A stretch of 64,000 nucleotides of DNA, taken from Candidatus Stahliibacteriota bacterium. GTDB taxonomy: Bacteria > Hydrothermota > Tepidihabitantia > B3-TA06. Positions within the stretch are counted from its first letter, which is position 1; each line of letters begins with the position of its first letter. The notes below the pieces were generated by a model, which searched no databases, was not told the origin of the DNA, and saw only the letters and a list, made by a program, of their open reading frames with translations. Position numbers and translations under genes: made by a program. The stretch spans positions 42,264-106,263 of the forward strand of contig SOJW01000035.1 of the NCBI GenBank assembly GCA_004375895.1, in the 5' to 3' direction. Shown in pieces: positions 1 through 64,000 of this stretch.

Positions 1-24
1 AAAACCGAGCAAGGTGAAGAAGTA

Positions 25-924
25 GTGAACTTCCCTAAACGCCCGACGGCTGAACACTCCCAAACTCCCAGAGCTGGCATTGAATCCAAGATGACGCCTG
101 CTAAGTGTCCCAAAATCAATTACGTTCGTCCCCCTGTGCCGCACATACCTACCCAGACGGCAAGGGTGGTAGTGTCACATGAGTTCGATATCCTGGTGGG
201 ATACGGCTATGCGAACAGGGAAGATTTCTTTGAGGTAAGATTGGGGATATGGCACGAGATAATGGAATTGGCGATACTCGCTTTGACTATGGAAGCGCTT
301 TACTGGCCGCTGGATCTTTATCACTCCTGTTACATTAATGACATACCAAATAGCTTCGCTAATGCCGCTGTTGCTTATGTTCAGCAGTGGTTGTGTGGTA
401 GTGAAGGTAGGAAGAAATTCCTTTACTGGAAGGGCGATCCGCCCTTTGAGGCGTTTGAATCCCAGTCACGCTCGCACGAAAAGGAGGCTGAGCGGCTGGC
501 TTCCAACGCCTCCTCTTTGGATAAGGGAGGGAGCCATCTGCAGGCTAACTCACAATGGAAGGAGTGTGCGGAAGCCTGGGAGAGGGCGGCAAAAGCTTGG
601 GACGCCTCCACACATCCAGATGCCAGGTCTAAAGCCAAAGATGCCCGGGAAGAGATGAGAGTGGCTGCTAAGAAGGCAGGACACTGGGAGGTTAATCCTT
701 CTTCAGGTAAAGAGATAACCATTAAGTACCGGGATTGGTTCGGGGATTTTGAGGCAGAGATCCTGGATACAACCGGGAGGAGGATTGATAAGTTTACCCG
801 TTCAATTGAACAAGGCGAGATTTGCTGGGGTGCTGAGGGCCGCATAAAAGCCGGCACTTATTTCGTTAAGGTGAAGCTTTTAGGTGACGAGTTCGAGACG
901 GAGAAGATAGCTATTCTGGGGTAG
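25..924 (+). CDS. Hypothetical protein, cassette family A (Trp-rich W-x-x-A-x-x-AW repeats); paralog of 1968..3053
   Basis: Long ORF with a GTG start at 25 after an in-frame TAG. Shares the motifs LWHEIME..L.ALxxEALY and FLYW(K/E)GDPPF(E/D)xFE plus repeated WxExAxAW segments with ORF 1968..3053. No signal peptide. No homolog recognised. Confidence 0.5.
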   Translation: MNFPKRPTAEHSQTPRAGIESKMTPAKCPKINYVRPPVPHIPTQTARVVVSHEFDILVGYGYANREDFFEVRLGIWHEIMELAILALTMEALYWPLDLYHSCYINDIPNSFANAAVAYVQQWLCGSEGRKKFLYWKGDPPFEAFESQSRSHEKEAERLASNASSLDKGGSHLQANSQWKECAEAWERAAKAWDASTHPDARSKAKDAREEMRVAAKKAGHWEVNPSSGKEITIKYRDWFGDFEAEILDTTGRRIDKFTRSIEQGEICWGAEGRIKAGTYFVKVKLLGDEFETEKIAILG

Positions 925-983
925 TGATTATTTTTCTTTTGTAGCGCGAGCCTCAGCGTGCCCACTTCGGGTATCGGGTTCGC

Positions 984-1011
984 TTGACAACCCTCCCGCG
1001 CTCCCTACAAT
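984..1011 (+). promoter_or_regulatory. Consensus sigma70 promoter (TTGACA-16-TACAAT) upstream of the family B1 gene
   Basis: TTGACA at 984-989 and TACAAT at 1006-1011, followed by RBS gaagga and ATG at 1029. The same -10/RBS/ATG block is repeated at 6331-6362. Confidence 0.6.
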
Positions 1012-1028
1012 AATTTACAGAAGGAGTG

Positions 1029-1781
1029 ATGAAGAACGTGTTTAAACAGATAACGATCCTGTGCCTTATCGTCCTTGCGGGGTCAGTCATCTTCTGCAAG
1101 AAGAAGGCGGAGGAAGAGCCTGAGCCGCACTGGCTGCGGGTATACCACGACGGTGAGTTCAAGTGGAAGATCGATGTTTCGGAGTGGGAGGTTAGAGAGG
1201 ATGTAGTTCCTCTAGGGGTTTTTTTTTATCCGTGGCAAGGGGAGGATTCCATTAACTGGACTGAGTACGATCCCCACGGACACCCTCTTTGGCCGGGACC
1301 TTACCTGGCAGTAAACGATAAGGTAGTAGGTGTAAATCTGGGATTTATTCCTCTTTCTTACCCAGAGATTGTGGACTCAGAGAAGATAATTACTGCTACG
1401 TTCGATGAGTATTTTGTGGGGTCCGAGTTTGACCCTGCTGTACTTAAGAAGTTACCCAACCTGATCGGCCTATACTGGTGTGTTGGTTCAAGAGAAGACT
1501 TGGAAAGGATTGGAACTATACCCTCACACCTGAGAATCTATCTTTTTTGTTACCATGATATAACTGGAGCCGATCTCAAGGGGTTAAGTAAGTTCTCCAA
1601 TATCCGGTCGTTGCGGATAGAGGACGGTTCGTTGAGTTATCGTGATCTCAGATACCTTTGCAGGTTTAAAGGGCTACGCTGGTTTGAATTTATCACCCGG
1701 GTACATCAGGAGGAACGGATCAAATGTCTGAGTAAGCTCAAAAAGCTGAGATATTGGTACGTGGGACCGATAATTATTTAG
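1029..1781 (+). CDS. Secreted/membrane protein, cassette family B (N-terminal signal/TM segment, FFYPW(Q/H)GEDSI motif, C-terminal leucine-rich repeats)
   Basis: ORF with an N-terminal hydrophobic segment (ITILCLIVLAGSVIFC). Shares motifs with 3967..5016 and 5171..6247. C-terminal LRR-like periodicity (LRSLRIEDGSLSYRDLRYLCRFKGLRW). ATG at 1029 preferred over GTG at 1026. Confidence 0.55.
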   Translation: MKNVFKQITILCLIVLAGSVIFCKKKAEEEPEPHWLRVYHDGEFKWKIDVSEWEVREDVVPLGVFFYPWQGEDSINWTEYDPHGHPLWPGPYLAVNDKVVGVNLGFIPLSYPEIVDSEKIITATFDEYFVGSEFDPAVLKKLPNLIGLYWCVGSREDLERIGTIPSHLRIYLFCYHDITGADLKGLSKFSNIRSLRIEDGSLSYRDLRYLCRFKGLRWFEFITRVHQEERIKCLSKLKKLRYWYVGPIII

Positions 1782-1967
1782 AAACCCCTTCTTTGAGCAA
1801 TAGAAACTTAAAGCACTTCTTCAGGCTTCTATTGACTTCTTCATCTACGTCTTTACGCTAAAAGAGATTATCTTCGGTTAAACTTTCCCAAAGGAGGTTG
1901 AGATGAAGGTCGAGATTAAACACAGGAGCAAGCGAGGGTTTCCCATCACTGAGAAGGAGGTGTTCCT

Positions 1968-3053
1968 ATGTCTAACATAGACCCGGGAAAGACCGTAGCA
2001 TTGGAGGAGCAGCTGCGACTGATCACTGACCCTAACAACGAGAGATTAGGCTCCAAGAAGTTTAAATTCTTCTTCGAGTTCGGCTGGAGACCTAATGAGA
2101 TCGAACTTGCAAAAGAAGCGGAGAAGGAGGAAAAGAGATACCAGTACGTGAATTCCAAAGGATATTTTACCTATGAGGATACAGGTCGTGTAGACAAGTT
2201 TACAGGCTATACGCAGCACATCTATCAGGCCAAGGTGAATCTCACCGTGCCCCAGGCTGCGGCCCTGTTGGGTCATTACGGGATTGATCTCGTGGTGCGC
2301 TCACAGTACACATACAAGGGAAAGGATTTCCCCAGGGAAGCGGAAAAGGGAGAGGAGACACGCGGGGGTGCCATAACTACCTTGCCCGCTTTGCCTGAAC
2401 CCGAGAGCCTGGGGCACATGCAGGGGACAGCGACGATTATGTTCTCCCATCACTTTGACATCCGACCTGAATACCTGCCCGGCAAGGTTGCCCTGAAAGA
2501 GGAGTTCGTGGCGGTGCGAAAGAGGCTCTGGCACGAGATAATGGAGACCACCTTGATCGCCCTGGTCGCCGAAGCGCTTTATATGCCTCGCCAGCTTCAC
2601 AGTGATTATAAACGTAAGAAGTTGGACAATTTTGCCAACGAGAGCGTAAAGGAGGTGCAACGGGGATTGAGGGACAGCCTGTTTCTTTACTGGGAGGGCG
2701 ATCCGCCGTTTGATGGGTTTGAGGTTGGGCCGATGTCCAAGGAAAATGAGCTGGAGCAAAGGGAGAATCACCTTCACGGCCTCAAGTCGTTCTATATCCC
2801 TGAAAAGATAGCGCGAATGTGGGAGGACATAGCCAAGGAATGGGAAGTAGTAGCCCAAGCCTGGCTCTATACCAAATCTCCCCATCGGATTAAGAAGGCT
2901 ACTACGGCCTGGGAGAAAGCTGCTAATGCCTGGTACGCGGCTGAAGGGGAGTGGCGCAGGTCAACCCATGCTGATAAAGATAAGTTGGCTGATGCTTCTC
3001 AAAAGCGAGGCCAGGAAGCGGAACGCAAAGCCAAAGATATGGTGGGAAGGTAG
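1968..3053 (+). CDS. Hypothetical protein, cassette family A (full-length paralog of 25..924)
   Basis: RBS ggagg then ATG at 1968. Shares RLWHEIMETTLIALVAEALY and LFLYWEGDPPFDGFE with ORF 25..924. Trp-rich C-terminal repeats (WEDIAKEWEVVAQAW, AWEKAANAW). Confidence 0.55.
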   Translation: MSNIDPGKTVALEEQLRLITDPNNERLGSKKFKFFFEFGWRPNEIELAKEAEKEEKRYQYVNSKGYFTYEDTGRVDKFTGYTQHIYQAKVNLTVPQAAALLGHYGIDLVVRSQYTYKGKDFPREAEKGEETRGGAITTLPALPEPESLGHMQGTATIMFSHHFDIRPEYLPGKVALKEEFVAVRKRLWHEIMETTLIALVAEALYMPRQLHSDYKRKKLDNFANESVKEVQRGLRDSLFLYWEGDPPFDGFEVGPMSKENELEQRENHLHGLKSFYIPEKIARMWEDIAKEWEVVAQAWLYTKSPHRIKKATTAWEKAANAWYAAEGEWRRSTHADKDKLADASQKRGQEAERKAKDMVGR

Positions 3054-3130
3054 TCTACTTCTCGGCAAGCAACCTGTCCACCAGATCGTCCGGCGATACA
3101 CCCCCTCGGCGGCTTGACAACCCTACTCCC
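3054..3130 (+). repeat. ~75-bp 3'-flank repeat carrying a -35 box (copy 1); copy 2 at 6251..6324
   Basis: Near-identical block ...ctcggcggcttgacaaccctactcc... found directly after the stops of family A2 (3053) and family B3 (6247). Confidence 0.7.
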
Positions 3131-3234
3131 ATTGGCCGGGCAAATGTGCAATCCAGATCTGGACTTGCTCCGCCGGTCAACCGGGAAGACTGGTCAAGAG
3201 CATAAGTGAGCCTCACTCGGCAGGGGTTATCACA

Positions 3235-3909
3235 TTGGGAGTGGAGAGTAAGCTCGCTCCCGGTAGCTATATGCCCAAACCCTGGCTCGAGGCTTACGCA
3301 AGGGAAGAGGACAGAGAGAAAGCCAATGGAGTGGTGCCCCAACCCATGAGGTTCACCATAGGAAAGCCCAAATGGAGCGTTAAGATAGACGAGGTCGCTT
3401 TCAACCCCCAGGTGGTCATAGATTTCAAAAGTTTCTTCAAGGGATTTGAGGCCAAAATCTACTACAAACAAAGGCTTGTGGATACCCTGACCTCCACTAC
3501 CCCATCAGGGCAGTTTACCTGGGGCGATGGCAAAAAGCACGCAGAATATGAAATAAAGGTGAACGTCAACGGGGTATGGCAGAGTAAGAGCATCGGACGG
3601 TTCTCCGTAAAACCTCCCTACTGGAAGGTGTGGTACGAGAATGCCGGAAGCCTAGGTAAAACCATAGATATAGAATACGGGGATTGGCGACCTAAAGAAG
3701 TTGGATGCCCTGTAACCATAACGGATCCCAGAGGCAGGAAGTACCTTTTTAATGATCATAAGGAATATGGTTGGTATAAGTTCGATCTTAGGGATAAGCC
3801 TTTGGGGAGATATAGGCTAGAAGTCGATACCGATTATCCGGAGAGCGCCATTAAAAAAAGCGTAGAGGTGGAGGTAGGCAGCGAGCTTGACAGCAAGAGA
3901 ATACTTTAG
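3235..3909 (+). CDS. Hypothetical protein, predicted beta-rich, unique to the island
   Basis: Long ORF with good coding-like composition. Start uncertain: TTG at 3235, GTG at 3241, or first ATG at 3271. No recognisable domain. Confidence 0.4.
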   Translation: MGVESKLAPGSYMPKPWLEAYAREEDREKANGVVPQPMRFTIGKPKWSVKIDEVAFNPQVVIDFKSFFKGFEAKIYYKQRLVDTLTSTTPSGQFTWGDGKKHAEYEIKVNVNGVWQSKSIGRFSVKPPYWKVWYENAGSLGKTIDIEYGDWRPKEVGCPVTITDPRGRKYLFNDHKEYGWYKFDLRDKPLGRYRLEVDTDYPESAIKKSVEVEVGSELDSKRIL

Positions 3910-3966
3910 GGAGGCAAGTTGACATAGAAGGGGAATCTCCTATACTTTCTTATGTAAGGAGGATTT

Positions 3967-5016
3967 ATGGATTCTAACATCGATTTCAAAACAAAAATAA
4001 TTAACGCTATGTTTTTACTCCTCATCCTGAGTCTTACCTTCTGCAGAAGAGGTCTGGGTGAAGGTTATGAATCATTTCGTCTCCCTCACTTTTATTCTCG
4101 AGATCTCCCTGCAAGAGAGATACTACCACTCCTATGGAAAAATGCCTATCTGCCGGACGCGGTGCCTGAAGATGTGGTTGAAAAGGGCAAAAAACTGATC
4201 GTCACCCACCGGGGAGAACCGTATCTGGTTTATGATGTCTCCGGGTGGGAACCGGGCGAGGATGTGGTGGGATTTTATCTGCCGAAGGATTACACCTCTC
4301 CTATAGATGTGGATTCCTATTTATGCGAACAACTTGGGGTAGATGAGTTGCCCTTCCCCATCGAGGAGGAAGAGGAGAGAGCTCCCTTGTTGTTTTTCTA
4401 TCCCTGGCATGGTGAAGATAGTATTGACTATAAGGTAGACCCGGAACCTTTAACCGTAAACGGCAAGATCGTAGGGGGTGTTCTTTCTTCCATAGAATTC
4501 ATGTATTTTCTTGAGGACGAGGGAATCGACATCGAACAGATCGATTTCCGTACCCAAGGAATACTCTGTCTCACGACACAGGCGTTCGAACCTGAGTATA
4601 CCATTAGAAGACTGAGGCGATTCCCTGATCTGGAGGTAGTATTCATGTATCTGGATCGCATCAGTTATGCGTATAGCGACTGCTTTGTCTGGAATGAGAC
4701 CTTATATTACAAGGAGAAATGCTGGCTTTCCAAGTGGCTCTATTTCAGGAACCTTAAGCGAGTGACCGAGATTGCCAACCTTTATCTTTACCTCGCCGAC
4801 ATTGCCGATGACGAACTTAGGCTCTTAAGTGACTTCACCAAGCTTAAGGGGTTGTGGATAAAAAGCGACAGCCTCACCGACGTCGGGCTTGCGCACCTAA
4901 AAAAACTCTCCGGATTGAGGACGCTTTATCTTTATGGAACAGAGGTAAGCGAGGAGGGGATGGTCGAGTTAGGGGAAGTCTTGCCCAGATGTGATATCAT
5001 GCGGAGGGGTCGTTAG
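3967..5016 (+). CDS. Secreted/membrane protein, cassette family B (paralog B2)
   Basis: RBS aaggagg then ATG. N-terminal hydrophobic segment LLLILSLTFC, motif LLFFYPWHGEDSIDYKV. C-terminal LRR (LKGLWIKSDSLTDVGLAHLKKLSGLRTLYLYGTEVSEEG) about 90% identical to B3. Confidence 0.55.
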   Translation: MDSNIDFKTKIINAMFLLLILSLTFCRRGLGEGYESFRLPHFYSRDLPAREILPLLWKNAYLPDAVPEDVVEKGKKLIVTHRGEPYLVYDVSGWEPGEDVVGFYLPKDYTSPIDVDSYLCEQLGVDELPFPIEEEEERAPLLFFYPWHGEDSIDYKVDPEPLTVNGKIVGGVLSSIEFMYFLEDEGIDIEQIDFRTQGILCLTTQAFEPEYTIRRLRRFPDLEVVFMYLDRISYAYSDCFVWNETLYYKEKCWLSKWLYFRNLKRVTEIANLYLYLADIADDELRLLSDFTKLKGLWIKSDSLTDVGLAHLKKLSGLRTLYLYGTEVSEEGMVELGEVLPRCDIMRRGR

Positions 5017-5026
5017 GACCCTTTAC

Positions 5027-5160
5027 AATAAAAAAGGAAAACAGACTTTCTACCCACGCAGGTGAGAAGTGTGGTAAGGCACATCAGGCCGATACACCAC
5101 TCCCCTAACAGTGCAGATCACCAATAACACCACTTGACGTCTGGGAAAAATATACTTATA
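5027..5160 (+). repeat. Duplicate of the tRNA-Cys upstream/promoter segment (homologous to 6408..6540)
   Basis: Shared block agactttctacccacgcagg...ggtaaggcacatcaggcc...ccactcccc...ttgacg, ending in a -35/-10 that drives the leaderless B3 start at 5171. Confidence 0.6.
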
Positions 5161-5170
5161 CTTCTTGGTT

Positions 5171-6247
5171 ATGAGGCGAAAGAAGAAACTTAAAATTATT
5201 TTCCTGACAATAGGCAGCACCTTGCTTCTTTTAATTTTATCCGTCCTGTTTTCCTACTATTATCTAGTTAGTGATTGGGGTGATAAGAATCGCATTCTGC
5301 CTCCGTTTTATTTTTGGGGTCCATACGCATGGGAGGGGCCATTTGGGCTATTTGTATATGATTATCTTCCGCACCTTTTGAAAGATGCTTATCTCCCGGA
5401 GGAGGTGCCTGAAGATGTGGAAGAAAAATTAGTGGTTCTCCGCGATGGAGAACCGGAAGTAGTTTATGATGTATCCAGGTGGGAACCGGGCGAGCACGTG
5501 ATGCGGTTTTATGCAAGGAGAAGGGAATATGACACCCTGGTGATGACTTCTTTTGATACGGGGGACACGATCCTATATGAGATACGCAAGCTATTCCCCC
5601 AGGAGCAGACTGAATCTGCCACATTGTTTCTTTACCCCTGGCACGGGGAAGATACCATCTCCTATCAGGTTTCGTCTTGGAGTTTGCGGATAAACGGCAA
5701 GCAGGCAGGGGTCCTTTTTCGCCCCATAGAATCAATGTCGTTTCTTCCTGAGGAAAAGATCGAACTTGAATATATCGACGCCCCTACCCAAGGGATAGTC
5801 ACTATTACAATAGAAGATTTTGAACCACCTTTTACAATAAGAAGACTGGAGCGCTTCCCTGACCTGGAGGTAATATTCATGACCCTGTACTTTGAAGATT
5901 ATGCTTACGAGTATTACCGCCGCTTGGCCCCTGAATTGATACGCTACAAAGAGAGGTGCTGGCTTTCCAAGTGGCTCTACTTCAGGGGCCTAAAGCAAGT
6001 GACCGAGATAGCCGATCTTTATCTTTACATCGAGGGAGTGCGCGATGCTGAACTCTGGTTCTTACGTAACTTCACCAAGCTTAAGGGGTTGTGGATCGAA
6101 AGCGACAGCCTCACCGACGCCGGGCTTGCGCACCTAAAAAAACTCTCCGGATTGAGTACGCTTTATCTTTATGGAACAGAGGTAAGCGAGGAGGGGGTAG
6201 CCGAGTTACGGGAAGCCTTGCCGGAGTGTAAGATTACGTTCAGATAA
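5171..6247 (+). CDS. Membrane-anchored protein, cassette family B (paralog B3)
   Basis: ATG at 5171 lies 9 nt after a TTATAC -10 box, so the transcript is leaderless. Has an N-terminal TM helix, LFLYPWHGEDTISYQV, and a C-terminal LRR shared with B2. Confidence 0.55.
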   Translation: MRRKKKLKIIFLTIGSTLLLLILSVLFSYYYLVSDWGDKNRILPPFYFWGPYAWEGPFGLFVYDYLPHLLKDAYLPEEVPEDVEEKLVVLRDGEPEVVYDVSRWEPGEHVMRFYARRREYDTLVMTSFDTGDTILYEIRKLFPQEQTESATLFLYPWHGEDTISYQVSSWSLRINGKQAGVLFRPIESMSFLPEEKIELEYIDAPTQGIVTITIEDFEPPFTIRRLERFPDLEVIFMTLYFEDYAYEYYRRLAPELIRYKERCWLSKWLYFRGLKQVTEIADLYLYIEGVRDAELWFLRNFTKLKGLWIESDSLTDAGLAHLKKLSGLSTLYLYGTEVSEEGVAELREALPECKITFR

Positions 6248-6250
6248 AGG

Positions 6251-6336
6251 ATTTACTTCTCTTCAAGCAGCCTGTCTACAGCTCGTCGGCTGACACGCCC
6301 TCGGCGGCTTGACAACCCTACTCCTATACCTACAAT
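6251..6336 (+). repeat. 3'-flank repeat copy 2 fused to a TTGACA-16-TACAAT promoter
   Basis: Homologous to 3054..3130. TTGACA at 6309-6314 and TACAAT at 6331-6336, followed by RBS+ATG at 6357 of a degenerate family B N-terminus. Confidence 0.65.
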
Positions 6337-6356
6337 AGTTTACAGAAGGAACGGCG

Positions 6357-6410
6357 ATGAAGAGGATCATTAAAGCGGCAGCGATCGTCATGCTTCCTTT
6401 TTGCTCCTTA
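6357..6410 (+). pseudogene. Remnant 5' end of a family B cassette gene (signal-peptide-like MKRIIKAAAIVMLPFCSL) that loses coding character and runs over tRNA-Cys
   Basis: The promoter/RBS/ATG-AAG context is identical to B1 (1006-1034). ORF 6357..6740 overlaps the tRNA and the downstream composition is non-coding. Confidence 0.45.
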
Positions 6411-6510
6411 TCTAAGGAAAAGGAAAGAGACTTTCTACCCACGCAGGCGGGGAAGTCCGGTAAAGCACGTCAGGCCAGTAAGCCACTCCCCCAAGACGGA
6501 GTGATTCGAC

Positions 6511-6539
6511 TTGACAATCCAGTTCTCCTAGATATATTT
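6511..6539 (+). promoter_or_regulatory. tRNA-Cys promoter (TTGACA-17-TATATT)
   Basis: The -35 is at 6511-6516 and the -10 at 6534-6539. The mature tRNA 5' end at 6547 lies about 8 nt downstream. Confidence 0.6.
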
Positions 6540-6546
6540 AGCTTAA

Positions 6547-6618
6547 GGCGGCATAGCCAAGTGGTAAGGCGGCGGTCTGCAAAACCGCTATTCCTCGGTT
6601 CAAGTCCGGGTGCCGCCT
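6547..6618 (+). tRNA. tRNA-Cys (anticodon GCA)
   Basis: Hand-folded cloverleaf. Acceptor GGCGGCA/TGCCGCC, anticodon stem GCGGT/ACCGC, loop CTGCAAA giving anticodon GCA. T-loop TTCAAGT, 72 nt, CCA not encoded. Confidence 0.85.
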
Positions 6619-6623
6619 TAAAG

Positions 6624-6655
6624 CCCCACCCTCGCAGCTTGCTGCGAGGGTGGGG
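6624..6655 (+). terminator. Stem-loop directly after tRNA-Cys (CCCCACCCTCGCAGC-TTGC-TGCGAGGGTGGGG)
   Basis: Perfect 14-bp stem seen in the sequence. It lacks a U-tract, so it could be a processing or termination structure. Confidence 0.5.
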
Positions 6656-7032
6656 ACCCCGATCGGGATGGTCAACACATCGTTACCAGGTAAAGGGGTT
6701 GAGATCGTCAAGTAGGAGGACAGGGAAGTTGATGAAGTAGAACAGACACTCTTGTCTGTTCAAAAACCAAAAATCTCCCTACTTCCCACCAATACCGAAA
6801 TCTTTTCGTATTCCCAGAACCAATTTTCATTACTATACTTTACTAGAGCTGTGAAATCTGTCAAGTCTTCCAACTATATACCCTCTTCTGTTGACGATAC
6901 TACACTGAACTAATAAATCACCTTGATTAAACGATAATGGCGCTCTTACCTCTCCCCTCTGGTAACCATCTCCCCGCGCACGCACTTAATACGCTTGACG
7001 CAGGCCGCATTATCCACTATAATCAGTGCTTG

Positions 7033-7299
7033 ATGTCTGTTGTTGCTGTCTATCGTCCTATGGACGAACTAACTGCCCGTGCGTTACTTGCAGCACTGGA
7101 GGTCAAGGGTATACGCGCGGAGCTGCGGCAGTTTCACAACCCCTGGGAGATTCCCTGGCTTGAAGGGAACCCATGGGGCGAGATACTGGTACTGGAAGAG
7201 TACGCCGGACGGGCCCGAAAGGTAATTGAGGATTTTCTCGCGAACGCAGACGGGGATACAGCCTCTCCGAATGAAGACGAAACGGCATCCGACGAGTAA
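7033..7299 (+). CDS. DUF2007-like small protein (putative signal-transducing protein family)
   Basis: MSVVAVYRPMDELTARALLAALEVKGIRAEL matches the DUF2007 pattern. A TTGACG-17-TATAAT promoter (6995-7023) places the transcription start ~3 nt before the ATG, so the transcript is leaderless. Confidence 0.5.
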   Translation: MSVVAVYRPMDELTARALLAALEVKGIRAELRQFHNPWEIPWLEGNPWGEILVLEEYAGRARKVIEDFLANADGDTASPNEDETASDE

Positions 7300-7375
7300 T
7301 GGGAATCCCGAACAGGGCGTAAAGGCGAAGCCCAAAAAATCAAAGTGTCACTGAAGGAGACAATCAGGAGGCTTT

Positions 7376-10135
<2,760 letters not shown>

Positions 10136-10238
10136 AAGCAAGATAGGCCTCAACCAGCCCGAGGACGCCCCCCCCAAAGTAGTGAAATCCGCATTAGGCA
10201 ACCCTAAGGCACTCCTGCAACCTCCGCAATCCATGATC

Positions 10239-10266
10239 TTGACTGCCAGATCATTCTAAGTATGAT
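10239..10266 (+). promoter_or_regulatory. TTGACT-16-TATGAT promoter; leaderless start of the gene at 10272
   Basis: The ATG begins 6 nt after the -10 box. Confidence 0.5.
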
Positions 10267-10271
10267 GAGGT

Positions 10272-11054
10272 ATGAGGCTTCGCAAAGGAGTAATACTGGC
10301 CGGTGGCATGGGCGCAAGGCTGGCTCCCCTGACTCAGGTGACGAATAAGCATCTCCTTCCTGTCTACGATAGACCGATGGTAACCTATCCGATCGAGAAG
10401 ATGGTCCAGGCCGGTATCGAGGAGATACTTTTAGTCACCGGCGGTGAGTTCGCAGGCGATTTCCTGAGACTACTGGGCAACGGGAAATCGTTAGGGATAA
10501 AAAGACTCCACTACACCTATCAGGAGGGGCACGGAGGGATAGCGGCAGCGCTTTCGCTGGCCGAGGACTTCGCGGACAGCGAGCCGATTCTCGTAATCCT
10601 GGGCGACAACATCTTCAACGCTTCGATTTTACCTTTCGTGAAGAAGTACAACTCCCAAGGTACCGGTGCCATGATCCTCTTAAAAGAGGTCGCCGACGCG
10701 CACCGCTTCGGCGCGGCTACTGTGGAAGGTGATAGGATAGTAAAAATCACGGAGAAGCCAGCCAAGCCCGAGTCGAATCTGGCCGTGACCGGCATCTACT
10801 TCTACGACTCACGTGTGTTTGAGATAATCAAGGGCCTTTCGCCGTCGGCCCGCAACGAGCTTGAAATCACCGACGTGAACAACATCTACATCTCGTGTGA
10901 CCAGATGCGCTGGGAAAAGCTTACCGGCTGGTGGAGTGACGCAGGGACGTTTGAATCTCTTTACCGGGCAACGGAGTTGGTGCGTAAATCCCGGCTTTCT
11001 GCGAAAGGAGAGAAGGGGAGGAGGACGGAAGGAGAACGGGAGGAGGGCGCGTGA
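10272..11054 (+). CDS. Sugar-phosphate nucleotidyltransferase (short RmlA/glucose-1-phosphate thymidylyltransferase-like)
   Basis: GVILAGGMGARLAPLT...KHLLPV at the N-terminus and the LGDNIF motif. Has a low-complexity Glu/Arg-rich C-terminal tail. Confidence 0.8.
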   Translation: MRLRKGVILAGGMGARLAPLTQVTNKHLLPVYDRPMVTYPIEKMVQAGIEEILLVTGGEFAGDFLRLLGNGKSLGIKRLHYTYQEGHGGIAAALSLAEDFADSEPILVILGDNIFNASILPFVKKYNSQGTGAMILLKEVADAHRFGAATVEGDRIVKITEKPAKPESNLAVTGIYFYDSRVFEIIKGLSPSARNELEITDVNNIYISCDQMRWEKLTGWWSDAGTFESLYRATELVRKSRLSAKGEKGRRTEGEREEGA

Positions 11055-13531
11055 CGCTGGTTCTTATAGACGGGCACTCCATCGCCTACCGGTCATACTT
11101 TGCTTACATCAAGAAACCACTCCGAGATTCGTCTGGCCGTAACACCTCCGCAATCTTCGGTTTCCTTCAGGCCATGGATAAGATTGCCGAGCATTATCCG
11201 ACAGATCACATGGTCATAACCTTCGACGCAGGCAGGCGAGTGTTCCGCCACGATAAGTTCGAAGATTATAAGAAAGACAGACCCCAGATGCCGGACGATC
11301 TGGTATGGCAGGTGCCCATGATCACGAGGGTAGCAAAACTGCAGGGTCTGCCGGTGCTCCTCAAGGAAGGCTACGAGGCTGACGACATCATGGCCACCAT
11401 TACAGATAAGCTTGCCAAGAACTTCTCCAAGGTGGTAATCGTTTCAGGCGACAAGGATCTCTATCAGCTGGTGTGCGGCAAGGTGGTGATCTATGACCCT
11501 TACAAGGACGAGGAGTTTGACCCTGAAAAGGTGAAGGGAAAGATGGGCGTTGGGCCTGAACGCATCACCGATCTTTTGGCCCTTATGGGCGATTCAGTAG
11601 ACGGGGTGCCAGGTGTTCCGGGCATCGGCCCCAAGCGGGCAAAGGACTTGCTGGAAAAGTATGGTGATCTGGCAACCGCACTCCAAAAGGAAGAAAAGCT
11701 TGCCGAGCATCGGGAGGTTGCAGAGCTCTCCTACGAGCTTGTTCAGCTGCATCGCGACGTGCCGATTGAAGTTGACGAGGACTCACTCAAGCGCACCGAA
11801 CCGAACGACGCTGGACTTCAGGATATGTATAACGAGCTTGGGTTTACGTCAAGGTTGTCCAGGATGAAGGTAAGGGATAAGACAGCAAAGCTGGAGATCA
11901 CCAAGGGTGAATTTAAACCCAAAAAGGGCGACCCCATATCCTTTATATTCGAGGAGAACTCCGGACAGCGCGATATGTTCGATGAAAGTGAGGAGGAGTG
12001 TTACGGGTGGACGAGAATCCTGGCCTCAGACGGGTTCACGGTGGCGGAGATCACCGAAGATCAAGCGCGTAAACTATTTTCTGAGGAGTGCTACCCCAAG
12101 ATACTGTGGGCGGCAAAGCCCCTGCTGCGCGCCGGGTTCCAGATCAAGGGCAAGCTTTACGACATCCACCTCATGGCGTTTATCGAAAACTCAGATTTGA
12201 GCTTAAGGACCCTGGAACGTGTCTTGGTGCACACTGCAGGCAGACCCATCTCCTCCCCTGCTGACACTGCGAACCTGATGCACGAAGCCGCAGAGCATTA
12301 TCAAAAGGAACTTGAGAACGTGGGGGCATGGGATGTGTACGAGAAGATGGAGGTCCCGCTCATCCCGGTACTTACTAAAATGGAGCAGCGCGGGGTGAGG
12401 CTGGATACCTCATACTTCGGAAAATTAACCGATGGCTGGGAAGGCGAGTTGAAGAAGTTAGAGGAAGAAATCCATGCGATAGCAGAGCAAAAGTTCACCA
12501 TAGGCTCGCCCAAGCAGCTTGCAGAGGTGCTTTTTACCGAGCTTGGCCTTCGTCCCCGCAAACGGACCAAGACCGGCTACTCCACCGCCGCAGGTGTTCT
12601 TGAAGAGATGGCTGACGAGCATCCCATCATACCCAAGGTACTCCAGTGGCGCGCCTTCTCCAAGCTCTTATCGACCTATCTCAGACCTCTGGTTACCCTG
12701 GTGGATAAGGATTCAAGGATACATACGACCTTCGACCAGACCGGTGCGGCCACCGGCAGGTTATCGACCAAGGACCCCAACCTTCAGAACATCCCTATCA
12801 GGGGTGAGCGCGGCCCACAGGTACGTGCAGGGTTTATCGCAAGCCCGGGCTACAAACTCTTATCAGCCGACTACTCACAGATCGAGCTCCGGGTGCTCGC
12901 CCACGTTGCAGAAGATGAAGCGTTGGCCAAGGTATTCCACGACGGTCGGGACGTGCATACCGAGACCTCGATGCGTATCTTCGGGTTGAAGGAAGCTGAC
13001 GTCACCCGCGACCACCGGCGCATGGCCAAGGCGATCAATTACGGGATAATCTACGGCATGGGTCCCTATGGTTTCGCGCGCCGCATGGGTGTGACCACCG
13101 AAGAGGCCTCGCTCTTCATCGAACGCTACCTCGCTTCATTCCCCCAGGTGTCGGCTTGGCGGGAGCAGATTCTTGTGGACGCAAGGGAAAACGGATACGT
13201 ATCCACGATAGCAGGAAGAGTCCGCCGACTCCCGGTTATCTCAGACCGTATGGACATAGCCGAGCGCGCAGCTCTCAACGCACCTATACAGGGGTCTGCT
13301 GCGGATATAATAAAAAAGGCGATGATTACGGTGGAGAAGAATCTCGAAAAGGCGGGGATAGAGCCGGGCATGCTTCTTCAGATCCACGACGAGTTGTTGT
13401 TCGAGGTGAAAGAAAGCGAGGTGGAAAAGGCGAAGAAGATCGTCAAGAAGGACATGGAGTCGGCCTACAAGCTCTCGGTACCGCTTGAGGTGGAGATAGG
13501 GGTAGGTGATAACTGGGCGCAGGCGCATTAG
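11051..13531 (+). CDS. polA: DNA polymerase I (5'-3' exonuclease plus polymerase domains, Taq-like length)
   Basis: 826 aa. N-terminal 5'-nuclease LIDGHSIAYRSYFA. Polymerase motifs RRMAKAINYGIIYGM and QIHDELLFE. GTG start overlaps the upstream stop. Confidence 0.95.
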   Translation: MTLVLIDGHSIAYRSYFAYIKKPLRDSSGRNTSAIFGFLQAMDKIAEHYPTDHMVITFDAGRRVFRHDKFEDYKKDRPQMPDDLVWQVPMITRVAKLQGLPVLLKEGYEADDIMATITDKLAKNFSKVVIVSGDKDLYQLVCGKVVIYDPYKDEEFDPEKVKGKMGVGPERITDLLALMGDSVDGVPGVPGIGPKRAKDLLEKYGDLATALQKEEKLAEHREVAELSYELVQLHRDVPIEVDEDSLKRTEPNDAGLQDMYNELGFTSRLSRMKVRDKTAKLEITKGEFKPKKGDPISFIFEENSGQRDMFDESEEECYGWTRILASDGFTVAEITEDQARKLFSEECYPKILWAAKPLLRAGFQIKGKLYDIHLMAFIENSDLSLRTLERVLVHTAGRPISSPADTANLMHEAAEHYQKELENVGAWDVYEKMEVPLIPVLTKMEQRGVRLDTSYFGKLTDGWEGELKKLEEEIHAIAEQKFTIGSPKQLAEVLFTELGLRPRKRTKTGYSTAAGVLEEMADEHPIIPKVLQWRAFSKLLSTYLRPLVTLVDKDSRIHTTFDQTGAATGRLSTKDPNLQNIPIRGERGPQVRAGFIASPGYKLLSADYSQIELRVLAHVAEDEALAKVFHDGRDVHTETSMRIFGLKEADVTRDHRRMAKAINYGIIYGMGPYGFARRMGVTTEEASLFIERYLASFPQVSAWREQILVDARENGYVSTIAGRVRRLPVISDRMDIAERAALNAPIQGSAADIIKKAMITVEKNLEKAGIEPGMLLQIHDELLFEVKESEVEKAKKIVKKDMESAYKLSVPLEVEIGVGDNWAQAH

Positions 13532-13584
13532 GGGGAGAATTGAACCACAGATTACACCGATTTCACGGATTAAGGTTTGATTAT

Positions 13585-13633
13585 GGAGTGCAACGAGCGC
13601 CTCGTTGCCGCAACAACACGGTTGTTGCACTCC
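13585..13633 (+). repeat. Structured repeat family 'GGAGTG-2 hairpins-CACTCC', copy 1
   Basis: GGAGTG-[CAACGAG cgc CTCGTTG]-ccg-[CAACAAC acg GTTGTTG]-CACTCC. Other copies at 31400, 33157 and 41192. Confidence 0.7.
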
Positions 13634-13659
13634 AAAGTCACGAGGGTAGAAAAAAATGA

Positions 13660-13750
13660 AACACGGAGATCACAGAGAACACGGAGAAAACCATATGAAT
13701 AATTATAATAATCCCCTCCTCTGTGTTCTCCGTGTGCTCTGTGGTTTTAA
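13660..13750 (+). repeat. Long imperfect inverted repeat (~25-bp arms, ~35-nt AT-rich loop) downstream of polA
   Basis: cacggagatcacagagaacacggag ... ctcctctgtgttctccgtgtgctctgtgg. Confidence 0.5.
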
Positions 13751-13756
13751 TACCCT

Positions 13757-14167
13757 ATGACCTGGACACCGCCTAAGACACCCTATCTCACGGTTGACTG
13801 CATCATCAGATACAAGCAAGGGATTGTGCTGATCCAGCGTAGGCATCCGCCCGAAGGCTGGGCCCTGCCCGGAGGATTCTGCGAGATCGGCGAGACGGTC
13901 GAGGACGCGGTGCGCCGGGAGGTGCGCGAGGAGACCGGGCTGGAGCTTGAGAACTTAAAGCAGTTCCGCGTCTACTCCGACCCAGCCCGCGACCCCCGCT
14001 TCCACACCGCCTCAGTGGTCTTTGCCGCCGACGGCATTGGTGTGTTACGGGGCGGAAGCGACGCAAAGGTTGCGAGAGTGTTTAAGTTGGATGAGCTGCC
14101 GGAAGAGATTTGTTTTGACCATCGAGAGATTATACAAGACTACATTGTCAATCTTTCATCTACGTGA
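13757..14167 (+). CDS. NUDIX hydrolase
   Basis: Nudix box GGFCEIGETVEDAVRREVREETGL. Confidence 0.8.
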   Translation: MTWTPPKTPYLTVDCIIRYKQGIVLIQRRHPPEGWALPGGFCEIGETVEDAVRREVREETGLELENLKQFRVYSDPARDPRFHTASVVFAADGIGVLRGGSDAKVARVFKLDELPEEICFDHREIIQDYIVNLSST

Positions 14168-14647
14168 GTCCTCCCTACCATAAGTTTTCGGGCTGACCTA
14201 AAGGTCAGCCCCTACAGGGGATTGCGCTACCCCTCCCCCTTCATCCCCCTCCACAAAGGGAGGGGGAAAACTCCCAGTAACGACACTGACACCTTTTACC
14301 CCTCCATCTCGATGGGGGAGGTTGGGAGGAGGTGAAGCCTCTTTCCACTCCACCTACCCCCTACCCTATGGGGCGCAGTAAAATTGGCGCCCCAAGGGGC
14401 ACGCTGTCCACCAAGGAGGGGGAATAATACACTCCTTCAGAGCCCTCCTTCAATAAGGGGACAATGTAGCGCAGGCTCAGCGTGCCCCTGTCGGGTGCTC
14501 CAGCCTGCGCTGATATATTATTAAACAGGCTAGAGAGCCTGTTCTACATTTTACATTCGCTGTAAGCGAAAAGGAGCATTAGAATCAGTTGACAGACCCC
14601 ATCTTATCCGTATCCTCATAAGCAAAAACAAACCATAAGGAGGAGAA

Positions 14648-14971
14648 TTGGCCATAACCATGGACGACTTCAAAAAGATTGACCTGCGTGTAGCTAAGAT
14701 TACCGAGGCCGAGAGGATTGAAGGAACCGATAAGCTCTTAAAGCTCAAGGTAACGCTCGGGGTCGAGGAGCGCCAGCTTGTGGCAGGAATAGCCCAGCAT
14801 TACTCTCCTGAAGAATTGGTGGGCAAGCAGCTTATCGTGGTTACGAACCTTGAGCCAGCGTTGATAAAAGGCGTGGAGTCTCAGGGTATGCTTCTGGCAA
14901 CGGTAAGCCAGGGCAGGGTGATCCTGGCAACCATGGACGCCGAAACAGAGCCCGGCTCCAAGATACTTTAG
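14648..14971 (+). CDS. tRNA-binding protein (CsaA/Trbp111, EMAP-II-like OB fold)
   Basis: DLRVAKITEAERIEGTDKLLKLKVTLG...LVGKQLIVVTNLEPALIKGVESQGMLLA. Confidence 0.8.
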   Translation: MAITMDDFKKIDLRVAKITEAERIEGTDKLLKLKVTLGVEERQLVAGIAQHYSPEELVGKQLIVVTNLEPALIKGVESQGMLLATVSQGRVILATMDAETEPGSKIL

Positions 14972-14972
14972 G

Positions 14973-15842
14973 ATGTTCGACACCCATACCCACCTTTGTC
15001 ATAAATCCTTCCGTAAGGATCGTGAGGAGGCGTTTGATAGGGCACTGGAAGCGGGCGTGAATCTCATGCTTGAGATTAGCTGGGACGTTCGCTCAAGCGA
15101 GGCAGCCATCCGGTTTGCCGAGGATCACGAAGGCGTGTGGGTGGCGGTAGGTTATCATCCACACGAGTCTCGTAACACCCGTACCCCTTCGGGGCATTCT
15201 CATAATTATTCGGAGCTTACGCTCCGCTCACAAGGAAATAACACCCGCCCCCCTTCGGGGGATTCTCATAATCAGCTTGAATCACAAGGAAATAACACAC
15301 CCAATTATCTGCAAAGGCTTGAAGAGTTAAGTAAACATCAAAAGGTCAAGGCGATAGGCGAGATCGGTCTTGACTACTACAGGGATCTATCGCCGCGGGA
15401 TGTACAGAAGCGGGTGTTTGCAGAGCAGATCGAGCTTGCCGATGAACTCAAGCTACCCATGGTGATCCACTGTCGTGACGCGATGGATGATGTTCTGCCG
15501 ATCGTTGCCGAGCAAGGTTACTACCGGGGCGTTTTTCACTCGATTTCTGCAGACTCGGAGCAGGCACAGAAGATTGTGGGGCTGGGATTCTATCTTGGCA
15601 TCAACGGGACGCTGACCTATGATAGCAAGAGGACCAAAAGCTGGTTGCCTCGGGTTCCGAAAGAGCGGTTGCTTATCGAGACCGACTGCCCCTACCTTGC
15701 GCCTGTCCCCTATCGTCGCGAGCGCAACGAACCCGCGTACGTAAGATACGTGGCCGAGGCGGTAGCCGGTGTCCTAGAGACATCGGTTGAAGAGATCGGA
15801 GATCTAACCGAGAAGAACGGGAAGGAGCTCTTCCTTGGCTAG
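14973..15842 (+). CDS. tatD: TatD-family metal-dependent hydrolase carrying a ~120-bp in-frame repeat-element insertion
   Basis: MFDTHTHLCH and GEIGLDYY motifs. A foreign 40-aa segment RNTRTPSGHSHNYSELTLRSQGNNTRPPSGDSHNQLESQGNNT sits at 15171-15305 and is encoded by the GTTACGG/hairpin element. Confidence 0.85.
   Translation: MFDTHTHLCHKSFRKDREEAFDRALEAGVNLMLEISWDVRSSEAAIRFAEDHEGVWVAVGYHPHESRNTRTPSGHSHNYSELTLRSQGNNTRPPSGDSHNQLESQGNNTPNYLQRLEELSKHQKVKAIGEIGLDYYRDLSPRDVQKRVFAEQIELADELKLPMVIHCRDAMDDVLPIVAEQGYYRGVFHSISADSEQAQKIVGLGFYLGINGTLTYDSKRTKSWLPRVPKERLLIETDCPYLAPVPYRRERNEPAYVRYVAEAVAGVLETSVEEIGDLTEKNGKELFLG
15171..15305 (+). repeat. GTTACGG/hairpin element inserted in frame in tatD, as two tandem units of 66 and 54 bp
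   Basis: Unit: AACACCCG..CCCCTTCGGGG(UUCG-type hairpin)CATTCTCATAAT..CGGAGCTTACGCTCCG..CACAAGGAAAT. About 95% identical to the reverse complement of 63851-63935. Confidence 0.8.
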
Positions 15843-16674
15843 AACCCGGATTGTTCACGTTCATCCGAAAAAGAGACTGGGACAGCACTTTCTGCGCAGA
15901 AAAGAGATAGCGCAGAGGATAGTGGACGCGCTTGAGGTGACCGAGAAAGACACGGTGGTAGAGGTCGGCGCTGGGACAGGCGAACTTACCCGGTTGATTA
16001 TAAAGCAAGCAGGTAAGGTGGTTGCGGTTGAGGTTGACGAGACCTGTTTCCCGACACTCCAGGTTCTTGCCGATCTCAATCACAATCTTGAGTTGTTTTT
16101 AGACGATGTGAGGAAATTGGATCTGTCTCATTATGCGTGTGTTACGGGTGTTACGGGTGGGTGTGTTACGGGTGTTACGGGTAAGGGTGTTACGGGTGTC
16201 CTCGGCAATCTCCCCTATCACCTCTCGGCAGAGATACTGTTCTGGCTGCTGGGACAGAGAAAGTATTGGCAGAGAGCGGTTCTTACGGTGCAGGCGGAGT
16301 TCGCGGCTCGCCTGGCAGCTGAGGTTGGCTCTCACGACTACTCGGCACTCTCGGTTATCGCCCAGACCTTTATCACTACCGAAAAGCTTTTCGACATCCC
16401 TGCCGAAGCCTTCGTACCGCCCCCCAAGGTGAAATCAACTACTATAAGAATACAGCCTATCGATAAAGTTGAGATCCCCCTATCTGAGGAGGACTTCATC
16501 AAGTTTGTCCGCTCGTGCTTTGCCCATCGCCGCAAGAGGCTTGCCAACAACCTCAAGATGATGGGTATACCCACTCCAGACAAGCTTTTAGAAGAACTGG
16601 GGCACTCGCCAACCGTCCGCCCCCAGGAACTCTCATCCCATGACTACATTCGGTTTATTAACGCTGCTCGTTAG
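15835..16674 (+). CDS. rsmA: 16S rRNA (adenine1518/1519-N6)-dimethyltransferase RsmA/KsgA with an in-frame 9-bp tandem-repeat insertion
   Basis: LGQHFLRRKEIAQRIVDAL, VVEVGAGTGELT, and GNLPY carrying an inserted CVTGVTGGCVTGVTGKGVTGV segment. Confidence 0.85.
   Translation: MARTRIVHVHPKKRLGQHFLRRKEIAQRIVDALEVTEKDTVVEVGAGTGELTRLIIKQAGKVVAVEVDETCFPTLQVLADLNHNLELFLDDVRKLDLSHYACVTGVTGGCVTGVTGKGVTGVLGNLPYHLSAEILFWLLGQRKYWQRAVLTVQAEFAARLAAEVGSHDYSALSVIAQTFITTEKLFDIPAEAFVPPPKVKSTTIRIQPIDKVEIPLSEEDFIKFVRSCFAHRRKRLANNLKMMGIPTPDKLLEELGHSPTVRPQELSSHDYIRFINAAR
16135..16200 (+). repeat. (GTGTTACGG)n, ~6 tandem 9-bp repeats in frame within rsmA
   Basis: gtgttacgggtgttacgggtgggtgtgttacgggtgttacgggtaagggtgttacggg. 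Confidence 0.85.
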
Positions 16675-18427
16675 CGCGTTCGGCTCGGACACGGTTATCG
16701 TCTACTCGTCCGGGTATAACAACATGCTGCAACGCGGGGTATGGAACAGCGTTTACTTTGAGCGTAAACTGGGAAAAGAACTCTCCTTAACCCTGAATGA
16801 GTGGTATTCAATAAGCTGGGACTCTCTATCCAAGGACCTTCGTCGCAGCGCGTATAACACCGTAGGTGTAATCTACAACCCTGCCCAGTGGCTCGCGATC
16901 AAAAGCGGACTCACCGGCTCTCGTTCACTGACGGAAGAAGCCGACGGCAGCCAGGGCTACACCCGGTACTCCTCCGAAGGTTTCATAAGAACCACAACGT
17001 CAACAGACCTCCTCTACTCCGATTATGAACTAAGATACGGCAAGGAACGTTCCGCCATCTCAGGGCCCGAAGCGGGATGGTCTATTGACGAGATAAAAAA
17101 GGACGCAGCCACCATAAAAATCCGTACAGATCCATGTACCCTGAGTATCTACCATCATCTGGATCGCCACACCACCTGGTCAGATGGCGGTGACACCCTG
17201 CAAGTAACGCTCGCACGTATCCCTTTCCTTAAAGGCTACCTCTTAAGCGGAACCGAGTTCGGCCGCCGCCGCACCAAAGGCTACTCAGACTACGAGGGAC
17301 TTGGGGCTAAGTTCTGGGTGAAGGATACGCTGAGAATTACCCCACATGTAGGGCTCTCTATCGGCGCTTCCTACATGCTGGATACGCTTACAAACAACCT
17401 GTGGAAGGATCTAACATACAGCGAGGAGGAGCGCAACCTGAGCGCACGCGTAAGTTATGCCCCATTCAAACGGACAAACCTCCAGATTGAGCTGAGAAAC
17501 GAACAAAACTTTCACGACCAGGTTGACGACTACTACGATGAAGAATCCTTTAAGCACTCCTTCACCGGCAGTATCTCGCACAACTTCTACAGACGTCCAG
17601 CGCAAGCGCGGAATATATGGGGCATGGCTGTCAACTTCATCTCACCCGGATCGATCCTCTTCTCTCACAGCTTATCACTTGAGCGCATCTTTACACCCGA
17701 CTCGGCCAACGCCCTTGATCGGGATAACTTCAAAGAGCGACTTAGCCTTTCAGCAACACTGAGGCCAGGGGAAAACCTCTCCACATACTTTACTCTGAGT
17801 CATTACATCCAGCGCACACACTACACGGACACAATCAACACAAGTTATGCCGGGAGTTCAAACGAACGCAGATCCAGCAACGCCACGTGGAATCTTAACC
17901 TTGAGGTTCCCCGCTACCTGGCTATATCAAACTCGGCAAACCTCTACTTTGATTGGACAAGATACTATAACGACTCCACCCTGAACAGGGCCGACAGAAC
18001 CTGGAAGGAGCAAATCTCTGTGAGCGTGTTCCCGCAAGCTGCGCTAGAGCCGGGTGTAAATTTGGGCTGGGAGCGTTACGAAAACTGGCGAGTGATCTCA
18101 GGCGCATTGGTGCGTAGGGGTCTTAAGGATGTATTTGAGCAACGTTACAGCATCTCTTTTGTCCAGAAACGCAAAGAGGAGGCGCCGAGATGGTGGTCGC
18201 AACCGTATTGGGAGCGGGAGTGGTTAAGAATCACAGGATTTGCAGGGATAAGGATGGAAATAACACCTGCCGAACCCCAGGGGTTGTGGCAAGAAAGCCG
18301 GTTTGCAGGGATAGAAATCTCGGCTTGTCCATGGCCCTATCTTTCATTAAACGGCAGGATAAAATTTACAAGGAGCAACTATGAAGTGCCTTTTGAGGCT
18401 TCTTGCTTCCTCAGCAGTTCTTTCTAG
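16640..18427 (+). CDS. Hypothetical outer-membrane beta-barrel protein
   Basis: Short signal peptide, abundant alternating aromatic/polar beta-strand pattern, C-terminal ...SSSF with terminal Phe. Start uncertain because it overlaps the rsmA end. Confidence 0.5.
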   Translation: MTTFGLLTLLVSAFGSDTVIVYSSGYNNMLQRGVWNSVYFERKLGKELSLTLNEWYSISWDSLSKDLRRSAYNTVGVIYNPAQWLAIKSGLTGSRSLTEEADGSQGYTRYSSEGFIRTTTSTDLLYSDYELRYGKERSAISGPEAGWSIDEIKKDAATIKIRTDPCTLSIYHHLDRHTTWSDGGDTLQVTLARIPFLKGYLLSGTEFGRRRTKGYSDYEGLGAKFWVKDTLRITPHVGLSIGASYMLDTLTNNLWKDLTYSEEERNLSARVSYAPFKRTNLQIELRNEQNFHDQVDDYYDEESFKHSFTGSISHNFYRRPAQARNIWGMAVNFISPGSILFSHSLSLERIFTPDSANALDRDNFKERLSLSATLRPGENLSTYFTLSHYIQRTHYTDTINTSYAGSSNERRSSNATWNLNLEVPRYLAISNSANLYFDWTRYYNDSTLNRADRTWKEQISVSVFPQAALEPGVNLGWERYENWRVISGALVRRGLKDVFEQRYSISFVQKRKEEAPRWWSQPYWEREWLRITGFAGIRMEITPAEPQGLWQESRFAGIEISACPWPYLSLNGRIKFTRSNYEVPFEASCFLSSSF

Positions 18428-18992
18428 TTTGCTGGCAGGATGCAACCTCTTTAATCCCGAAGAGTACGCTGAAGATCTCAACCCCGTGGACTCCATGGCC
18501 GTCTTCCGCAATCTAGTTGACGCCCACAACACACTTGACTACGAGGCGTTCCTTTTATGCCTGGACCCAGCCACCTTCCGCTTCGTTCCGAAAGACACTA
18601 CCCAGGGCACATACTATAAACCGTGGGGCTATGCGGATGAGGACACGTTGACCTCCACCATGTTCAAGGAATTCAAAACCGAACGTCAGATCCCTCCTCT
18701 CCTCCTTCAGGTAGACACGACCTACTTCTCAGCCACAGACACCCTCGCCTACCTGTGTGCAAACTACCTCCTGATTACGCCTCTGAAGGAGTATGACACC
18801 CTTGGCGGAGGATTAGAGTTGGAGATTCTAAAGCGTGGAAACTACTGGTACATATCAACCTGGAAGGACGTAGCAGGCGAAACCCTATTTGTGGAGCACG
18901 AGACAGAAGAAGGCGAGACTACAATAGATACAATCCCCCCGAAGATAACCGAGCATGACTGGAGCGACCTTAAGGTTTACTTCCGCATGTAG
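18381..18992 (+). CDS. Hypothetical lipoprotein
   Basis: Signal peptide with lipobox LLAGC. Confidence 0.5.
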   Translation: MKCLLRLLASSAVLSSLLAGCNLFNPEEYAEDLNPVDSMAVFRNLVDAHNTLDYEAFLLCLDPATFRFVPKDTTQGTYYKPWGYADEDTLTSTMFKEFKTERQIPPLLLQVDTTYFSATDTLAYLCANYLLITPLKEYDTLGGGLELEILKRGNYWYISTWKDVAGETLFVEHETEEGETTIDTIPPKITEHDWSDLKVYFRM

Positions 18993-19013
18993 GTCGGCAG
19001 GTAGTTGTAGAAG

Positions 19014-19391
19014 TTATTGCTCCAAGACAGATGCAATTTCTCTTGCCGCCCTGCGCATATCAAGGAGGATCAATCCAAGATTGGCACCGTGATGGGTTAT
19101 GGCTACAAGAAGCGAGGATGCTCCAGACCGCATGATTAATATGTATCCTTTTGGTGCCCTGATATGCACCTCGGTAGGTTCCCCCTTGTCGAACTCCTCG
19201 GCGGTGCGGCAGGTCACCGTAGCAGCCGCCGCACATATCGCAGAGAGACGCTCCTCGTCAAGATTGGCGGCAAGCGAAGAAGCGATAACCAAACCCTCGT
19301 TTGTAGCTACTGCAGTGCCCTGGATGTCCGTATCCATCGTCCTTAATCTTTCAAGCATCTCGTGTATCTTCTCTGCCCGCGATTGGTTCAT
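19014..19391 (-). CDS. Roadblock/LC7 (MglB-like) domain protein
   Basis: GTAVATNEGLVIASS...SLLVAITHHGANLGLI pattern typical of the Roadblock/LC7 fold. No MglA-like GTPase adjacent. Confidence 0.65.
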   Translation of the reverse strand: MNQSRAEKIHEMLERLRTMDTDIQGTAVATNEGLVIASSLAANLDEERLSAICAAAATVTCRTAEEFDKGEPTEVHIRAPKGYILIMRSGASSLLVAITHHGANLGLILLDMRRAAREIASVLEQ

Positions 19392-19635
19392 CGCTTCCTC
19401 CTTTAGAACATTTAATTATTACACAAAATCAGGCCTGTGTCAAGGGGTGAGTTTTATGCTCCTTTCGTCGGAGGACGACGCTTGCGACCCGACAGGGTAA
19501 AGATCGCAGAGCAAAAAATGCAGGGGCCACTCATGCCTCGTCCATACTGATTCCGGATCCCCGCTTGTGCCCCGGTCGGGTGTCAGGTTCGCTTGACTCA
19601 GGCGAGTCTAAAGACTCGCGCTACATGTAGAGGTG

Positions 19636-20055
19636 TTACAAAGAGAGGAAGACTATCGCTGCAATGGCGGCTGCGATGCCAACGATGCGCTTCCAGGTTA
19701 AAGGTTCATTGAAGAAGATGATGGAGAATACGACGATCACAAGCACGTACTGGGAGGTGAGGGGGACGACGACGTTTAGAGATCCGCCCTTCTGAATCGC
19801 CCGGTTGAAGGCAAGTGCGGCAACCAAGGCGCCGATCCCGGCAAGGGCCGCGAAGAGCACGTAGCGGTCGAAGCGCCAGGTGAAAGGGCCGATACCCAGA
19901 GCCAACGCCAGGGGAAGGGCGGATATTGAGCCCACAAGCAGCGCCGCACGCCAGTCAAGCTGCTTCAGGGCAAACTTTAGGAGTATCCCCCACGCTCCCC
20001 AGCCCAGTATCGCTATCACTGATAGCACCCGCCAGTCAGAAAAAAGCTGCTTCAT
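19636..20055 (-). CDS. Small EamA/DMT-superfamily membrane protein (4 TM)
   Basis: Four hydrophobic helices and a length of 139 aa. Hairpin GCGAGTC-TAAA-GACTCGC at 19602-19619 lies just downstream. Confidence 0.6.
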   Translation of the reverse strand: MKQLFSDWRVLSVIAILGWGAWGILLKFALKQLDWRAALLVGSISALPLALALGIGPFTWRFDRYVLFAALAGIGALVAALAFNRAIQKGGSLNVVVPLTSQYVLVIVVFSIIFFNEPLTWKRIVGIAAAIAAIVFLSL

Positions 20056-20161
20056 AGGAAATTCTACGGCTTATTTGTCTCCCCGTCAACTCGAAAACAG
20101 TTGGCCTAAGGGGTTGACAAATTGTCATTAATGCCTTATATTTGGACAGCAAAGGAGGTAG

Positions 20162-20296
20162 TATGGCTAGAACGCGTTACTTTTTCTTCGAGGCGCTGAG
20201 GCGGATGGGTAACTCCCTCTTCAGCTTCTTCTCGCGCTGTGAAGACCGCGGCGTTCTGGCTCGAAGGGGGCAAGAAGCTCACCCAAAAGCGTTTTG
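20162..20296 (+). CDS. Small ORF (44 aa) with a strong promoter and RBS; function unknown
   Basis: TTGACA (20114)-16-TTATAT, then aaggagg, then ATG at 20162. Peptide MARTRYFFFEALRRMGNSLFSFFSRCEDRGVLARRGQEAHPKAF. Not in the supplied ORF track (<60 aa). Confidence 0.3.
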
Positions 20297-20454
20297 AAGT
20301 TAAACATAGGCTGCCTTATGCCTATCCGGGGTTTTGCGTACTTGACAGGCGCTAAAATCAACCTACTATAAATAAAATGACCTAGAGCAGTTTTTACAAG
20401 ACGGTCTTTGGCTCAGGTAAACGCCTGTTGTCCGGCAAAACAAGGAGTTCTATC

Positions 20455-21777
20455 ATGGGTAGGAAGTCTTTGTTTGTTCTACTGGCGGCAGCGATGCTTG
20501 CAGTCATCCCTCAGATAATCCATGCAGGCTGGATGCGTACCTACGGTGGCGATGAAGCAGATAGGGGTTATTACGTACAAGAACTAAACGACGGTTCGTT
20601 CGTCGTATTGGGAGAGACGAAATCCTTGGGTGCCGGTGAGACCGATCTTTGGTTGCTCAAGCTCTATATAGATGGTGATACAGCATGGACGCGGATCTAC
20701 GGCGGAGAATCATGGGATCACGGGAGTCGGCTTGAGGTAACCGATGATGAAGGTTATCTGATATTTGGAGGAACTCGATCCTTTGGAGATGGCTCGTGGG
20801 TACTCAAAACGGATAGTATGGGTGATACCTTGTGGACACAGGTTTTAAGTGAAGCAGGTTATACTGAGCAAACCCCGGATGGTGGATATTTGGTAATAGG
20901 TCGAAACGGATTTTACAGACTAGATAGCGCTGGTGAGGTCATTTATTCAAAAGACTACGATGAATACTTCGGAACCTCAGTTATTGCTTGTTCAGGTCCC
21001 ACGAGTGATGGATGTTATATTATTGCAGCTTCAGGTGGTTACTCTGGTAAATGTTTAGCTAAGATCGACGATACAGGTGAGGTCGTTTGGCAGTCTTCTC
21101 AATTCCATCCCCGGCTGAATTTTATCAATTATTTACACGAAGGACACCAGGGTTACGTGTTCGTCGGACCTACCTGGGGACCGGAACTTCCAGATTCTGT
21201 ACAACATTTTGATCTTCGGGCGGCGGAGGTTGATACGGTTTATGGATACGATATATGGTCTATCGAGTATGGATCATCGCCAGCCTGGGAAGATGGATAT
21301 TGTATTAAGCCCACCGCAGACGGAGGATACATAATTGCCGGTGACCACTGGACACTCCTGAAGCTTGACGGCCAAGGGTATGATATTTGGGCACACGAAT
21401 ATGGTGGTGTGCCCCGCTATGTTGAACAGACCTCAGACGGGGGTTACATAGTTGTAGGTGAAAAGGGCGGAGATTTGTTTATTGTTAAGACCGATTCCTT
21501 GGGGAATCTGGGAATCAAAGAGGAAACGGTCATTAATCCACCATTGAGTTTCGAGGTGGTTGCTTCAATCGGTCCGCAAATCGTATTAAGCTACGAGAAC
21601 TACCCTCAGGGCTTTCATGCTTCCATCTTCGACGCAACGGGCCGCAAGGTTGATGAGATAAAATCCCCAGCTCAAAACGGGGTTTTGAGGTGGGGAGAAA
21701 ATCACAGCCTTGGTGTTTACTTCATTGTGCTTACTGACAAAGAGGTGTCAGTCCAGAAGGTTATCCTGATTAAATAA
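20455..21777 (+). CDS. Secreted beta-propeller-like repeat protein with a T9SS C-terminal sorting domain
   Basis: Signal peptide after M10 (RBS aaggag). Eight or more ~45-aa repeats (DGG(Y/C)x(I/V)xG.T.S.G.GxxDxWLLKxDxxGDTxW). C-terminal FHASIFDATGRKVDEIK...GVYFIVLTDKEVSVQKVILIK resembles a T9SS type-A sorting domain. Confidence 0.7.
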   Translation: MGRKSLFVLLAAAMLAVIPQIIHAGWMRTYGGDEADRGYYVQELNDGSFVVLGETKSLGAGETDLWLLKLYIDGDTAWTRIYGGESWDHGSRLEVTDDEGYLIFGGTRSFGDGSWVLKTDSMGDTLWTQVLSEAGYTEQTPDGGYLVIGRNGFYRLDSAGEVIYSKDYDEYFGTSVIACSGPTSDGCYIIAASGGYSGKCLAKIDDTGEVVWQSSQFHPRLNFINYLHEGHQGYVFVGPTWGPELPDSVQHFDLRAAEVDTVYGYDIWSIEYGSSPAWEDGYCIKPTADGGYIIAGDHWTLLKLDGQGYDIWAHEYGGVPRYVEQTSDGGYIVVGEKGGDLFIVKTDSLGNLGIKEETVINPPLSFEVVASIGPQIVLSYENYPQGFHASIFDATGRKVDEIKSPAQNGVLRWGENHSLGVYFIVLTDKEVSVQKVILIK

Positions 21778-21840
21778 TCCCCTTCCCCTAACCCCTCCCA
21801 CCAGGGGAGGGGAATTAGTTAAGCGGCCTTCGGCCGCTCC

Positions 21841-21878
21841 GGGGTCCCAGCGAAGTCACGAAGTGACTTCGTGGGGTG
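21841..21878 (+). repeat. Conserved-stem hairpin family GGGGTCCC..N11..GTGGGGTG, copy 1
   Basis: ggggtcccagcgaagtcacgaagtgacttcgtggggtg. Other copies at 22447 (inverted), 33353 and 43749. Confidence 0.65.
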
Positions 21879-22182
21879 AACACACGAAAAATCGGACTGA
21901 TTCAACAGCTTGTCATATTGCTAGATTAAGTGAGTGGCGGGATATCCACCGACATGGTGGTACAGGGATTTGAGCCTGTAGGAGCGACGCATGCGTCGCC
22001 CCTACGTCTATGCCGTATTCTTGGAGTATCTCGGCAGGATCTCGACGTGGTTCAGCGTAGGGGCCGACGTTCGCGGCCTTTGGCCACGCGCTTCGGGCTT
22101 GAGACTTGCCACTATCTGCATATACTGAACTCCGTTTCTTTGTTTCATGGGTGCATTCTCCCCGATGGGGCAATGAGTTGTC

Positions 22183-22210
22183 TTGACATTAGGTGGTAGT
22201 TTCTTATAAT
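22183..22210 (+). promoter_or_regulatory. tRNA-Gln promoter TTGACA-16-TATAAT
   Basis: Perfect consensus hexamers about 15 nt upstream of the tRNA. Confidence 0.65.
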
Positions 22211-22225
22211 CTTAACTAAACCTTT

Positions 22226-22296
22226 TGGGGGATCGTCTAATGGCAGGACGGCTGACTCTGGATCAGTTAATCGGGGTTCGAGTCCCTGTCCCCCAG
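22226..22296 (+). tRNA. tRNA-Gln (anticodon CUG)
   Basis: Acceptor TGGGGGA/TCCCCCA, anticodon stem GCTGA/TCAGT with loop CTCTGGA giving CUG. T-loop TTCGAGT, discriminator G. D-stem is short. Confidence 0.8.
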
Positions 22297-22304
22297 GTTT
22301 TATG

Positions 22305-22334
22305 CCCCACAGTTAAGACTGTGGGGTTTCCTTT
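22305..22334 (+). terminator. Rho-independent terminator after tRNA-Gln
   Basis: CCCCACAG-ttaaga-CTGTGGGG followed by TTTCCTTTT. Confidence 0.7.
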
Positions 22335-22384
22335 TCCGTAGTACTTTCCCGATTAGCTGATCCAGTTTAATATAAAAAGTTAAT

Positions 22385-22447
22385 CGGAGGCTCGACCGTA
22401 AGGAGAGCGACCGAAGAGAGCTCCCATCCCTGTCCCCCAGGTTTTAC
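22385..22447 (+). repeat. Degenerate partial tRNA-Gln duplicate (3' half, including an exact 20-bp copy of the 3' end)
   Basis: gttaatcgg...ccctgtcccccaggtttta repeats tRNA positions ~40-71. Confidence 0.55.
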
Positions 22448-22655
22448 CCCACGAAGGTACTGCGTCCCTTCGTGGGGACCCCGAATAAATGCTCCTTTTG
22501 CCCGTAGGGCAAAGGAGCATGGGCAGGAAAGAGGACGGTCGTGTACCCGACTGGGACTAGGCATTCTTTTGAGGGCCGCGGTAGAATTACCTGATTTTTA
22601 ATGCCTATCCCCATTAGAACTTTACATTTTAGCTTGTCTTTCTGTTATATGGTTA

Positions 22656-22695
22656 ATAAAAAAGAAAAGACGATGGTGCTACCATCGCCTTTTCG
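22656..22695. terminator. Bidirectional terminator-like hairpin in an AT-rich spacer
   Basis: aaaaaagaaaa-GACGATGGT-gct-ACCATCGCC-ttttcg. Confidence 0.5.
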
Positions 22696-22984
22696 CCGAT
22701 CTAAGTCCCAAACGATCTACTGCACAATATTGTAGGGGAAAAGCACTCCGCTGAACTCGTAGGAGCCTTCTTCATTTTTTCTCCTTATTGAGGGTTTAAT
22801 CCTATTTCCTTCTTGAGTCCTGGATTGTCAAGCCATTCGGCGTGAGCGGACTCTTTGAGAGCGCGCGGGAATCCCTGTAAGTGACGTCAGATCAATAGAT
22901 AATCACAAAATTTGTGCCGATATACTGGTTTAGTTTCCCCTCCTCCTCGCAAGAGAAAGGCCTAAGCTTGATTGTGCTTGAACG

Positions 22985-24565
22985 CTACCAGTTACGCAAA
23001 GCGATCAGCCGCAGCTCCGAGAGCTCAAGTTCATCCCTTGGCAGCGGCAACGACTCCAGCATCGCGCGTGCATCGTCGGTTCCAAGCAATACCAGAAGCT
23101 GCAACCGCTCCTGGGTCAAATCGCCGTTCCACCCTGAAAGCGACTCCTTCTTTGCGGTAAGTATCTGGGCCACTTCAAGCATCTCAGGGGAAGGATTTTC
23201 CTTGTTAAGTCCAGCAAGAGTTGCTTCAGGATCAGCCCCGAGCTTTGCCGCCACCACATAACCCCAGCGTCTCACATCCGGATGTGCGTCCGCAAACCGG
23301 CGCCGGATCAAAGGGAGTGCTTTGGACACACCGATCAGACCCAATGCCTGCACCCCGGCCAACCGAATGCTCCAGAACTTGTGGGCAAGTACGCCTCTCA
23401 GAGCATCTATGGATGAGACGTCGCGCAGCCATCCGATTGAGGTAACCGCTTCTTGCTGCACCTCCCATGAGACGTCGTTGAGTCGCGAGCGCAGTGCGGA
23501 AGCCGCAGTAGGATCGCCGATAGCCCCAAGGGCAAACGCAACCTGCTCCCTCACCGGTGGTTCCGGGTCGGACATTAACTCGATCAGAGGCTCTAGCGCC
23601 TTCCTGCTTCCCAGAAGCCCAAGGGCGTGTGCCGCAGCCATCACGCAAAGATCGTTCTCATCCTCAAGCCCTGAGATCAGCACGTCCTCAGACTGGATAT
23701 CTCCAATACGGCCGAGTGCCTCGGAAACTGCTTGCCTTACCTCAGGTTTTTTGTCTGAGGCCTTGGTCACAAGCGGCTTCAACGCGCGTTTATCTTTAAG
23801 CATTCCCAACGACAACGCCGCCTTGGCACGAACGGCCCACCGGGAATCATCCAAGAGCTTTAACAAGGTCTCTACAGCGGTGGTGTCGCCTATTCGACCG
23901 AGTGCCTGTGCTATGAGGTGGCGGTCAGGAACGGCAGGGTCAGTCGCGGCTTGGGCGAGAACCCCGGTGGCCCTGTGGTCGGCGATCTTCGCCAGTGCAG
24001 CGAGTGTCCTGTTGCGTTCTGAGCCTGAAAGCGAAGCAACGCGCTTAAGGAAGATAGGAACCGCCTCCTTTGATTCGAGCTTACCCAAAGCCTCGGTCGC
24101 GTTCTCGCGGACGCGGCGGTCGACATCCTCAAGGGCCTTCAGTAACGCGCCAATCGCCCGCGCGTCTGCAATCTCCCCCAGCGCCCAGGCGGCGTTGGTT
24201 CGTACCGGTGCCGCACGATCAGAGAGCGCATCAATCAGAGGCGTCAGCGCCGAGGTGTCCCCCAACAGCCCCAATGACCATGCAGTCTCGTACCGCACCC
24301 CAATAGAGGGTGACTTTAGCGCAGCGATAAGGGCAGGTATGGCTCCAGGGTCATCCAGATACCCAAGGGCTTCGGCAGCAAACATACGCGTCTGCTCGGA
24401 AGGGCATCCCAGCGCCTTGCGCATAAGCGTGATAGTTCCATCATGATCCACCTCGGCAAGAGAGTCTATGTAGTCGCGACGATCTTCTATGGAACGAAAC
24501 GCCATTGCATCAAGCGCTCCGCAGTCAAGCGGAGCACTGAAAAGTAGAAACCAAACAAACATCAC
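22985..24565 (-). CDS. Secreted HEAT-repeat (PBS-lyase-type) protein
   Basis: Signal peptide, then more than 12 tandem HEAT-like repeats (VR..AA.ALG.IGD..A...L..AL.D.). Confidence 0.75.
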   Translation of the reverse strand: MMFVWFLLFSAPLDCGALDAMAFRSIEDRRDYIDSLAEVDHDGTITLMRKALGCPSEQTRMFAAEALGYLDDPGAIPALIAALKSPSIGVRYETAWSLGLLGDTSALTPLIDALSDRAAPVRTNAAWALGEIADARAIGALLKALEDVDRRVRENATEALGKLESKEAVPIFLKRVASLSGSERNRTLAALAKIADHRATGVLAQAATDPAVPDRHLIAQALGRIGDTTAVETLLKLLDDSRWAVRAKAALSLGMLKDKRALKPLVTKASDKKPEVRQAVSEALGRIGDIQSEDVLISGLEDENDLCVMAAAHALGLLGSRKALEPLIELMSDPEPPVREQVAFALGAIGDPTAASALRSRLNDVSWEVQQEAVTSIGWLRDVSSIDALRGVLAHKFWSIRLAGVQALGLIGVSKALPLIRRRFADAHPDVRRWGYVVAAKLGADPEATLAGLNKENPSPEMLEVAQILTAKKESLSGWNGDLTQERLQLLVLLGTDDARAMLESLPLPRDELELSELRLIALRNW

Positions 24566-24900
24566 ACTCCTCCTATTGCCTTTAATCCAGATACATATTT
24601 TACACGCTCATGCGGATTTGTCAACTGGACAGGTCTGTGCGCCAAGGGATAGTTACCAGGGTAAGCAGAGGATGGTGAGGGTTCTTAAGAGAGATTTGAT
24701 CCCCCAGCAAGCGTGATAAACATAATTTATTAAGGGAGATTCGCCGACTATTCACCCCGATCTTTCCTCCGAAGGAGAAAAGGGGAGCTTCCTTCTACTC
24801 TTTACATGATTGACTTACTCCCTTGCTTCCTTATAATCCCATTTGTGGAAGCAGCACAACCCGAGCACCTGAACTTTCCCTCCCCCGGAAGGGGTAAAGC

Positions 24901-25533
24901 ATGAAACGCCTCCTGGACATCATGGTTTCGTTTATCGGACTCTGGCTTCTCGCACTTATTACCCCTTTTGTAGCGCTTGCCATAACGCTTGACTCCAAGG
25001 GTCCGATTTTCTACCGTGGTGTCCGGGTGGGTAGGAACGGAAAGCTATTCAAGATCTTCAAGTTCCGCACCATGATAGACGGTGCCGATCGCTGTGGCCC
25101 CAAGCTCACCTATCGCAACGACCCTCGAATCACTGGTATAGGAGCAATCCTGCGCCGCCTTAAGATAGACGAACTGCCTCAGCTCATCAACGTATTCCTG
25201 GGGCAGATGAGTACGGTAGGCCCGAGGCCGGAAGACCCGCAGTACGTCTCTCACTACACCAAGGGTCAACGCGCGATTCTCTCGGTCAAGCCAGGGATAA
25301 CCGGACCGGCACAGATACACTACGTGGACATCGAAAGCCACATGGACCCTTCGAAGTTCGACGAACAGTACATCGACGAGATTATCCCAGAGAAGTTCCG
25401 GTTCAATATACTGTACATACAAAACCGCTCGCTGTCGCTTGATCTAAAGATCCTCTGGCGCACGTTCCTCTCGCTATTCCGCAGCGAGATCAATAGGGTA
25501 AGAAACAACAACAAAAACCACCCCAGCGACTAA
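24901..25533 (+). CDS. Sugar transferase (polyprenyl-phosphate glycosylphosphotransferase, WbaP/EpsL C-terminal domain type)
   Basis: N-terminal TM segment plus GKLFKIFKFRTM...DELPQLINVFLGQMSTVGPRPE. Confidence 0.85.
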   Translation: MKRLLDIMVSFIGLWLLALITPFVALAITLDSKGPIFYRGVRVGRNGKLFKIFKFRTMIDGADRCGPKLTYRNDPRITGIGAILRRLKIDELPQLINVFLGQMSTVGPRPEDPQYVSHYTKGQRAILSVKPGITGPAQIHYVDIESHMDPSKFDEQYIDEIIPEKFRFNILYIQNRSLSLDLKILWRTFLSLFRSEINRVRNNNKNHPSD

Positions 25534-25673
25534 CACTCCCCAACAATCAAACTAATCGCCCTCTAGACCCTGCCCAACTCCCAAGCCACCTTTATTCGGA
25601 GAACTAAGATCAATCCGAAGACCTTGATCCGGATCGATCTTGATTCATCCCGCAGTATCTTCAACCGAGATCG

Positions 25674-26110
25674 TCACCTGTCGGCGGGCTCGATCCGGTA
25701 GCTGGTTTCGATATCTACAGTTTGCCTTAGCATGGCCGAGACCGAACAGTAGCGCTCCTGTGAAAGCTCAATCGCGCGTTCCAACTTGGCTGGCTCCACA
25801 TCACCCTTGACAATACAGATCATTCTGATCCTGGTGTAGACCTTGGGGTGCTCAGGCGAACGCTCTCCCTCGAGTTCGATGCGGAAGTCCTCTACAGGCT
25901 GGTCCATCTTTTTAAGGATGGATAGGACGTCCATCGCGGTGCACCCGCCTAAGGACATCAACAAAAGCTCCGTAGGAGAGGGAGCACCCTCGTTGCCGCC
26001 GACGCTTGCTTTAGTGTCTATCACCGTCCAATGACCTGAGTTTGCCTTAGCGGCAACAGTCAGCCCTTTAAGTCGTTCAACAACCACACGGGTTTTGGCA
26101 ACTTCGGCCA

Positions 26111-26111
<1 letters not shown>
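25674..26111 (-). CDS. OsmC/Ohr-family peroxiredoxin-like protein
   Basis: GGNEGAPSPTELLLMSLGGCTAMDV. Start overlaps the ahcY stop (TAATG). Confidence 0.8.
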
Positions 26112-28554
<2,443 letters not shown>

Positions 28555-28766
28555 CTACGTCCTCCTTTCGTATGAGGATTCAAAATATTTGACCAAAAGT
28601 ATACCTCTGGGAGCTCGCAAGTCAACGGGGAACAGTCTGTGGATTGGGAAATCCGGGGTGAATTTTGCCCCCCTTCCCTTTATCCCCTACCCGACGGGGG
28701 AGTGGAATATATGTGGTAAGCTCCGACTTGACACCCACCAACCTAGCCATATTATCTGAGGAAACT

Positions 28767-29270
28767 ATGGAAACGAGTAAATATCAGAAATACATCAACC
28801 GCGCCCTGCGGCTGGGGGCAAAGGAAGCAAAGATCATCCCGGCGGACACCATCGTCACCGCCCAATGGGTCAGGGAGAAGTGTCAGTTTGGATGCGGAGG
28901 CTACGGCAGGAGCCTGACCTGTCCGCCCAACTCACCTACACCGGAACAAACCAGCCAGATGCTCACCCATTACAAACATGCCCTCCTGATCCACGGAGAT
29001 ATGAATACCCCTATAAACAAAATCGTTGTCAGGCTGGAAAAGAAGATATTCCTGGACGGATACGAGAAGGCATTCGGGATGGGCGGCGGCCCCTGTTCCC
29101 TCTGTGAGGAGTGCGTGGAGCAGTGCCGTTATCCGGACCAAGCAAGACCCTCCATGGAGGCTTGCGGGATTGACGTTTACTCCACCGTACGCGCCCACGG
29201 CCTTCCCATCGAAGTGCTGAAGAACGAAAACTGCAAACCCAACTATTACGGACTGGTACTGATCGAGTGA
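28767..29270 (+). CDS. DUF2284-like predicted metal-binding protein (Cys-rich)
   Basis: CQFGCGGYGRSLTCPP ... CSLCEECVEQC. Start placed at METSK, the internal Met. Confidence 0.55.
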   Translation: METSKYQKYINRALRLGAKEAKIIPADTIVTAQWVREKCQFGCGGYGRSLTCPPNSPTPEQTSQMLTHYKHALLIHGDMNTPINKIVVRLEKKIFLDGYEKAFGMGGGPCSLCEECVEQCRYPDQARPSMEACGIDVYSTVRAHGLPIEVLKNENCKPNYYGLVLIE

Positions 29271-29296
29271 CAGCGGTCACTACATAAGCAGCCGTA

Positions 29297-30091
29297 ATGG
29301 GCATCTCTATCTATCAGGTAGATTCATTCACCCAAGATGCGTTCAAGGGCAACCCTGCAGGGGTATGTATATTGGACGCCCCTGCCGATGAGACATGGAT
29401 GCAGATGGTTGCGCGGGAGATGAATCTTTCCGAGACGGCCTTTCTTTATAAGACCGACGACGGTTTCAACCTTCGCTGGTTCACCCACGTGCTTGAGGTG
29501 GACCTGTGTGGTCACGCCACACTGGCCAGTGCCCATGTTTTATTTGAGGAAGGATATCTTAAGCCTCACGAGCAGGCGCGGTTTTACACCAAGAGCGGAT
29601 TGTTAAAGGCAGAACGAAAGGGGGAATGGATCGAGCTTGATTTCCCTGCCGAGCCCGAGACGTCAGCGGACGCCTCTCCTGAGCTTGTCGAAGCGCTTGG
29701 AGTTAAACCTTTATACGTGGGGAAGAACCGGTTCGCCTACCTGGTCCAGGTGGATTCGGAAGAAAAGGTAAGGATGATGAAACCTGACTTTGCGTTGCTT
29801 GCCAAGATTCCAGGATTGGGGGTGATAGTAACCACTCCTTCCGGTTCTCTGGAGTTCGACTTCATCTCCCGATTCTTTGCCCCTGGCGCAGGGATAGATG
29901 AGGACCCGGTAACCGGCTCGGCCCACTGCTGCCTTGGTCCTTTCTGGGGCGAGCGGATGGGTAAAACCGAGCTGGTAGGCTATCAGGCTTCAACTCGCGG
30001 AGGGGTGGTCAGGGTTCGCCTGGCAGGTGATAGGGTCTTTCTAGGTGGCAAGGCTGTTACAGTATTTCGGGGTGAGCTTCTCTCTGTTTAG
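29297..30091 (+). CDS. PhzF-family isomerase-like protein
   Basis: IYQVDSFTQDAFKGNPAGVC...SETAFL...DLCGHATLASAHVL. Confidence 0.85.
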   Translation: MGISIYQVDSFTQDAFKGNPAGVCILDAPADETWMQMVAREMNLSETAFLYKTDDGFNLRWFTHVLEVDLCGHATLASAHVLFEEGYLKPHEQARFYTKSGLLKAERKGEWIELDFPAEPETSADASPELVEALGVKPLYVGKNRFAYLVQVDSEEKVRMMKPDFALLAKIPGLGVIVTTPSGSLEFDFISRFFAPGAGIDEDPVTGSAHCCLGPFWGERMGKTELVGYQASTRGGVVRVRLAGDRVFLGGKAVTVFRGELLSV

Positions 30092-30104
30092 AGCAAGGCC
30101 TGTC

Positions 30105-30560
30105 CTAAAACTCCTTCTGCATCTTACGCATGACCGTGCGATAGCCCAGGGATTCGTAAAGCTCAAGTCCCCTCCTGTTATCCTCGGCAACGGCAAGCTG
30201 GATGACGCTCATTCCCTTGGAACGTGACCAGTCCTCGACGGCATCGATGAGCGCCCTGGCTATCCCTTTCTTCCGCCATAAGGGATCAACGCCCAGAAGG
30301 TCGAAGCTCGCATAAGGACCTTTAACGCAGTCGTCCGAGGAGTGCTCGATCTCGGCATAGGCGAAGCCGACGATTTGAGATCGAGCCTCAGCAACTATCA
30401 AGGCCGCGTCTTCGCTGTGGAGCGCACCCAGAAAGAAACGTTCCCAGAACCCAACCGATCCGGACTCCCCAGACTCTCGGAGTGGATTGACCTGGACGCA
30501 GAGTCTGGCTGCGGCCTGGGTATCTGATTCAGCGGCGGGGCGGATGATCCAGCGACTCAT
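30105..30560 (-). CDS. GNAT-family N-acetyltransferase
   Basis: WRKKGIARALIDAVEDWSRSKGMSVIQLAVAEDNRRGLELYESLGY. Confidence 0.7.
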   Translation of the reverse strand: MSRWIIRPAAESDTQAAARLCVQVNPLRESGESGSVGFWERFFLGALHSEDAALIVAEARSQIVGFAYAEIEHSSDDCVKGPYASFDLLGVDPLWRKKGIARALIDAVEDWSRSKGMSVIQLAVAEDNRRGLELYESLGYRTVMRKMQKEF

Positions 30561-31107
30561 TCTTCCATTTCTGCCAAAAACGCCATATCTCAGGCCGTTC
30601 CAGGAGCCGGGAAAGCTCCTTTATACGCGGATCAAGGTAGTCGAAATCAAGCCTTGATCCTTGCCTTGAAAGAATGGCTCTCACGTCGTCTGCATCCCTC
30701 TGTCTTTCTGATACTATCTTGGTGATAATAAGGTCTTCAGGCCTCGCAAACCTAACAGGCGTACCATGAATCTCAACGTCCACCGCTCGTTCGATGGCTT
30801 CCTTCTCAAAAGGCAGACTGCCGAAGATAAGATCTATACGTACGCCGCCTCTGGCCTGCATGGGTAAAACCGAAGTCTTTTTAACAAAATCTGCTGGATC
30901 AGAAATCAAAGGACTGCAGAGGTTACCCAGAAGCGAGACAATACGCGGCACCTGGGATACTGGAACCCGGATAGTTACGTCTATGTCCAGGGTAGCGCGC
31001 GGCTCACCCCACACCGCGTTGGCTATGCCGCCTATAATCATGTAAGGGATGCCACTCTCTTGCAGGAGTTGAGCGAGCCTGACCAGCGTTTCCTCAAGAG
31101 AACTCAT
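30529..31107 (-). CDS. Nucleotidyltransferase-fold protein (DUF2204/MNT-like small NTase)
   Basis: GIPYMIIGGIANAVWGEPRATLDIDVTI (GS/GG...D.D signature). Start overlaps the stop of the upstream small gene. Confidence 0.55.
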   Translation of the reverse strand: MSSLEETLVRLAQLLQESGIPYMIIGGIANAVWGEPRATLDIDVTIRVPVSQVPRIVSLLGNLCSPLISDPADFVKKTSVLPMQARGGVRIDLIFGSLPFEKEAIERAVDVEIHGTPVRFARPEDLIITKIVSERQRDADDVRAILSRQGSRLDFDYLDPRIKELSRLLERPEIWRFWQKWKNESLDHPPRR

Positions 31108-31355
31108 TATCTCGAACCTTTAAGAACCGCGAGTGCTGTGCGCATAGCGATGATACCCTTGAGTTTGGAGTCGAAGTCCCTTTTACGAGCCTGGAGCGGT
31201 ATAAGGTCGTAAAGCGCTCCGATAGCGGCCAACGCCTGGGCAGGAGACATTTCCACGGGATGTTCTGTCTCCCATTCGGCGAAGCGTTTTAGTCCAGCGG
31301 CCCGCTCAAGCAAACGGCGCTTGTATTCCTTTGCGTCGAGGTTAGATACGGCCAT
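31107..31355 (-). CDS. Small hypothetical protein (82 aa) translationally coupled to the nucleotidyltransferase
   Basis: Upstream partner in an apparent two-gene module. No HEPN Rx4-6H motif. Confidence 0.4.
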   Translation of the reverse strand: MAVSNLDAKEYKRRLLERAAGLKRFAEWETEHPVEMSPAQALAAIGALYDLIPLQARKRDFDSKLKGIIAMRTALAVLKGSR

Positions 31356-31399
31356 AGACTAACTATGCGGGGATTCAGCCGCTTGTCAAGCAGATTTAT

Positions 31400-31450
31400 G
31401 GAGTGCAATGACCGTGTCATTGCGAAACTGCAACAAGACGCTTGTTGTGA
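31400..31450 (+). repeat. Structured repeat family copy 2 (3' end degenerate)
   Basis: GGAGTG-[CAATGAC cgt GTCATTG]-cgaaactg-[CAACAAG acg CTTGTTG]. Lacks the closing CACTCC. Confidence 0.6.
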
Positions 31451-31651
31451 TCTGAAAAGGTCGAACCCGCAGGGTTCGCAATTGTTGAACGGACTAGAGA
31501 AAACGCGCAGACACGAGTGTCTTCGCTACATGCGTTGTTTATGAAAAGTCCCAGTCTGTGCAAACGGCCGTCCGAGGTCGTCTTACACCCCCTCTTTTAT
31601 TCTCCCCCATCAAGGGGGAGAAAATTAGATGCGAAGTTTCTTATGCGGTGC

Positions 31652-33031
31652 TTATGACAAATCAAACAGATATAGCTTTTCTTCGGTCATCTCACGGATA
31701 GCGTATGCCGGACCCTCGCGGCCTAACCCGGAGCCCTTCATCCCGCCGTAGGGCATAAGGTCAACCCGGAAGGTAGGAATCTCGTTGACCAGCACCCCGC
31801 CGGCGTCTATACCGTCGCAGGCGCGAAACGCCCTCTTTAGGTCGCGGGTGAAGACAGCACCCTGCAGCCCGTAGCAGGTGGCGTTGACCCGCTCGATTGC
31901 ATCCTCGAGGTCCTTGACTGGGTTGACGACAACCACCGGAGCAAAGGCTTCCATCTTGATGAGCTTGGCGTCCTCAGGGACTTTGGCGAGTATCCAAGGA
32001 CCGAGAACCGACCCCTCGCGCTTGCCTTCCAGTACGACTTCAGAGCCTCGAGATTTGGCCTCATCTATCCATGAAAGGATTCGATCGACCTCTTTTTTTT
32101 CGATCATGGGACCTAGTTCTGTCGACTCATCCAAAGGATCACCGGTCTTCAAAGTAGATACCTCGGACACCAGAAGGTCGAGGAATGGCTGGTAGACTTC
32201 CTCTTCCACGTAGACTCTTTGGGTTGAGATGCATACCTGGCCGGCAAGGGAGTAGCCACCGATGCGTATACGCTTGGCTGCGCGCTCGAGGTCACCATCT
32301 TCAAGGATCACCACCGCGGAGTTTGAGCCTAGCTCTAATGCGATCTTCTTGAGACCAACGTGACGGGTGATCTCCTCTCCTACCGCCTTGGAGCCGGTAA
32401 AGGTCACCATGCGGGGAACAGGTGAAGTGACTAATGCGTTGCCCACGGTTGAGCCTGGGCCGATCACCACCTGCAAAGCTTCTTTTGGGACTCCAGCTTC
32501 ATGGAGAGCTTCGACTAGCTTGATGCCGGAGAGCGGGGTAACCGATGCAGGCTTTAGCAGCGCGCTGCACCCGGCGGCCAATGCTGGACCCAGCTTGTGG
32601 GCGACGAGGTTTAAGGGAAAGTTGAAGGGCGTGATCGCTGCCACCACCCCGCACGGGACCCTGCGGTAGAAACCCTGCTTATTGGGATGATTGGCTGAAG
32701 AGAATGGAACCTCCTCGCCTGCCAGTTTCATCGCTTCGATTGCAGAGAGCCGGAGGGTATTAACGCATCTTGCCGCCTCCCCGGAGGCCTCACGCCACGT
32801 CTTGCCTACCTCGAGAACTAAGGTGCGGGCAAACTCCTCGGATCGCTCTTTTACGATGTCTGCAGCTTTGTTGAGTATCTCGGCCCGGCGCTGTTGAGTG
32901 ATGTCCCGCATCTTTACCAGGCCGCTTTGTGTTAAGGAGAGTTTTGCAGCGACAGAAGATTCACTATCCTGCTCCAGCTCGGCGATTACGGAATTGTTAT
33001 ATGGGTTAAATACCTTTAACTTCTCAGGCAT
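31652..33031 (-). CDS. NAD(P)-dependent aldehyde dehydrogenase
   Basis: ELGSNSAVVILEDGD and catalytic AGQVCISTQRVYV. Confidence 0.9.
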   Translation of the reverse strand: MPEKLKVFNPYNNSVIAELEQDSESSVAAKLSLTQSGLVKMRDITQQRRAEILNKAADIVKERSEEFARTLVLEVGKTWREASGEAARCVNTLRLSAIEAMKLAGEEVPFSSANHPNKQGFYRRVPCGVVAAITPFNFPLNLVAHKLGPALAAGCSALLKPASVTPLSGIKLVEALHEAGVPKEALQVVIGPGSTVGNALVTSPVPRMVTFTGSKAVGEEITRHVGLKKIALELGSNSAVVILEDGDLERAAKRIRIGGYSLAGQVCISTQRVYVEEEVYQPFLDLLVSEVSTLKTGDPLDESTELGPMIEKKEVDRILSWIDEAKSRGSEVVLEGKREGSVLGPWILAKVPEDAKLIKMEAFAPVVVVNPVKDLEDAIERVNATCYGLQGAVFTRDLKRAFRACDGIDAGGVLVNEIPTFRVDLMPYGGMKGSGLGREGPAYAIREMTEEKLYLFDLS

Positions 33032-33156
33032 GATTCTCCTCCTAAATCATTTCTGAAGAGTATATAGTCGCTCTCATAGGTGTCAAGAAGAAATCACCCC
33101 CACCCTACCCTCCCCCGTTAAGGGGAAGGATACACCTTTTTCCCCTCCTCGGGTTT

Positions 33157-33205
33157 GGAGTGCAACAACCGCGTTGTTGCAGCAACGAGACGCTCGTTGC
33201 ACTCC
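33157..33205 (+). repeat. Structured repeat family copy 3
   Basis: GGAGTG-[CAACAAC cgc GTTGTTG]-cag-[CAACGAG acg CTCGTTG]-CACTCC. Confidence 0.7.
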
Positions 33206-33305
33206 ATATTCTCATCTCAAAGCATAAAATAATATAGACCAGTCTGAGACTGGTCTATAATCTCTTTTCTCCGATCTTTTGCCGTTTGCGGCAAAGGGAG
33301 GATAT

Positions 33306-33390
33306 AGGGGGCCCCCAAGGTTTTACGAGGTAAAATCTTGGGGTGTAAATTCGGGGTCCCCGCGAGGGTATGAAGTAACCTCGTGGGGTG
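33306..33390 (+). repeat. Two tandem conserved-stem hairpins (GGGGGCCCCCAAGG..CTTGGGGTG and GGGGTCCCCGCGAGG..CCTCGTGGGGTG) abutting the gcvH stop
   Basis: Both have 11-nt loops. Matches the family at 21841, 22447 and 43749. Confidence 0.65.
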
Positions 33391-33810
33391 TTATTTCGCG
33401 TGCTTGGCGATCTCCGTCTTGAGCCAGGTGGCAGCCGCTTCGCCGTGCATCAGAGCGTCAACCTCAGCGGGATCGGCTGGTTTCATGGTAAATATCCAGC
33501 CCGCCCCGTAGGGGTCGGAGTTCACAAGGCTGGGATCGTCCTCCAGCTCGGAGTTCGTCTCAACAATCTCTCCGGCCACAGGTGCGTAGATCTTGCCCAT
33601 CCACTTGCCGGTCTCGTATGAGCCAATCACTTCATCTGCCTGGGCCTCAGAGGAGGTCTCAGGCAGTTCGATGAAGGAGAGCTCACCGGAAAGCTTCTGG
33701 CTGAAGTCGTTGAGGCCAACACGGATAACGTCGCCTTCCTTACGAACCCACATGTGTTCCTTGTGATAGTATAGTTCGTCGGGAAGATTGTATCCTTCTA
33801 TCTCCGCCAT
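33391..33810 (-). CDS. gcvH: Glycine-cleavage H-like lipoyl-carrier protein, stand-alone (LbpA-like candidate)
   Basis: HMWVRKEGDVIRVGL...ETGKWMGKIYAPVAGEIVETN, with the lipoyl-Lys in ETGKW. No gcvT or gcvP nearby. Confidence 0.85.
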   Translation of the reverse strand: MAEIEGYNLPDELYYHKEHMWVRKEGDVIRVGLNDFSQKLSGELSFIELPETSSEAQADEVIGSYETGKWMGKIYAPVAGEIVETNSELEDDPSLVNSDPYGAGWIFTMKPADPAEVDALMHGEAAATWLKTEIAKHAK

Positions 33811-33834
33811 CTTGCCTCCTTAAAGATTGCGATC

Positions 33835-34128
33835 TTACGATATGATGTGCTTTGCTTCTTCGATGAGTGATGTTAACCCATCGTAGTTGACTGTTTTTCC
33901 CTCCGGCGCGGTAAGGCCGCGAGCCGCCAGATCCTCAGCAAGAAACCGGACGGTAACGCCGGCCGATTCCATCTCGGAGAGTTTCCGAGAGAGTTCTTTC
34001 GGCCCCTGCACTGCAAGCACCGCATCCTGGGCAAAGCAGATGGTGTCGCCTCGCTTGGCCAGACGGGCAGCCAGCTGCCACGCCGTGCGCTCAAAGGTAG
34101 AGCGGGTTACGAGATAAAGATTCTCCAT
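33835..34128 (-). CDS. DsrH/TusB-like sulfur-relay protein
   Basis: 97 aa. Position and size match the third gene of a dsrEFH/tusDCB triad. Confidence 0.6.
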   Translation of the reverse strand: MENLYLVTRSTFERTAWQLAARLAKRGDTICFAQDAVLAVQGPKELSRKLSEMESAGVTVRFLAEDLAARGLTAPEGKTVNYDGLTSLIEEAKHIIS

Positions 34129-34136
34129 GCCTCCGC

Positions 34137-34496
34137 CTAATTAAAGGTTATCACGTGGTCGACCGAGGAGATCAACCTACGCAGTTTTTCATCATCTAAG
34201 ACCTCGGCCTCGATACAAGCATCAGGAGAAATACCGTGATCGGCCAGGGACGGGTGGTGAAGGTAAAGCTTTGCCCCGAGCCCTGGTAATTGCGCGTATA
34301 AGTCTACGAGATTATTCATATCGAGTACTTCCGGACTTTGGTTTTTGAGGGCAACCATCACTCCGTCGTCTACAAGGACAACGTGCGTTTGGATTCCCAT
34401 ACTCACGAGACCAATCAATGCGCGGAAACCCTCGCCAGCTGTGGCCATCCCGTAAGGAGCCGAACGGATGAGGACGGCTACCTTCTTTGCTTCCAT
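34137..34496 (-). CDS. DsrF/TusC-like sulfur-relay protein
   Basis: VAVLIRSAPYGMATAGEGFRALIGL, DsrE/DsrF-like fold. Start at the internal Met. Confidence 0.65.
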   Translation of the reverse strand: MEAKKVAVLIRSAPYGMATAGEGFRALIGLVSMGIQTHVVLVDDGVMVALKNQSPEVLDMNNLVDLYAQLPGLGAKLYLHHPSLADHGISPDACIEAEVLDDEKLRRLISSVDHVITFN

Positions 34497-34498
34497 GA

Positions 34499-34849
34499 CT
34501 AGAATCCAAAGGAGAGAAAACGGTCGCACTCCTTGACGTAGTTGGAGAACACGACCATACCCGCAAGTTTTGTGCCTTCAATGATGTCGGTCCTCTTCAA
34601 ACCTCGGAACTTTGCACACGTGCCGCACGCCTTTATCTTTGCACCTTTCTGAGCAAGTTCAGCCATCATCTCGGCAAGGTTACGTTCCTGGGGAGACTGT
34701 ATTTCTTTGTCAAGATTGAAGACCCCGTCTTCGTAGAGAAACATCCTTACCTCGTGCCCCCTGGCCAAAAATCGACTGGCCAGTTGGTAGCAGGTGTCTA
34801 CGTTCTGAGACGTGTAAGGGCCTGTTCGCAGAAGAAAACCGACAGTCAT
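34499..34849 (-). CDS. DsrE/TusD-like sulfur-relay protein
   Basis: FLLRTGPYTSQNVDTCYQLASRFLARGHEVRMFLYEDGV...CGTC. Confidence 0.7.
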   Translation of the reverse strand: MTVGFLLRTGPYTSQNVDTCYQLASRFLARGHEVRMFLYEDGVFNLDKEIQSPQERNLAEMMAELAQKGAKIKACGTCAKFRGLKRTDIIEGTKLAGMVVFSNYVKECDRFLSFGF

Positions 34850-34873
34850 CTATCCATCAGGGTTGAAAGTCCT

Positions 34874-35104
34874 TTAGACCTTTCGACGGATGTAGAATTT
34901 TAATGTATCACCCTCTTCCTCCATACCCAGAAACTCGTTCCCTGTCTGATCGCACCATGCGGGGAAGTCCTCGCGCGCCCCTTCATCGTCGGACAGAACC
35001 TCAAGAACCTCGCTCATATCAACCTCTTTTATCTTCTGGGCGGTCTTGAGCACAGGTATGGGGCAAAGCATCCCTCGCGCGTCAAATGTGTGGTCTTTAT
35101 CCAT
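34874..35104 (-). CDS. tusA: TusA-family sulfurtransferase
   Basis: DARGMLCPIPVLK, the CPxP motif. Confidence 0.8.
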   Translation of the reverse strand: MDKDHTFDARGMLCPIPVLKTAQKIKEVDMSEVLEVLSDDEGAREDFPAWCDQTGNEFLGMEEEGDTLKFYIRRKV

Positions 35105-35130
35105 TTCTGTTCTCCCTCCTACAAACAGAT

Positions 35131-35526
35131 CTAGGTTGCCTCTTTGGGGGGATCGAACTCATCCAAAGCCTGCATCAGGTATCCTATGTATTCAAAAACC
35201 GGCCCGCCGCCCATGGCAAGTGCGATGTTGGCCGCATCCAGGATCTCGGCGCGCGTACACCCCACCTGGACGCAGATCTGGGTATGCAGGTTGATGCAGG
35301 GGCGGCAGTGCTGGACCAGAACTATCGCCAGTTGCATCAGCTCCTTGTACTTCGTGGGTACCGTGCTTTCTTCCTTGGTCTTGCGCCAGAACTGCATGAA
35401 TGCGGCAGCTGCATCACTCGCCTCTCTTCTGTATCTTGCCTGAGCCTTGTTGATCTGGCTCTGTTCTGATTCTTTGGAAAGGTGTGTGTTACGGGTGTGG
35501 GTGTTACTGGGGGTCACGACGGCCAC
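35131..35526 (-). CDS. Carboxymuconolactone-decarboxylase/AhpD-like protein; N-terminus encoded by the GTTACGG repeat
   Basis: CMD-like core ...LVQHCRPCINLH. N-terminal VTPSNTHTRNTH is encoded by the repeat at 35481-35515, so the true start is uncertain. Confidence 0.55.
   Translation of the reverse strand: MAVVTPSNTHTRNTHLSKESEQSQINKAQARYRREASDAAAAFMQFWRKTKEESTVPTKYKELMQLAIVLVQHCRPCINLHTQICVQVGCTRAEILDAANIALAMGGGPVFEYIGYLMQALDEFDPPKEAT
35481..35515 (-). repeat. GTTACGG-type repeat within the 5' end of the AhpD-like ORF
   Basis: ggtgtgtgttacgggtgtgggtgttactggg on the plus strand. Read on the coding strand it gives T-R-N-T codons, as in tatD and the glycosyltransferase. Confidence 0.7.
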
Positions 35527-35750
35527 TCCTCGGCCTTGGCCCGGAGAAGATCACGCAGATTGTCAAGCGAGGAAAGGAGTTCTTCGTCTAAGATATCTGC
35601 ATCTATCTTATCGGGATCGAAGAGCTTGCCGTCAATCTGAAAGGTCATAAGCTCAGGAATCATCTCGGCACCCCTCACCCCTTCCCGTACCAGGAAGAGA
35701 GCGTGCCCTAATGGGATGTCGTCTTCGAACTCAGCCGGCAGGTTTTTCAC
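35514..35750 (-). CDS. Small acidic hypothetical protein
   Basis: 78-aa ORF inside the operon between hdrB and the AhpD-like gene. Confidence 0.35.
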   Translation of the reverse strand: MKNLPAEFEDDIPLGHALFLVREGVRGAEMIPELMTFQIDGKLFDPDKIDADILDEELLSSLDNLRDLLRAKAEEWPS

Positions 35751-36636
35751 TTACAGCTCCGATCCGCTCAAGGATCTTGGTGGGTTTAACACGGTTGATC
35801 TTGAAGCCCAGCTCGTCAGGGGTGTAGCCAAGAGCCAGTCCCAGAAGCTGGGTATAGTAAATGCAGGGCATCGCGAACTTCTGCTCAAGCTCCTTCTCAA
35901 TCTTTTTCTGGTTCTGCTCGTACATCACGTTGCAGAACGGACAGATAAGTATCATCGCCTCGGAGCCTGAATCCTTGATGCTAGCCAGTTTCTTGCCCGC
36001 CATGGCGTAAGCCACGTCCACCCGAATACCGAGTATGGCACCGCCGCAGCAGAGTTCCCGCTCCGAGTATGGATTGCTACGAGCGCCGGTGGCGTTGATT
36101 AAATCGTCGTAGACGTGGGGATTTTCGGGATCATCGAAATTCTCGAACGCCTCGGATGGTTTGAAGAAGTGGCATCCGGGGTGGGCGGCTACTGGTAAGG
36201 ACTGAAGATCGACCTTGACCTCTTGTTTGATGCGCTCGATCCCGATGTCCTCATATAGTACCCGGGCGAAGTGGCGGACGTTTACTGTACCCTTGTATTC
36301 CAGGTCTTCCTTTTTGAGGATCTCATTGACCTGGGCCAGCTTCTTGACATCGTGCTTCAGCTGGTGATTGGCTTCCACCTGTGTGCCTGTGCACGCGGTG
36401 CATAAAGTGACCATGTCCAGCCCCTGCTTCTCGGCCAGGGCCAGATTGCGGGCGGCCATGACTAAGGAAGAGCGCTGATCCACGGATTTGATAGGGAAGC
36501 CGCAGCAGGTAAAGGAGGGGATGTCAACGAGCTCGATACCGAAGTGCTTGGCGATAAGTCGGGCGGAGAGCTCGTAGTTCTGCGCGCGAACAGGAACGGT
36601 GCAGCCCAGATAGAGGGCGAACTTCTTTTTACTCAT
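35731..36636 (-). CDS. hdrB: Heterodisulfide reductase subunit B-like (two CCG domains)
   Basis: KKFALYLGCTVP...CCGFPIKSV, plus a second Cys-rich CCG-type domain (CPFCNVMY). Confidence 0.85.
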   Translation of the reverse strand: MSKKKFALYLGCTVPVRAQNYELSARLIAKHFGIELVDIPSFTCCGFPIKSVDQRSSLVMAARNLALAEKQGLDMVTLCTACTGTQVEANHQLKHDVKKLAQVNEILKKEDLEYKGTVNVRHFARVLYEDIGIERIKQEVKVDLQSLPVAAHPGCHFFKPSEAFENFDDPENPHVYDDLINATGARSNPYSERELCCGGAILGIRVDVAYAMAGKKLASIKDSGSEAMILICPFCNVMYEQNQKKIEKELEQKFAMPCIYYTQLLGLALGYTPDELGFKINRVKPTKILERIGAVSEKPAG

Positions 36637-37255
36637 CTTTGCTTCCCTCAGGTTTAGTTGTAGCTCCTGCGTCGGCATCGGTGGATGCACTGCCAGCCTC
36701 TTTTGCTTCGCTGGAGTATAGGTACAGACCGGTGGCCTTGAAGATGGTCTTTATGGGATCGGGTGATTCGGTAAGTTCGGGCAGTTCTATCTTGGCCCGC
36801 TTCTTGTTGACGAACGCATCCGCTTCATACAGTCTGCCGTGTCCTTGAATTAAATCTATCTGTGCGGTGAACGCGGGATGGATGTAGCCGTTCTTCACGG
36901 CAAGGTTCTTCAAAGCGTTCATCATCTCGGTGATACGCACGTCCTGTGGACAGCGCTCGTGGCAGGCATAGCAGGTCGAGCAGAGCCAGACGAACTCGGA
37001 TGCCAGGACCTGTTCCTTCATACCCAGCAACGCCATGTGGATAATGCGTCGGGGGTTGAAGGTCTCCTCGATTGAGCGGACCGGACAGGATGCGGTGCAG
37101 GTTCCGCACGCATAGCACCGGGTGATGAACTCCCCCGAAGGCTCGGCCTGAATCTCGTATTTGAAGTTGGGGTCTAATTCATCAAATTTGATCACTTTCG
37201 GTTCCTTGGCCTTGGTGACCTCATCAACCGCTTCCGCGTCTTGGTTTTCGTTCAT
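36629..37255 (-). CDS. hdrC: Heterodisulfide reductase subunit C-like (2x[4Fe-4S] ferredoxin)
   Basis: CYACGTCTASCPV and CSTCYACHERCPQ. Confidence 0.8.
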   Translation of the reverse strand: MNENQDAEAVDEVTKAKEPKVIKFDELDPNFKYEIQAEPSGEFITRCYACGTCTASCPVRSIEETFNPRRIIHMALLGMKEQVLASEFVWLCSTCYACHERCPQDVRITEMMNALKNLAVKNGYIHPAFTAQIDLIQGHGRLYEADAFVNKKRAKIELPELTESPDPIKTIFKATGLYLYSSEAKEAGSASTDADAGATTKPEGSKDE

Positions 37256-37289
37256 GACCTTATCTTCTTCCAAAATTTCTCCACAATCT

Positions 37290-38162
37290 CTAATACTCGT
37301 GGGGCAGGCCTTCGAGTTGGTCGAGGGAAAATACCGGCCCATCTTTACAGACATAATAAGGACCAATGTTGCAGCGGCCGCACTTGCCTATCCCGCACTT
37401 CATCCGGCGCTCAAGAGATGTGTAGATCTGATCGGGTTTGAACCCCAGCTTGGTTACCACCGGCAGGGTGTAGCGGATCATTGCAGGCGGCCCGCACATG
37501 AGAAGAAACGCGTTATCGGGGGATGGAGCGATTTGTTGAGTGACTGTCGGAACGAATCCGACCAGACCGCCCCACCCCTGGGACTCGGTGTCCACGGTCA
37601 GGTGGATGGGCAGATCGTCGCGCTTGGACCACTCGGCAAGCTCGTCTTTATAGAGCAGCATCCCCGGGGTGCGCGCACCGTAGATAACGGTAACGTCGGC
37701 GTAGTCTGCGCGATGCCCGTCAAGAAGCCAGCGGATGACCGACCGCAGGGTGGTGAACGCGAACCCGCCGGAGACGATCACCAGGTTATGCCCCTTGTAC
37801 TTCTCAAGGGGATACCAGTTGCCCAACGGCCCGCGCATGCCGATCGGAGTGCCGACTTCAAGCTGGTGCATGGTGTTTGTGACCAAACCAGCGCGATTTA
37901 CGGTGAAGCGCACGTAGTCTTGCTCGGTGGGTGCCGACGCGATACCGAAAGGCGCTTCACCCTTGCCTAAGATAGAAACCTCGCAGAACTGACCGGGCAG
38001 AAACTGGAAAGATTCCTTGTCTTCGGGGTCTACGAACTCCAGGTCAAACGTCTTAAGCATCCCGTCCTCGGACTCCACACGTATATCTTTGATTCGCATG
38101 GGCACAGGCAGGTAAGGATTCGAGCGCTTGAAGAAAAGCTTCACCGCAGGAGATTGTTCCAT
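37290..38162 (-). CDS. FAD/NAD(P)H-binding oxidoreductase with a C-terminal [2Fe-2S] cluster (PyrK/AsrB/HydG-like)
   Basis: FLPGQFCEVSILG..PFGIAS (FAD), GGFAFTTL (NAD), CGIGKCGRCNIG. Confidence 0.8.
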   Translation of the reverse strand: MEQSPAVKLFFKRSNPYLPVPMRIKDIRVESEDGMLKTFDLEFVDPEDKESFQFLPGQFCEVSILGKGEAPFGIASAPTEQDYVRFTVNRAGLVTNTMHQLEVGTPIGMRGPLGNWYPLEKYKGHNLVIVSGGFAFTTLRSVIRWLLDGHRADYADVTVIYGARTPGMLLYKDELAEWSKRDDLPIHLTVDTESQGWGGLVGFVPTVTQQIAPSPDNAFLLMCGPPAMIRYTLPVVTKLGFKPDQIYTSLERRMKCGIGKCGRCNIGPYYVCKDGPVFSLDQLEGLPHEY

Positions 38163-38373
38163 TAGGGCTGATTATAGGAAAATGAGCATAGATGTCAATG
38201 AGGAAGAGTCCTTAAGTCAGGTTTGAGTCCTACTCGTCAGGTTTGAATGCAATTCGGCGCATTTTTTGCGCGAAATTTGACGGTTTTGGGGGAATGGAAG
38301 GCCGGATAATGTTTCGGAAACACATATTGACAATAGAATATACTTCCTTACACTATTCTTAGAAGGAGGTTTT

Positions 38374-39021
38374 ATGCAAAAGAAAATACACCTCATCACC
38401 CTCTCACTTATCCTTATCGGAGGGATATGGATGACCCGCTGCGTATCCCCTTACTACGGCACGGCAAGGATAGAGCCGGGATGGCAGCTTGATACCGGTC
38501 TAGGACTGCATACCACCCTGATTCCGGTGCTTGACGGTGGTGACCCCGTTTATGGTGTCGGCATACGCTGCGACGGTGAAATAGGTTACGGTTTGGATAA
38601 GTACGTAAAACCCTACGCGAGAGCTGCGCTGGGCCTTAACACAGCCTACATAGGATACGCGGACATTGGTTTAGGCCTTCAAGTGGCTCTGCCGGTATGG
38701 ATATTCACCCCTGCGGTAAAACTTGAGATCAACTCCACTTGGATACAGCCCACCTTTTCCCCGGTCGTTCTATTAGGAATTGGCAAAAGTGAGTGGGTTA
38801 CCCTTGGGGCTAAAACCTATTTTTTCCCCTTCGCTGATTCGAACTACCCCAGATTTCTGGACGTATTTACCACCGTCCACATCTCTCCCCGCTGGTCAAT
38901 ATTCGCTGGTGCCGAGATTAACTCCTTCATTGATACCTTCGAAGACGGCAACGGCTACCCCTTCTTCACGGTGGGGGCTGGTTACAAGTTCCCGCCCTTC
39001 CGAGGCAAAACAAGGATTTGA
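38374..39021 (+). CDS. Hypothetical small outer-membrane protein
   Basis: Signal peptide and beta-strand pattern. Confidence 0.45.
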   Translation: MQKKIHLITLSLILIGGIWMTRCVSPYYGTARIEPGWQLDTGLGLHTTLIPVLDGGDPVYGVGIRCDGEIGYGLDKYVKPYARAALGLNTAYIGYADIGLGLQVALPVWIFTPAVKLEINSTWIQPTFSPVVLLGIGKSEWVTLGAKTYFFPFADSNYPRFLDVFTTVHISPRWSIFAGAEINSFIDTFEDGNGYPFFTVGAGYKFPPFRGKTRI

Positions 39022-39159
39022 GGATTTGAGCAAGGTAGTGGCGACTCAGGGCCTGCCCCTTGAGATGTTGTACATCTCATAGGGTATGAGTCGCCACTAC
39101 AGATTCCGCGTAATCTGCGGTTTTCATTGCTCCTTTTGGGCGTAGCTCAAAAGGAGCAT

Positions 39160-39738
39160 CTACCAAACGTACCGCAAGCCTATGCCTACTCCGGGCGAGG
39201 CGAAGAAGTAGGGTTCATTGTAGTAATCCCTGCCATAGTAAGACCGCGAAGGCCGTGAATAGAAGCCAGCCTGAAGCTCTGGGGTAACGGAAAGCCACCT
39301 GTCCTTGCCCATCTTGAAGAGGAGCCAGTCAGCTCCCACAATAAAGGCGGTGGAAAGACCCCATTTTGTCTCCAGTGACCACCAGTCCCAGTAATCTTCA
39401 TACTCATAGTCATCCCAGTCTTCAAACCACCCTTTAACATACCATGCGCCCACCCCCGCACCCAGATAAATCCTGAATCGGTTATCCGGGTTCACGATCT
39501 TAAGGATGCGCAGCGCACCGGCCATGTGGTAGGTGGAAGAGCCGGTCTGAGGGTTATCAAACCTTCCGCGGGCCACGATCTCAAAACCAAAGCCCTTCTC
39601 TGAAAGAAGCCGATAGGCAAGGCCTTGTCCAAGGAAGTCGGCCTGCATGCCGATACCCTGTTCAGCAAGGAGGGGCGTGCCAAAGCCGCCAAGCAGCAAA
39701 GAAACCACCATCCCCTTGAGTGCAAGGGTTCTGAACAT
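39160..39738 (-). CDS. Small outer-membrane beta-barrel protein (OmpA-like 8-strand barrel type)
   Basis: Signal peptide, ends ...GLRYVW. Confidence 0.55.
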   Translation of the reverse strand: MFRTLALKGMVVSLLLGGFGTPLLAEQGIGMQADFLGQGLAYRLLSEKGFGFEIVARGRFDNPQTGSSTYHMAGALRILKIVNPDNRFRIYLGAGVGAWYVKGWFEDWDDYEYEDYWDWWSLETKWGLSTAFIVGADWLLFKMGKDRWLSVTPELQAGFYSRPSRSYYGRDYYNEPYFFASPGVGIGLRYVW

Positions 39739-39746
39739 CTCCCCAC

Positions 39747-40307
39747 CTACCAGTTATAGCTTATCCCGAAACCAATATCAGGGAACCAGAAGCGAGTTTC
39801 TGCTTCCTCGAAGGTCCCGTAGGCACTGGAACTCATATCGCGTCTGTAAAGGAATCCGGATTCGAGCTCGATCCGGAACCTGTCAAGACCTTGATCCTTG
39901 TCTTTGACAAGGATCTGCATAAGGATCTGCAAAGGAGCTATACCGGCTCCCACGTAGATACGTCCACCCAATCCAATATAGCTGCTGGATCCGTAGATCT
40001 CGCCCGTGCTGCCGAAACCCAGCCCGACGTAGGGTGAAAACCACTCGTCCTGTGAGAACATCACCCCGCCCCTGAGGCCGGCGCTGTAGAATATATCCTG
40101 ACCGCCTTCATCGTAGGTAAACACCCCGATACCGTGAGGGGCCACGAACAAAGCAGCCTGCTCCTTTAGCGGGACAAACAGGCGGAACTCAAGCCCGCCC
40201 GAGACCGGATCAACCCTGCCGCCGAATCCGAAACGATAGGATGCCGCGGCAACCGCAGGGATAAGCAATGTGCACACAACGAGTGCAATGGTTATTCTTT
40301 TCAACAT
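39747..40307 (-). CDS. Small outer-membrane beta-barrel protein (paralog-like)
   Basis: Signal peptide MLKRITIALVVCTLLIPAVAAA, ends ...GISYNW. Confidence 0.55.
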   Translation of the reverse strand: MLKRITIALVVCTLLIPAVAAASYRFGFGGRVDPVSGGLEFRLFVPLKEQAALFVAPHGIGVFTYDEGGQDIFYSAGLRGGVMFSQDEWFSPYVGLGFGSTGEIYGSSSYIGLGGRIYVGAGIAPLQILMQILVKDKDQGLDRFRIELESGFLYRRDMSSSAYGTFEEAETRFWFPDIGFGISYNW

Positions 40308-40441
40308 GCACGCCTCCTTTTCAATAAGGTAACTATAAGGCTGAACCTGGAAGTTGTCAATACCCCCATCCCGCGCAACCACCAGAGGGGAATCAAAGCA
40401 AGGAGTCTACAAGAAAATACGTCGTGTTTCTTTGGGGTAAA

Positions 40442-41146
40442 TTAAAACCTGAACGCAGTGGAAAGCCCGAACTCCGGATAGAACACTACCCCGTTGGAGG
40501 TCGAACCGAAAAGGATGTTCCAATCCAACCCGGTTCCAAAAAGCCAGCTGAAGCCTTCGGTGTGCACCGCCGCAACTGCGAATCCGAAGTTTAATCTCAT
40601 CCCCATACGGTGCTCCTTCACGTAGTCAATAGCCATCCTGTAGTCGTTGACCAGTATCTTGATGTCCTCAAGCGTGAGGGTATTTATGTACTCCTCGACC
40701 TTAGCCTGGGTTGCCGCCGGGATGAACCAGTTGTTTGTAAACTGGAATCCAAGCGGGAAAAGCACCCTGTCGTTGGCCGCTGAAAAGGATTTCTGCAACC
40801 CCCACGCCCACTGCACGTGCACGTAGGGAATATCCTGAGTGGCGTCGATATCCAAAGGATAGTAAGGGATGTTCTCGATGTGTCCTTTTGCGGTGTAGTT
40901 CTTGTAGTGGACGTTTAGATCTACTGCAAATCCAATGGAGCGCTCGTCCTCAAGCGAAAGTCCGATGTGGAAGAATCCCGGCGGTGGGATGCCTGGCCTT
41001 GAGACCTCCACATGACACCCGGAGTTGGGGTTGGTATAGTCCGCGGAATCAGCACCGATATTGTAAAGCCCTGCGCTGTATCCCAGATCCAGCCCGAACT
41101 GCCAGGGGGCGGAAATAAGAACTAACGATACAATCAAAGCATTCAT
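40442..41146 (-). CDS. Outer-membrane beta-barrel protein
   Basis: Signal peptide, ends ...STAFRF. Confidence 0.5.
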   Translation of the reverse strand: MNALIVSLVLISAPWQFGLDLGYSAGLYNIGADSADYTNPNSGCHVEVSRPGIPPPGFFHIGLSLEDERSIGFAVDLNVHYKNYTAKGHIENIPYYPLDIDATQDIPYVHVQWAWGLQKSFSAANDRVLFPLGFQFTNNWFIPAATQAKVEEYINTLTLEDIKILVNDYRMAIDYVKEHRMGMRLNFGFAVAAVHTEGFSWLFGTGLDWNILFGSTSNGVVFYPEFGLSTAFRF

Positions 41147-41191
41147 AATCGCTCCCTCCGTGTTTGGGAGAGATTATACGGTGAATTATTT

Positions 41192-41240
41192 GGAGTGCAA
41201 CAACCGTGTTGTTGCCGCAATGACATGGTCATTGCACTCC
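41192..41240 (+). repeat. Structured repeat family copy 4
   Basis: GGAGTG-[CAACAAC cgt GTTGTTG]-ccg-[CAATGAC atg GTCATTG]-CACTCC. Confidence 0.7.
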
Positions 41241-41321
41241 ATACAACCTACGAAATCCGCGTTAATCTGCGGACGCCTATGGCGAGAACGACTGCTAAGG
41301 AGTTCTCATCTGTGGTTTATA

Positions 41322-42722
41322 TCACCATTTACCGGTCGTCAGATACTCGTGCATAGAGCGGGCGGCTTTGCGGCCTGCGCCCATGGCTAATATCACGGTG
41401 GCCGCACCGGTCACGATGTCCCCGCCGGCCCACACAGCCTTCTTGGTGGTCTTGCCGGTCTCTGCATCGGCCACGATGTAGCCCCACTTGTTAGTCTCAA
41501 GACCGGGGGTGGATGAGGGAACCAGGGGGTTGGCCCCATTGCCGATCGCCACCACCACCGTGTCCACGTCCATCTTGTACTCCGAGCCTTCGATTGGTAC
41601 CGGCCTGCGGCGGCCGGATGCGTCCGGTTCACCCAGCTCCATCTTTAAAAGCTCAACCTGCTTCACGCGCCCGGCCTCGTTGCCTATGTAGCGCACAGGG
41701 TTGACCAGGAAGTTGAATATGACCCCTTCGTCCTCGGCGTTCTCAATCTCTTCGTCACGGGCGGGCATCTCCTTGCGGCTACGGCGGTAGATGATGTGGG
41801 CCTCCTTGGCTCCTAACCGCAGGCTGGAGCGAACCGCGTCCATGGCCACGTTCCCGCCTCCTATTACTATCACACGCTCACCCACCCGGATTGGGGTGTC
41901 GTACTCAGGGAACAGATAGGCCTTCATCAGGTTGATGCGGGTAAGGTACTCGTTCGCCGAGTAGACCCCGACCAGGTTCTCGCCCGGTATGTTCATGAAC
42001 CATGGAAGCCCTGCACCCAGACCAAGGAAGCAAGCCTCGTATCCCATCTCGAAGAGCTCGTCCACCGTAGCGGTACGGCCGACCACGAAGTCAAGCTTGA
42101 GTTCCACGCCTATCTTTTCTAGTATTTCGCACTCGCGCGCCACGATCGCCTTGGGCAGACGGAACTCGGGGATGCCGTAAACCAAAACGCCGCCAGGTTT
42201 GTGCAGCGCTTCGAATAACGTTACCTTGTGTCCCAGCCTGGCCAGGTCCGCTGCCACGGTGAGTCCGCCCGGACCTGAACCGACCACCGCGACCTTGTGA
42301 CCTGTTGGCGGTGCGACCTCTGGCACAGCCATCTTGCCCTCTCTTATCTCCCAGTCGGCAACGAAGCGCTCCAACCGCCCTATTGCGACCGGCTCAAAGC
42401 GTTTAGAGAGAACACAAACTATCTCGCACTGCTCCTCCTGGGGGCAGACACGTCCGCAAACACCGGGCAGAAGGTTGGTCTCGCGTATCTTGGCCAGAGC
42501 GCTCTCGAAATCTCCTTCTGCTACGAGCTCGATGAATACGGGAATATCTATCTCCACCGGGCAGCCCTCTATACAGAAGGGCTTCTTGCACTGGATGCAG
42601 CGCTCGGCCTCCTTTTGGGCAAGTTCGGCGCTAAAGCCTAATGCCACTTCGTTGAAGTTGCGGATACGCTCTTTTGGTCTCTGCTTGGGCATCGCCTGTC
42701 GGGGTATCTTGGTATCAGGCAT
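41322..42722 (-). CDS. NADPH-dependent glutamate-synthase beta-chain-like oxidoreductase (NfnB/SudA)
   Basis: Two N-terminal Cys clusters (CIQCKKPFCIEGCP; CGRVCPQEEQCE). FAD and NAD Rossmann motifs VAVVGSGPGG, VIGGGNVAMD. Confidence 0.9.
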   Translation of the reverse strand: MPDTKIPRQAMPKQRPKERIRNFNEVALGFSAELAQKEAERCIQCKKPFCIEGCPVEIDIPVFIELVAEGDFESALAKIRETNLLPGVCGRVCPQEEQCEIVCVLSKRFEPVAIGRLERFVADWEIREGKMAVPEVAPPTGHKVAVVGSGPGGLTVAADLARLGHKVTLFEALHKPGGVLVYGIPEFRLPKAIVARECEILEKIGVELKLDFVVGRTATVDELFEMGYEACFLGLGAGLPWFMNIPGENLVGVYSANEYLTRINLMKAYLFPEYDTPIRVGERVIVIGGGNVAMDAVRSSLRLGAKEAHIIYRRSRKEMPARDEEIENAEDEGVIFNFLVNPVRYIGNEAGRVKQVELLKMELGEPDASGRRRPVPIEGSEYKMDVDTVVVAIGNGANPLVPSSTPGLETNKWGYIVADAETGKTTKKAVWAGGDIVTGAATVILAMGAGRKAARSMHEYLTTGKW

Positions 42723-43560
42723 CTTGTGCCCCTACCGCGGCCTGGTAGCGTTCGAGCGAGATCTTTTCTTCTTCCTTGAAGGAGGCCAGACGTTTTAAGA
42801 GCAGATCGAAGTTCACCTTGTGGCCGTCGAACTCCGGTCCGTGCACGCAGGCGTAGCGGGTCTCACCGCCGACCTCTACCCGGCAAACCCCACACATGCC
42901 GGTGGCATCTATCATGATTGAGTTGAGCGAGACCATCGTCTTTATGTTATAGTGGCGGGTCAAATCGCACACCGCCTTCATCATGATGGCAGGGCCTACA
43001 GCGATGATCTCGGCGATGGGACGACCTTTTTCCAGGTGATCTTTGAGTTCTGTGGTTACGAACCCTTCGCGGCCGTAGGTGCCGTCGTCGGTGGTGACGT
43101 AGACCTCGTCTGCAAAGGAGCGGAACTCCTCTTCCAGGATCACGATGTCCTTGGAGCGATAACCGAGAATGGCGATCACCTTGTTGCCCGCTTCCTTGTG
43201 CTTGCGGGCGATGGGCAGGACTTCGGCTGAGCCTACGCCGCCAGCGATGGCGAACACCTCGCCGTCAAGTTTTTCGATGGGTGTAGGATTACCAAGTGGC
43301 CCAATCACGTCGGCTATCTCGTCACCGGCATTCATTCGCCCCATCTGGAATGTAGTCTTACCCAGCTCCTGCACGTAGACGGTGATGGTTCCCGCTTGCG
43401 CGTCCGCGTCAGCGATAGTGATGGGGATGCGCTCACCCTTCTCATGCAACCGAAAGACAACGAACTGACCGGGCTGCCGCTTTTGGGCAATGATGGAAGC
43501 CTCGATTACAAAGCGATTTACCTCGGGATTTACGCGTTGGCGCTCAACGATACGGAACAT
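42715..43560 (-). CDS. Ferredoxin-NADP+ reductase-like small subunit (NfnA/SudB, PyrK family)
   Basis: FAD/NAD-binding fold and C-terminal CGVCRVEVGGETRYAC [2Fe-2S]. Translationally overlaps the NfnB-like gene. Confidence 0.85.
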   Translation of the reverse strand: MFRIVERQRVNPEVNRFVIEASIIAQKRQPGQFVVFRLHEKGERIPITIADADAQAGTITVYVQELGKTTFQMGRMNAGDEIADVIGPLGNPTPIEKLDGEVFAIAGGVGSAEVLPIARKHKEAGNKVIAILGYRSKDIVILEEEFRSFADEVYVTTDDGTYGREGFVTTELKDHLEKGRPIAEIIAVGPAIMMKAVCDLTRHYNIKTMVSLNSIMIDATGMCGVCRVEVGGETRYACVHGPEFDGHKVNFDLLLKRLASFKEEEKISLERYQAAVGAQDA

Positions 43561-43675
43561 CCAGCCTCCTTGGGGGGTTCAATTTCAAAGTTCGTGATTA
43601 TACGGGTTTGGGAAGGTGTGTCAATCAGTATGCACCCCACGAACCCGTCAGCCTTACATCGCACTCGTCACAAAA

Positions 43676-43745
43676 AAGGTGGTCAAAAGTTGGACAAAAG
43701 GTGGTCAAAAGCTACCCAAAAGTTGGACAAAAGTGGGACAGGATT
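43676..43745 (+). repeat. Iteron-like array of ~6 tandem 11-12-bp repeats (GGTGGTCAAAAG / TTGGACAAAAG)
   Basis: ggtggtcaaaagttggacaaaaggtggtcaaaagctacccaaaagttggacaaaagtgggacagg, in the divergent intergenic region. Confidence 0.6.
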
Positions 43746-43748
43746 TAA

Positions 43749-43787
43749 GGGGGTCCCCGCGGAATTGCAAAGCAATTTCGTGGGGTG
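43749..43787 (+). repeat. Conserved-stem hairpin family copy
   Basis: gggggtccccgcggaattgcaaagcaatttcgtggggtg. Confidence 0.65.
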
Positions 43788-43862
43788 TCAGTTCGTCAGG
43801 TTTCAATGGTGTTCTTCAGAAAGGGAGCTTACACTGGTTGGTAAATTCACAAAGGAGAGAAG

Positions 43863-44714
43863 ATGGGTACTAACATAAACGGATATGACGGTCATTTCAC
43901 GGGGACAAGCAAATATGGGAAATGTGTTTATAACGATCACATCACCAGAGCCCGGGCATGGCTGGCTATGAGGCTAGTTGGAGCATCCCCCAACCCCAGC
44001 GACCCTTGTCCTGTTGACGAGAGGGATGTGAAGACAGATTTCCCCCTCTCATACAAAGGGCAACCAAACCCCGACGACTGGACCAATCCGACAAAAACGG
44101 AAAACGGCAAAAAGGTAGTTGTCTATCCTCTGAAGCACCTTAACTCAAGCTTCAGGGAATGGGAAAATCATCTATGTATATCGAGTGGGGACTACCGCAT
44201 CACAAACGAAACAAATGATCTGAAGTTTGCCACAGCAAACGGAATGATTCGCAGCCCGAAGATTTACATCTCCGGGTACTGTGCGGCACTTGCCGTTATA
44301 CGTGCAGGGATCATGCACGAGGTATACGAGATGCGTGTAGGGAGCAAGTACGCATATTATAATCTGCGTTTCCAGGGTGGGAGTGCTCCATGTCATACGA
44401 ACGCGGGGGATCGCGAAAAAAAGGTTACTACTTTTGAGGATCCTTCCGAGACCATGATGCGCAAATCGAACACTGAACTCTGCAGATACGAACTGGAAGT
44501 AATCTGCGACAAGATTAAGGAACAGGAAGGCAGGGAAGACTGGTTTTACAGGAAGTGTACGGCTATCGCCGAGGAGATAAGGAACACCAATCACAAGTAC
44601 ATACCTGGGTATTGTGAGATATACGTTCGGCAAGCTTATCAGAATCCTCGTCAATCTCAAATAGGCAAGTTCTTCGAGGAGGCAAAGAGGAGGAGGATAC
44701 GGTTTTCGCATTGA
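43863..44714 (+). CDS. Hypothetical Cys-rich protein
   Basis: 283-aa ORF. Visibly lower GC than its neighbours. No signal peptide or recognisable domain. Confidence 0.45.
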   Translation: MGTNINGYDGHFTGTSKYGKCVYNDHITRARAWLAMRLVGASPNPSDPCPVDERDVKTDFPLSYKGQPNPDDWTNPTKTENGKKVVVYPLKHLNSSFREWENHLCISSGDYRITNETNDLKFATANGMIRSPKIYISGYCAALAVIRAGIMHEVYEMRVGSKYAYYNLRFQGGSAPCHTNAGDREKKVTTFEDPSETMMRKSNTELCRYELEVICDKIKEQEGREDWFYRKCTAIAEEIRNTNHKYIPGYCEIYVRQAYQNPRQSQIGKFFEEAKRRRIRFSH

Positions 44715-44744
44715 CAAAGGTTTACTTTCGACTATTATCTACGT

Positions 44745-46304
44745 ATGCGAGAGGGTAGAGCATGCGCCTTGAGTTTTATCTTAATCTGTCTTGCAAGTTG
44801 CGGTCGTTCCTCCAAGCAAGAGACCAGCCTGCCGCTTGTGCTTTCCATCTCTGTGGACGGCGGGTTCAACGAATACTTCGACCTCACTGATAGTCTGCTT
44901 TATGGTGTTCGATTGGTTCAAACGGACAACGAAGAGTTTGGACTTATGCTTCGCCGGTTCTCACTGGCAGATTCAGGCATCTGCGACACACAGGTTTTTC
45001 CTTGTCCCTGCAAGGACTCCTCGGACTGGTTTTTCTATCCCGGCTTGCGGTTTGAGGTCAAATTATACGCCTCGGATCGCTACTTTGAACGCCTGCCGCA
45101 TCGAGGCTGGAAGCTTTTCCCCGTACCGCTGGGGGATACCTCAAATATGCTTTATCGGGGTGAAGTAATATCGTTCGTTCAGGATTATGTCTCTCAAGAA
45201 TCCTTCCAGAGCACTTTGCGCAGACGTTGGGAACATTTCTATATAATAGACATACACTCTGCGATCCCCCGAACAGTCGCCTGCGTCGAAGGAGAGGTTG
45301 TGGACGTTGCCGACCCATACCTTCTTTTACTATCAGGTTACGGTTACACCAATCAGTGTAACCGGGAAGTGGAGCCTACCCCAAGATACGTTCAAGGTTG
45401 CGAACTTATCCTTATAGATATGCGAGACATGCACGAGCTAGGACGTTTACCGGTAACGCTTGAAAACGACGCATGGGAGATATGGTATAGAGCCTGCTTG
45501 ACCCCTGACCATAAGCTGCTTTACACGGAGATGGTTGAGTGGCCTGAAGGCTGGCGTTATTTCCCAGGGATCGATAAGTTGGTTTCCGAAGAAGAGGTCT
45601 GGACTTCTGCCTGGTATAGATTCTTGGACGATTTTCCAGTGTTGCGATACTACATCCTGGAGCAGAGATCCGTGTTCATCTGGGACATTGACTCTGCAGA
45701 CGTATCCCGCAGCGAACTTCTTCTCCCTCTCGATGCGTTTAGCCCTTCTACCGGAAGATGTCTTGATAATGAGGGCAGGACTATATTCATCTCTCACCTG
45801 CAAGGCTGGGGATTTCACATATTCGAATACAAACCATCGTTCGTTCAGGTCCCAGCGATCTCTGATCTTTCCAGCACCCCTGAGGAACTCGGCTGGTGCA
45901 GAAAATTTGTACCCCCACTTTACAGAAGATTGTATTGGATGCTCTCGCCTGAAAGACGATGGCTGGCGGTGAGTACTGGCAGGGACGAGATAGTCCTTCT
46001 GCCAGCGTGTGAGCTTGCCGATCCCGAACTTAAAAGAAAGAAATTCCCAAAGATAAAATCGAATACGGTTGTGTATATAGATTTCGCACCCGGCGAGGAT
46101 TGGGTTCTTACAGGGAACCGTCCAGGTGCCGTTCCCCTTCTTTACGCCTGCGGTCAAGACAACCCTCCAATCTCTCTGCTTTCATCAAATGAGATAGACT
46201 TCCAGGAGGCCTTTTTCTCGCCCGACGGAAAGCATGTAGGTTACATCTGCCGTTTAGAAGGCGAGAACTACTATCGCCTTCAGGTACGCCGCCTCCCCCC
46301 GTAA
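44745..46304 (+). CDS. Hypothetical lipoprotein (519 aa)
   Basis: Lipobox ICLASC. Stop codon TAA lies inside a CCCCCCGTAACAC repeat. Confidence 0.5.
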   Translation: MREGRACALSFILICLASCGRSSKQETSLPLVLSISVDGGFNEYFDLTDSLLYGVRLVQTDNEEFGLMLRRFSLADSGICDTQVFPCPCKDSSDWFFYPGLRFEVKLYASDRYFERLPHRGWKLFPVPLGDTSNMLYRGEVISFVQDYVSQESFQSTLRRRWEHFYIIDIHSAIPRTVACVEGEVVDVADPYLLLLSGYGYTNQCNREVEPTPRYVQGCELILIDMRDMHELGRLPVTLENDAWEIWYRACLTPDHKLLYTEMVEWPEGWRYFPGIDKLVSEEEVWTSAWYRFLDDFPVLRYYILEQRSVFIWDIDSADVSRSELLLPLDAFSPSTGRCLDNEGRTIFISHLQGWGFHIFEYKPSFVQVPAISDLSSTPEELGWCRKFVPPLYRRLYWMLSPERRWLAVSTGRDEIVLLPACELADPELKRKKFPKIKSNTVVYIDFAPGEDWVLTGNRPGAVPLLYACGQDNPPISLLSSNEIDFQEAFFSPDGKHVGYICRLEGENYYRLQVRRLPP

Positions 46305-46491
46305 CACACACTCTTTGAGTCTTCGAGGGTGTAAGAACCTTGACTCTATGCTCCTCGTCGAATACAATCAAGGTAGAAATAACCACGGATTGCACAGATT
46401 TCACTGATTCAAGGATTCTAAATAAATCTGAGTAATCTGTGTAATCTGCGGTTTCACTTGACTAGTGCTTTATCGTCTACTACAATAGGGT

Positions 46492-47481
46492 ATGCGAATA
46501 GGAATCATCGGAGCCACCGGGCTGGTTGGGCGAACGACCTTGAAGATACTTGAAGAGAGGGGGTTTCCGGCATCGGAGCTTATCCTGTTTGCATCACAGC
46601 GCAGTGCGGGCGAGAAGATTCCCTTCAAGGGGAGCCAGGTGGAGGTGATGCCCATCAGTGATAACTGGGACCTTCTGGCCGATATATTCTTCTGCTCGGT
46701 TGCAGACGATGTGGCACAGGAACTGCTGAAGGACTACAAGGGCGAGGCATGGATCATAGATAAGTCCAAGGTGTTCCGGCTCGATCCAAAAGTTCCGCTG
46801 GTGGTACCCGAGGTAAACTGGGACGCGGTTGAGCGCTTGGACTCAAAGATCGTCGCCAACCCCAACTGCACCACCATCCCCTTCGTCATGGCCATGGCCG
46901 CTATCCGCAAGACGGCAAGACCTGAAAGGACGGTTGTTACATCACTTCAGTCCGCGTCCGGCGCGGGCAAGGCGGCGCTCGAAGAGCTGCGTCTGCAGCG
47001 AGAATATGTGACCGCAGGAGAGAAGATGCCTGAAGACGCAAGAGAGGTCTTCGGACCTACCCTTGCTGCCAACCTTATACCGCAGATCGGATCGTTTGAT
47101 AAGGCAGGCGAGGCATCCGAGGAGCGCAAGCTGAGAGATGAGTCGAGGAAAATCTTAGGAGACGAAACGTTATCTATCCATGCTACCTGTGTGCGGGTAC
47201 CGGTCGAGGTGGGACACTCACTTTCGGTGACATGCGTGTTCCAAGAGGAAGTGGGTTTGAAGGCAATCAAGAAGTCTATAGAGTCGTTCCCAGGCATCAA
47301 GATGATGGAAGGAGACGAGCTTATCACCCCCCTAGATGTTGCCGGAAAAGACGAGGTGTTCTGCGCAAGACTTCGGCACGATCCGATGGATAAGAAGGTT
47401 ATCCACCTCTGGCTCGTCACCGATAACCTTCGCAAGGGGGCTGCGCTGAACGCCGTGCAGATAGCCGAAAGTCTTATCTAG
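46492..47481 (+). CDS. asd: Aspartate-semialdehyde dehydrogenase
   Basis: MRIGIIGATGLVGR..., catalytic Cys in NPNCTTI. Confidence 0.9.
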   Translation: MRIGIIGATGLVGRTTLKILEERGFPASELILFASQRSAGEKIPFKGSQVEVMPISDNWDLLADIFFCSVADDVAQELLKDYKGEAWIIDKSKVFRLDPKVPLVVPEVNWDAVERLDSKIVANPNCTTIPFVMAMAAIRKTARPERTVVTSLQSASGAGKAALEELRLQREYVTAGEKMPEDAREVFGPTLAANLIPQIGSFDKAGEASEERKLRDESRKILGDETLSIHATCVRVPVEVGHSLSVTCVFQEEVGLKAIKKSIESFPGIKMMEGDELITPLDVAGKDEVFCARLRHDPMDKKVIHLWLVTDNLRKGAALNAVQIAESLI

Positions 47482-47563
47482 CCATCCAACCATTACCAAT
47501 TTACCCGTTATACAGCGTTTGCCCTATTGACACCTTTCTTTTCTTACGGTATATTTTTTATCC

Positions 47564-48526
47564 ATGTGGCTCGAGCGTGTCAAAAAAGCCCTTTCGGGGC
47601 GGATTTCCATTCTTATTGATGCCGGAAACCGCAACAAGGTAAGACGAATTGCCGCGCCCAGGTGGCTTTGCGCAACGATTTCTCTCCTCGTGATCTCGCT
47701 CGTAGTCGGTTTAGGTACTTATGGCCTGAAAAGTACGTTCTTCCACAACAAATTAAGCCGCCTGGAACGAGAAAATCAAGAGGTCCTGCGGCGATTTGCG
47801 GGTCTTGAAAAATCCACTGACTCTTTGACAACATTACTGGCTTACATGGACCGGCACGACATCCAACTCCGCATCCGGAAAGGTTTGGAAGTATTACCTG
47901 CAGATGTCCGCGAACTCGGTGTCGGTGGCTCTGTAATGAAAGGTCCTGAGATCACAGCCTTGCGTGAGATGAATAGCCCGTACTACTCTGACGTCAACAG
48001 AATCTCCGAAGAGATTGATGCACTACAGCGCAAAGCGAACTACCAAGCTGAAAGCTTTTCAGAGGTAGAAACCAAGCTCTTAAAGGACACCGAGATGTGG
48101 GATCACACCCCTTCGATCGTTCCCACCAGAGGTCGGTTCAGCGGCAAGTTCGGCTACCGCCGCGACCCGATCCTTGGCATCCGTAAGATGCACTGCGGGG
48201 TGGACATAACCAACAAGATTGAAACCCCTGTGATTGCTGCAGCAGACGGCGTGGTCTCGTTTGCCGGACGTCTTGCCGGATACGGCAACATGGTGAAGAT
48301 AAACCATGGTTACGAGATCCAGACGATCTACGCTCATCTCTCCGAGATCTATGTCGAGGTCGGTCAGGAGATCAAAAGATACGAAATAATTGCAGCCATA
48401 GGCAACACCGGCAGAACCGTAGGCCCGCACCTGCACTACGAGGTACGCGTGGCGGGCAAAACAGTCAACCCCGAAGGCTACTTCCTTGACGCCGAAGAAA
48501 ACCTGATCCAATACCCTATGCCTTAG
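47564..48526 (+). CDS. M23-family (LytM) peptidase with an N-terminal TM segment and coiled coil
   Basis: HCGVDI...AAADGVV...GNTGRTVGPHLHYEVR. Confidence 0.85.
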   Translation: MWLERVKKALSGRISILIDAGNRNKVRRIAAPRWLCATISLLVISLVVGLGTYGLKSTFFHNKLSRLERENQEVLRRFAGLEKSTDSLTTLLAYMDRHDIQLRIRKGLEVLPADVRELGVGGSVMKGPEITALREMNSPYYSDVNRISEEIDALQRKANYQAESFSEVETKLLKDTEMWDHTPSIVPTRGRFSGKFGYRRDPILGIRKMHCGVDITNKIETPVIAAADGVVSFAGRLAGYGNMVKINHGYEIQTIYAHLSEIYVEVGQEIKRYEIIAAIGNTGRTVGPHLHYEVRVAGKTVNPEGYFLDAEENLIQYPMP

Positions 48527-48530
48527 AGTT

Positions 48531-48575
48531 CCCCCCGTAACACCACAACACCGCAACACCGTAACACCGATTCCC
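48531..48575 (+). repeat. CCCCCCGTAACAC-(CACAACAC CGCAACAC CGTAACAC) 8-bp tandem repeats directly after the peptidase stop
   Basis: tag agtt ccccccgtaacaccacaacaccgcaacaccgtaacacc. Confidence 0.75.
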
Positions 48576-48753
48576 GTGTAAACGACTACTTTTTGCCGAC
48601 CGCAGAAAGTGAATAACTCAAATTGTGAAAAATCGGCAACCGACTAAATTCTATCAAAACGATAGCCTTTTGTGAATCCTTGATTGTGAAGGGTCTGTGA
48701 AATAGACTATTTAGCTCTTGACAACATACTCGGTTTGCTATATACTTATTGTG

Positions 48754-49707
48754 ATGTTCAAGCGTGTCATCTCCTGGCTGTTCAAGCGTATCAACTTCTT
48801 AATTGATGGGGGACCACGCGGTAAAGTAACGCGGCTGGCAATACCACGATGGGGATTATTGTCGGTTGCGGTCGCTTTCAGCCTCCTTATAGGCTTCGCA
48901 GGCCTCTTCATAACCTCTCGTGCCACGGAACAAATCGACTACGATAAACTGACCCGTCTTGAAGAAAACAATAAGCTCCTCGAGATTCAGTACCAACAGC
49001 TCAATGAACAGATCGATTCACTCAAGACCCTGCTTGTCCTACTTGGTAAGCACGACCTCCAACTTCGCGTCCAAGCCAATATGAGGGTCCTGCCGGAGGA
49101 TGTTCGCGAACTCGGCGTGGGCGGAGAAAAGAAAAAGGATAGGGAGCTGCTGGCATTAGAGCAGATAAAAAGCAAACAATATCAGGATGTAACCGAGATA
49201 TCCAACACCGTTGACGAACTCCTGCGCAAGGCAAAATATCAGAAGGAAAGCTTTGCAAATATCGGGGAGAAACTCAAGAAAAACAAGAATCTTCGAGATC
49301 ACACCCCATCGATTCGGCCTTGCAACGGCTGGCAGTGTAGTGGATTCGGTTACCGTATAGATCCCTTTACCAAGCGCCCAAGGATGCACAACGGCGTTGA
49401 CATCTCGAACGCTCCGGGAACACCTATCGTGGCGACCGCCGATGGGGTGATTTCATATATAGGTGCGCGTTCCGGTTACGGCCTGTGCATCAAGCTGGAT
49501 CACGGTAACGAGATCGAAACGTTCTATGCTCACGTGGGAGGTATATATGTAAAGCCGGGTGAGGAGGTATTACGCGGCCAGGTGATAGCAGTCATGGGAG
49601 CAACCGGACGCACAACAGGCACCCATCTGCACTACGAGGTAAGGGTAGGGGGTAAAGCGGTTAACCCGCTCAACTACATCATCGACGAAAGCGAATTCAG
49701 TTTCTAA
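48754..49707 (+). CDS. M23-family peptidase, tandem paralog
   Basis: HNGVDI...ATADGVI...GATGRTTGTHLHYEVR. A TTGACA-17-TATACT promoter at 48718-48746 makes the ATG at 48754 near-leaderless, so the start is uncertain. Confidence 0.75.
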   Translation: MFKRVISWLFKRINFLIDGGPRGKVTRLAIPRWGLLSVAVAFSLLIGFAGLFITSRATEQIDYDKLTRLEENNKLLEIQYQQLNEQIDSLKTLLVLLGKHDLQLRVQANMRVLPEDVRELGVGGEKKKDRELLALEQIKSKQYQDVTEISNTVDELLRKAKYQKESFANIGEKLKKNKNLRDHTPSIRPCNGWQCSGFGYRIDPFTKRPRMHNGVDISNAPGTPIVATADGVISYIGARSGYGLCIKLDHGNEIETFYAHVGGIYVKPGEEVLRGQVIAVMGATGRTTGTHLHYEVRVGGKAVNPLNYIIDESEFSF

Positions 49708-49711
49708 TCCG

Positions 49712-50347
49712 GTGCCTCGCTCAAAATCTTCCCTAAACACTGGAACACCCAAAAAGAAGGCAAGGAAAAGGGACGGACCTGCTTTGCAGGATCCAAAAGA
49801 ATCCCTAAACGAACGCCCAGCAAAAAAGTGGCAATGGGCATCCTGGAGGCAGTGGGTAAGAGCAGCGATTGCGATGGCCGCTGTTTTGCTACTGGATCAG
49901 ATCTCCAAGGTGCTTATCGTAGCCAACCTCGATCTTAATGAGTGGGTGACGTGGATCGATCCCGTGTTGAAGGTAACCCACGCCCACAACTACCGCGGGA
50001 TATTCAGCCTCTCCTTCGGCCCTCAGTGGCTTTACATAATCCTGCCGATGGTTGCGGTTGGATTTGTTATCTACCTTCTGCTTCGTCCGCAGCCTAAGTT
50101 TGTTACGGTACTTCTGGGACTGATCCTTGGCGGAGGCTTCGGCAACTTCATAGACCGAGTAAGACTGGGGTACGTGATTGACTGGATAAGCATGGGGGTT
50201 CGCACCTGGCGCTGGGCTACCTACAACATAGCCGACAGTTCCATAGTCATAGCTGTGATAATCCTCTTGATCACGGAGTTCTTCTTCACGAGACCCAAGA
50301 AGAAAGACGAACCCGAAGAAGCCGACCTCGAAGCAGAAAAGCCCTGA
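49712..50347 (+). CDS. lspA: Lipoprotein signal peptidase II, with an unusually long basic N-terminal extension or a mis-called start
   Basis: FGNFIDRVRLGYVIDWIS...YNIADSSIV. The true start may lie near 49874 or be a non-ATG codon. Confidence 0.75.
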   Translation: MPRSKSSLNTGTPKKKARKRDGPALQDPKESLNERPAKKWQWASWRQWVRAAIAMAAVLLLDQISKVLIVANLDLNEWVTWIDPVLKVTHAHNYRGIFSLSFGPQWLYIILPMVAVGFVIYLLLRPQPKFVTVLLGLILGGGFGNFIDRVRLGYVIDWISMGVRTWRWATYNIADSSIVIAVIILLITEFFFTRPKKKDEPEEADLEAEKP

Positions 50348-50898
50348 GACCCCTACCTCATCAACACAACCTTAACGGTGTGACCTTCTTCACCACCTCA
50401 AACCTGATCAAGTAAACCCCGGTCGAAACCCGCTCCCCTACATCGTCGGAGCCGTCCGCCGTTCCAAGCAGCTCCCAGTTTTTGCCTCTCCCGTGCAGTG
50501 CGGAATGATGGAAGCCTTATCTAAAGCAACGAGTTATGTCCGAGACACATCCACGTTCGACTTAACAGTTGTTCTTTGTCACCAATATCCTGAAGAACCA
50601 ACTCAGATTACCGCAGTTGCCCGCATCTATTTAGAGGTTCCTGTTCTTATGACCACAGAAAAATGTCCATGGTCAACACATCGTTGCCAAGCAAGAGGGG
50701 ATTGAGATCGTCGAGAAGGAGGGGGGGATGAAGCTTTCATCAATGTGAGTGTAACCCCGGTAACCATCTCCCCGCGCACGACCCCCCCCTTGACATTCAT
50801 GGATTCCCGCCTTATTATCCTCCAGATAGAGCCCTACGAGGTTTGTCTCGGAAATTTGGGAAGTTAGAAAAAAACAAACCGAATAGGAGCTTTTGCTC

Positions 50899-50926
50899 TT
50901 GACAAACTTTTGTCTGGCTCTATAAT
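50899..50926 (+). promoter_or_regulatory. TTGACA-16-TATAAT promoter for the lipoprotein gene
   Basis: Perfect hexamers, with RBS aaaggagg before the ATG at 50959. Confidence 0.65.
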
Positions 50927-50958
50927 ACTCGCACATGATTAAATTAAAGGAGGTGCAA

Positions 50959-51249
50959 ATGCACAAGCGACTTATCGTACTGGGTGTGCTGGTCGTCTTC
51001 GGACTTGGCTTGCTTGCGGGTTGCGGAGCCTCCAAGCAGTTAATCGCTGAGATGGAAGCCGCGTGTCAAGCAGCGGACGATGCCGAAGCCAGGCTTGCCA
51101 GCCTTGAGTCGCAGCTCCAAACTCTTCAGTCTGATAAAGCCGAAAAAGAGGCCCGCATCCAGGAACTAGAAGAAACGATCGCCGAGCTTGAGAGCGCTAA
51201 GCCATCCCGTGGTGAAGGCGGCAAGCCCGCGCGAGCCACAGTAAAGTAG
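50959..51249 (+). CDS. Small coiled-coil lipoprotein (Lpp-like architecture)
   Basis: Lipobox LLAGC followed by heptad-rich LASLESQLQTLQSDKAEKEARIQELEETIAELE. Confidence 0.55.
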   Translation: MHKRLIVLGVLVVFGLGLLAGCGASKQLIAEMEAACQAADDAEARLASLESQLQTLQSDKAEKEARIQELEETIAELESAKPSRGEGGKPARATVK

Positions 51250-51257
51250 GAGGACCC

Positions 51258-51845
51258 ATGGCGAAGAAGATTCTCATTCTATTGACAGTGGGTCTGGTTC
51301 TGTTCGCGGGTGTGGCCTATGGCGCCAGGATGAAGAAAAAGGACGCGGAAACGCAGCTAGAGACCTGCAACATCCGTGAGGCGGCTGCTGAAGAAGGAAT
51401 CGGCAACATTGATCCTAAAGTAAACGCCTTAAAGGACGAGGTGGCTGCTCTGGACACCAAGATTGCCGAGCTTGAAGCGCGTCTTGCCGAGCTCGAGGCA
51501 GAGCCTCGCTACTGGGGCCGTTACACCGTTAAGTCCGGTGACTATCTCTACAAGATCGCTGCAGATGAATACGTCTACCATGACGGCTCCAAGTGGCCGG
51601 CAATCTACGAGGCAAACAACGACATCATCTCCGATCCGAATCTGATCTATCCGGGCTGGGTACTCTTTATACCCGGCGTCAACGAATGGAAAGTGAAGTC
51701 GGGTAACTGGCTGTGGAAGATCGCCAACTCTGTAGCGGTATACGGAGACGGCTCCAAGTGGCCGGCAATCTACGAGGCAAACAAAGATCAGATTAATGAT
51801 CCGGACCTGATCTATCCGAACCAAGTCTTTGTTATTCCGCGTTAA
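51258..51845 (+). CDS. Protein with an N-terminal TM segment, a coiled coil and two LysM-like domains
   Basis: Two copies of YTVKSGDYLYKIA...YPGWVLFIP / WKVKSGNWLWKIA...YPNQVFVIP. Confidence 0.7.
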   Translation: MAKKILILLTVGLVLFAGVAYGARMKKKDAETQLETCNIREAAAEEGIGNIDPKVNALKDEVAALDTKIAELEARLAELEAEPRYWGRYTVKSGDYLYKIAADEYVYHDGSKWPAIYEANNDIISDPNLIYPGWVLFIPGVNEWKVKSGNWLWKIANSVAVYGDGSKWPAIYEANKDQINDPDLIYPNQVFVIPR

Positions 51846-51909
51846 GCGCAACATGATTGTTGAGGGGAAGACGAATTAGTCTTCCCCTCTTCCCATCTTC
51901 CATTGACCC

Positions 51910-52848
51910 ATGTCACGACGTATCCTGAAGATAAAGGACGTTGACCCACTCCTTTTAACCGGGGTGGGTGAAGAGAATCTGCGTGTCCTGCGAGGAAACT
52001 TTGATGTCCAGATTGTGGCAAGGGGCACAAAACTTGCTCTTGAGGGTAGGGATGCTGAGGTAGATAAAGTCAGCAACCTGATAGAACGTCTCTGTGGGAT
52101 GATAAGGTCGGGAAGACTTATTACCCCAGAGATCGTGCTTACCGAGACAGAAGGGTTGCGAGGAGTACGCAAACTCCAGGATCAGGAAGAGGGCGTGACC
52201 TACACCCCGCGTAAGGTTATCCGTCCCCAGTCCGAACATCAGGCAAGATACATAAAAAGCATAGATGAAAACTCGATAACCTTCAGCATCGGGCCGGCAG
52301 GAACGGGCAAGACCTATCTCGCGGTTGCCAAGGCGGTCGAGGCGCTCACAAACGACCAGATCGACCGTATCATCCTCACCCGACCCGCGGTTGAGGCTGG
52401 GGAGTCACTGGGGTTCCTGCCAGGGGACTTGAAGGAGAAGGTGGACCCCTACCTGCGTCCGCTGTATGATGCGCTCTCCGACATGATCCCTGCCGAGCGC
52501 ATGAGACGCTTTTTGGATAATCAGGTTATCGAGATAGCCCCGCTTGCTTTCATGAGAGGCAGAACACTTTCGGACGCCTACATCATCCTTGACGAGGCCC
52601 AGAACACCACCCCCATACAGATGAAGATGTTCCTCACGCGCCTTGGCTGGAACTCACATGCAATCATAACCGGTGATGTTACTCAGATCGATCTGGAGCA
52701 TTCCGAGCAGTCAGGGCTGCTTGATGCGAGGAAGTTACTCCAGGAGATCGAAGGGGTAGTATTCGTTCACTTCGATTCCACGGATGTGGTTCGCCCGCCT
52801 CTGGTATCGGCAATAATCGAGGCCTATGATAAGAAAAAACCTTCGTAG
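51910..52848 (+). CDS. phoH: PhoH-family ATPase
   Basis: Walker A GPAGTGKTYLAVA and Walker B ILDEAQN. Confidence 0.9.
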   Translation: MSRRILKIKDVDPLLLTGVGEENLRVLRGNFDVQIVARGTKLALEGRDAEVDKVSNLIERLCGMIRSGRLITPEIVLTETEGLRGVRKLQDQEEGVTYTPRKVIRPQSEHQARYIKSIDENSITFSIGPAGTGKTYLAVAKAVEALTNDQIDRIILTRPAVEAGESLGFLPGDLKEKVDPYLRPLYDALSDMIPAERMRRFLDNQVIEIAPLAFMRGRTLSDAYIILDEAQNTTPIQMKMFLTRLGWNSHAIITGDVTQIDLEHSEQSGLLDARKLLQEIEGVVFVHFDSTDVVRPPLVSAIIEAYDKKKPS

Positions 52849-54934
52849 GCTGTTTCTCGCCGCATCGGCTATAGCGGTGCTTGCGACCCTAAACCTGGCG
52901 CCGCTTCTCTCACCGCCTCCTAAAATGGAGTATGCCGATGGTGATGTGGTAGAGAAGGATCTCTACGCTCCAATCTCCTTTCCCCTTCCAAAGGACTCAA
53001 CCCGTCTCGTGGCCGAGCAAGACAGTGCCGCAGCAGGGATTCTACCTATCCTTGCTCTGAAGGAGGAAGTCGAGACCAAGTGGCGGCAGACCTTGCGAGA
53101 CCTGCGCACCTCTGACTCGATAGCCAGTGAACTCCATTTAGAGAAACGCGAACTGCTCAGCTCGAAACTGCTTGCCTCCGCAGACAGCGTCGTAGAGGTG
53201 ATTAGCTCCCAAGGCTACTTCCGAGAGAAAGAAGACCTTGCCGCACGCAAGGTAGTCGTCCTTATGGGAGAGGTGGAGATAGGGGAATCTTTAGACAACA
53301 TACTGGGCTTCTGGGACGCTGACACACTGATTGAGAACTCAGCCCGACGCCACTTCACCGCAGATAAACAAAGGGCAGCCCTACTAACAGATATACTCAG
53401 ACGGATCGTTCTGCCCAACCCGAATCTGGTGTATGACAGCGAGGAAACCGAGGCAAGATGCGAAGCTGCACGGAACCGCGTAAGCCCGTATGAGGGATTC
53501 GTTGAACGGGGAGAGTTGATAGTCGAGGCCAACAGCCGTATCGACCCCCTGACCCTTAAGAAAATCGCTGCCCTTAACGCGGAGATAGAGGGCAACTGGA
53601 GATTGAAAATCCAGCTCTTCATCCGCCAGAATCTTCTCTTCATATTAATCCTTTTGGGCCTGGGATTATGTCTTTACCTCTTAAGACGTGAGCCCGAGGT
53701 TCGTGAGTTCCTTTATGTGACAACGTTACTGGTGCTTGGGCTTGCCGCAAGCCTTATCCTGCGACGCTTCTCCATCTGGTGGTTCGTTCCAACCGGCTTT
53801 GTGGCACTAGCCGTCGCCATGTTTCTTGGGCCCCTTGAAGGAATTCTCCTGGCAGGTATCACCTCCATTCTGATATACCTTCCCTGGCAGACTGAGCCGG
53901 AGTATCTTCTTTACGCGCTCCTTTCAGGCTCAGGCGCCCTGCTTGCTTTGCCTTTAATGCATCGCCGCATAGGGTTCGTTGCATCCTTCGGTTTCATACT
54001 CGGTGGAGGAATCATTGCGCGGGGAATCTTCATCCTGACCAAGGTCAACTTCTCGCTTCGTGAACTACCCGTATTGGGATTGGAGGCGGGTATAAATTCT
54101 GCAATCAACTTCGCATTCCTTGCAGCCGCGTTCTTTGCCGCAGAACGTCTATTTGGCTTCACCTCAACCCTTACCCTTGCGGAGCTTGCCGACCTCAACA
54201 AACCGCTGCTCAAGGAACTCTCCCTCAAGGCAACCGGAACATATCACCACAGCGTACTTGTGGGCAGCCTTGCCGAACGCGCCGCCCGGGTAATTGGAGC
54301 CAATCCGGCCCTGGTCCTTGCAAGCGGCTACTATCATGACATAGGCAAGACGGCCAAACCCCAGTACTTTATAGAAAACCAACTGGACGAAGAAAACCCT
54401 CATGATGGGCTCAAGCCTCGTATGTCCGCCTTGATCCTCGCAAACCACGTCAAAAAAGGTCTGGTGATGGCAGGACGTTACCGGCTGCCGCGTCTCATCC
54501 GCGATATAGTGGCCCAGCATCACGGAACCACACGGATGGAGTATTTTTATCGCAAGCATCTTGAGACCAAGGATGCAGAATCCGTACCAGAGGAGGTCTT
54601 CCGTTACCCCGGGCCAAAACCTCAAACCAAGGAGGCGGCGTTGGTGATGCTTGCAGACTCGGTTGAGGCGGCTGTACGCGCCCATGGATTTACAGACCGT
54701 GATGACCTGGAAAGATTCATAAAGGAGATAATAAACGACAAGGTCGCGGACGGTCAGCTGGATGAGTGCCACTTCACCACATCAGACATCCACGAGGTAC
54801 GTAAGGTCTTCACCTCGACCCTTATTGGAATCTTTCACCCAAGAATCCGTTATGAGAAAAAGAATAACGCTACTAGCCCCAGGAAGAATTCAAAGAAAAG
54901 CAGCCCTGCGAAGACTCGTAAAAAGCGTTCTTGA
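52826..54934 (+). CDS. 7TM-receptor with intracellular HD-hydrolase domain (YqfF-like)
   Basis: Extracellular N-terminal domain, seven TM helices, and an HD domain (HHSVLVGSLA...YYHDIGK). Confidence 0.85.
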   Translation: MIRKNLRRLFLAASAIAVLATLNLAPLLSPPPKMEYADGDVVEKDLYAPISFPLPKDSTRLVAEQDSAAAGILPILALKEEVETKWRQTLRDLRTSDSIASELHLEKRELLSSKLLASADSVVEVISSQGYFREKEDLAARKVVVLMGEVEIGESLDNILGFWDADTLIENSARRHFTADKQRAALLTDILRRIVLPNPNLVYDSEETEARCEAARNRVSPYEGFVERGELIVEANSRIDPLTLKKIAALNAEIEGNWRLKIQLFIRQNLLFILILLGLGLCLYLLRREPEVREFLYVTTLLVLGLAASLILRRFSIWWFVPTGFVALAVAMFLGPLEGILLAGITSILIYLPWQTEPEYLLYALLSGSGALLALPLMHRRIGFVASFGFILGGGIIARGIFILTKVNFSLRELPVLGLEAGINSAINFAFLAAAFFAAERLFGFTSTLTLAELADLNKPLLKELSLKATGTYHHSVLVGSLAERAARVIGANPALVLASGYYHDIGKTAKPQYFIENQLDEENPHDGLKPRMSALILANHVKKGLVMAGRYRLPRLIRDIVAQHHGTTRMEYFYRKHLETKDAESVPEEVFRYPGPKPQTKEAALVMLADSVEAAVRAHGFTDRDDLERFIKEIINDKVADGQLDECHFTTSDIHEVRKVFTSTLIGIFHPRIRYEKKNNATSPRKNSKKSSPAKTRKKRS

Positions 54935-55232
54935 CGCCCAGGGCTGCAACAAGCGGGTTAATATCGTGTTAACGGACGACGAAACGCTTAGAGATTTAAA
55001 TGAACGCTTCAAGGGGCGCAAAGGACCCACCGACGTCCTGGCATTTGACTTTGAGGAGCCGGATTTCCTTGGAGAGGTCTACGTGTCCCTCGATCGCGCC
55101 CGCGAACAAGCTCTAGACTACGGTGTAAGCGAGGAAGAAGAGATAGAAAGGCTCGTACTTCACGGCCTGCTGCATCTTTTGGGATACCCCCACACACAGA
55201 TGGAACCAATAATGAAGCGGTACCTGGGATGA
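54852..55232 (+). CDS. ybeY: rRNA maturation endoribonuclease YbeY
   Basis: H-x3-H-x5-H: HGLLHLLGYPH. Start placed at the internal Met. The ORF overlaps the tail of the HD-domain gene. Confidence 0.8.
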   Translation: MRKRITLLAPGRIQRKAALRRLVKSVLDAQGCNKRVNIVLTDDETLRDLNERFKGRKGPTDVLAFDFEEPDFLGEVYVSLDRAREQALDYGVSEEEEIERLVLHGLLHLLGYPHTQMEPIMKRYLG

Positions 55233-55241
55233 TTATCTAAG

Positions 55242-56471
55242 ATGATCCCGATTCTTACGACCATCCTTATCCTGCTTGTAGCAAGCGCCTTCTTCTCAAG
55301 TGCGGAGACCGCATACTTCTCCATCTCGCCGCTGCGCAGCGCACAGCTGGGACAGGCAGGGCTCGTGCGCTGGCTGCTCTCATCACGCGACCGGCTTCTG
55401 GGAACAATCCTTTCAGGCAACCACATCGTCAACTTCACCGCCACCGCCCTCTGGACAACACTACTCATAATGGCATCAAAGCGTTGGGGGTGGAATGAAA
55501 CCGAGACCCTCTCTATAGGTGCGGCTTTAATGGTTGTAACGCTTCTTATCCTAGGCGAGATAACACCCAAGATTGTTGCGGTAAGACTGCCGATGAAAAT
55601 TGCCAGGCTCTATGCGCCTGTATTGATATTCTTCTGGTGGCTATTCTTCCCCCTAACCTGGGCTCTCTCCTCCCTCTCCAGATTGATCTTCCGAGGCCGC
55701 CCCAGAGAACGCCCCTTTCCCACGGACGAGGAGGTCAAAACCATGATCGAGATGGCGGTGCGTTACGGCATACTTCGCCCACAGGAGGAACAGATCATGG
55801 AGAATCTTGTGGATCTGGGCGAACGCACAGTAAGTGAGGTGATGACCCCGCGTGTAGGGATGAGTGCCCTGCCTGTCAATACAAGTCGTTACAAAGCGCT
55901 TGCCTACGTCAAACGGACACATAAATCTCGTTACCCGATCTACGAGGACACCACCGACAAGATAGTTGGGGTGCTCTACACCAAGGATCTGATTGTAGCC
56001 CCAAAGCGCACCTCCATCAGGAGGCTTCTACGCGAGCCTTACTTCGTGCCTGAAACCAAAGTCCTTTCAGAGCTTCTGGAAGAGCTGCGGCGCTCCGATC
56101 AACATATAGCCATAGTGGTGGACGAGTTCGGCGGTATCGCAGGCCTGGCGACACTTGAGGATATACTCGAGGCAATCTTCGGTGAGATTGTGGACGAGTA
56201 CGACACCGGGGTTCCCTACAAACGCCTTGGCCGCGGGAGATACCTTGTAGACGGCGATATAGACCTGGCCAAACTCAACGAGTTTTTTGACGATGCCTTC
56301 GCAGAAGCAGAGGATGAGTTCGACAGGCTCTCCGAACTCATAACACACGAGCTGGGACACATACCGAAGCGTGGGGAGAAGATGAGCTACAAGGGGATTG
56401 ATCTTACTATGCGAAGTGTGAGACGCCTGCGTATAGAAAAGGTTCTGCTGGAACAAAAGAGGACCAAGTGA
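55242..56471 (+). CDS. CNNM/CorC-HlyC family transporter (DUF21-CBS pair-CorC_HlyC)
   Basis: N-terminal DUF21 TM domain, CBS pair, C-terminal transporter-associated domain. Confidence 0.85.
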   Translation: MIPILTTILILLVASAFFSSAETAYFSISPLRSAQLGQAGLVRWLLSSRDRLLGTILSGNHIVNFTATALWTTLLIMASKRWGWNETETLSIGAALMVVTLLILGEITPKIVAVRLPMKIARLYAPVLIFFWWLFFPLTWALSSLSRLIFRGRPRERPFPTDEEVKTMIEMAVRYGILRPQEEQIMENLVDLGERTVSEVMTPRVGMSALPVNTSRYKALAYVKRTHKSRYPIYEDTTDKIVGVLYTKDLIVAPKRTSIRRLLREPYFVPETKVLSELLEELRRSDQHIAIVVDEFGGIAGLATLEDILEAIFGEIVDEYDTGVPYKRLGRGRYLVDGDIDLAKLNEFFDDAFAEAEDEFDRLSELITHELGHIPKRGEKMSYKGIDLTMRSVRRLRIEKVLLEQKRTK

Positions 56472-57394
56472 CGCTTCTTTTAGGTATACTCTTCATATTT
56501 ATCCAGGGCTTCTTTTCCGGTTCGGAAACGGCCTACGTGGTGGCGAACCCGGTGAGGGTAGCTCATCTTTCTAAGAAAACCCGCAGACAGGAAAAGGCTA
56601 TAGAGCTCTTAAACAACCCCGAACTCCTACTGGTAGCCACCCTTATAGGAACCAACATCGCGGTTGTCCTCTCAGGGTTGTTCCTCACCGCCTTCTTCGT
56701 GGATCAACTCAACGAAACCTTGGGAACGATCGTGGCTATCATCGTAGGTGTGCTGGCAGGATTGCTGCTCGGCGAGTATCTGCCCAAGAATCTGGCCCGG
56801 TTGAACGCAGAGCAAGTGGTGATAGCTACCTCTCCTTTCTATTCCGTGGCGATAGTGCTTTCAAAACCCTTCAGAAGACTCTTTCGTCGCCCTAAGAGAA
56901 AGGAGAAAAGAGGCGAACGTCTCTCCATCACACGGCTGGATATGCTCACCGCACTGAGACTCGGCGAAAAGATTGGGAGTATAGAAGAAAAAACCTCACC
57001 TCGCGTCGCCAACCTCTTCAGTGCATTCGACACCCCCCTTGGTGACGTGATGACCCCGTGGGATCGTGTGGTAACGCTGAAGACCGGCACCAAACGTGGC
57101 AATATCCTTAAGGTGATTGAGCGGGAGGGATTCACACGTTACCCTGTTTTGAATCGCCGCACCGGACGCATCAAGGGCATCCTGCACGCCAAGGACCTTC
57201 TGCGGGAAAAACCCAGATTGAGCAAGCCCTTCTTCACCACGCCGGGCGCTCGCATCACCGAACTTCTGCGCACCATGCAGAACAACCGGGCGCACATGGC
57301 GATCGTTTTAGACAGAGAGGATAAGCCTGTAGGGCTTGTCACCCTCGAGGACCTGCTTGAGGAGTTCGTTGGCGAGATCCGCAGCGAGGAATAA
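56468..57394 (+). CDS. Second DUF21-CBS membrane protein (paralog, shorter)
   Basis: GTG start overlapping the upstream TGA. DUF21 plus CBS pair. Confidence 0.75.
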   Translation: MTLLLGILFIFIQGFFSGSETAYVVANPVRVAHLSKKTRRQEKAIELLNNPELLLVATLIGTNIAVVLSGLFLTAFFVDQLNETLGTIVAIIVGVLAGLLLGEYLPKNLARLNAEQVVIATSPFYSVAIVLSKPFRRLFRRPKRKEKRGERLSITRLDMLTALRLGEKIGSIEEKTSPRVANLFSAFDTPLGDVMTPWDRVVTLKTGTKRGNILKVIEREGFTRYPVLNRRTGRIKGILHAKDLLREKPRLSKPFFTTPGARITELLRTMQNNRAHMAIVLDREDKPVGLVTLEDLLEEFVGEIRSEE

Positions 57395-57585
57395 CCTTCA
57401 CCCCACCAGGCTACTTCGTATCCTGGCGGGGACCCCGACGTAAATCCTCCTTTTTCCCTGCGGGAAAAAGATCGGAGAGGGGAGAATGTAGAGAGGTAGG
57501 GGCACGGCATACCCTATGAGCGTATGAACCGCTCAAGGGGCACGCTGTGCCGTACCCATACTTTCTATCTCCATAGGAAGTCAGG

Positions 57586-57650
57586 AATGCCCCGAAGGGG
57601 AAACGGTGTTTTACGGGTGGTGTTACGGGTACGGGTGTTACGGGGGGGGC
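57586..57650 (+). repeat. GTTACGG/hairpin element copy (GAATGCCCCGAAGGGG + GTTACGG repeats) abutting a promoter
   Basis: gaatgccccgaaggggaaacggtgttttacgggtggtgttacgggtacgggtgttacgggggggg, followed by TTGACA-16-TATGAT at 57651-57678. Confidence 0.75.
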
Positions 57651-57876
57651 TTGACATATCCCTAAATCTTCCTATGATAATTATAGAGGTCTTTATGGGT
57701 CGGATGGAACTCCTATATGCTCAATTCCAACACATAAAAGAGGACGTCACTAACGCAAAGACAGGGTGGGAGATCGGTGTAAACCCCCGACTCTTACTCT
57801 TTAAACCAAGAGCCAACCCGGCAGGATGGTTTCTGAAAAAGCCATTCCGCAGGGGAAAATAAAAAGGAGGACATAA

Positions 57877-59910
57877 ATGCTTAAAAAACTCATCCTGCTG
57901 ACGGCGGTGTTTGCGATAGCCGCCTTTGCGGTGGTTGGTCCTGTTAAGGTACCGGAAGGGGTGGAAGTCGGTTTTGCCCCTGTCCTGCCCCTGAGGGACG
58001 ATCCAATAACCCCTGTCTCATCTATCTCATCCGGCACGGCCGTGCTTTTGACCGAAGGAGAACAAGCCGGCGTCACCACCTACGATTATCAGCAGAACGG
58101 TGCGATGGGCAACCGGATTGCGGTGGATGATAGTGGATACATTCAGCTCTGCTGGATGCACTCGGAAGACGAACCTTCATCCTTCCCTCCTTCCTTCCCG
58201 AATCGTGACATCTACTACAACGTGTGGGGAGAGACTGGTGGTTTCGTCTGGCCTGACGGCCAGAAGGCATCGGGTGAGCCCCGTGCAGGTTACACTACGA
58301 TGGGCTTGCTTTCTGACGATCGGGCTGTAGTTGCGTTCCACCATACTCCGACTGCTAATGTCTCAGCCGTTGTAGTTGATGCTATCCCCCGGTTTGGTGC
58401 ATTCAGTTCACCGGTTGATGTTGATCCCATCACCGTCCCTGAGCAGCCGATCTGGCCGCATATCGTTGTGGGAGCGGACGATGTGATCCACGTTACCGCT
58501 CACATCTCTCCGGCTGATCCGGCAAACCCGCCTGACAACGTTGACTATCTCTACTACTCTCGTTCCACCGATGAAGGGCAAACCTTCTCCGAGTGGAAAG
58601 TCATCACCCAGACCGCCGGCAGCGACGCTGCCATCGCGGTATCTAAGGACGGCAGCAAGGTTGCCATAGCCTGGATGGACGCTTTCCCAATCGAAGGTAT
58701 AGACTGGAGAAGGGCTATGAGCGGTAACATAAAGTACGTGGAGTCTACGAACAGCGGTGCAAGCTGGAGCGCTCCTGTGAACGTCACGGCGGATTACTAC
58801 ACTCAGGAGCCGGTACCCAACAGCAGTGAGGAAGGCATGTGGTGGGGTGCCTGGTACCGTGATCTTGATTGTGCCTACGACGCAGCCGGCAATCTCCACA
58901 TCGGTTGGGGAGAAGGGTTGATGGCCTACGAAGTGCACGGCGAGCCTCCCAATGATAGCCTCTTTTTCTGGTCGATGCATAAACATTTCCTTAGAATGGT
59001 CCATTGGAGTGAGGTTACCAACAAGCGCAACATTGCTTCCGGCCCCTACAGCCAGTTCGTTCCTCTAACCGAGGAAGGTGACACCATCTGGGATATATAC
59101 GGCTTCTACTTGTGGGGAATCCGTGAAAGGATACAGAACTATTACAGTCCGGGTCTTGGCTGCTGGAATCCGCAGCTTGCCGCTATAGGCTCGGGCGACG
59201 ACATGGTCTTCACCTGGCAAGGCCAGTGGGATTCTCTTGACGTCAACGCGGGCGGAGCCATCAACGCCGACATCTATGCCGCAATCTCCACTAACGGCGG
59301 TGCAACATGGGGTGGAGTCGCAGATTGGACTGAGAGCGAGTTCGACGAAAATGGTTTCGGCTTGGTTGCCTACGCCACTAACCTTACAAACACACACAGC
59401 CCTGGTGCCAGGATCGGCGATTGTGAAAGCGAGGAGTACCACTCCGTCTACCCATGGATTGGCGAAGATAGCATCCTTCACATAACCTATGTCAAGGACC
59501 TTTTCTCTGGATCTGTCGTTCAGAAGGTTCCTACCGGTGGAATCTCAACCAGAAACCCGGTGATGTATCTGGGCAGCGAGGTGTATGTAGGCGACGGCCC
59601 GGAACCCACGCCACAACCAGAATCAACATCTGTTGCGGAAGCCCCTCGTGATGAAACCCCCCTCATCACGCTCCTCGGCCAGCACCCGGTCGCCAACTCC
59701 GTGGTCTTCAGCGTAAGCGCACCTGGTACTCATGCCTGGCTGAAGATCTACGACGTTGCCGGCAAACTGGTTGAGACGGTCTTTGAAGGCACGCTCGATG
59801 GCACCCGCATGCTTACCTGGGACGCGTCAGCGACGCCTGCCGGTGTCTACTTCTACTCATTCGTCACGCCTGCACATACCGCGAGCGGTCGAGTGGTGAT
59901 TATAAGGTAG
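57877..59910 (+). CDS. BNR/sialidase-like repeat protein with a T9SS C-terminal sorting domain
   Basis: Signal peptide. BNR motifs STDEGQTFSEW, STNSGASWSAP, STNGGATWGG. C-terminus ...AWLKIYDVAGKLVETVFEG...GVYFYSFVTPAHTASGRVVIIR. Confidence 0.7.
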   Translation: MLKKLILLTAVFAIAAFAVVGPVKVPEGVEVGFAPVLPLRDDPITPVSSISSGTAVLLTEGEQAGVTTYDYQQNGAMGNRIAVDDSGYIQLCWMHSEDEPSSFPPSFPNRDIYYNVWGETGGFVWPDGQKASGEPRAGYTTMGLLSDDRAVVAFHHTPTANVSAVVVDAIPRFGAFSSPVDVDPITVPEQPIWPHIVVGADDVIHVTAHISPADPANPPDNVDYLYYSRSTDEGQTFSEWKVITQTAGSDAAIAVSKDGSKVAIAWMDAFPIEGIDWRRAMSGNIKYVESTNSGASWSAPVNVTADYYTQEPVPNSSEEGMWWGAWYRDLDCAYDAAGNLHIGWGEGLMAYEVHGEPPNDSLFFWSMHKHFLRMVHWSEVTNKRNIASGPYSQFVPLTEEGDTIWDIYGFYLWGIRERIQNYYSPGLGCWNPQLAAIGSGDDMVFTWQGQWDSLDVNAGGAINADIYAAISTNGGATWGGVADWTESEFDENGFGLVAYATNLTNTHSPGARIGDCESEEYHSVYPWIGEDSILHITYVKDLFSGSVVQKVPTGGISTRNPVMYLGSEVYVGDGPEPTPQPESTSVAEAPRDETPLITLLGQHPVANSVVFSVSAPGTHAWLKIYDVAGKLVETVFEGTLDGTRMLTWDASATPAGVYFYSFVTPAHTASGRVVIIR

Positions 59911-59974
59911 GTGAAACGGGGTCGGATGGCGGGAAGTCCCGGGGCTCCCAGGCTCCTCCTTCTCGGGACTCCCG

Positions 59975-60018
59975 CCCCCCGTAACACCGTAACACCGTAA
60001 CACACCGCAACACACCCA
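59975..60018 (+). repeat. CCCCCCGTAACACC 8-bp tandem repeats after the gene stop and before the next promoter
   Basis: cgccccccgtaacaccgtaacaccgtaacacaccgcaacacaccc, then TTGACA at 60023. Confidence 0.75.
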
Positions 60019-60067
60019 CCCCTTGACAAGGTTCCAAAAAAGCCTACACTCTTTTAGGAGGTTGTGT

Positions 60068-61324
60068 ATGAAAAGTGTGTGGAAGATTGTCGTGATCTTG
60101 GGTGTGGTGATCCTAGCCTTATGGGGATGCCAGAGAGATGAAGATGAGACCATTGATTATCCAAGCGCTGTCACTCTGATAGCTCCCCAAGACGGTACCC
60201 ATTTCAAAGAAACACCCCCCACATTCCTCTGGAGTTCTGATTCCCTAGCTACATCCTACATACTGCGTATAGCGACAGATGAGTTCTCAACTGGCGCGGT
60301 TCTGATTAAGGACACCCTGACTGACACCATCTATAAGATGAGCGAAAACTTGTTCTCACAGATCTATCAAGGAACATACAAGTGGGCCGTGGCCCCGCTT
60401 CCAGCAGAGGATGAACTCCTCTGGAGCGAAGTCTGGTCTTTTAGCGTAGATAAATCCTATCCTCCACCACCCCCTATTCTAATCGCACCAGAGGACGGCG
60501 CGGTGTTCGATCTTGAACCGCCTGACTTCATCTGGCACAAGGACAATTCGGCATCGTCGTACGTGATCCGCGTAGTCAAGGATGCCTTCTTCACCGGGGA
60601 GAAGATTGTCGTGGATACCCTAAAGGACACTACTTACACCATGACCCAGGAGGACTTCGAGATTGCCCTTAATGCAGATTACGTCTGGTCAGTGGCTCCA
60701 CTTTACTTAGAAGGCGGCTTAACCTGGAGGGAGTTCCGAAGTTTCACCCTCGATAAGCCCATGCCTGAGCTTGACTTGGATACCACATACTTTCCCCTTG
60801 GATTAAATTACGAGTGGGCTTACGAAAGGCATCTGTGGGGGGATGACTATTCGGACCCCAACAATCCCGACCCGCCCGTATGGGATTATTACGATACTGT
60901 AACCATCACTGTTGCTGATTCCGTCCTCGGAGTGAACGGCTGGGAGTTCTATCTGGAAGGCTACCTCTTCAGAGATGTGGGTGATACCGTCTACATATTC
61001 GGTAACCGGGTGCTGGTCTTTGAAGACGAAAAGATAACCTTCAATCCACAAGCAACTGGACCTCGCGGTGCTAATGAAGGTCTTGAAATAACATACTCAC
61101 AAGACACACTTAATTTATCTGAAGCCTTCTTAGAGACATGGGAACCTATCGGCGAGTCCTACTTGAGAAAAGCTGTCTCACGAATAAAGGGTACAGGCGT
61201 GGTGGCCCAACTCTACAGATCTAGCTCTTCTGGGCACGGCTGGGAAAAGGAAAGTAATGTTGTAGATACCTTACTTTACTTCTTTAACGGGAAAGATACC
61301 GTTTGGCGCAGGGAGGGATCATGA
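60068..61324 (+). CDS. Hypothetical lipoprotein with an internal tandem ~80-aa domain duplication
   Basis: RBS aggagg. Lipobox ALWGC. Repeats TLIAPQDGTHF...TPPTFLWS...SYILRIATDEF and ILIAPEDGAVF...EPPDFIWHK...SYVIRVVKDAF. Confidence 0.5.
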   Translation: MKSVWKIVVILGVVILALWGCQRDEDETIDYPSAVTLIAPQDGTHFKETPPTFLWSSDSLATSYILRIATDEFSTGAVLIKDTLTDTIYKMSENLFSQIYQGTYKWAVAPLPAEDELLWSEVWSFSVDKSYPPPPPILIAPEDGAVFDLEPPDFIWHKDNSASSYVIRVVKDAFFTGEKIVVDTLKDTTYTMTQEDFEIALNADYVWSVAPLYLEGGLTWREFRSFTLDKPMPELDLDTTYFPLGLNYEWAYERHLWGDDYSDPNNPDPPVWDYYDTVTITVADSVLGVNGWEFYLEGYLFRDVGDTVYIFGNRVLVFEDEKITFNPQATGPRGANEGLEITYSQDTLNLSEAFLETWEPIGESYLRKAVSRIKGTGVVAQLYRSSSSGHGWEKESNVVDTLLYFFNGKDTVWRREGS

Positions 61325-62730
61325 GACGGATTCTAACGTTTAGCGGGATAGTCTTAGTAATTGCCCTGATTGACTGCCATCAGGAACCAGAGATTATAGG
61401 TACTTACCTTGCAGTTTCCTCAACCCCCCAAGGCGCGGATGTATATATAGACGACAGTCTTACTGAATATCAGACCAATTGCGTGATCCCTGACATCGAA
61501 CCCGGTGAATACAAGATTAGCCTGAAACTCTACGATTTCCCGGAGTGGTCAACGGTAGTCAAGGTGGAGGAAGGTGAAACGACTAAAGTGGCCGGAATAT
61601 TCCCAACCAACGAAGGGGCCATCAAGTGGGTATACCCTCTAGGGGATTATTACCGTGGATATCAACCCGCTATAGGACCTGACGGAACCGTATACCTTTA
61701 CAAGGGGGATCTTTTTGCCCTGAATCCTGACGGGGCGATCAAATGGACGTACTCTGCAGAAGGAGGTTCAGAATGGGCTGTAGTTGGCCCGGATGGTACA
61801 ATCTACATTGAGCAAAATGAGCATGAAACGGCTAAAATCTGCGCACTTACCTCCTCGGGTTCATTAAAGTGGGAATTCCAAATCGATTCAATCCGAGCAG
61901 TTTCCACAGCTTTTGCTATTGGCGCAGAAGGGACAATTTACTTCGCAATAGATAACTGGTTGTTAAATCCCTCCAAAAGCTGGTTGTACGCTTTGACATC
62001 AAGTGGAATCCTCAAGTGGAAAAGAGAAATCACATACGCAGGTATTCCTGTGATTGGCGCTGACGGCACTGTTTATGTAAATAGTCGCCATTATCTATAC
62101 GCCTTCGATCCAGATGGAGATTTAAAGTGGGCATACCAGGGAACCGACTGGACCTCCATTCCAGCAATCGGTTCGGACGGCACCCTGTACTTCGGAGAAG
62201 GTGACTACCTGTGCGCACTTTCCCCGAATGGCATACTTAAATGGAAACATCAAACTTCTGGAACTGTCTACTCACCTTCTATCGGTAGTGAAGGGAATAT
62301 TTATTTTGCAAGCACAATCTGGGAGTGGGAAGAAGATGAATGGGGTGAAGAATGGGCACATCCGGTTGAAGCCTATCTTTACTGTTTTTCGTCTTCCGGA
62401 AATGTGCTGTGGAAAAGTGACCTGGCTCAATGGAGTGGATCAACCCCCGCCATTGGTTCCGACGGGTCTATCTATGCAACTACATTTGAAGTAATCGGGC
62501 ATGAAGAAGTCCAAAGCCTTTACGCCTTTGACTCTGAAGGAAACTTCAAATGGAAATGCGACGGACCTTCAACAACAAGTTCACCTGCAATAGGAAACGA
62601 CGGAACTATTTACGTCTACGGTTACTCTGAATTCTACGCAATCCAAAGCTCATCCTTCGGCCTTGCCTCATCCCCCTGGCCCAAGTTTGCCCACGACAAC
62701 CAGAACACAGGACGCGCTGGCGTCCCGTAG
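61321..62730 (+). CDS. Lipoprotein with a PEGA domain and a PQQ/BamB-like beta-propeller
   Basis: ATGA overlap with the upstream stop. Lipobox LIDC. PEGA-like GTYLAVSSTPQGADVYIDD...GEYKISL. Repeated DGT(I/V)Y...(L/F)xA(L/F)(D/N)xxGxxKW blades. Confidence 0.6.
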   Translation: MRRILTFSGIVLVIALIDCHQEPEIIGTYLAVSSTPQGADVYIDDSLTEYQTNCVIPDIEPGEYKISLKLYDFPEWSTVVKVEEGETTKVAGIFPTNEGAIKWVYPLGDYYRGYQPAIGPDGTVYLYKGDLFALNPDGAIKWTYSAEGGSEWAVVGPDGTIYIEQNEHETAKICALTSSGSLKWEFQIDSIRAVSTAFAIGAEGTIYFAIDNWLLNPSKSWLYALTSSGILKWKREITYAGIPVIGADGTVYVNSRHYLYAFDPDGDLKWAYQGTDWTSIPAIGSDGTLYFGEGDYLCALSPNGILKWKHQTSGTVYSPSIGSEGNIYFASTIWEWEEDEWGEEWAHPVEAYLYCFSSSGNVLWKSDLAQWSGSTPAIGSDGSIYATTFEVIGHEEVQSLYAFDSEGNFKWKCDGPSTTSSPAIGNDGTIYVYGYSEFYAIQSSSFGLASSPWPKFAHDNQNTGRAGVP

Positions 62731-62799
62731 AGGCGCTGGCGCACAATGCAAATTTCAAATTGCAAAATGCAAAATTGATCGGGCTGGACGGATAATAAT

Positions 62800-63258
62800 T
62801 CACGGTTGGAGGTGCTTTCTTACCGACTCCTCGATACTTTCAAGTGCTCCTGTCACCTCGTGGGTCAAGGGTGAGTTGAACTCAAGGCTCTGAGCCTGGA
62901 TACCTAAAAGCTCGATCTTCAAATCAGGGTGATCAACCAAAGTCATTTTAACCCAAAAGGATAAGGGCACCCCGTGGGTGGAGATGGTGCGGATGGGAAG
63001 CTGCTCGATCTCCTCGGATGTAAAAAAGCGGACCTCGCCCGGCTGGCCGCCCCAGTCGCACGCGTCTATGAGTAAGACCCTATCGGGTTTTTCTTTATCC
63101 ACAAGACCTAAAGCGTTCTCAGGAACCTCACCCGCATCCAAAAGCAGCCAGTCTTGGGGTAAGTCCATGGATTCTTTTAATCGATCAATGGCAAGCGGCC
63201 CAACCGCGTCATCGGCACGCATCCGGTTACCTACACCAACTATCAGCACCTTAGCCAT
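62800..63258 (-). CDS. Hydrogenase maturation endopeptidase (HyaD/HycI family)
   Basis: MAKVLIVGVGNRMRADDAVGPLAIDRL. No hydrogenase structural genes in the window. Confidence 0.7.
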   Translation of the reverse strand: MAKVLIVGVGNRMRADDAVGPLAIDRLKESMDLPQDWLLLDAGEVPENALGLVDKEKPDRVLLIDACDWGGQPGEVRFFTSEEIEQLPIRTISTHGVPLSFWVKMTLVDHPDLKIELLGIQAQSLEFNSPLTHEVTGALESIEESVRKHLQP

Positions 63259-64000
63259 CCACCAACCTATCGATGATCCCGGCAAGCTGACCGGTCTCGT
63301 GACGTCGCCCGAACCGGGCTATGACCCTAGGTTTGGGTTTGTAAGGGAAACGTCCCTCAAGAAGCATACGCAGGGCGTCTGTAACCCCATCAATATCTCC
63401 CTCGGGCACTACAACGCCGGTGCCAGTCTCCCGGATAAGCTCCGCGGTCTCGTGAGAAGGATTGACCACGGCCAGCACAGGCGTGCCCGAACCTATATAC
63501 TCATAGATCTTTGCAGGGACAATAAGGTGCGAATACTCCGCATGATATGGCAGCCAGGCTAGATCGGCACGTTCTAACCGCCGCATCACCTTGCGGTGGG
63601 ACAGATGCCCCAGTCTTTCAATGAAGGTAGAGACCCCGCTACGACGGATTCGCTCCTCTTCAACCGCGCTTAGCTCCCCCATTATCTCAACGCGCAACCG
63701 AGCAGGTGTAACCCCGTCCTCATCCCTCAACCGCCTGATCGCCGCGTACAGCGTCGTCCCGCGATTGATATGATCCAGTCCGAGTATACCGGTATAGCAA
63801 ATAGTTAAGGGCCTTCGTTCACGGGTGCTAGGAGTCTTACGGGCAGGTGTGCTAAGTGTGTTATGTCCTTGTGAACGGAGCGTAAGCTCCGAATAATTAT
63901 GAGAATGCCCCAAAGGGGTACGGGTACGGGTGTTACGGGTGAAATCCGCGGCGTCGAACCCGTTGGGGATGTAGTGGATACGTGTGGCAAGCCAGGGATA
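63251..64000 (-). CDS. Glycosyltransferase family 1/4 (partial, 5' end outside the window) carrying an in-frame GTTACGG/hairpin element
   Basis: The reading frame is open to the window edge (...YIPNGFDAADF). The inserted segment TRNTRTRTPLGHSHNYSELTLRSQGHNT is followed by the GT C-terminal domain (PYHAEYSHLIVPAKIYEYIGSGTPVLAV). Confidence 0.6.
   Translation of the reverse strand, partial: YPWLATRIHYIPNGFDAADFTRNTRTRTPLGHSHNYSELTLRSQGHNTLSTPARKTPSTRERRPLTICYTGILGLDHINRGTTLYAAIRRLRDEDGVTPARLRVEIMGELSAVEEERIRRSGVSTFIERLGHLSHRKVMRRLERADLAWLPYHAEYSHLIVPAKIYEYIGSGTPVLAVVNPSHETAELIRETGTGVVVPEGDIDGVTDALRMLLEGRFPYKPKPRVIARFGRRHETGQLAGIIDRLVDG
63851..63940 (-). repeat. GTTACGG/hairpin element copy (reverse complement of the tatD copy) inside the glycosyltransferase ORF
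   Basis: About 95% identity over ~80 bp to 15171-15240. The tetraloop hairpin is altered to CCCCAAAGGGG. Confidence 0.8.

Follow-up and report, generated by a model that had tools for sequence, protein, structure and literature searches.

Effectors of type VI secretion systems that act in the periplasm are, as a rule, leaderless and have periplasmic or lipoprotein immunity proteins. In the Tse-Tsi, Tae-Tai, and Tle-Tli pairs, a signal-less protein lies beside a partner with a signal peptide or lipoprotein anchor; the partner, a small single-domain inhibitor, often occurs in extra "orphan" copies and can stand alone, while the effector is not known to occur without it. Variable lipoprotein families of other bacteria are known to share 5′ cassettes of promoter and signal-peptide codons, and the leucine-rich repeat (LRR) lipoproteins of spirochaetes and Bacteroidota (Leptospira LRR proteins, Treponema LrrA, and BspA-like proteins) combine a lipoprotein signal with LRRs in tandem, lineage-specific expansions of variable repeat number. 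In polymorphic toxin loci, where toxins pair a trafficking region conserved at the N-terminus with a toxin domain that is hypervariable at the C-terminus, LRR proteins (Imm-LRR) are a documented immunity class, and the maf loci of Neisseria place a conserved lipoprotein gene, mafA, upstream of the toxin-family gene that it partners and contain orphan gene fragments (PMC3482391).

The window analyzed here is a DNA stretch of 64,000 nucleotides. Its positions 1–6619 are the tRNA-proximal end of a chromosomal array of at least 14 kb and at least 12 genes, which continues for at least 8 kb upstream of the window and is built from two uncharacterized families, A and B, confined to a narrow Stahlbacteria/WOR-3 clade of sediment bacteria. 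The array ends in the window at tRNA-Cys, 3′ of which lie DUF2007, PPDK, NTP-transferase, and PolA. The features of the array end are listed below.

1–924, + strand: A1, the 3′ 307 codons of an A-family gene, cut at the window edge
982–1036, + strand: promoter/5′ module of B1, with −35 TTGACA at 984, −10 TACAAT ending at 1011, GGAG ribosome-binding site (RBS), and ATG at 1029
1029–1781, + strand: B1, 250-aa predicted lipoprotein; B N-domain HMM, E 3e-33
1968–3053, + strand: A2, 361-aa A-family protein; A-core HMM, E 2e-54
3054–3132, + strand: truncated intergenic module, upstream half plus −35 TTGACA at 3114; repeat match 94% over 35 nt
3122–3909, + strand: C, 3′ remnant of an A-type gene with two beta-sandwich modules
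3919–3946, + strand: promoter-like site of B2, TTGACA-16-TATACT, 11/12
3967–5016, + strand: B2, 349-aa B-family protein; B N-domain HMM, E 2e-29
5033–5108, + strand: pre-tRNA-Cys block, first copy
5134–5162, + strand: promoter-like site of B3, TTGACG-17-TATACT, 10/12
5165–6247 (ATG at 5171), + strand: B3, 360-aa paralogue of B2; B N-domain HMM, E 3e-28
6251–6400, + strand: complete intergenic module plus stub, with upstream block, promoter 6309–6336, RBS, and ATG at 6357
6418–6494, + strand: pre-tRNA-Cys leader block, second copy
6511–6538: promoter-like site of tRNA-Cys
6546–6619, + strand: tRNA-Cys (GCA), Rfam tRNA, 65.8 bits; conserved 3′ boundary of the array

The six open reading frames (ORFs) named by the initial annotation are present at its coordinates. 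Window positions 1–13053 are 100% identical to L003 8034–21086. Relatives of A and B were found in 3 of 185,579 species genomes, all of one clade, and in none of 2.9 million viral contigs. Across related genomes and metagenomes, about 16 distinct arrays have A and B genes interleaved on the same strand; such interleaving occurs in 11/11 A-seeded loci and in 14 of the 26 B-seeded metagenome loci. All related genomes hold them at the same two chromosomal sites, site 1 (ECF-sigma...tRNA-Cys/PPDK) and site 2 (MoxR/RpiB/tRNA-Met/integrase), so that the linkage, which extends to the distant A subfamily P0043, is not fortuitous. Wherever flanking sequence exists, no A gene lacks an adjacent B; B genes, about twice as numerous as A genes, also occur alone or in B-only clusters (L016, L018, and L031–L033). 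The 5′ boundary is an ECF sigma/anti-sigma/lipoprotein trio in five loci, and a CRISPR array abuts the gene array in L001. The composition check suggested for the island showed it to be the most deviant 6.3-kb stretch in the window (GC 0.485 against 0.528 ± 0.016), with a tetranucleotide distance ranking 1 of 58.

Analysis of the promoters revealed that the transcription unit is promoter-B(-B)-A rather than A-B, and the order of genes is not the strict alternation of A-B cassettes described initially. A promoter matching at least 11/12 positions lies upstream of 30 of 70 B genes, 0 of 27 A genes, and 10 of 500 random windows. The gap from B to A has a median of 95 nt, and some A/B and A/A genes overlap by 1–4 nt. 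The window opens within an upstream operon whose last gene is A1, and its further units are P-B1-A2(-C), P-B2, P-B3, and P-stub, with P denoting the promoter; lacking its own promoter, A2 is probably transcribed together with B1. The promoter-like sites TTGACA-16-TACAAT at 984 and 6309 both score 11/12. The repeated non-coding blocks reported around the genes are real, and "near-identical" overstates their similarity: 984–1036 matches 6309–6361 at 41/53 positions (77%) and 3054–3132 matches 6251–6327 at 66/80 (82%). Closer copies lie outside the window: the B1 module with its signal-peptide codons shares 92% identity over 173 nt with the module and signal-peptide codons of another B gene at L003 2436–2607, and the module at 6251–6400 is 96–98% identical to copies at L003 2393–2489 and L005 1235–1355. 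The module at 6251–6400 drives only the remaining stub, starting at 6357, of a signal peptide of the B type, MKRIIKAAAIVMLPFC..., which matches the N-terminus of the B gene at L005 1328–1876 and is a pseudogene remnant. The 127-aa ORF at 6357–6740 was discarded as spurious because it runs through the tRNA.

The paralogy proposed within A and within B is far beyond chance by blastp, with 39% identity over 169 aa between A1 and A2 (E 4e-28), 53.5% over 297 aa between B2 and B3 (E 4e-96), and 29% over 216 aa between B1 and B2 (E 3e-9). The motifs LWHEIME and FLYWxGDPPF in A and FFYPWHGEDSI in B are present and form the most conserved columns of their families. Family A had been called Trp-rich; Trp is only moderately raised, at 2.0–3.6%, and in both families. 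Neither family gave a match to a housekeeping family.

Proteins of family B consist of a family-specific N-domain with an invariant YPWxGEDS motif, followed by 2 to about 20 LRRs. A signal peptide is predicted on every B, and the hydrophobic stretch is followed by a lipobox Cys in all 15 of the 15 B N-domains aligned; by their sequences, B proteins are thus predicted bacterial lipoproteins, the lipobox being a pattern reading with unusual −1 residues in B1 (VIFC-KKK) and B2 (LTFC-RRG). B1 combines the signal peptide ...AGSVIFC-KKK with an N-domain reading FFYPWQGEDSI and a short degenerate LRR tail. B2 has a signal/lipobox-like N-terminus (...LSLTFC-RRG), an extended N-domain with FFYPWHGEDSI, and a short LRR tail closed by an LPRCDI cap; its AF2 model is confident solely in the beta-alpha repeat tail (residues 260–349). 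B3 carries an N-terminal membrane anchor without the lipobox Cys. The LRR assignment follows from the paralogues at L003 3475–5337, which passes Pfam (LRR_4, 105 bits; LRR_8, 78 bits), and L001 5201–6235 (LRR_4, 61 bits, above the Pfam cut-off), to whose repeats the B2 and B3 tails align at E about 1e-10. Taken alone, the three window copies fall below the LRR threshold (LRR_4, E 0.067) because they keep merely 2–4 degenerate repeats. The B2 and B3 tails, described as nearly identical, are related at 70–76% protein identity and 87% DNA identity over 278 nt. The YPWxGEDS N-domain, the 24-residue RNI/FBXL-like repeats, and the LPxCxI cap set B apart from the LRR lipoproteins of spirochaetes and Bacteroidota. 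The N-domain has no match in Pfam, NCBIfam, or PDB.

Proteins of family A begin with an alpha/beta domain that is variable, continue with a core that is invariant and with a TPR-like three-helix bundle, and carry 0–4 beta-sandwich modules. The core motif is R-x3-W-H-E-x-x-E ... W-x-G-D, of which R, WHExxE, and WxGD are invariant in both A subfamilies and W-H-E-x-x-E is present in 24/24 core sequences. The core is modeled confidently (pLDDT 79–98) and has no match in database, fold, or PDB sequence searches. An assignment as a zincin metallopeptidase was rejected, as W-H-E-x-x-E is not HExxH and no peptidase profile matched. An enzymatic role of A is possible, the invariant polar residues being its sole indication. 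A known anti-phage defence system was not recognized, the sole PADLOC hit being HEC-02B to A2 (E 0.028). The initial annotation recognized no domain in either family; this holds for the A core and the B N-domain, while the remaining parts are recognizable, B being an LRR lipoprotein and the A tail a TPR-like bundle with beta-sandwiches.

A1 was annotated as 25–924. Its start is not the GTG at 25 but lies 359 nt upstream of the window's first position; the intact gene, at L003 7674–8957, encodes 427 aa. A1 (A-core HMM, E 3e-55) contains the WHEIME core, FLYWKGDPPF, W-rich helices, and one C-terminal beta-sandwich module, and its C-terminal 78 aa match the C-terminal domain of the window ORF at 20428–21777. 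Comparison of A1 and P0018 revealed that their N-terminal parts diverge before the FPKRP segment, after which they are near-identical through to the C-terminal end (94% across the 299 residues inside the window). A2 is identical to the MAG protein E3J71_04450 and has neither a signal peptide nor a beta-sandwich tail; A2 and its orthologues are nonetheless conserved (dN/dS 0.18). No A protein has a signal peptide or a hydrophobic N-terminus, although each ORF opens at the first possible start after a stop. C, annotated as a separate gene, is an Ig-like tail that became detached from an A-type gene: its ORF is 3235–3909 (relatives are called from the ATG at 3271), window 3122–4287 matches L001 9157–10321 at 93%, inside the 626-aa A gene of L001, and C corresponds to residues 403–626 of that protein at 92%. 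Purifying selection on C persists (dN/dS 0.23–0.31).

Secreted proteins of this lineage that bear a signal peptide have, at their extreme C-terminus, a domain homologous to the terminal beta-sandwich of A. The A module resembles the type IX CTD (Por_Secre_tail, TIGR04183) and FlgD-Ig-like domains, and Foldseek matches it to Ig/CTD domains including PorZ. Sub-threshold Por_Secre_tail matches occur in 8/15 A members (best E-value 0.013). In contrast to the type IX CTD, the A module is also internal and repeated. Type IX cargo status was rejected on two grounds: A1 scores 14.5 against a cut-off of 27 bits and 13.2 against 23 (PF18962/TIGR04183), and A has no Sec signal, whereas the CTD-bearing proteins of the lineage have one.

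Comparison between genomes indicated that the array was diversified by homologous recombination, through which genes were duplicated, deleted, and reshuffled, in agreement with the initial description of a diversifying, duplication-driven accessory locus. The intergenic module, which is about 110 nt long and bears a promoter, serves as the recombination substrate along with the shared signal-peptide codons. In L005, A2 is followed by the block and tRNA-Cys, without window 3133–6253; the truncated module at 3054–3132 is thus a recombination scar at the left boundary of a 3.1-kb segment missing from L005, and the repeated blocks are real indel boundaries. The debris of this recombination comprises C, the stub of a signal peptide at 6357, and, upstream of the window, a fragment of A measuring 45 aa. 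A/B neighbors are reshuffled between genomes and are not kept as cognate pairs: L001 and L008 share a 578-aa A that is 92% conserved, while its upstream B in L008 is just 51% identical (measured against L002's 89%-identical copy of the corresponding B), and the window and L005 share an A2 that is 89% conserved, with an upstream B at 37%. All array genes are under purifying selection yet evolve faster than housekeeping genes (dN/dS 0.29–0.62 for B, 0.18–0.42 for A, and 0.05–0.18 for housekeeping genes); gene-wide positive selection was not detected, all omega values being below 1. An integron-like or recombinase-associated cassette array was rejected, as the window has no integrase, the intergenic blocks fold no better than shuffled sequence (z −0.33 to +0.31), and just one weak inverted repeat is present.

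The array thus resembles described systems in part. As in type VI pairs, a signal-less protein lies beside a signal-peptide or lipoprotein partner that is present in excess and can stand alone; however, neighboring A and B genes do not stay together as cognate pairs, B is a large protein with LRRs, and A carries Ig-like modules and no recognized toxin domain. No type VI genes (Hcp, VgrG, PAAR, and others) were found in the window or among the called genes of 37 loci, and no secretion-system, toxin, or immunity family was recognized in A, B, or their neighbors. Like polymorphic toxin and maf families, A and B are lineage-restricted and shaped by recombination, with LRRs on the candidate partner, a lipoprotein gene upstream, and gene fragments. 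For stable linkage of a cognate immunity gene to each toxin, with orphan cassettes, the array gives a mixed picture: B is always adjacent to A and gene fragments (C and the 45-aa A fragment) exist, yet the A/B neighbors are reshuffled between genomes. MafB has a signal peptide and A none, and the array has no third (immunity) gene family. A as a polymorphic toxin was rejected: its variable part is the N-terminal region, its conserved part the core, and its C-terminus a non-toxic Ig-like module, which also removes the strict "polymorphic effector" proposed initially. To our knowledge, an obligatory co-array of LRR lipoproteins with an A-type family has no counterpart.

We tentatively favor a recognition/conflict module of the cell envelope that varies between strains and pairs an effector with a binder, A being dependent on B; the initial interpretation is partly supported, as to the diversifying locus and the A/B linkage, with a surface or conflict system as a candidate function. 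The LRR lipoprotein B, periplasmic or exposed at the cell surface, would bind A, neutralizing or docking it. A would enter the compartment of B by a non-Sec route or come from a neighboring cell, its invariant His/Glu/Glu/Asp core would be the active part, and specificity would arise from the variable parts of both proteins, the N-domain of A and the LRRs of B. Leaderless periplasm-acting type VI effectors with periplasmic or lipoprotein immunity proteins offer one precedent. The Imm-LRR proteins and MafA are others (PMC3482391). Counted for this reading are the one-strand interleaving of A and B at two sites, the asymmetry by which A is never without B while B stands alone, the signal peptides and lipobox of B against signal-less A in two-membraned WOR-3 cells (PMC12285271), the operon logic, the invariant core residues, the dN/dS values, the block-bounded indels, the deviant composition, and the L001 CRISPR array. 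Counted against it are the lack of any recognized secretion-system, toxin, or immunity family, the lack of conserved cognate pairs, a conserved A core where polymorphic toxins vary the active domain, the harmless-looking Ig-like module at the A C-terminus, the core without a fold match, and the absence of gene-wide positive selection.

A slightly less favored reading takes B as the functional unit of a variable surface-lipoprotein repertoire, with LRR proteins that would act as adhesins or as receptors of particles, polymers, or partner cells and whose variation by recombination between strains would change binding or allow escape from phages and predators; A would be an accessory scaffold, maturation, or regulatory factor rather than an effector. 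The strong promoters on B genes, their 2:1 excess over A and occurrence without it, the range of LRR numbers, the 5′ cassettes common to B paralogues, the highest dN/dS in B, and the sigma/anti-sigma/lipoprotein trio, which fits envelope biology, argue for this reading. It leaves unexplained the constant presence in the array of a signal-less A, with its extracellular-type beta-sandwiches and invariant His/Glu/Asp core, and the expansion of A itself into divergent paralogues, and the window holds no phase-variation switch (no invertible promoter and no simple-sequence tract). It is unlikely that A is an exported surface or fibre protein with an N-terminal head and an Ig-like stalk, docked or anchored at the outer membrane by B. 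The homology of the terminal beta-sandwich to the C-terminal domain of secreted proteins, its structural matches, its stalk-like repetition, and the parallel with MafA, proposed as the docking or anchoring partner of MafB (PMC3482391), are consistent with such export through a signal-peptide-independent pathway reading a C-terminal signal (type I-like or lineage-specific CTD-like use). Set against these are the sub-threshold Por_Secre_tail score, the Sec signal that type IX cargo needs and A does not have, the conservation of A2 and its orthologues without any beta-sandwich, and the absence of transporter genes near any array. Very improbable is a horizontally acquired mobile island at tRNA-Cys, or a phage-derived one, with cargo genes of no joint function: the adjoining tRNA gene, the low GC and deviant tetranucleotide usage, and a tyrosine integrase with tRNA-Met near site 2 point that way, but the window has no integrase, transposase, or direct repeat of the tRNA 3′ end, and the site 2 integrase is two genes from the array on the other strand, with MoxR and RpiB between. 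The constancy of the two sites, with content changing by internal recombination, the restriction to one clade, the lack of viral relatives, and purifying selection on all genes further oppose it.

The two pre-tRNA-Cys blocks, 81% identical and absent from the initial list of repeats, record the growth of this end. A block of the 5033–5108 type also precedes tRNA-Cys in L002 and L005, so that 5033–5108 is the footprint of an earlier array/tRNA junction, indicating that B3 was added at the tRNA-proximal end.

Analysis of the window start revealed the 3′ end of a clade-specific, recombining chromosomal array, composed of promoter-B(-B)-A units of two gene families, A and B. ORF calling recovered all six reading frames that the initial annotation had placed here, and a tRNA gene follows them:

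25-924: A1 (family A), truncated at the window edge
1029-1781: B1 (family B)
1968-3053: A2 (family A)
3235-3909: C
3967-5016: B2 (family B)
5171-6247: B3 (family B)
6546-6619: tRNA-Cys, downstream end of the array (Rfam)

The true A1 gene encodes 427 aa and starts 359 nt ahead of window position 1. Window 1-13053 is 100% identical to positions 8034-21086 of L003 (assembly GCA_030588455.1), one of the related genome and metagenome loci fetched for comparison (numbered with an L), and L003 adds 8 kb absent from the window. With L003 included, the gene order is B(348 aa, LRR)-A(618)-B(253)-45-aa A fragment-B(620, about 20 LRRs)-B(461)-B(261)-A1(427)-B1-A2-C-B2-B3, giving an array of at least 14 kb and at least 12 genes on a single strand. 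A hypothetical protein from a Candidatus Stahlbacteria MAG has the same sequence as A2. Downstream of tRNA-Cys lie a DUF2007 gene and the genes for pyruvate phosphate dikinase (PPDK), a nucleotidyl transferase, and PolA, and the remainder of the window consists of housekeeping genes. Composition also sets the island apart, as it is the most deviant 6.3-kb stretch of the window, with a GC content of 0.485 (vs 0.528 ± 0.016) and a tetranucleotide distance ranking 1 of 58.

The A family consists of signal-less multidomain proteins with an invariant core. The paralogy of A1 and A2 was confirmed by blastp (39% over 169 aa, E 4e-28), and the motifs quoted initially for A and B are indeed the most conserved columns in both families. 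A signal peptide is absent from every A protein, though the ORFs open at the first possible start codon. The AF2 model (pLDDT 78.7, pTM 0.70) of P0018, an A1-like protein of full length that shares 94% identity with the A1 residues in the window, contains the following elements:

18-38: N-terminal helix
43-178: alpha/beta domain
203-208: W203-H204-E205-x-x-E208, borne on a long helix
to 257: further helices, with W262-x-G264-D265 in the next loop
270-344: three-helix bundle of W-rich repeats
347-424: beta-sandwich

R199, WHExxE, and WxGD are invariant across 24 core sequences from both A subfamilies and could form an active or binding site. A metallopeptidase reading of WHEIME was not supported, the motif being HExxE rather than HExxH and having no profile match. 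Searches of Pfam, NCBIfam, PADLOC, and PHROGs with the island proteins and distant A relatives returned nothing above threshold for the core, a profile search of the A alignment against PDB sequences gave 0 matches, and whole-model fold searches reported just the two peripheral domains, with no match for the core. The beta-sandwich, present in 0-4 copies per A protein and internal in some, matches Ig-like and type IX CTD-like domains in the fold search. Sequence comparison shows homology between this module and the domain at the very C-terminus of secreted proteins from the same lineage, which do carry signal peptides; the matches lie under the Por_Secre_tail thresholds. One such protein is encoded in the window at 20428-21777 (+). 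Besides its signal peptide, it has beta-propeller-like repeats ('SDGGYI') and a sorting-type domain at the C-terminus (Por_Secre_tail 21.1 bits, slightly below the cut-off of 23), whose homologues include the beta-sandwich modules of A1 and C; this region, too, is low in GC (0.482).

Paralogy likewise holds among the B proteins (B2 and B3, 53.5% over 297 aa, E 4e-96; B1 and B2, 29% over 216 aa, E 3e-9; B1 and B3, E 6e-5). The tails of B2 and B3, described initially as nearly identical, are similar, but their identity is only 70-76% at the protein level and 87% over 278 nt of DNA; outside the tails the two proteins are 26-62% identical. The B signal peptide closes with a Cys, usually followed by KK, and this Cys is invariant in 15/15 aligned members; the exception is B3, which has a membrane anchor and no Cys. 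The N-domain carries the signature WLRVY..G.F...I.V.GWE..EDVV and an invariant Y-P-W-x-G-E/K-D/T-S, had no above-threshold match in Pfam, NCBIfam, PADLOC, or PHROGs, and gave one match (E 0.94) in a profile search of its alignment against PDB sequences. Leucine-rich repeats form the tail, a solenoid that varies greatly in length. B paralogues from the same array clear the Pfam LRR cut-offs (e.g., LRR_4, 105 bits), and the window copies are sub-threshold alone because B1, B2, and B3 retain just 2-4 degenerate repeats and an LPxCxI cap. The AF2 model of B2 (pLDDT 51.6 overall) was too poor for a fold search and is confident in the repeat tail only. These sequence features mark B as an LRR lipoprotein. 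Since WOR-3 cells are bounded by both an inner and an outer membrane (PMC12285271), the signal/Cys pattern predicts a periplasmic or surface-anchored location.

For promoter scoring, each distinct A and B gene from all loci was represented by the highest-scoring sigma-70-like site in the 120 nt ahead of it. Sites scoring ≥11/12, usually TTGACA-16-TACAAT, precede 30/70 B genes and 0/27 A genes, with a background of 10/500 in random windows. The median gap between an A gene and its preceding gene is 95 nt, with an overlap of 1-4 nt in some loci. From these promoter counts and short A gaps, the transcription unit is therefore promoter-B(-B)-A, which overturns the A-then-B cassette proposed at first. 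The promoter-like sites (P, with position) divide the window as follows:

window start: upstream operon with A1 as its last gene
P(984): B1-A2, probably continuing through C
P(3919): B2
P(5134): B3
P(6309): stub
6511: promoter-like site of tRNA-Cys itself

The non-coding blocks accompanying these genes were previously called near-identical. They are genuine repeats, but 984-1036 and 6309-6361 share only 77% identity, and the 3′ flank copies 3054-3132 and 6251-6327 only 82%; an additional pair, 5033-5108 and 6418-6494, shares 81%. The first two pairs are parts of one ~110-nt intergenic module, comprising an upstream block, promoter, RBS, and start codon, which is found ahead of many B genes. 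The module copy at L003 2393-2489 is 96% identical to window 6264-6363, and B1 matches the 253-aa B gene of L003 at 92% over 173 nt, signal-peptide codons included. Comparison with L005, where the order is A2-block-tRNA-Cys, revealed that the window holds 3.1 kb more (3133-6253: C, B2, and B3), flanked by two block copies, the hallmark of homologous recombination between modules. A pre-tRNA leader copy following B2 (5033-5108) shows that B3 joined the array at its tRNA-proximal end. ORF 6357-6740 (127 aa) was rejected as a gene, as it opens with a B-type signal peptide stub, MKRIIKAAAIVMLPFC, and then runs on through tRNA-Cys; the stub sits behind a complete promoter module and matches the N-terminus of the B gene at L005 1328-1876. 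An RNA element in the repeated blocks was also rejected, since Rfam finds tRNA only and folding z-scores are near 0.

C, listed initially under a letter of its own, is not a third family: window 3122-4287 is 93% identical to L001 9157-10321, inside a 626-aa A gene, and C corresponds to residues 403-626 of that protein (92% identity). Judged by this alignment, C is a tail that has become separated from its A gene. Its left junction is a truncated intergenic block (3054-3132) ending just past the -35 hexamer, and L002 and L004 share this truncated arrangement. The dN/dS of C (0.23-0.31) indicates that it is still constrained coding sequence and not decaying debris. Debris is present elsewhere, such as a 45-aa A fragment at L003 3295-3432, and a frameshifted A2 and a split B gene in L005. 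In L002 (3794-6667, 957 aa) and L022 (2381-4867, 828 aa), A genes without a stop run into the next B gene, the stop having been lost at a recombination junction so that the frame continues across the 5′ UTR into B. These ORFs were rejected as true A-B fusions (Rosetta-stone evidence), as the B part retains its internal Met, signal peptide, and lipobox.

Both families are very rare. An exhaustive A-family profile search of 1.84 billion representative proteins yielded 63 matches, about 25 with the core and the others with the beta-sandwich only, and A is encoded in just 3 of 185,579 species genomes (one Stahlbacteria and two WOR-3). The 'TA06' MAG represented by L002 belongs to the same narrow clade as the window, as its PPDK is 97% identical. 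Phage origin was rejected, with no relatives among viral contigs. HMMs of the A core and the B N-domain, run against all fetched loci, bore out the co-occurrence of the two families: they are interleaved on one strand in the 11 A-seeded loci, save one contig stopping at an A gene. Among the B-seeded metagenome loci, A lies beside B in 14 of 26, and the other 12 are short contigs, B-only clusters (L016 and L018), or loci with a solitary divergent B (L031-L033). A was therefore never seen without B, and B is able to stand alone; the linkage is robust, with A requiring the presence of B and not vice versa. A distant A subfamily (P0043) likewise lies among LRR genes.

The array occupies two chromosomal sites. 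Site 1 lies between an ECF sigma/anti-sigma/lipoprotein trio and tRNA-Cys/PPDK, while site 2 (L006-L011 and L024-L026, e.g., L010 7136-17728) lies beside a MoxR-type AAA ATPase, RpiB, tRNA-Met, and a tyrosine integrase, all on the opposite strand. The trio at the 5′ boundary of site 1 (ECF sigma, zf-HC2 anti-sigma, and a 280-aa lipoprotein) is kept in five loci (L001 396-2521; L016 and L018 6559-8592; L029 5-1662); the B-gene promoters are sigma-70-like in appearance. In L001, a related metagenome contig, a large CRISPR array directly 3′ of the last B gene (12385-19300) replaces the tRNA-Cys/PPDK end, and its repeat, CTTTCAATTCCACTATGGTGCGATGGGAG, recurs every 65-68 nt in 111 exact copies; the CRISPR also occurs in L028 from 19701 onward, and the L001 repeat was not found in the window. 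Neighboring A-B pairs are not conserved between loci. Between L001 and L008, the 578-aa A keeps 92% identity, with the upstream B of L008 only 51% identical to the corresponding B (measured against the 89%-identical copy of L002), and A2 of the window matches that of L005 at 89%, with the upstream B at only 37%.

Nei-Gojobori estimates between orthologues gave dN/dS values of 0.29-0.62 for B and 0.18-0.42 for A, against 0.05-0.18 for PPDK, PolA, the nucleotidyl transferase, and MoxR. The array genes thus evolve 2-4 times faster than housekeeping genes, B fastest, and no gene-wide positive selection was seen among them by this method. On these grounds, the array genes are all functional and constrained.

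A tentative reading, to which we give somewhat less than even weight, is that A would act as an effector and B as an envelope-resident binder, either immunity protein or dock, in cell-cell recognition or conflict. The signal-less A, the envelope-anchored B, the asymmetric linkage, the surplus of B, the gene debris, and the faster evolution are as expected of such a pair, and precedents exist both for LRR immunity proteins and for lipoproteins that partner toxin families (PMC3482391). Against it count that no secretion machinery or toxin domain was found in A, B, or their neighbors, that A-B pairs are not cognate, and that the conserved part of A is its core. Only slightly less probable than this reading is a variable surface-lipoprotein repertoire of B with A as an accessory factor. 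That A is an exported fibre docking on B is quite improbable, and a mobile island, contradicted by the distribution data, is very improbable. A bolder form of the effector-binder reading, which we consider unlikely, is a new envelope conflict class, in which a signal-less effector A with an unseen catalytic fold would be checked or docked by diversifying LRR lipoproteins. A would then be exported or exchanged between cells by an unrecognized route, possibly using a CTD-like beta-sandwich without a Sec signal, and the B genes would form a bacterial LRR-based self/non-self recognition repertoire.

Tandem LRR lipoprotein families, orphan-rich effector/immunity loci, and promoter-cassette recombination are known kinds of system, and the WOR-3/Stahlbacteria phylum counts a single cultured member, with functional genetics almost absent. 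The array itself, which comes from uncultured organisms, is real, clean, and undescribed; new here are the combination of these kinds, the A core and B N-domain, both without a curated-family match, and a secreted-protein-type terminal domain on proteins without a signal peptide. If A and B are an effector/binder pair, they would offer a new protein fold with a probable active site, a bacterial instance of LRR diversification serving recognition, and a secretion puzzle, an extracellular-type domain lacking a signal peptide. Whatever the function, the array is a clean natural case of array evolution via a promoter-bearing intergenic module and a strain-level marker for these sediment bacteria, which give about 14 kb of their small genomes to two families missing from all curated databases.

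Elsewhere in the window, long ORFs without a Pfam match (595, 203, 519, 677, and 433 aa) occur at 16640-18992, 44745-46304, and 57877-61324 (+), and GC content is also low (0.483-0.488) at 44-46 kb and 60-62 kb. A tRNA-Gln (CTG) at 22225-22297 (-) is followed at 22985-24565 (-) by the gene for a 526-aa protein made up nearly entirely of HEAT/PBS-lyase repeats (HEAT_2, E 6e-94).

Follow-up and report, generated by a model that had tools for sequence, protein, structure and literature searches.

A segment upstream of tRNA-Cys reused in front of a surface-protein gene: probable local recombination in a variable gene cluster

Introduction

The window analysed here, a stretch of 64,000 nucleotides from a Candidatus Stahliibacteriota bacterium, begins with a lineage-specific cluster (positions 1-6500) of secreted and lipoprotein gene families, which we call A, B and C. 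The cluster is low in GC and adjoins a tRNA-Cys gene on the 5' side of the tRNA. According to the original prediction, a block of ~130 bp immediately upstream of tRNA-Cys recurs between two family-B genes, B2 and B3. This raises the question of how DNA from the promoter region of a stable RNA came to stand in front of a protein gene, and how much of that promoter was carried along. Our results support the earlier interpretation, with corrected boundaries. The copied material amounts to ~110 bases and consists of a dead gene start and the first half of the tRNA-Cys promoter. We read the case as local recombination in a variable gene family by which a promoter was reused; neither a new kind of element nor a new mechanism is involved.

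Results

Genes and repeats of the cluster

The features discussed below are listed in Table 1. In B3 the lipobox Cys is replaced by Ser, and an exact look-up found no identical sequence on record for this protein. The Pfam LRR_4 match on B2 lies below threshold; LRR Pfam domains are carried by more distant homologues. The top Foldseek matches of the AF2 model of B3 are also LRR domains (E = 6e-5), the model being weak (mean pLDDT 57.9) and confident in the C-terminal third alone. It was set aside for any reading of the N-terminal domain, for which domain and homologue searches returned no known relatives in family B.

Within the similar 3' tracts of B2 and B3 identity climbs to 93-97% at positions 4847-4960, a pattern that we read as the signature of gene conversion. 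Along the whole duplicated unit identity spans 40-55% to 93-97%. Diversifying selection on the N-terminal domain (dN/dS 0.44-0.62) would be an alternative source of uneven divergence, other than events of different age. The last codons of B2 (RRGR, stop) are an out-of-frame reading of the former signal-peptide region of a gene-start remnant described below. The C-B2-B3 segment is bracketed by two direct repeats of ~75 nt, the left copy of which was recovered at 94% over 35 nt in the repeat search.

Table 1. Positions of the genes, repeats and promoter-like sites in the window.
Feature	Position	Strand	Description
Left ~75-nt direct repeat	3055-3132	+	intergenic after A2; contains GGCGGCTTGACAACCCT at 3108-3124
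B2 promoter-like site	3919-3946	+	TTGACA-16-TATACT, then SD AAGGAGG and ATG 3967
B2	3967-5016	+	349-aa family-B protein; lipobox-like LTFC; putative C-terminal LRR region
B2 3' tract	4708-4985	+	87% identical to B3 3' end (5945-6222; 278 nt)
Block copy A	5017-5139	+	B2 stop to B3 promoter; homologous to 6375/6414-6516
End of block copy A	5134-5139	+	-35 hexamer TTGACG
Predicted hybrid B3 promoter	5134-5162	+	TTGACG-17-TATACT; -35 from the copied block, -10 part B2-like
B3	5171-6247	+	358-aa family-B protein; N-terminal membrane helix; putative C-terminal LRR region
Right ~75-nt direct repeat	6253-6327	+	5' half of promoter element
Family-B gene-start remnant	6309-6404	+	promoter, SD, ATG, 16 codons
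Block copy B, probable tRNA-side source form	6375-6516	+	from inside the dead signal peptide to -35 hexamer TTGACA (6511-6516)
tRNA-Cys promoter-like site	6511-6538	+	TTGACA-16-TATATT; consensus match
tRNA-Cys (GCA)	6547-6619	+	no CCA encoded

The block repeat ends at the -35 hexamer

In a global alignment of positions 5029-5139 with 6414-6516, 80 positions match, 15 mismatch and 13 are gaps, which amounts to 84% identity. The repeat search of the window returned two pieces, 5033-5062 with 6418-6447 (90%) and 5066-5108 with 6452-6494 (79%), a 1-nt indel shifting the second against the first. Exactly two copies of the 19-mer GACTTTCTACCCACGCAGG are present in the 64 kb, with an expectation of 0.01, and a second exact word of the block (18-19 nt) likewise has two occurrences, far above expectation. 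The repeat is real and far beyond chance, and on this point the original prediction stands.

Its predicted extent does not. The two copies can be aligned as far as the -35 hexamer (ACTTGAC, 5132-5138 and 6509-6515) and no further; neither the spacer nor the -10 nor the next 8 nt are homologous between the B3 side and the tRNA side, and past TTGAC the local alignment of the two upstream regions scores no better than shuffles (p = 0.36). As judged from these alignments, what was copied would be the -35 and the part upstream of it, not the whole promoter. At the other end, the copy between B2 and B3 of a related assembly, L081, extends further 5', to the equivalent of window position 6375, and so covers that part of the dead signal peptide which carries the lipobox.

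Other readings of the block were considered and rejected. The sequence TACAAT in copy A (5024-5030) could be taken for the -10 of the promoter element, the ATG and signal peptide having been deleted between AAGGAA repeats; according to the alignments it is the diverged lipobox region (GCTCCTTATCTAAGG), 10 nt shorter. A structured RNA (leader, riboswitch or sRNA) was discarded as well: Rfam at E <= 1 matches the tRNA alone, and the block does not fold better than shuffled sequences (z-scores +0.47, -0.88, +0.29 and +0.52).

A dead family-B gene start precedes tRNA-Cys

The promoter/RBS/ATG module predicted at 6309-6362 is present as described. It consists of TTGACA (6309-6314), TACAAT (6331-6336; spacer 16), the SD sequence GAAGGA (6345-6350) and an ATG at 6357, from which 16 codons up to a Cys codon (6402-6404) encode MKRIIKAAAIVMLPFC. 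The proposal that the ORF at 6357 is an eroded B gene agrees with what two relatives carry. In assembly L085 a B-family gene that starts MKRIIKAAATILAFAAAPGC and has the YPWQGEDSI motif matches window positions 6264-6384 from its promoter through RBS and ATG to codon 9, with 98% identity over 121 nt. In assembly L086 the same place after B3 is taken by a B-family lipoprotein gene that stays open for at least 381 aa until the contig ends and has about 85% identity to the remnant over the first 13 codons. Homology of the remnant to B-family genes fades past codon 9-13. These matches identify the element at 6309-6404 as the start of a B-family gene whose body has been lost here, the signal peptide alone surviving.

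Comparison of orthologues indicates that the remnant ORF is not maintained. Its stop codon is TAA in L082 and L085 and CAA in the window and L084, and is thus lost in two of the four orthologues; in the latter two the frame runs on through the tRNA promoter and the tRNA itself. In L084 an Arg lies within the hydrophobic core of the signal peptide, and substitutions among the orthologues are mostly non-synonymous. The 63-aa peptide of the remnant has no homologue among 5.8 billion proteins searched, and we rejected the idea that the block is a coding remnant of a recognisable protein.

The B3 promoter looks like a tRNA/B hybrid

The 5' end of tRNA-Cys is G6547, with the acceptor stem GGCGGCA pairing with TGCCGCC (Rfam places the gene at 6547-6618, ARAGORN at 6546-6619). 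The mature 5' end lies 8 nt past the -10 of a promoter-like site whose spacer is 16 nt and not 17 as first proposed. Apart from one spacer base in L082, this site is identical in all four tRNA-bearing genomes.

Past TTGAC, the region upstream of B3 resembles that upstream of B2 with p about 0.026 in two independent pairs, which is weakly significant; the resemblance, also weak, covers spacer, -10 and 5'UTR. Because the B3 promoter is weakly B2-like past the -35 and block-derived upstream of it, it looks like a tRNA/B hybrid. The B3 ATG lies 8 nt past the -10 and has no SD in this genome and in L081, so that the B3 mRNA is probably leaderless in both. Leaderless expression is not a conserved feature, since the corresponding start codon is GTG in L082 and GTA in L086; in these two a downstream ATG is present, preceded by GAGG. 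The promoters are predicted from consensus matches at 10-11 of 12 positions, and 7.2 matches of this quality are expected by chance in 7.5 kb. Predicted transcription starts are near 5170, 6343 and 6546.

The locus is polymorphic among close relatives

Relatives were reached via B3 homologues and an exact-pattern scan of metagenomes. The window comes from a relative of candidate division TA06 bacterium B3_TA06: a protein of that bacterium shares 85% identity with B3, and the contig concerned has synteny with the window that takes in tRNA-Cys, the DUF2007 gene and PPDK. A PPDK scan of the genome collection was not productive: among the matches listed, all had at most 65% identity, and none had tRNA-Cys synteny or the block. 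Seven other assemblies from relatives of B3_TA06 yielded six further arrangements of the locus. Kinship is about 96.5% identity in PPDK, the sole core gene compared, which is present in three of the seven.

The arrangements include the absence of B2, of B3 or of both, and a CRISPR array replacing the tRNA. Both L084 and L085 are without B3. In L085 a single copy of the 75-nt repeat is present and A2 is joined directly to the remnant, which is consistent with a deletion between the repeats at 3055-3132 and 6253-6327. In L081 and L088 the block is joined to a 3' fragment of a C gene next to the CRISPR array. We considered whether this copy, A'', is a CRISPR leader or promoter and rejected this, as cas2 is at the far end of the array and A'' therefore faces the trailer end. 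The exact arrangement of the window is absent from the other assemblies, and each of its junctions is found in another assembly. The comparison thus showed the opposite of a static arrangement and bears out the predicted gene turnover at this site. That the number of cluster genes differs between closely related strains is real but ordinary genome plasticity.

Direction and age of the copying

Direction and mechanism were judged by parsimony over eight assemblies, mostly metagenome contigs. On the tRNA side the block and the dead signal peptide form one unbroken stretch, and each of the four tRNA-bearing genomes has this block, L084 and L085 included. Copies on the B3 side are 5'-truncated versions of it, the one in L081 retaining the lipobox part of the remnant. 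We infer that the tRNA-side arrangement was the source of the block that now precedes B3.

Block copies form two groups, tRNA-side and B3-side, with 93-99% identity within and 75-88% between groups; since the groups are separate, the copying predates the strain splits. It appears to be younger than the split of the B2 and B3 genes, given a dS of about 0.09 between strains and of 0.75 for B2/B3. Alignment further mapped a 138-nt deletion in the upstream copy. The undeleted form is kept downstream of B2 in L087.

Proposed mechanism and alternatives

We propose that local recombination copied tRNA-side DNA over the B2-B3 intergenic region and so yielded a hybrid promoter for B3, an account that we hold to be likely. 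The tRNA-proximal B gene has lost all but its promoter, RBS, ATG and signal peptide (6309-6404), and a short non-coding tail leads from there into the tRNA promoter. This stretch would then have been copied over the B2-B3 intergenic region by gene conversion or unequal crossing-over, the event having its left end in the homologous B 3' ends and its right end, presumably, in the shared TTGACA -35 hexamer. The copied DNA would extend from a B 3' end across the promoter element and the dead signal peptide, and along the tail through the tRNA -35 hexamer. The upstream copy would later have undergone the 138-nt deletion, in which the B stop codon, the promoter element and codons 1-8 of the remnant were lost and the B2 reading frame was fused into the remnant. 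In the resulting B3 promoter the -35 and the sequence upstream of it would come from the tRNA-Cys region, whereas a B-type core promoter would supply the spacer, the -10 and the 5' end. Recombination would recur at the same short repeats, namely the blocks, the 3' ends of the B genes and the 75-nt promoter-element repeat, and this may account for the differences in cassette number among related strains.

A further idea is that the -35 hexamers of the island are recurrent microhomology junctions for illegitimate recombination, shuffling promoter halves between genes. Two independent junctions coincide with (C)TTGACA, namely the end of the block A/B homology and the join between block and C-gene 3' fragment in L081 and L088, and the C gene of the window carries CTTGACA at 3886-3892; we nevertheless consider this generalisation doubtful.

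Alternatively, B3 and block A could have been made together by a single tandem duplication, from an ancestral B-gene -35 to the tRNA-Cys -35, followed by divergence. The architecture is exact, in that units 3919-5133 and 5134-6510 each contain a B gene, remnant, block and -35. Such a duplication also explains why homology ends at the -35 and why the B3 core promoter resembles that of B2, and the difference in unit length is accounted for by the 138-nt deletion and smaller indels. However, after one event neutral divergence should be alike along the whole unit, unless conversion was added later; the values are a dS of 0.75 for B2/B3 as a whole, a difference of 16% (K about 0.18) for the block, which is presumably neutral, and one of 3-7% for the 3' 150 nt. 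Because divergence is so uneven along the unit, one-step tandem duplication fits less well than later recombination or conversion, and we regard it as unlikely. Of the tandem cassette duplication or recombination that had been predicted here, it is local recombination that fits better.

According to another view, the block would be a portable cis-regulatory element under selection, either a mobile promoter or a region bound by a regulator, which spreads to positions before different genes and co-regulates tRNA-Cys and B3. Together with its -35 it precedes three different sequences (tRNA-Cys, B3 and the C-gene fragment beside the CRISPR array), and the -35 is kept in every copy. Putative mobile promoters (Matus-Garcia, Nijveen & van Passel 2012) are described in the commentary PMC3575422 by at least 80% identity over at least 50 nt; as far as that commentary describes them, the block resembles them in its 84% identity over about 95 aligned nt, including the -35, before two unrelated genes (tRNA-Cys and the B3 protein gene are not paralogues), and in having no link to a known mobile element. 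It differs from them, by the same description, in that the -35 half of the promoter alone is common to both copies and in that the block forms the end of a longer tract, duplicated or converted locally, to which the preceding B 3' end also belongs. We found no independent movement of the promoter: this 3' end (278 nt, 87%) is co-duplicated and contiguous with the block, allowing for the 138-nt deletion, and since its upstream flank is co-duplicated the block did not move alone. Nor was there a sign of a promoter borne by a MITE or IS, as no terminal inverted repeats flank the block, which has two copies in the 64 kb and locus-internal copies only in all 88 loci examined. The CRISPR-side copy lacks a -10 and faces the trailer end of the array. 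Finally, orthologous block copies are no better conserved than the neighbouring PPDK (94.9-97.6% vs 96.5-96.8%), and special constraint on the block region was rejected for this reason. We judge a selected portable element to be very improbable.

That a small lipoprotein of about 45 aa is still encoded by a live gene at 6357, with the block conserved as coding, is hardly credible: an intact promoter-like site, SD, ATG, a signal peptide with Cys and, in L082 and L085, a 45-codon ORF ending in TAA would suit it, but against it stand the lost stop with read-through across the tRNA promoter and tRNA, the Arg in the L084 core, the dominance of non-synonymous changes, the lack of a homologue in the protein database, and B3-side copies with no start codon and a 1-nt frame shift.

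Discussion

An outward-facing -35 at the end of an insertion sequence can form a hybrid promoter with a resident -10. The B3 promoter is like such promoters in that its -35 would come from incoming DNA and its -10 would already have been resident; unlike them, it is associated with no insertion sequence, transposase or terminal inverted repeat here.

As a low-GC, strain-variable cluster adjoining a tRNA gene, the locus also recalls tRNA-linked integrase islands. Unlike these, it lies on the 5' side of tRNA-Cys and not on the 3' side, and recombination between internal repeats accounts for its variation. A search for the last 22 nt of tRNA-Cys, allowing up to 3 mismatches, found a single occurrence in the window; the window begins inside the island, so that a distant border is possible. 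No integrase was found in Pfam or NCBIfam among the seven proteins scanned from 25-7299. The suggested anchoring at tRNA-Cys therefore holds as adjacency and not as a signature of tRNA-targeted integration.

In their tandem paralogues with signal or lipoprotein leaders and putative LRR domains, the cluster genes are like the LRR lipoprotein families of Leptospira (structural matches 4u09 and 4u06, obtained with the weak B3 model). With gene-converting surface-protein families they share mosaic conversion tracts, raised dN/dS and strain differences in copy number; they differ in the N-terminal domain of family B, which is without known relatives, and in that no dedicated variation machinery is evident.

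Capture of a promoter by local duplication is exemplified by the Cit+ rnk-citT event of the E. coli long-term experiment, as cited in PMC3575422. Judging by that citation, the likeness is that local duplication or recombination puts a gene behind promoter DNA of its neighbour. Here the donor would be a tRNA promoter region and the junction would lie inside the promoter, at the -35, giving a hybrid; this is a reading of the sequence.

The locus would thus provide a natural example, at the level of a population, of a protein gene acquiring part of a neighbouring stable-RNA promoter by local recombination. It also points to short repeats (the 75-nt promoter element, the gene 3' ends and the copied block) as the sequences through which an uncultured phylum gains and loses genes for surface proteins. 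If the reading of the -35 as a junction were general, promoter consensus elements themselves would drive modular promoter exchange in gene-family clusters.

Extent of the repeat upstream of B3 and tRNA-Cys

A repeat search of the window paired positions 5033-5062 with 6418-6447 (90% identity) and 5066-5108 with 6452-6494 (79%), the second pair being shifted in register by one base relative to the first. The 64 kb contain exactly two occurrences of the 19-mer GACTTTCTACCCACGCAGG, whereas 0.01 are expected at up to 3 mismatches, and an 18-mer from the block gave the same outcome. Global alignment of 5029-5139 with 6414-6516 yielded 80 matches, 15 mismatches and 13 gap positions (84%). These results demonstrate that the repeat between the B2-B3 gap (block A) and the region upstream of tRNA-Cys (block B) is real. 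The original prediction was that the tRNA-Cys upstream block had been duplicated together with its promoter; the duplication stands, but the full promoter was not part of it. Both copies share everything through ACTTGAC, which includes the -35, and nothing recognisable past it: 3' of TTGAC, the local alignment score of the two upstream regions was no better than that of shuffles (p = 0.36). The same comparison between the B3 and B2 upstream regions gave p ~0.026, both for the window and for an independent pair of related loci (L086/L087), the common pattern being AAT.T.CTATAC-TTCTT..GT.AGG. Homology that ends at the -35, with a B2-like part downstream, indicates that only the upstream portion and the -35 were copied. 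The B3 spacer, -10 and 5' end resemble a B-type core promoter, and hybrid is the most fitting term for the predicted B3 promoter.

Gene map of the tRNA-Cys region of the window, with promoter-like sites (10-11 of 12 consensus positions matched in each)
Feature	Position	Gene or element served	Sequence
A1	25-924
B1	1029-1781
A2	1968-3053
C	3235-3909
B2	3967-5016
B3	5171-6247
Short ORF	start 6357
tRNA-Cys(GCA)	6547-6619
Promoter-like site	984	B1
Promoter-like site	3919	B2
Promoter-like site	5134	B3	TTGACG-17-TATACT
Promoter-like site	6309	promoter element	TTGACA-16-TACAAT
Promoter-like site	6511	tRNA-Cys	TTGACA-16-TATATT
Promoter-like site	6995	next gene after tRNA-Cys

The spacer of the tRNA promoter, originally given as 17, is 16. 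Only 8 nt separate the predicted -10 from G6547, where mature tRNA-Cys starts (window 6533-6547), and the primary transcript from this promoter would have a leader of ~0-2 nt. A second, longer precursor could originate from the putative promoter element at 6309-6336, since no terminator-like site is present between this element and the tRNA-Cys promoter. The GC content of the gene-family cluster (window 1-6500) is 46-51%, versus 54-59% for the downstream core genes (7000-14000).

In the window and in L081 the B3 ATG is located 8 nt past the -10 without a Shine-Dalgarno sequence, which makes a leaderless B3 mRNA plausible; AGGAG-type sites precede B1, B2, A2 and the remnant of a B-family gene near tRNA-Cys. 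In L082 and L086 the start codon position is GTG or GTA, and an ATG preceded by GAGG lies further downstream. The putative leaderless start is thus limited to some strains.

The locus in related assemblies

Searches with the B3 protein revealed a very small family of nine close homologues, one of them from candidate division TA06 bacterium B3_TA06; more distant matches cover the LRR part only. Among the matches listed, a PPDK scan of the genome collection returned only identities of at most 65%, without synteny. The genomic context of B3 homologues, together with a single exact-pattern search of metagenome contigs, yielded seven related assemblies. Three of them carry PPDK, with a DNA identity to the window of 96.5-96.8%, and between-strain synonymous divergence is ~0.09; judged by PPDK alone, the relatives and the window appear to be one species-level population.

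Arrangements of the locus, compared by blastn and tRNA prediction
Locus	Arrangement
Window	A1 - B1 - A2 - C - B2 - block A - B3 - element - remnant - block B - tRNA-Cys - DUF2007 gene - PPDK
L082 (TA06 B3_TA06)	truncated C fused into middle of block A; no B2; B3 - element - remnant - block B - tRNA-Cys - PPDK
L086	C::half-block - B3 as in L082; promoter element, then B-family lipoprotein gene (at least 381 aa), uninterrupted up to contig end
L081, L083 (one 170-kb contig, two samples)	B2 - long block - B3 - short block - 25-nt C 3' end piece - CRISPR array
L088	B2 - short block - C piece - CRISPR; no B3
L087	B2 with B3-type 3' end, promoter element directly after
L084	A-like gene - element - remnant - block B - tRNA-Cys
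L085	A2 - element - remnant - block B - tRNA-Cys

The arrangements differ among related assemblies and the locus is thus highly polymorphic. This bears out the predicted turnover at tRNA-Cys, being the reverse of a static neighbourhood. L085 corresponds to the window minus 3133-6253, between 75-nt direct repeats (3055-3132 and 6253-6327). In two independent assemblies a CRISPR array takes the place of tRNA-Cys after the B cassette (L081:11205-18961, also L083; L088:1680-1771). In the L081 array, TTTCAATTCCACTATGGTGCGATGGGAG is repeated perfectly 111 times, every ~66 nt, and cas2 lies at the far end, so that the B cassette adjoins the trailer end; the window contains no copy of this repeat. Elsewhere in L081 (6856-8742), an A-family gene and C form a single 628-aa ORF spanning the equivalent of the intergenic region 3054-3234 of the window, GGCGGCTTGACAACCCT motif included.

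Downstream of the tRNA, the DUF2007-like gene (window 6995-7299) shows 87.5-91% DNA identity between strains, versus 96.5-96.8% for PPDK. The tRNA-Cys 3' flank (window 6620-6990) is strain-variable too: a 48-nt hairpin segment present in L082, L084 and L085 is missing from the window, and ~270 nt (6672-6940) common to the window and L082 are absent from L084 and L085. The hairpins of this flank all terminate in GGGGACCCCGA-like sequence.

The remnant at 6357

The decayed family B gene start proposed here was correctly recognised, because region 6264-6384 (promoter, RBS, ATG and 9 codons) is 98% identical to the head of the L085 B-family gene, which starts with MKRIIKAAATILAFAAAPGCKGKER and has a YPWQGEDSI motif, and because the B-family gene of L086 occupies the remnant's exact position. 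Two separate ORFs, of 182 aa and 147 aa (LRR part), make up the L085 gene (7507-8637, minus strand), which points to a frameshifted pseudogene or else to an error in the assembly. The ORF at 6357 is not maintained. In L082 and L085 a TAA closes it after 45 codons; the window and L084 have CAA there, and reading continues through the tRNA promoter and the tRNA; the L084 signal peptide carries an Arg within its hydrophobic core, and changes between strains are mostly non-synonymous. No homologues of the peptide were found among 5.8 billion proteins.

Age and proposed mechanism of the copying

All four genomes that carry the tRNA, including two that lack B3, contain the tRNA-side block, which runs on from the dead signal peptide without a break. 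The B3-side copies are 5'-truncated versions of it, and that of L081 retains at its 5' end GCTTCCTTTTTGCTCC, which corresponds to lipobox codons. Alignment of the two kinds of B 3' end showed that the B2-type end differs from the B3-type end in lacking 138 nt, a stretch comprising the B stop codon, promoter element, ATG and first 8 codons. This deletion joined the B2 frame to the remnant, creating the ending RRGR*; the undeleted form behind B2 is kept in L087.

The block copies form two groups, with identities of 93-99% within and 75-88% between them. The lower between-group identity indicates that the copy predates the strain splits, being roughly twice as old (K ~0.18 vs dS ~0.09); it apparently arose after the B2/B3 gene split (dS 0.75). 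Identity along the two units is 40-55% at the 5' end and reaches 93-97% at 4847-4960/6084-6200, consistent with a mosaic of conversion tracts. The younger age of the block and this mosaic favour a recombination or conversion event, whose left end would lie in the homologous B 3' ends and whose right end in the shared TTGACA, over the simultaneous origin of B3 and the block in one tandem duplication, which we consider unlikely. Two junctions coincide with (C)TTGACA, namely the end of block A/block B homology and the junction between block and C-gene fragment in L081 and L088, and CTTGACA is present in the C gene of the window (3886-3892); a recurrent role of -35 hexamers as microhomology junctions nevertheless seems unlikely.

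Family B proteins

Proteins of family B begin with a signal or lipoprotein-like leader, whose motifs are IFC, TFC and PFC in the window; relatives have LGC or PGC. The B3 N-terminus is homologous to the B2 signal peptide (LLLLILSVLFS vs FLLLILSLTFC; 5171-5260 vs 3967-4050). The lipobox Cys is replaced by Ser in B3, making lipidation unlikely; B3 is probably membrane-anchored or processed differently. Domain and protein searches found no known relatives of the family B N-terminal region; the C-terminal portion is a probable LRR region. The AlphaFold model of B3 is poor (mean pLDDT 57.9) except for a membrane helix and the C-terminal third, and Foldseek matched it to LRR domains, including those of Leptospira LRR proteins. 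Between-strain dN/dS is 0.44-0.62 for B3 and B2, versus 0.18 for PPDK. A 63-nt in-frame B2 segment (window 4288-4349, about DYTSPIDVDSYLCEQLGVDEL) is present in the window, L088 and proteins P0005-P0007, and missing from L081 and L087 (P0008 and P0004).

Relation to known systems

The block is not a known RNA, and its folding is no better than that of shuffled sequence. Nor is it a dispersed element: the 64 kb contain two copies, and across 88 loci only locus-internal copies were found. The repeat search of the window detected no inverted-repeat ends, and the block is no more conserved between strains than PPDK (94.9-97.6% vs 96.5-96.8%). A classical tRNA-integrated island was also rejected: the cluster is on the 5' side of the tRNA, the window has no second copy of the tRNA 3' end, and no integrase was detected among the seven proteins scanned (25-7299).

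Sequences count as putative mobile promoters when they lie upstream of unrelated genes and share at least 80% identity over 50 nt or more (PMC3575422). The block pair has these sequence properties but not independent mobility, because the end of the preceding gene was co-duplicated. The event resembles promoter capture by local duplication, and the predicted B3 promoter resembles hybrids in which a resident -10 is joined to an imported -35, but no insertion sequence is present here. The block copy thus adds, from a phylum that has received little study, another case of a type of event already known.

What the first reader, a model, noticed from the sequence alone, without database searches (positions are those of the whole stretch)
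13585..41240. Structured three-way-junction repeat family (GGAGTG-hairpin-hairpin-CACTCC) with compensatory stem variation
There are four ~49-bp copies, at 13585, 31400, 33157 and 41192. Each has an outer 6-10-bp closing stem (GGAGTGCAA / TTGCACTCC) around two 7-bp hairpins. The hairpin arm sequences differ between copies (CAACGAG/CTCGTTG, CAACAAC/GTTGTTG, CAATGAC/GTCATTG, CAACAAG/CTTGTTG) but each stays perfectly self-complementary. That pattern indicates selection on structure, in RNA or cruciform DNA, rather than on sequence. All copies lie in short spacers between convergent or co-directional genes. The element could be a REP-like or terminator module, a protein-binding site or a small structured RNA.
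Basis: seen in the sequence. Interest (0 to 1): 0.75.

Follow-up and report, generated by a model that had tools for sequence, protein, structure and literature searches.

The report
REP doublets tied to a RAYT transposase
The four "three-way-junction" repeats are pairs of small palindromic DNA units (REPs) of the kind spread by a domesticated single-strand-DNA transposase (RAYT). This is a known type of bacterial repeat, seen here in an uncultured Stahlbacteria/WOR-3 genome with an unusual head sequence.

Summary
Three intact 49-nt copies (13585, 33157, 41192) and one decayed copy (31400) are the only ones in the window. Each is a doublet of two inverted units. A unit is a head T[AT]TGGAGT plus a 19-nt hairpin (GCAA-N4-loop3-N4-TTGC). 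The "outer stem" is simply the two inverted heads.

Across 47 distinct copies from other genomes and metagenomes, the eight variable stem pairs covary strongly: 99.4% paired and 108 double changes, against about 30 in shuffles.

In relatives, the same units flank a ~180-aa gene in 10 gene contexts. That gene is a REP-associated tyrosine transposase (NCBIfam NF047646, 108-113 bits against a cutoff of 80; closest solved structure E. coli TnpAREP). One unit sits in frame inside such a gene.

Close relatives of the window show copy 1 inverted, copy 3 absent and copy 4 reduced to half. That is the behaviour of a dynamic repeat, not of a conserved RNA gene. There is no Rfam match and no terminator U-tract.

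Verdict: this is a REP/REPIN-like family with a non-canonical GGAGT head, a new member of a known kind. "Structured RNA" and "structural closing stem" do not. The RAYT of this genome itself was not located.

The parts
13582..13636 (+). REP doublet, copy 1, intact. It reads TAT-GGAGT (13585-13589), hairpin GCAACGAG-CGC-CTCGTTGC (13590-13608), linker C (13609), hairpin GCAACAAC-ACG-GTTGTTGC (13610-13628), then ACTCC-AAA. It lies 54 nt after the polA stop and 124 nt before the NUDIX start.
   Evidence: 76.5 bits. A relative at 86-94% identity over the aligned syntenic blocks (L032) keeps the element at this site, inverted together with a 32-nt flank.
31397..31448 (+). REP doublet, copy 2, decayed. 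The first unit is intact: TAT-GGAGT plus GCAATGAC-CGT-GTCATTGC (31405-31423). A 6-nt linker GAAACT follows, then a second hairpin GCAACAAG-ACG-CTTGTTGT (31430-31448). The 3' head ACTCC has been replaced by GATCT.
   Evidence: 42.7 bits. A promoter-like site at 31389-31362 on the minus strand lies just beside it.
33154..33208 (-). REP doublet, copy 3, intact. It is the reverse complement of copy 1 (46/49). On the minus strand it reads TAT-GGAGT-GCAACGAG-CGT-CTCGTTGC-T-GCAACAAC-GCG-GTTGTTGC-ACTCC-AAA. It lies between gcvH (stop at 33391) and the aldehyde dehydrogenase gene (start at 33031).
   Evidence: 75.8 bits. It sits after a terminator-like hairpin (33259-33233, minus strand) and before a promoter-like site (33086-33059). 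The doublet is absent from the shorter orthologous spacer of TA06 B3_TA06.
41189..41243 (-). REP doublet, copy 4, intact. On the minus strand it reads TAT-GGAGT-GCAATGAC-CAT-GTCATTGC-G-GCAACAAC-ACG-GTTGTTGC-ACTCC-AAA. It lies 82 nt after the stop of the gltD-like gene and 46 nt before the next gene's start.
   Evidence: 77.4 bits. In TA06 B3_TA06 only the second unit is present at this site, and synteny breaks exactly at the junction between the two units.

Best explanation
The four elements are REP doublets (REPIN/BIME-like) belonging to a RAYT-associated repeat family of Candidatus Stahlbacteria/WOR-3 and neighbouring uncultured lineages.

Anatomy (shown):
- The unit is a conserved head, T[AT]TGGAGT, followed by a perfect 8-bp hairpin.
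- The hairpin has a fixed foot (GCAA/TTGC), a free 4-bp top and a 3-nt loop.
- Two units lie tail to tail in inverted orientation, 1-3 nt apart. A single strand therefore folds into a T shape whose outer stem is just the two heads.

Association (shown in relatives, not in this genome): the same units flank a ~180-aa HUH/Y1 transposase of the RAYT type.

Mechanism (inferred from E. coli TnpAREP and IS608 biochemistry):
- The RAYT binds each hairpin on single-stranded DNA, for example at replication forks.
- It reads the head as a guide-like sequence and the loop as a specific contact.
- It cleaves nearby and so copies, moves or rearranges units and doublets.
- Only copies that still form the hairpin stay substrates. 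That keeps arms complementary while their sequence drifts.
- The two units keep the same loop but different stems. This also stops the doublet from being one long perfect palindrome.

Any effect on neighbouring mRNAs (3' end protection, weak termination) would be secondary and is untested.
For: 1. Association with the transposase.
- In L014 and L010, from two different MAGs, two doublets bracket a 178/179-aa ORF.
- That ORF hits Pfam Y1_Tnp above its cutoff and NCBIfam NF047646 "REP-associated tyrosine transposase" at 108 and 113 bits against a cutoff of 80.
- Its best solved relative is E. coli TnpAREP, 4ER8, with E = 2e-7 across the HUH and Y motifs.
- NHYH and Y-I-H-x-N-P-V-K-H-G are invariant in nine homologues.
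- Eight further gene contexts of homologues at 44-60% identity to the L014 protein (L061, L062/63, L065-L071) all carry GGAG[TC]-headed hairpins within about 100 nt.
- These include the classical arrangement of a single unit, then the gene, then an inverted single unit (L062, L069), and arrays of units (L065, L066, L068).
- One homologue has no flanking units but carries a unit inserted in frame between its HUH and Y motifs. Quentin et al. 2018 (PMC6006769) describe this trait for tnpAREP genes.

2. Structure.
- In 47 distinct copies, the eight pairs left free by the search pattern all show double changes.
- There are 108 double-change cells against 30.2 +/- 4.6 in shuffles, and 99.4% of cells are paired.
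- The alternative single long hairpin shows no covariation.
- DNA parameters give the T shape as the minimum-energy fold.

3. The unit, not the junction, is the module.
- Single units with one head exist.
- Differing heads do not compensate, in two loci (L066, L067).
- Loops read head-first are alike in the two units of a doublet: 2.06 of 3 positions against 1.20 +/- 0.12 in shuffles, with 0 of 2000 shuffles reaching it.

4. Dynamics between close relatives.
- Copy 1 is inverted in L032.
- Copy 3 is missing from TA06 B3_TA06.
- Copy 4 is reduced there to one unit, with a synteny break at the unit junction.
- "Double-foot" single hairpins occur elsewhere in that locus.

5. All copies are extragenic, at about 1 per 16 kb.
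Against: - No RAYT gene lies in the 64-kb window (tblastn), and the RAYT of this genome was not located. For the 1-nt-linker subfamily seen in the window, the link therefore rests on relatives whose units have 2-15-nt linkers.
- The canonical REP head GT[AG]G is absent.
- No biochemical or transposition evidence exists for this family.
- The missing copy 3 in the relative is part of a ~230-nt indel, not a clean empty site, so insertion cannot be told from deletion.
- A crude orientation bias exists (25 against 10 in co-directional spacers). G.T outnumbers A.C mismatches 6 to 2 on one strand. Both leave room for a strand-specific layer, either RNA or one DNA strand.
Confidence: 0.85

Rival explanations
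1. A structured RNA element is the selected entity. It would be a cis-acting 3'-UTR module, a terminator or stabiliser, or a small RNA, folding as a three-way junction.
For: - All window copies lie downstream of genes in co-directional spacers.
- The three intact copies read TAT..AAA on the sense strand of their neighbours.
- Across loci, crude ORF calls give 25 sense against 10 antisense.
- G.T wobbles outnumber A.C by 6 to 2 on that strand.
- Covariation is strong.
Against: - No Rfam family matches, even at E up to 10.
- With RNA parameters the window copies fold into an extended hairpin, not the covarying T shape.
- There is no U-run after the element, and copy 3 lies beyond a separate terminator-like hairpin and next to a promoter-like site.
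- The element is inverted, absent or halved at orthologous sites in relatives whose aligned syntenic blocks are about 83-94% identical.
- The same units flank, and in one case interrupt, a DNA transposase gene.
Confidence: 0.07
2. A miniature inverted-repeat element (MITE) derived from a DDE-type insertion sequence. GGAGTGCAA/TTGCACTCC would be its terminal inverted repeats.
For: The ends are inverted repeats, the element is small and dispersed, and copies differ between relatives.
Against: - There is no target-site duplication; the flanks are TAT and AAA, not direct repeats.
- Single units with one "terminus" are common.
- The internal hairpins covary, which MITE interiors need not do.
- The recurrent neighbouring gene is a Y1/HUH RAYT, not a DDE transposase.
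- No copies were found in viral contigs.
Confidence: 0.02
3. A double-stranded DNA binding site for a host regulator or nucleoid protein. The palindromes would reflect a dimeric protein rather than hairpin formation.
For: The heads and the TTGC-N-GCAA centre are conserved in sequence. E. coli REPs are known to bind IHF and gyrase (background cited in PMC2817692).
Against: - A duplex-binding protein gives no reason for the free 4-bp stem tops to stay self-complementary while changing.
- The neighbouring genes are unrelated housekeeping genes.
- The sites are not conserved at orthologous positions.
Confidence: 0.04

Closest known systems
REP / BIME / REPIN elements with their RAYT (TnpAREP), e.g. 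E. coli REP-Y/Z with YafM and Pseudomonas fluorescens REPINs (PMC2817692, PMC3116915, PMC6006769)
   Same: - Each unit is a short extragenic palindrome with a conserved 5' head at the hairpin foot.
- Two unit subtypes (TAT-head and TTT-head) resemble E. coli Y and Z.
- Inverted doublets are the main dispersed form.
- The cognate ~180-aa HUH/Y1 gene is flanked by the units (a REPtron).
- Units are occasionally inserted in frame in the RAYT gene.
- "Double-foot" derivatives occur.
- Copies sit in spacers downstream of genes.
   Different: - The head is T[AT]TGGAGT, not GT[AG]G. GTGG arises only in the 4 of 67 copies that begin TGTGGAGT.
- The hairpins are perfect, with 8 bp and a 3-nt loop, and are not GC-rich or bulged.
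- The doublet is very compact, with a 1-3 nt linker, so it folds as a T rather than as one long REPIN hairpin.
- The two units keep different stems.
- The hosts are uncultured Stahlbacteria/WOR-3, TA06, Cloacimonadota and similar MAGs rather than Proteobacteria or Cyanobacteria.
TnpAY1 subclass 2.8 of Quentin et al. 2018 (PMC6006769)
   Same: The key motifs match the published signature NHYH / YIHYNP. The N-terminus is proline-containing (HxPPH). Some members carry a REP insertion.
   Different: Subclass 2.8 was described from 8 cyanobacterial proteins flanked by long canonical GT[AG]G REPs. Membership was judged here by motifs only, not by phylogeny.
IS200/IS605 transposons (IS608 TnpA)
   Same: Both use a Y1 HUH enzyme that recognises subterminal DNA hairpins on one strand. 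In L014 and L010 the doublets on both sides of the gene have the same orientation, like the LE and RE hairpins of these transposons.
   Different: The protein scores far below the IS200 model cutoff (18-20 bits against 55). There is no tnpB. The dispersed copies are gene-less 49-nt elements.
T-shaped inverted terminal repeats of adeno-associated virus
   Same: The geometry is the same: an outer stem enclosing two small internal palindromes, found in two "flip/flop" orders, and processed by an HUH enzyme (my own background knowledge).
   Different: This is a resemblance of shape only. AAV repeats are replicon ends of 145 nt. Here the elements are chromosomal, interspersed and 49 nt long. No homology was tested.

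Membership tests
REP / REPIN (RAYT-associated repetitive extragenic palindromes) | A short palindromic unit able to form a stem-loop as single-stranded DNA | tested here: met
   With DNA parameters the fold gives two 8-bp hairpins, at -18 to -20 kcal/mol and z about -6. 99.4% of cells are paired across 47 copies, with 8 covarying pairs.
REP / REPIN (RAYT-associated repetitive extragenic palindromes) | Many copies per genome, confined to extragenic space | tested here: inconclusive
   There are 4 copies in 64 kb, all intergenic. Two other MAGs hold 9 and 13 exact-core copies. The whole genome of the window's organism was not available for a count.
REP / REPIN (RAYT-associated repetitive extragenic palindromes) | A conserved GT[AG]G head at the 5' foot of the hairpin (canonical REPs; PMC2817692, PMC6006769) | tested here: not met
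   The head is T[AT]TGGAGT in nearly all copies. It is therefore not a canonical GT[AG]G REP. Published atypical REP classes also lack this head (subclass 2.6 and class 3 in PMC6006769).
REP / REPIN (RAYT-associated repetitive extragenic palindromes) | The cognate RAYT gene is flanked by the same units (REPtron) | tested here: met
   This is met in relatives: L010, L014, L061, L062/63 and L065-L071. It is not shown for the window's own genome, since no RAYT lies in the window.
REP / REPIN (RAYT-associated repetitive extragenic palindromes) | Units arranged as inverted doublets that behave as the dispersed element | tested here: met
   67 doublets with fixed 1-3 nt linkers were found across genomes. 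Single units are rarer.
REP / REPIN (RAYT-associated repetitive extragenic palindromes) | Units are bound and cleaved by the RAYT, and are mobile | not testable with these tools
   Only indirect evidence exists: inversion, absence and half-copies at orthologous sites, and an in-frame insertion in a RAYT gene.
RAYT / TnpAREP (NCBIfam NF047646) | A score above the curated cutoff, with HUH and Y---NP motifs | tested here: met
   The proteins score 108.2 and 113.2 bits against a cutoff of 80. NHYH and YIH[YFW]NPVKHG are invariant. The best PDB hit is 4ER8, TnpAREP. This applies to proteins of related loci, not to any window gene.
Rfam structured RNA families | A match at or above a family's gathering score | tested here: not met
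   Only two tRNAs match in the window. At E up to 10 the elements give only miRNA-precursor hairpin noise, 20 bits at most against cutoffs of 62 or more.
Intrinsic (Rho-independent) terminator | A GC-rich hairpin followed by a U-run | tested here: not met
   The elements are followed by AAA or ATA on either strand. The scan of 31000-34000, which covers copies 2 and 3, did not call them, whereas a separate hairpin at 33233-33259 was called.
MITE of a DDE insertion sequence | Terminal inverted repeats plus a target-site duplication and a parent IS | tested here: not met
   The flanks TAT and AAA are not direct repeats. One-headed single units exist. The associated gene is a Y1 transposase.

The most novel reading that the evidence does not exclude
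The compact T-shaped doublet, rather than the single hairpin, could be the true substrate. A RAYT dimer would engage the two arms of one three-way DNA junction: same loop, deliberately different stems, and the two heads paired. This would be a REPIN architecture and recognition mode not described for the E. coli or Pseudomonas systems. It would be shared across several uncultured phyla through a GGAGT-head RAYT clade. The same junction might also serve on the RNA level as an orientation-tolerant 3'-end protector.
Probability: 0.15. Interest if true: 0.5.

Novelty: new member of a known kind. Interest (0 to 1): 0.3.

Why it matters
It extends REP/RAYT systems to Candidatus Stahlbacteria/WOR-3 and neighbouring candidate phyla. 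It also defines a clean, easily searched REP family: a GGAGT head, a GCAA/TTGC foot and a 3-nt loop, with abundant natural compensatory variation.

That variation makes it a convenient test set for three questions:
- which hairpin features a RAYT reads (head, loop, stem shape);
- why the two units of a doublet keep different stems;
- whether REP-RAYT pairs are inherited vertically in uncultured lineages.

For annotation, it warns that strong covariation in a short intergenic repeat need not mean an RNA gene. Hairpins selected on single-stranded DNA give the same signal.

Tried and rejected
1. My first genome-collection scan used a 2-nt linker by miscount, giving a 50-nt pattern. It did, however, uncover the sister subfamily that led to the RAYT.

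2. Viral contigs gave no copy, so a phage origin was dropped.

3. The extended single-hairpin fold is the RNA minimum-energy structure of the window copies. I tested it on the alignment and rejected it, because its covariation was no better than shuffles.

4. Terminator and promoter scans did not call the elements.

5. Rfam at gathering and at E-value thresholds gave nothing relevant.

6. A search for the RAYT of the window's own lineage did not succeed.
- tblastn of window and loci found none.
- A second protein search with the GC-rich homologue P0007 and look-ups of P0010, P0026, P0143 and P0144 found more RAYTs with GGAGT-headed units.

7. Strand-of-function tests were indecisive. G.T against A.C mismatches were 6 to 2, and gene-relative orientation from crude ORF calls was 25 to 10.

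8. The literal sequence search of the paper library returned only unrelated primers.

9. The 15-bit CM hit at 52922-52976 is coding sequence, not an element.


Full report
**Observation**

Reading the four sites confirms three intact 49-nt copies, at 13585-13633, 33157-33205 and 41192-41240, and one decayed copy at 31400-31448. The anatomy is:

GGAGT | GCAA-N4-loop3-N4-TTGC | 1 nt | GCAA-N4-loop3-N4-TTGC | ACTCC

Conserved flanks give T[AT]T-GGAGT ... ACTCC-A[AT]A.

- The head-plus-foot pattern occurs 7 times against 2.1 expected.
- The hairpin pattern occurs 7 times against 0.19 expected.
- A covariance model built later finds only these four sites in the window with filters off. The next hit, at 15 bits, is ordinary coding sequence.
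- As single-stranded DNA, the intact copies fold into the T shape at -18 to -20 kcal/mol, z about -6.
- The window copies are not independent witnesses of compensation. Copy 3 is copy 1 reversed (46/49), and the hairpins are four modules in different combinations.

**Context**

The neighbours are housekeeping genes: polA and NUDIX; aldehyde dehydrogenase and a nucleotidyltransferase; gcvH and aldehyde dehydrogenase; a gltD-like gene and an unknown gene. Exact protein look-ups place the window in a MAG named Candidatus Stahlbacteria bacterium (WOR-3 group). Its close relatives include "candidate division TA06 bacterium B3_TA06".

**More copies**

A pattern scan of species-representative genomes used a 2-nt linker by my miscount. 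A metagenome scan with a 1-3 nt linker followed. Together with the window they gave 67 doublets. They come from MAGs labelled WOR-3, Cloacimonadota, Bacteroidetes and "bacterium", and from sediment and subsurface metagenomes. None came from viral contigs.

The pattern fixed the heads and the GCAA/TTGC feet but left the four top pairs and the loop of each hairpin free. On 47 distinct sequences (alignment A2):

- All eight free pairs show changes on both sides.
- There are 108 such cells against 30.2 +/- 4.6 in shuffles.
- 99.4% of cells are paired.
- Every slid control collapses.

So the claim that hairpins are kept by selection is sound. The outer five pairs and the feet are invariant by construction and say nothing.

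The alternative fold is one long hairpin. It is the RNA minimum-energy structure of the window copies, but it has no covariation support.

**What it is**

In L014 and L010, from two different MAGs, two doublets bracket a 178/179-aa ORF. The evidence on that ORF is:

- Pfam Y1_Tnp, above its cutoff.
- NCBIfam NF047646 "REP-associated tyrosine transposase", 108 and 113 bits against a cutoff of 80. It fails the IS200 model.
- Its best solved relative is E. coli TnpAREP bound to REP DNA (4ER8), aligned across the HUH and tyrosine motifs.
- NHYH and YIHxNPVKHG are invariant in nine homologues.

I then fetched the contexts of eleven homologues at 44-62% identity. DNA was returned for ten, giving nine further gene contexts.

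- Eight contexts carry GGAG[TC]-headed hairpins next to the gene.
  - L061 has a doublet.
  - L062/63 and L069 have a single unit, then the gene, then an inverted single unit.
  - L065, L066 and L068 have arrays of units.
  - L067 and L070 have doublets with 2-5-nt linkers.
  - L071 keeps the same head on a different hairpin foot.
- The ninth context, L064, has no flanking units. [quoted passage not shown] Quentin et al. 2018 describe this peculiarity for tnpAREP genes (PMC6006769).

This is the REPtron arrangement that defines REP-RAYT systems (PMC2817692; PMC6006769).

**The junction reinterpreted**

Single units exist, and each carries a head on one side only. In the two loci where the two heads differ (L067 GGAGC/ACTCC, L066 GGAGT/AGTCC), they do not compensate. 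The "closing stem" is therefore two inverted copies of a sequence-conserved head. This head is analogous to the GT[AG]G guide-like head of canonical REPs.

The two units of a doublet are subtypes, with TAT-head and TTT-head, as with E. coli Y and Z. Read head-first, their loops are alike: 2.06 of 3 positions against 1.20 +/- 0.12 in shuffles. Their variable stems differ.

I infer that the enzyme reads the same head and loop on either strand. I also infer that different stems keep the doublet from being one long perfect palindrome.

**Dynamics**

L032 is a relative at 86-94% identity over the aligned syntenic blocks, covering window 11698-18904. It keeps copy 1 between polA and NUDIX, but inverted together with a 32-nt flank.

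In TA06 B3_TA06 (L072, aligned syntenic blocks about 83-94% identical):

- The gcvH-aldehyde dehydrogenase spacer is 128 nt instead of 359 nt and lacks the doublet.
- The copy-4 site keeps only the second unit.
- Synteny breaks exactly at the junction of the units, where 1.2 kb holding an extra gene is inserted.
- "Double-foot" single hairpins occur elsewhere in that locus.

This is what a recombinogenic or mobile repeat looks like. A conserved RNA gene would not behave this way.

**RNA readings**

- Rfam gives nothing at gathering or permissive thresholds.
- There is no T-run after the elements.
- Copy 3 lies beyond a separate terminator-like hairpin and just before a promoter-like site.
- Crude ORF-based orientation counts (25 sense, 10 antisense, 7 convergent, 4 divergent) do not exclude a secondary strand-specific role, and neither does the 6 to 2 excess of G.T over A.C. 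Neither observation establishes such a role.

**Mechanism, and what is inferred**

Shown:
- the anatomy;
- the covariation;
- the RAYT association in relatives;
- the instability between relatives.

Inferred from E. coli TnpAREP and IS608 (PMC6006769 and references therein; PMC3479197 abstract):
- binding of each hairpin on single-stranded DNA;
- use of the head as a guide;
- cleavage nearby;
- copying or rearranging of units and doublets;
- purifying selection acting through substrate competence.

Not shown:
- a RAYT in this very genome;
- any enzymatic activity;
- any host-level effect.

**Comparison and novelty**

The system works like, and by gene association belongs with, REP/REPIN-RAYT systems. 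It fails one feature of canonical REPs, the GT[AG]G head. Published atypical classes fail it as well. The protein motifs (NHYH, YIHYNP) match subclass 2.8 of Quentin et al. 2018, but I did not test this by phylogeny.

I rate it a new member of a known kind. It is a new REP family with a GGAGT head, very compact T-forming doublets and hosts in uncultured phyla. Interest is modest (0.3). The main value is as a well-resolved example, and as a caution that covariation in a short intergenic repeat can come from DNA-level selection.

Noticed in passing
window 21841-21886 (+), 22446-22490 (-), 33308-33353 (+), 33353-33398 (+), 43750-43795 (+), 57400-57445 (-); also L029, L044, L055-L058, L072 12596-12633 and 21184-21220: A second hairpin repeat family has a head GGGGT followed by CCCC-N10-loop3-N10-GGGG-T[AG]. 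The inner arms differ between copies but stay complementary. A G.T wobble at the fifth pair (CCCCG/TGGGG) is common on the head strand. It looks like another REP-like family of single units. It co-occurs with the GGAGT doublets in the same lineage, and one copy overlaps the gcvH stop codon.
   Followed up: partly
window 13549-13580, 13655-13750, 16134-16196, 35485-35510, 43674-43750, 48531-48567, 57619-57644, 59975-60003, 63914-63939: Many spacers hold short-period tandem repeats of 8-11 nt, such as CACAGATTA/CACCGATTT, CACGGAGAA, GTTACGGGT and AAAAGGTGGTC. Some occur as inverted pairs forming long hairpins (13655-13690 with 13718-13750). The relative L032 has a different repeat (GGAAGATT)n at the same place. 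Their origin and role are unknown.
   Followed up: no
window 13540-13637 versus L032 6022-6113: Between two close relatives, a ~95-nt segment is inverted relative to polA and NUDIX. It comprises the REP doublet plus the 32-nt flank AACCACAGATTACACCGATTTCACGGATTAAG. The window also has the matching arm end TCTGTGGTT at 13752-13760. This suggests flipping between flanking inverted repeats.
   Followed up: partly
L064 3360-3400 (protein P0006): [quoted passage not shown] It forms part of an insertion of about 24 residues, of which it encodes GQNHRFCTPKN.
   Followed up: yes
L072 11410-12652 versus window 41216-41307: In TA06 B3_TA06, an extra 1.2 kb with a 286-aa gene of unknown function sits exactly where the two units of window copy 4 join. 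Only the second unit remains there.
   Followed up: partly
window 3967-5016 and 5165-6247; also 25-924 versus 1968-3053: There are tandem paralogous genes. Blocks at 4123-4985 repeat at 5366-6222 with 75-87% identity, and 220-458 repeats at 2499-2722. The promoter-like upstream stretch at 982-1036 is repeated at 6307-6361.
   Followed up: no
window 6547-6618 and 22226-22296: Two tRNA genes lie on the plus strand. They are the only Rfam matches at gathering score in the window.
   Followed up: no
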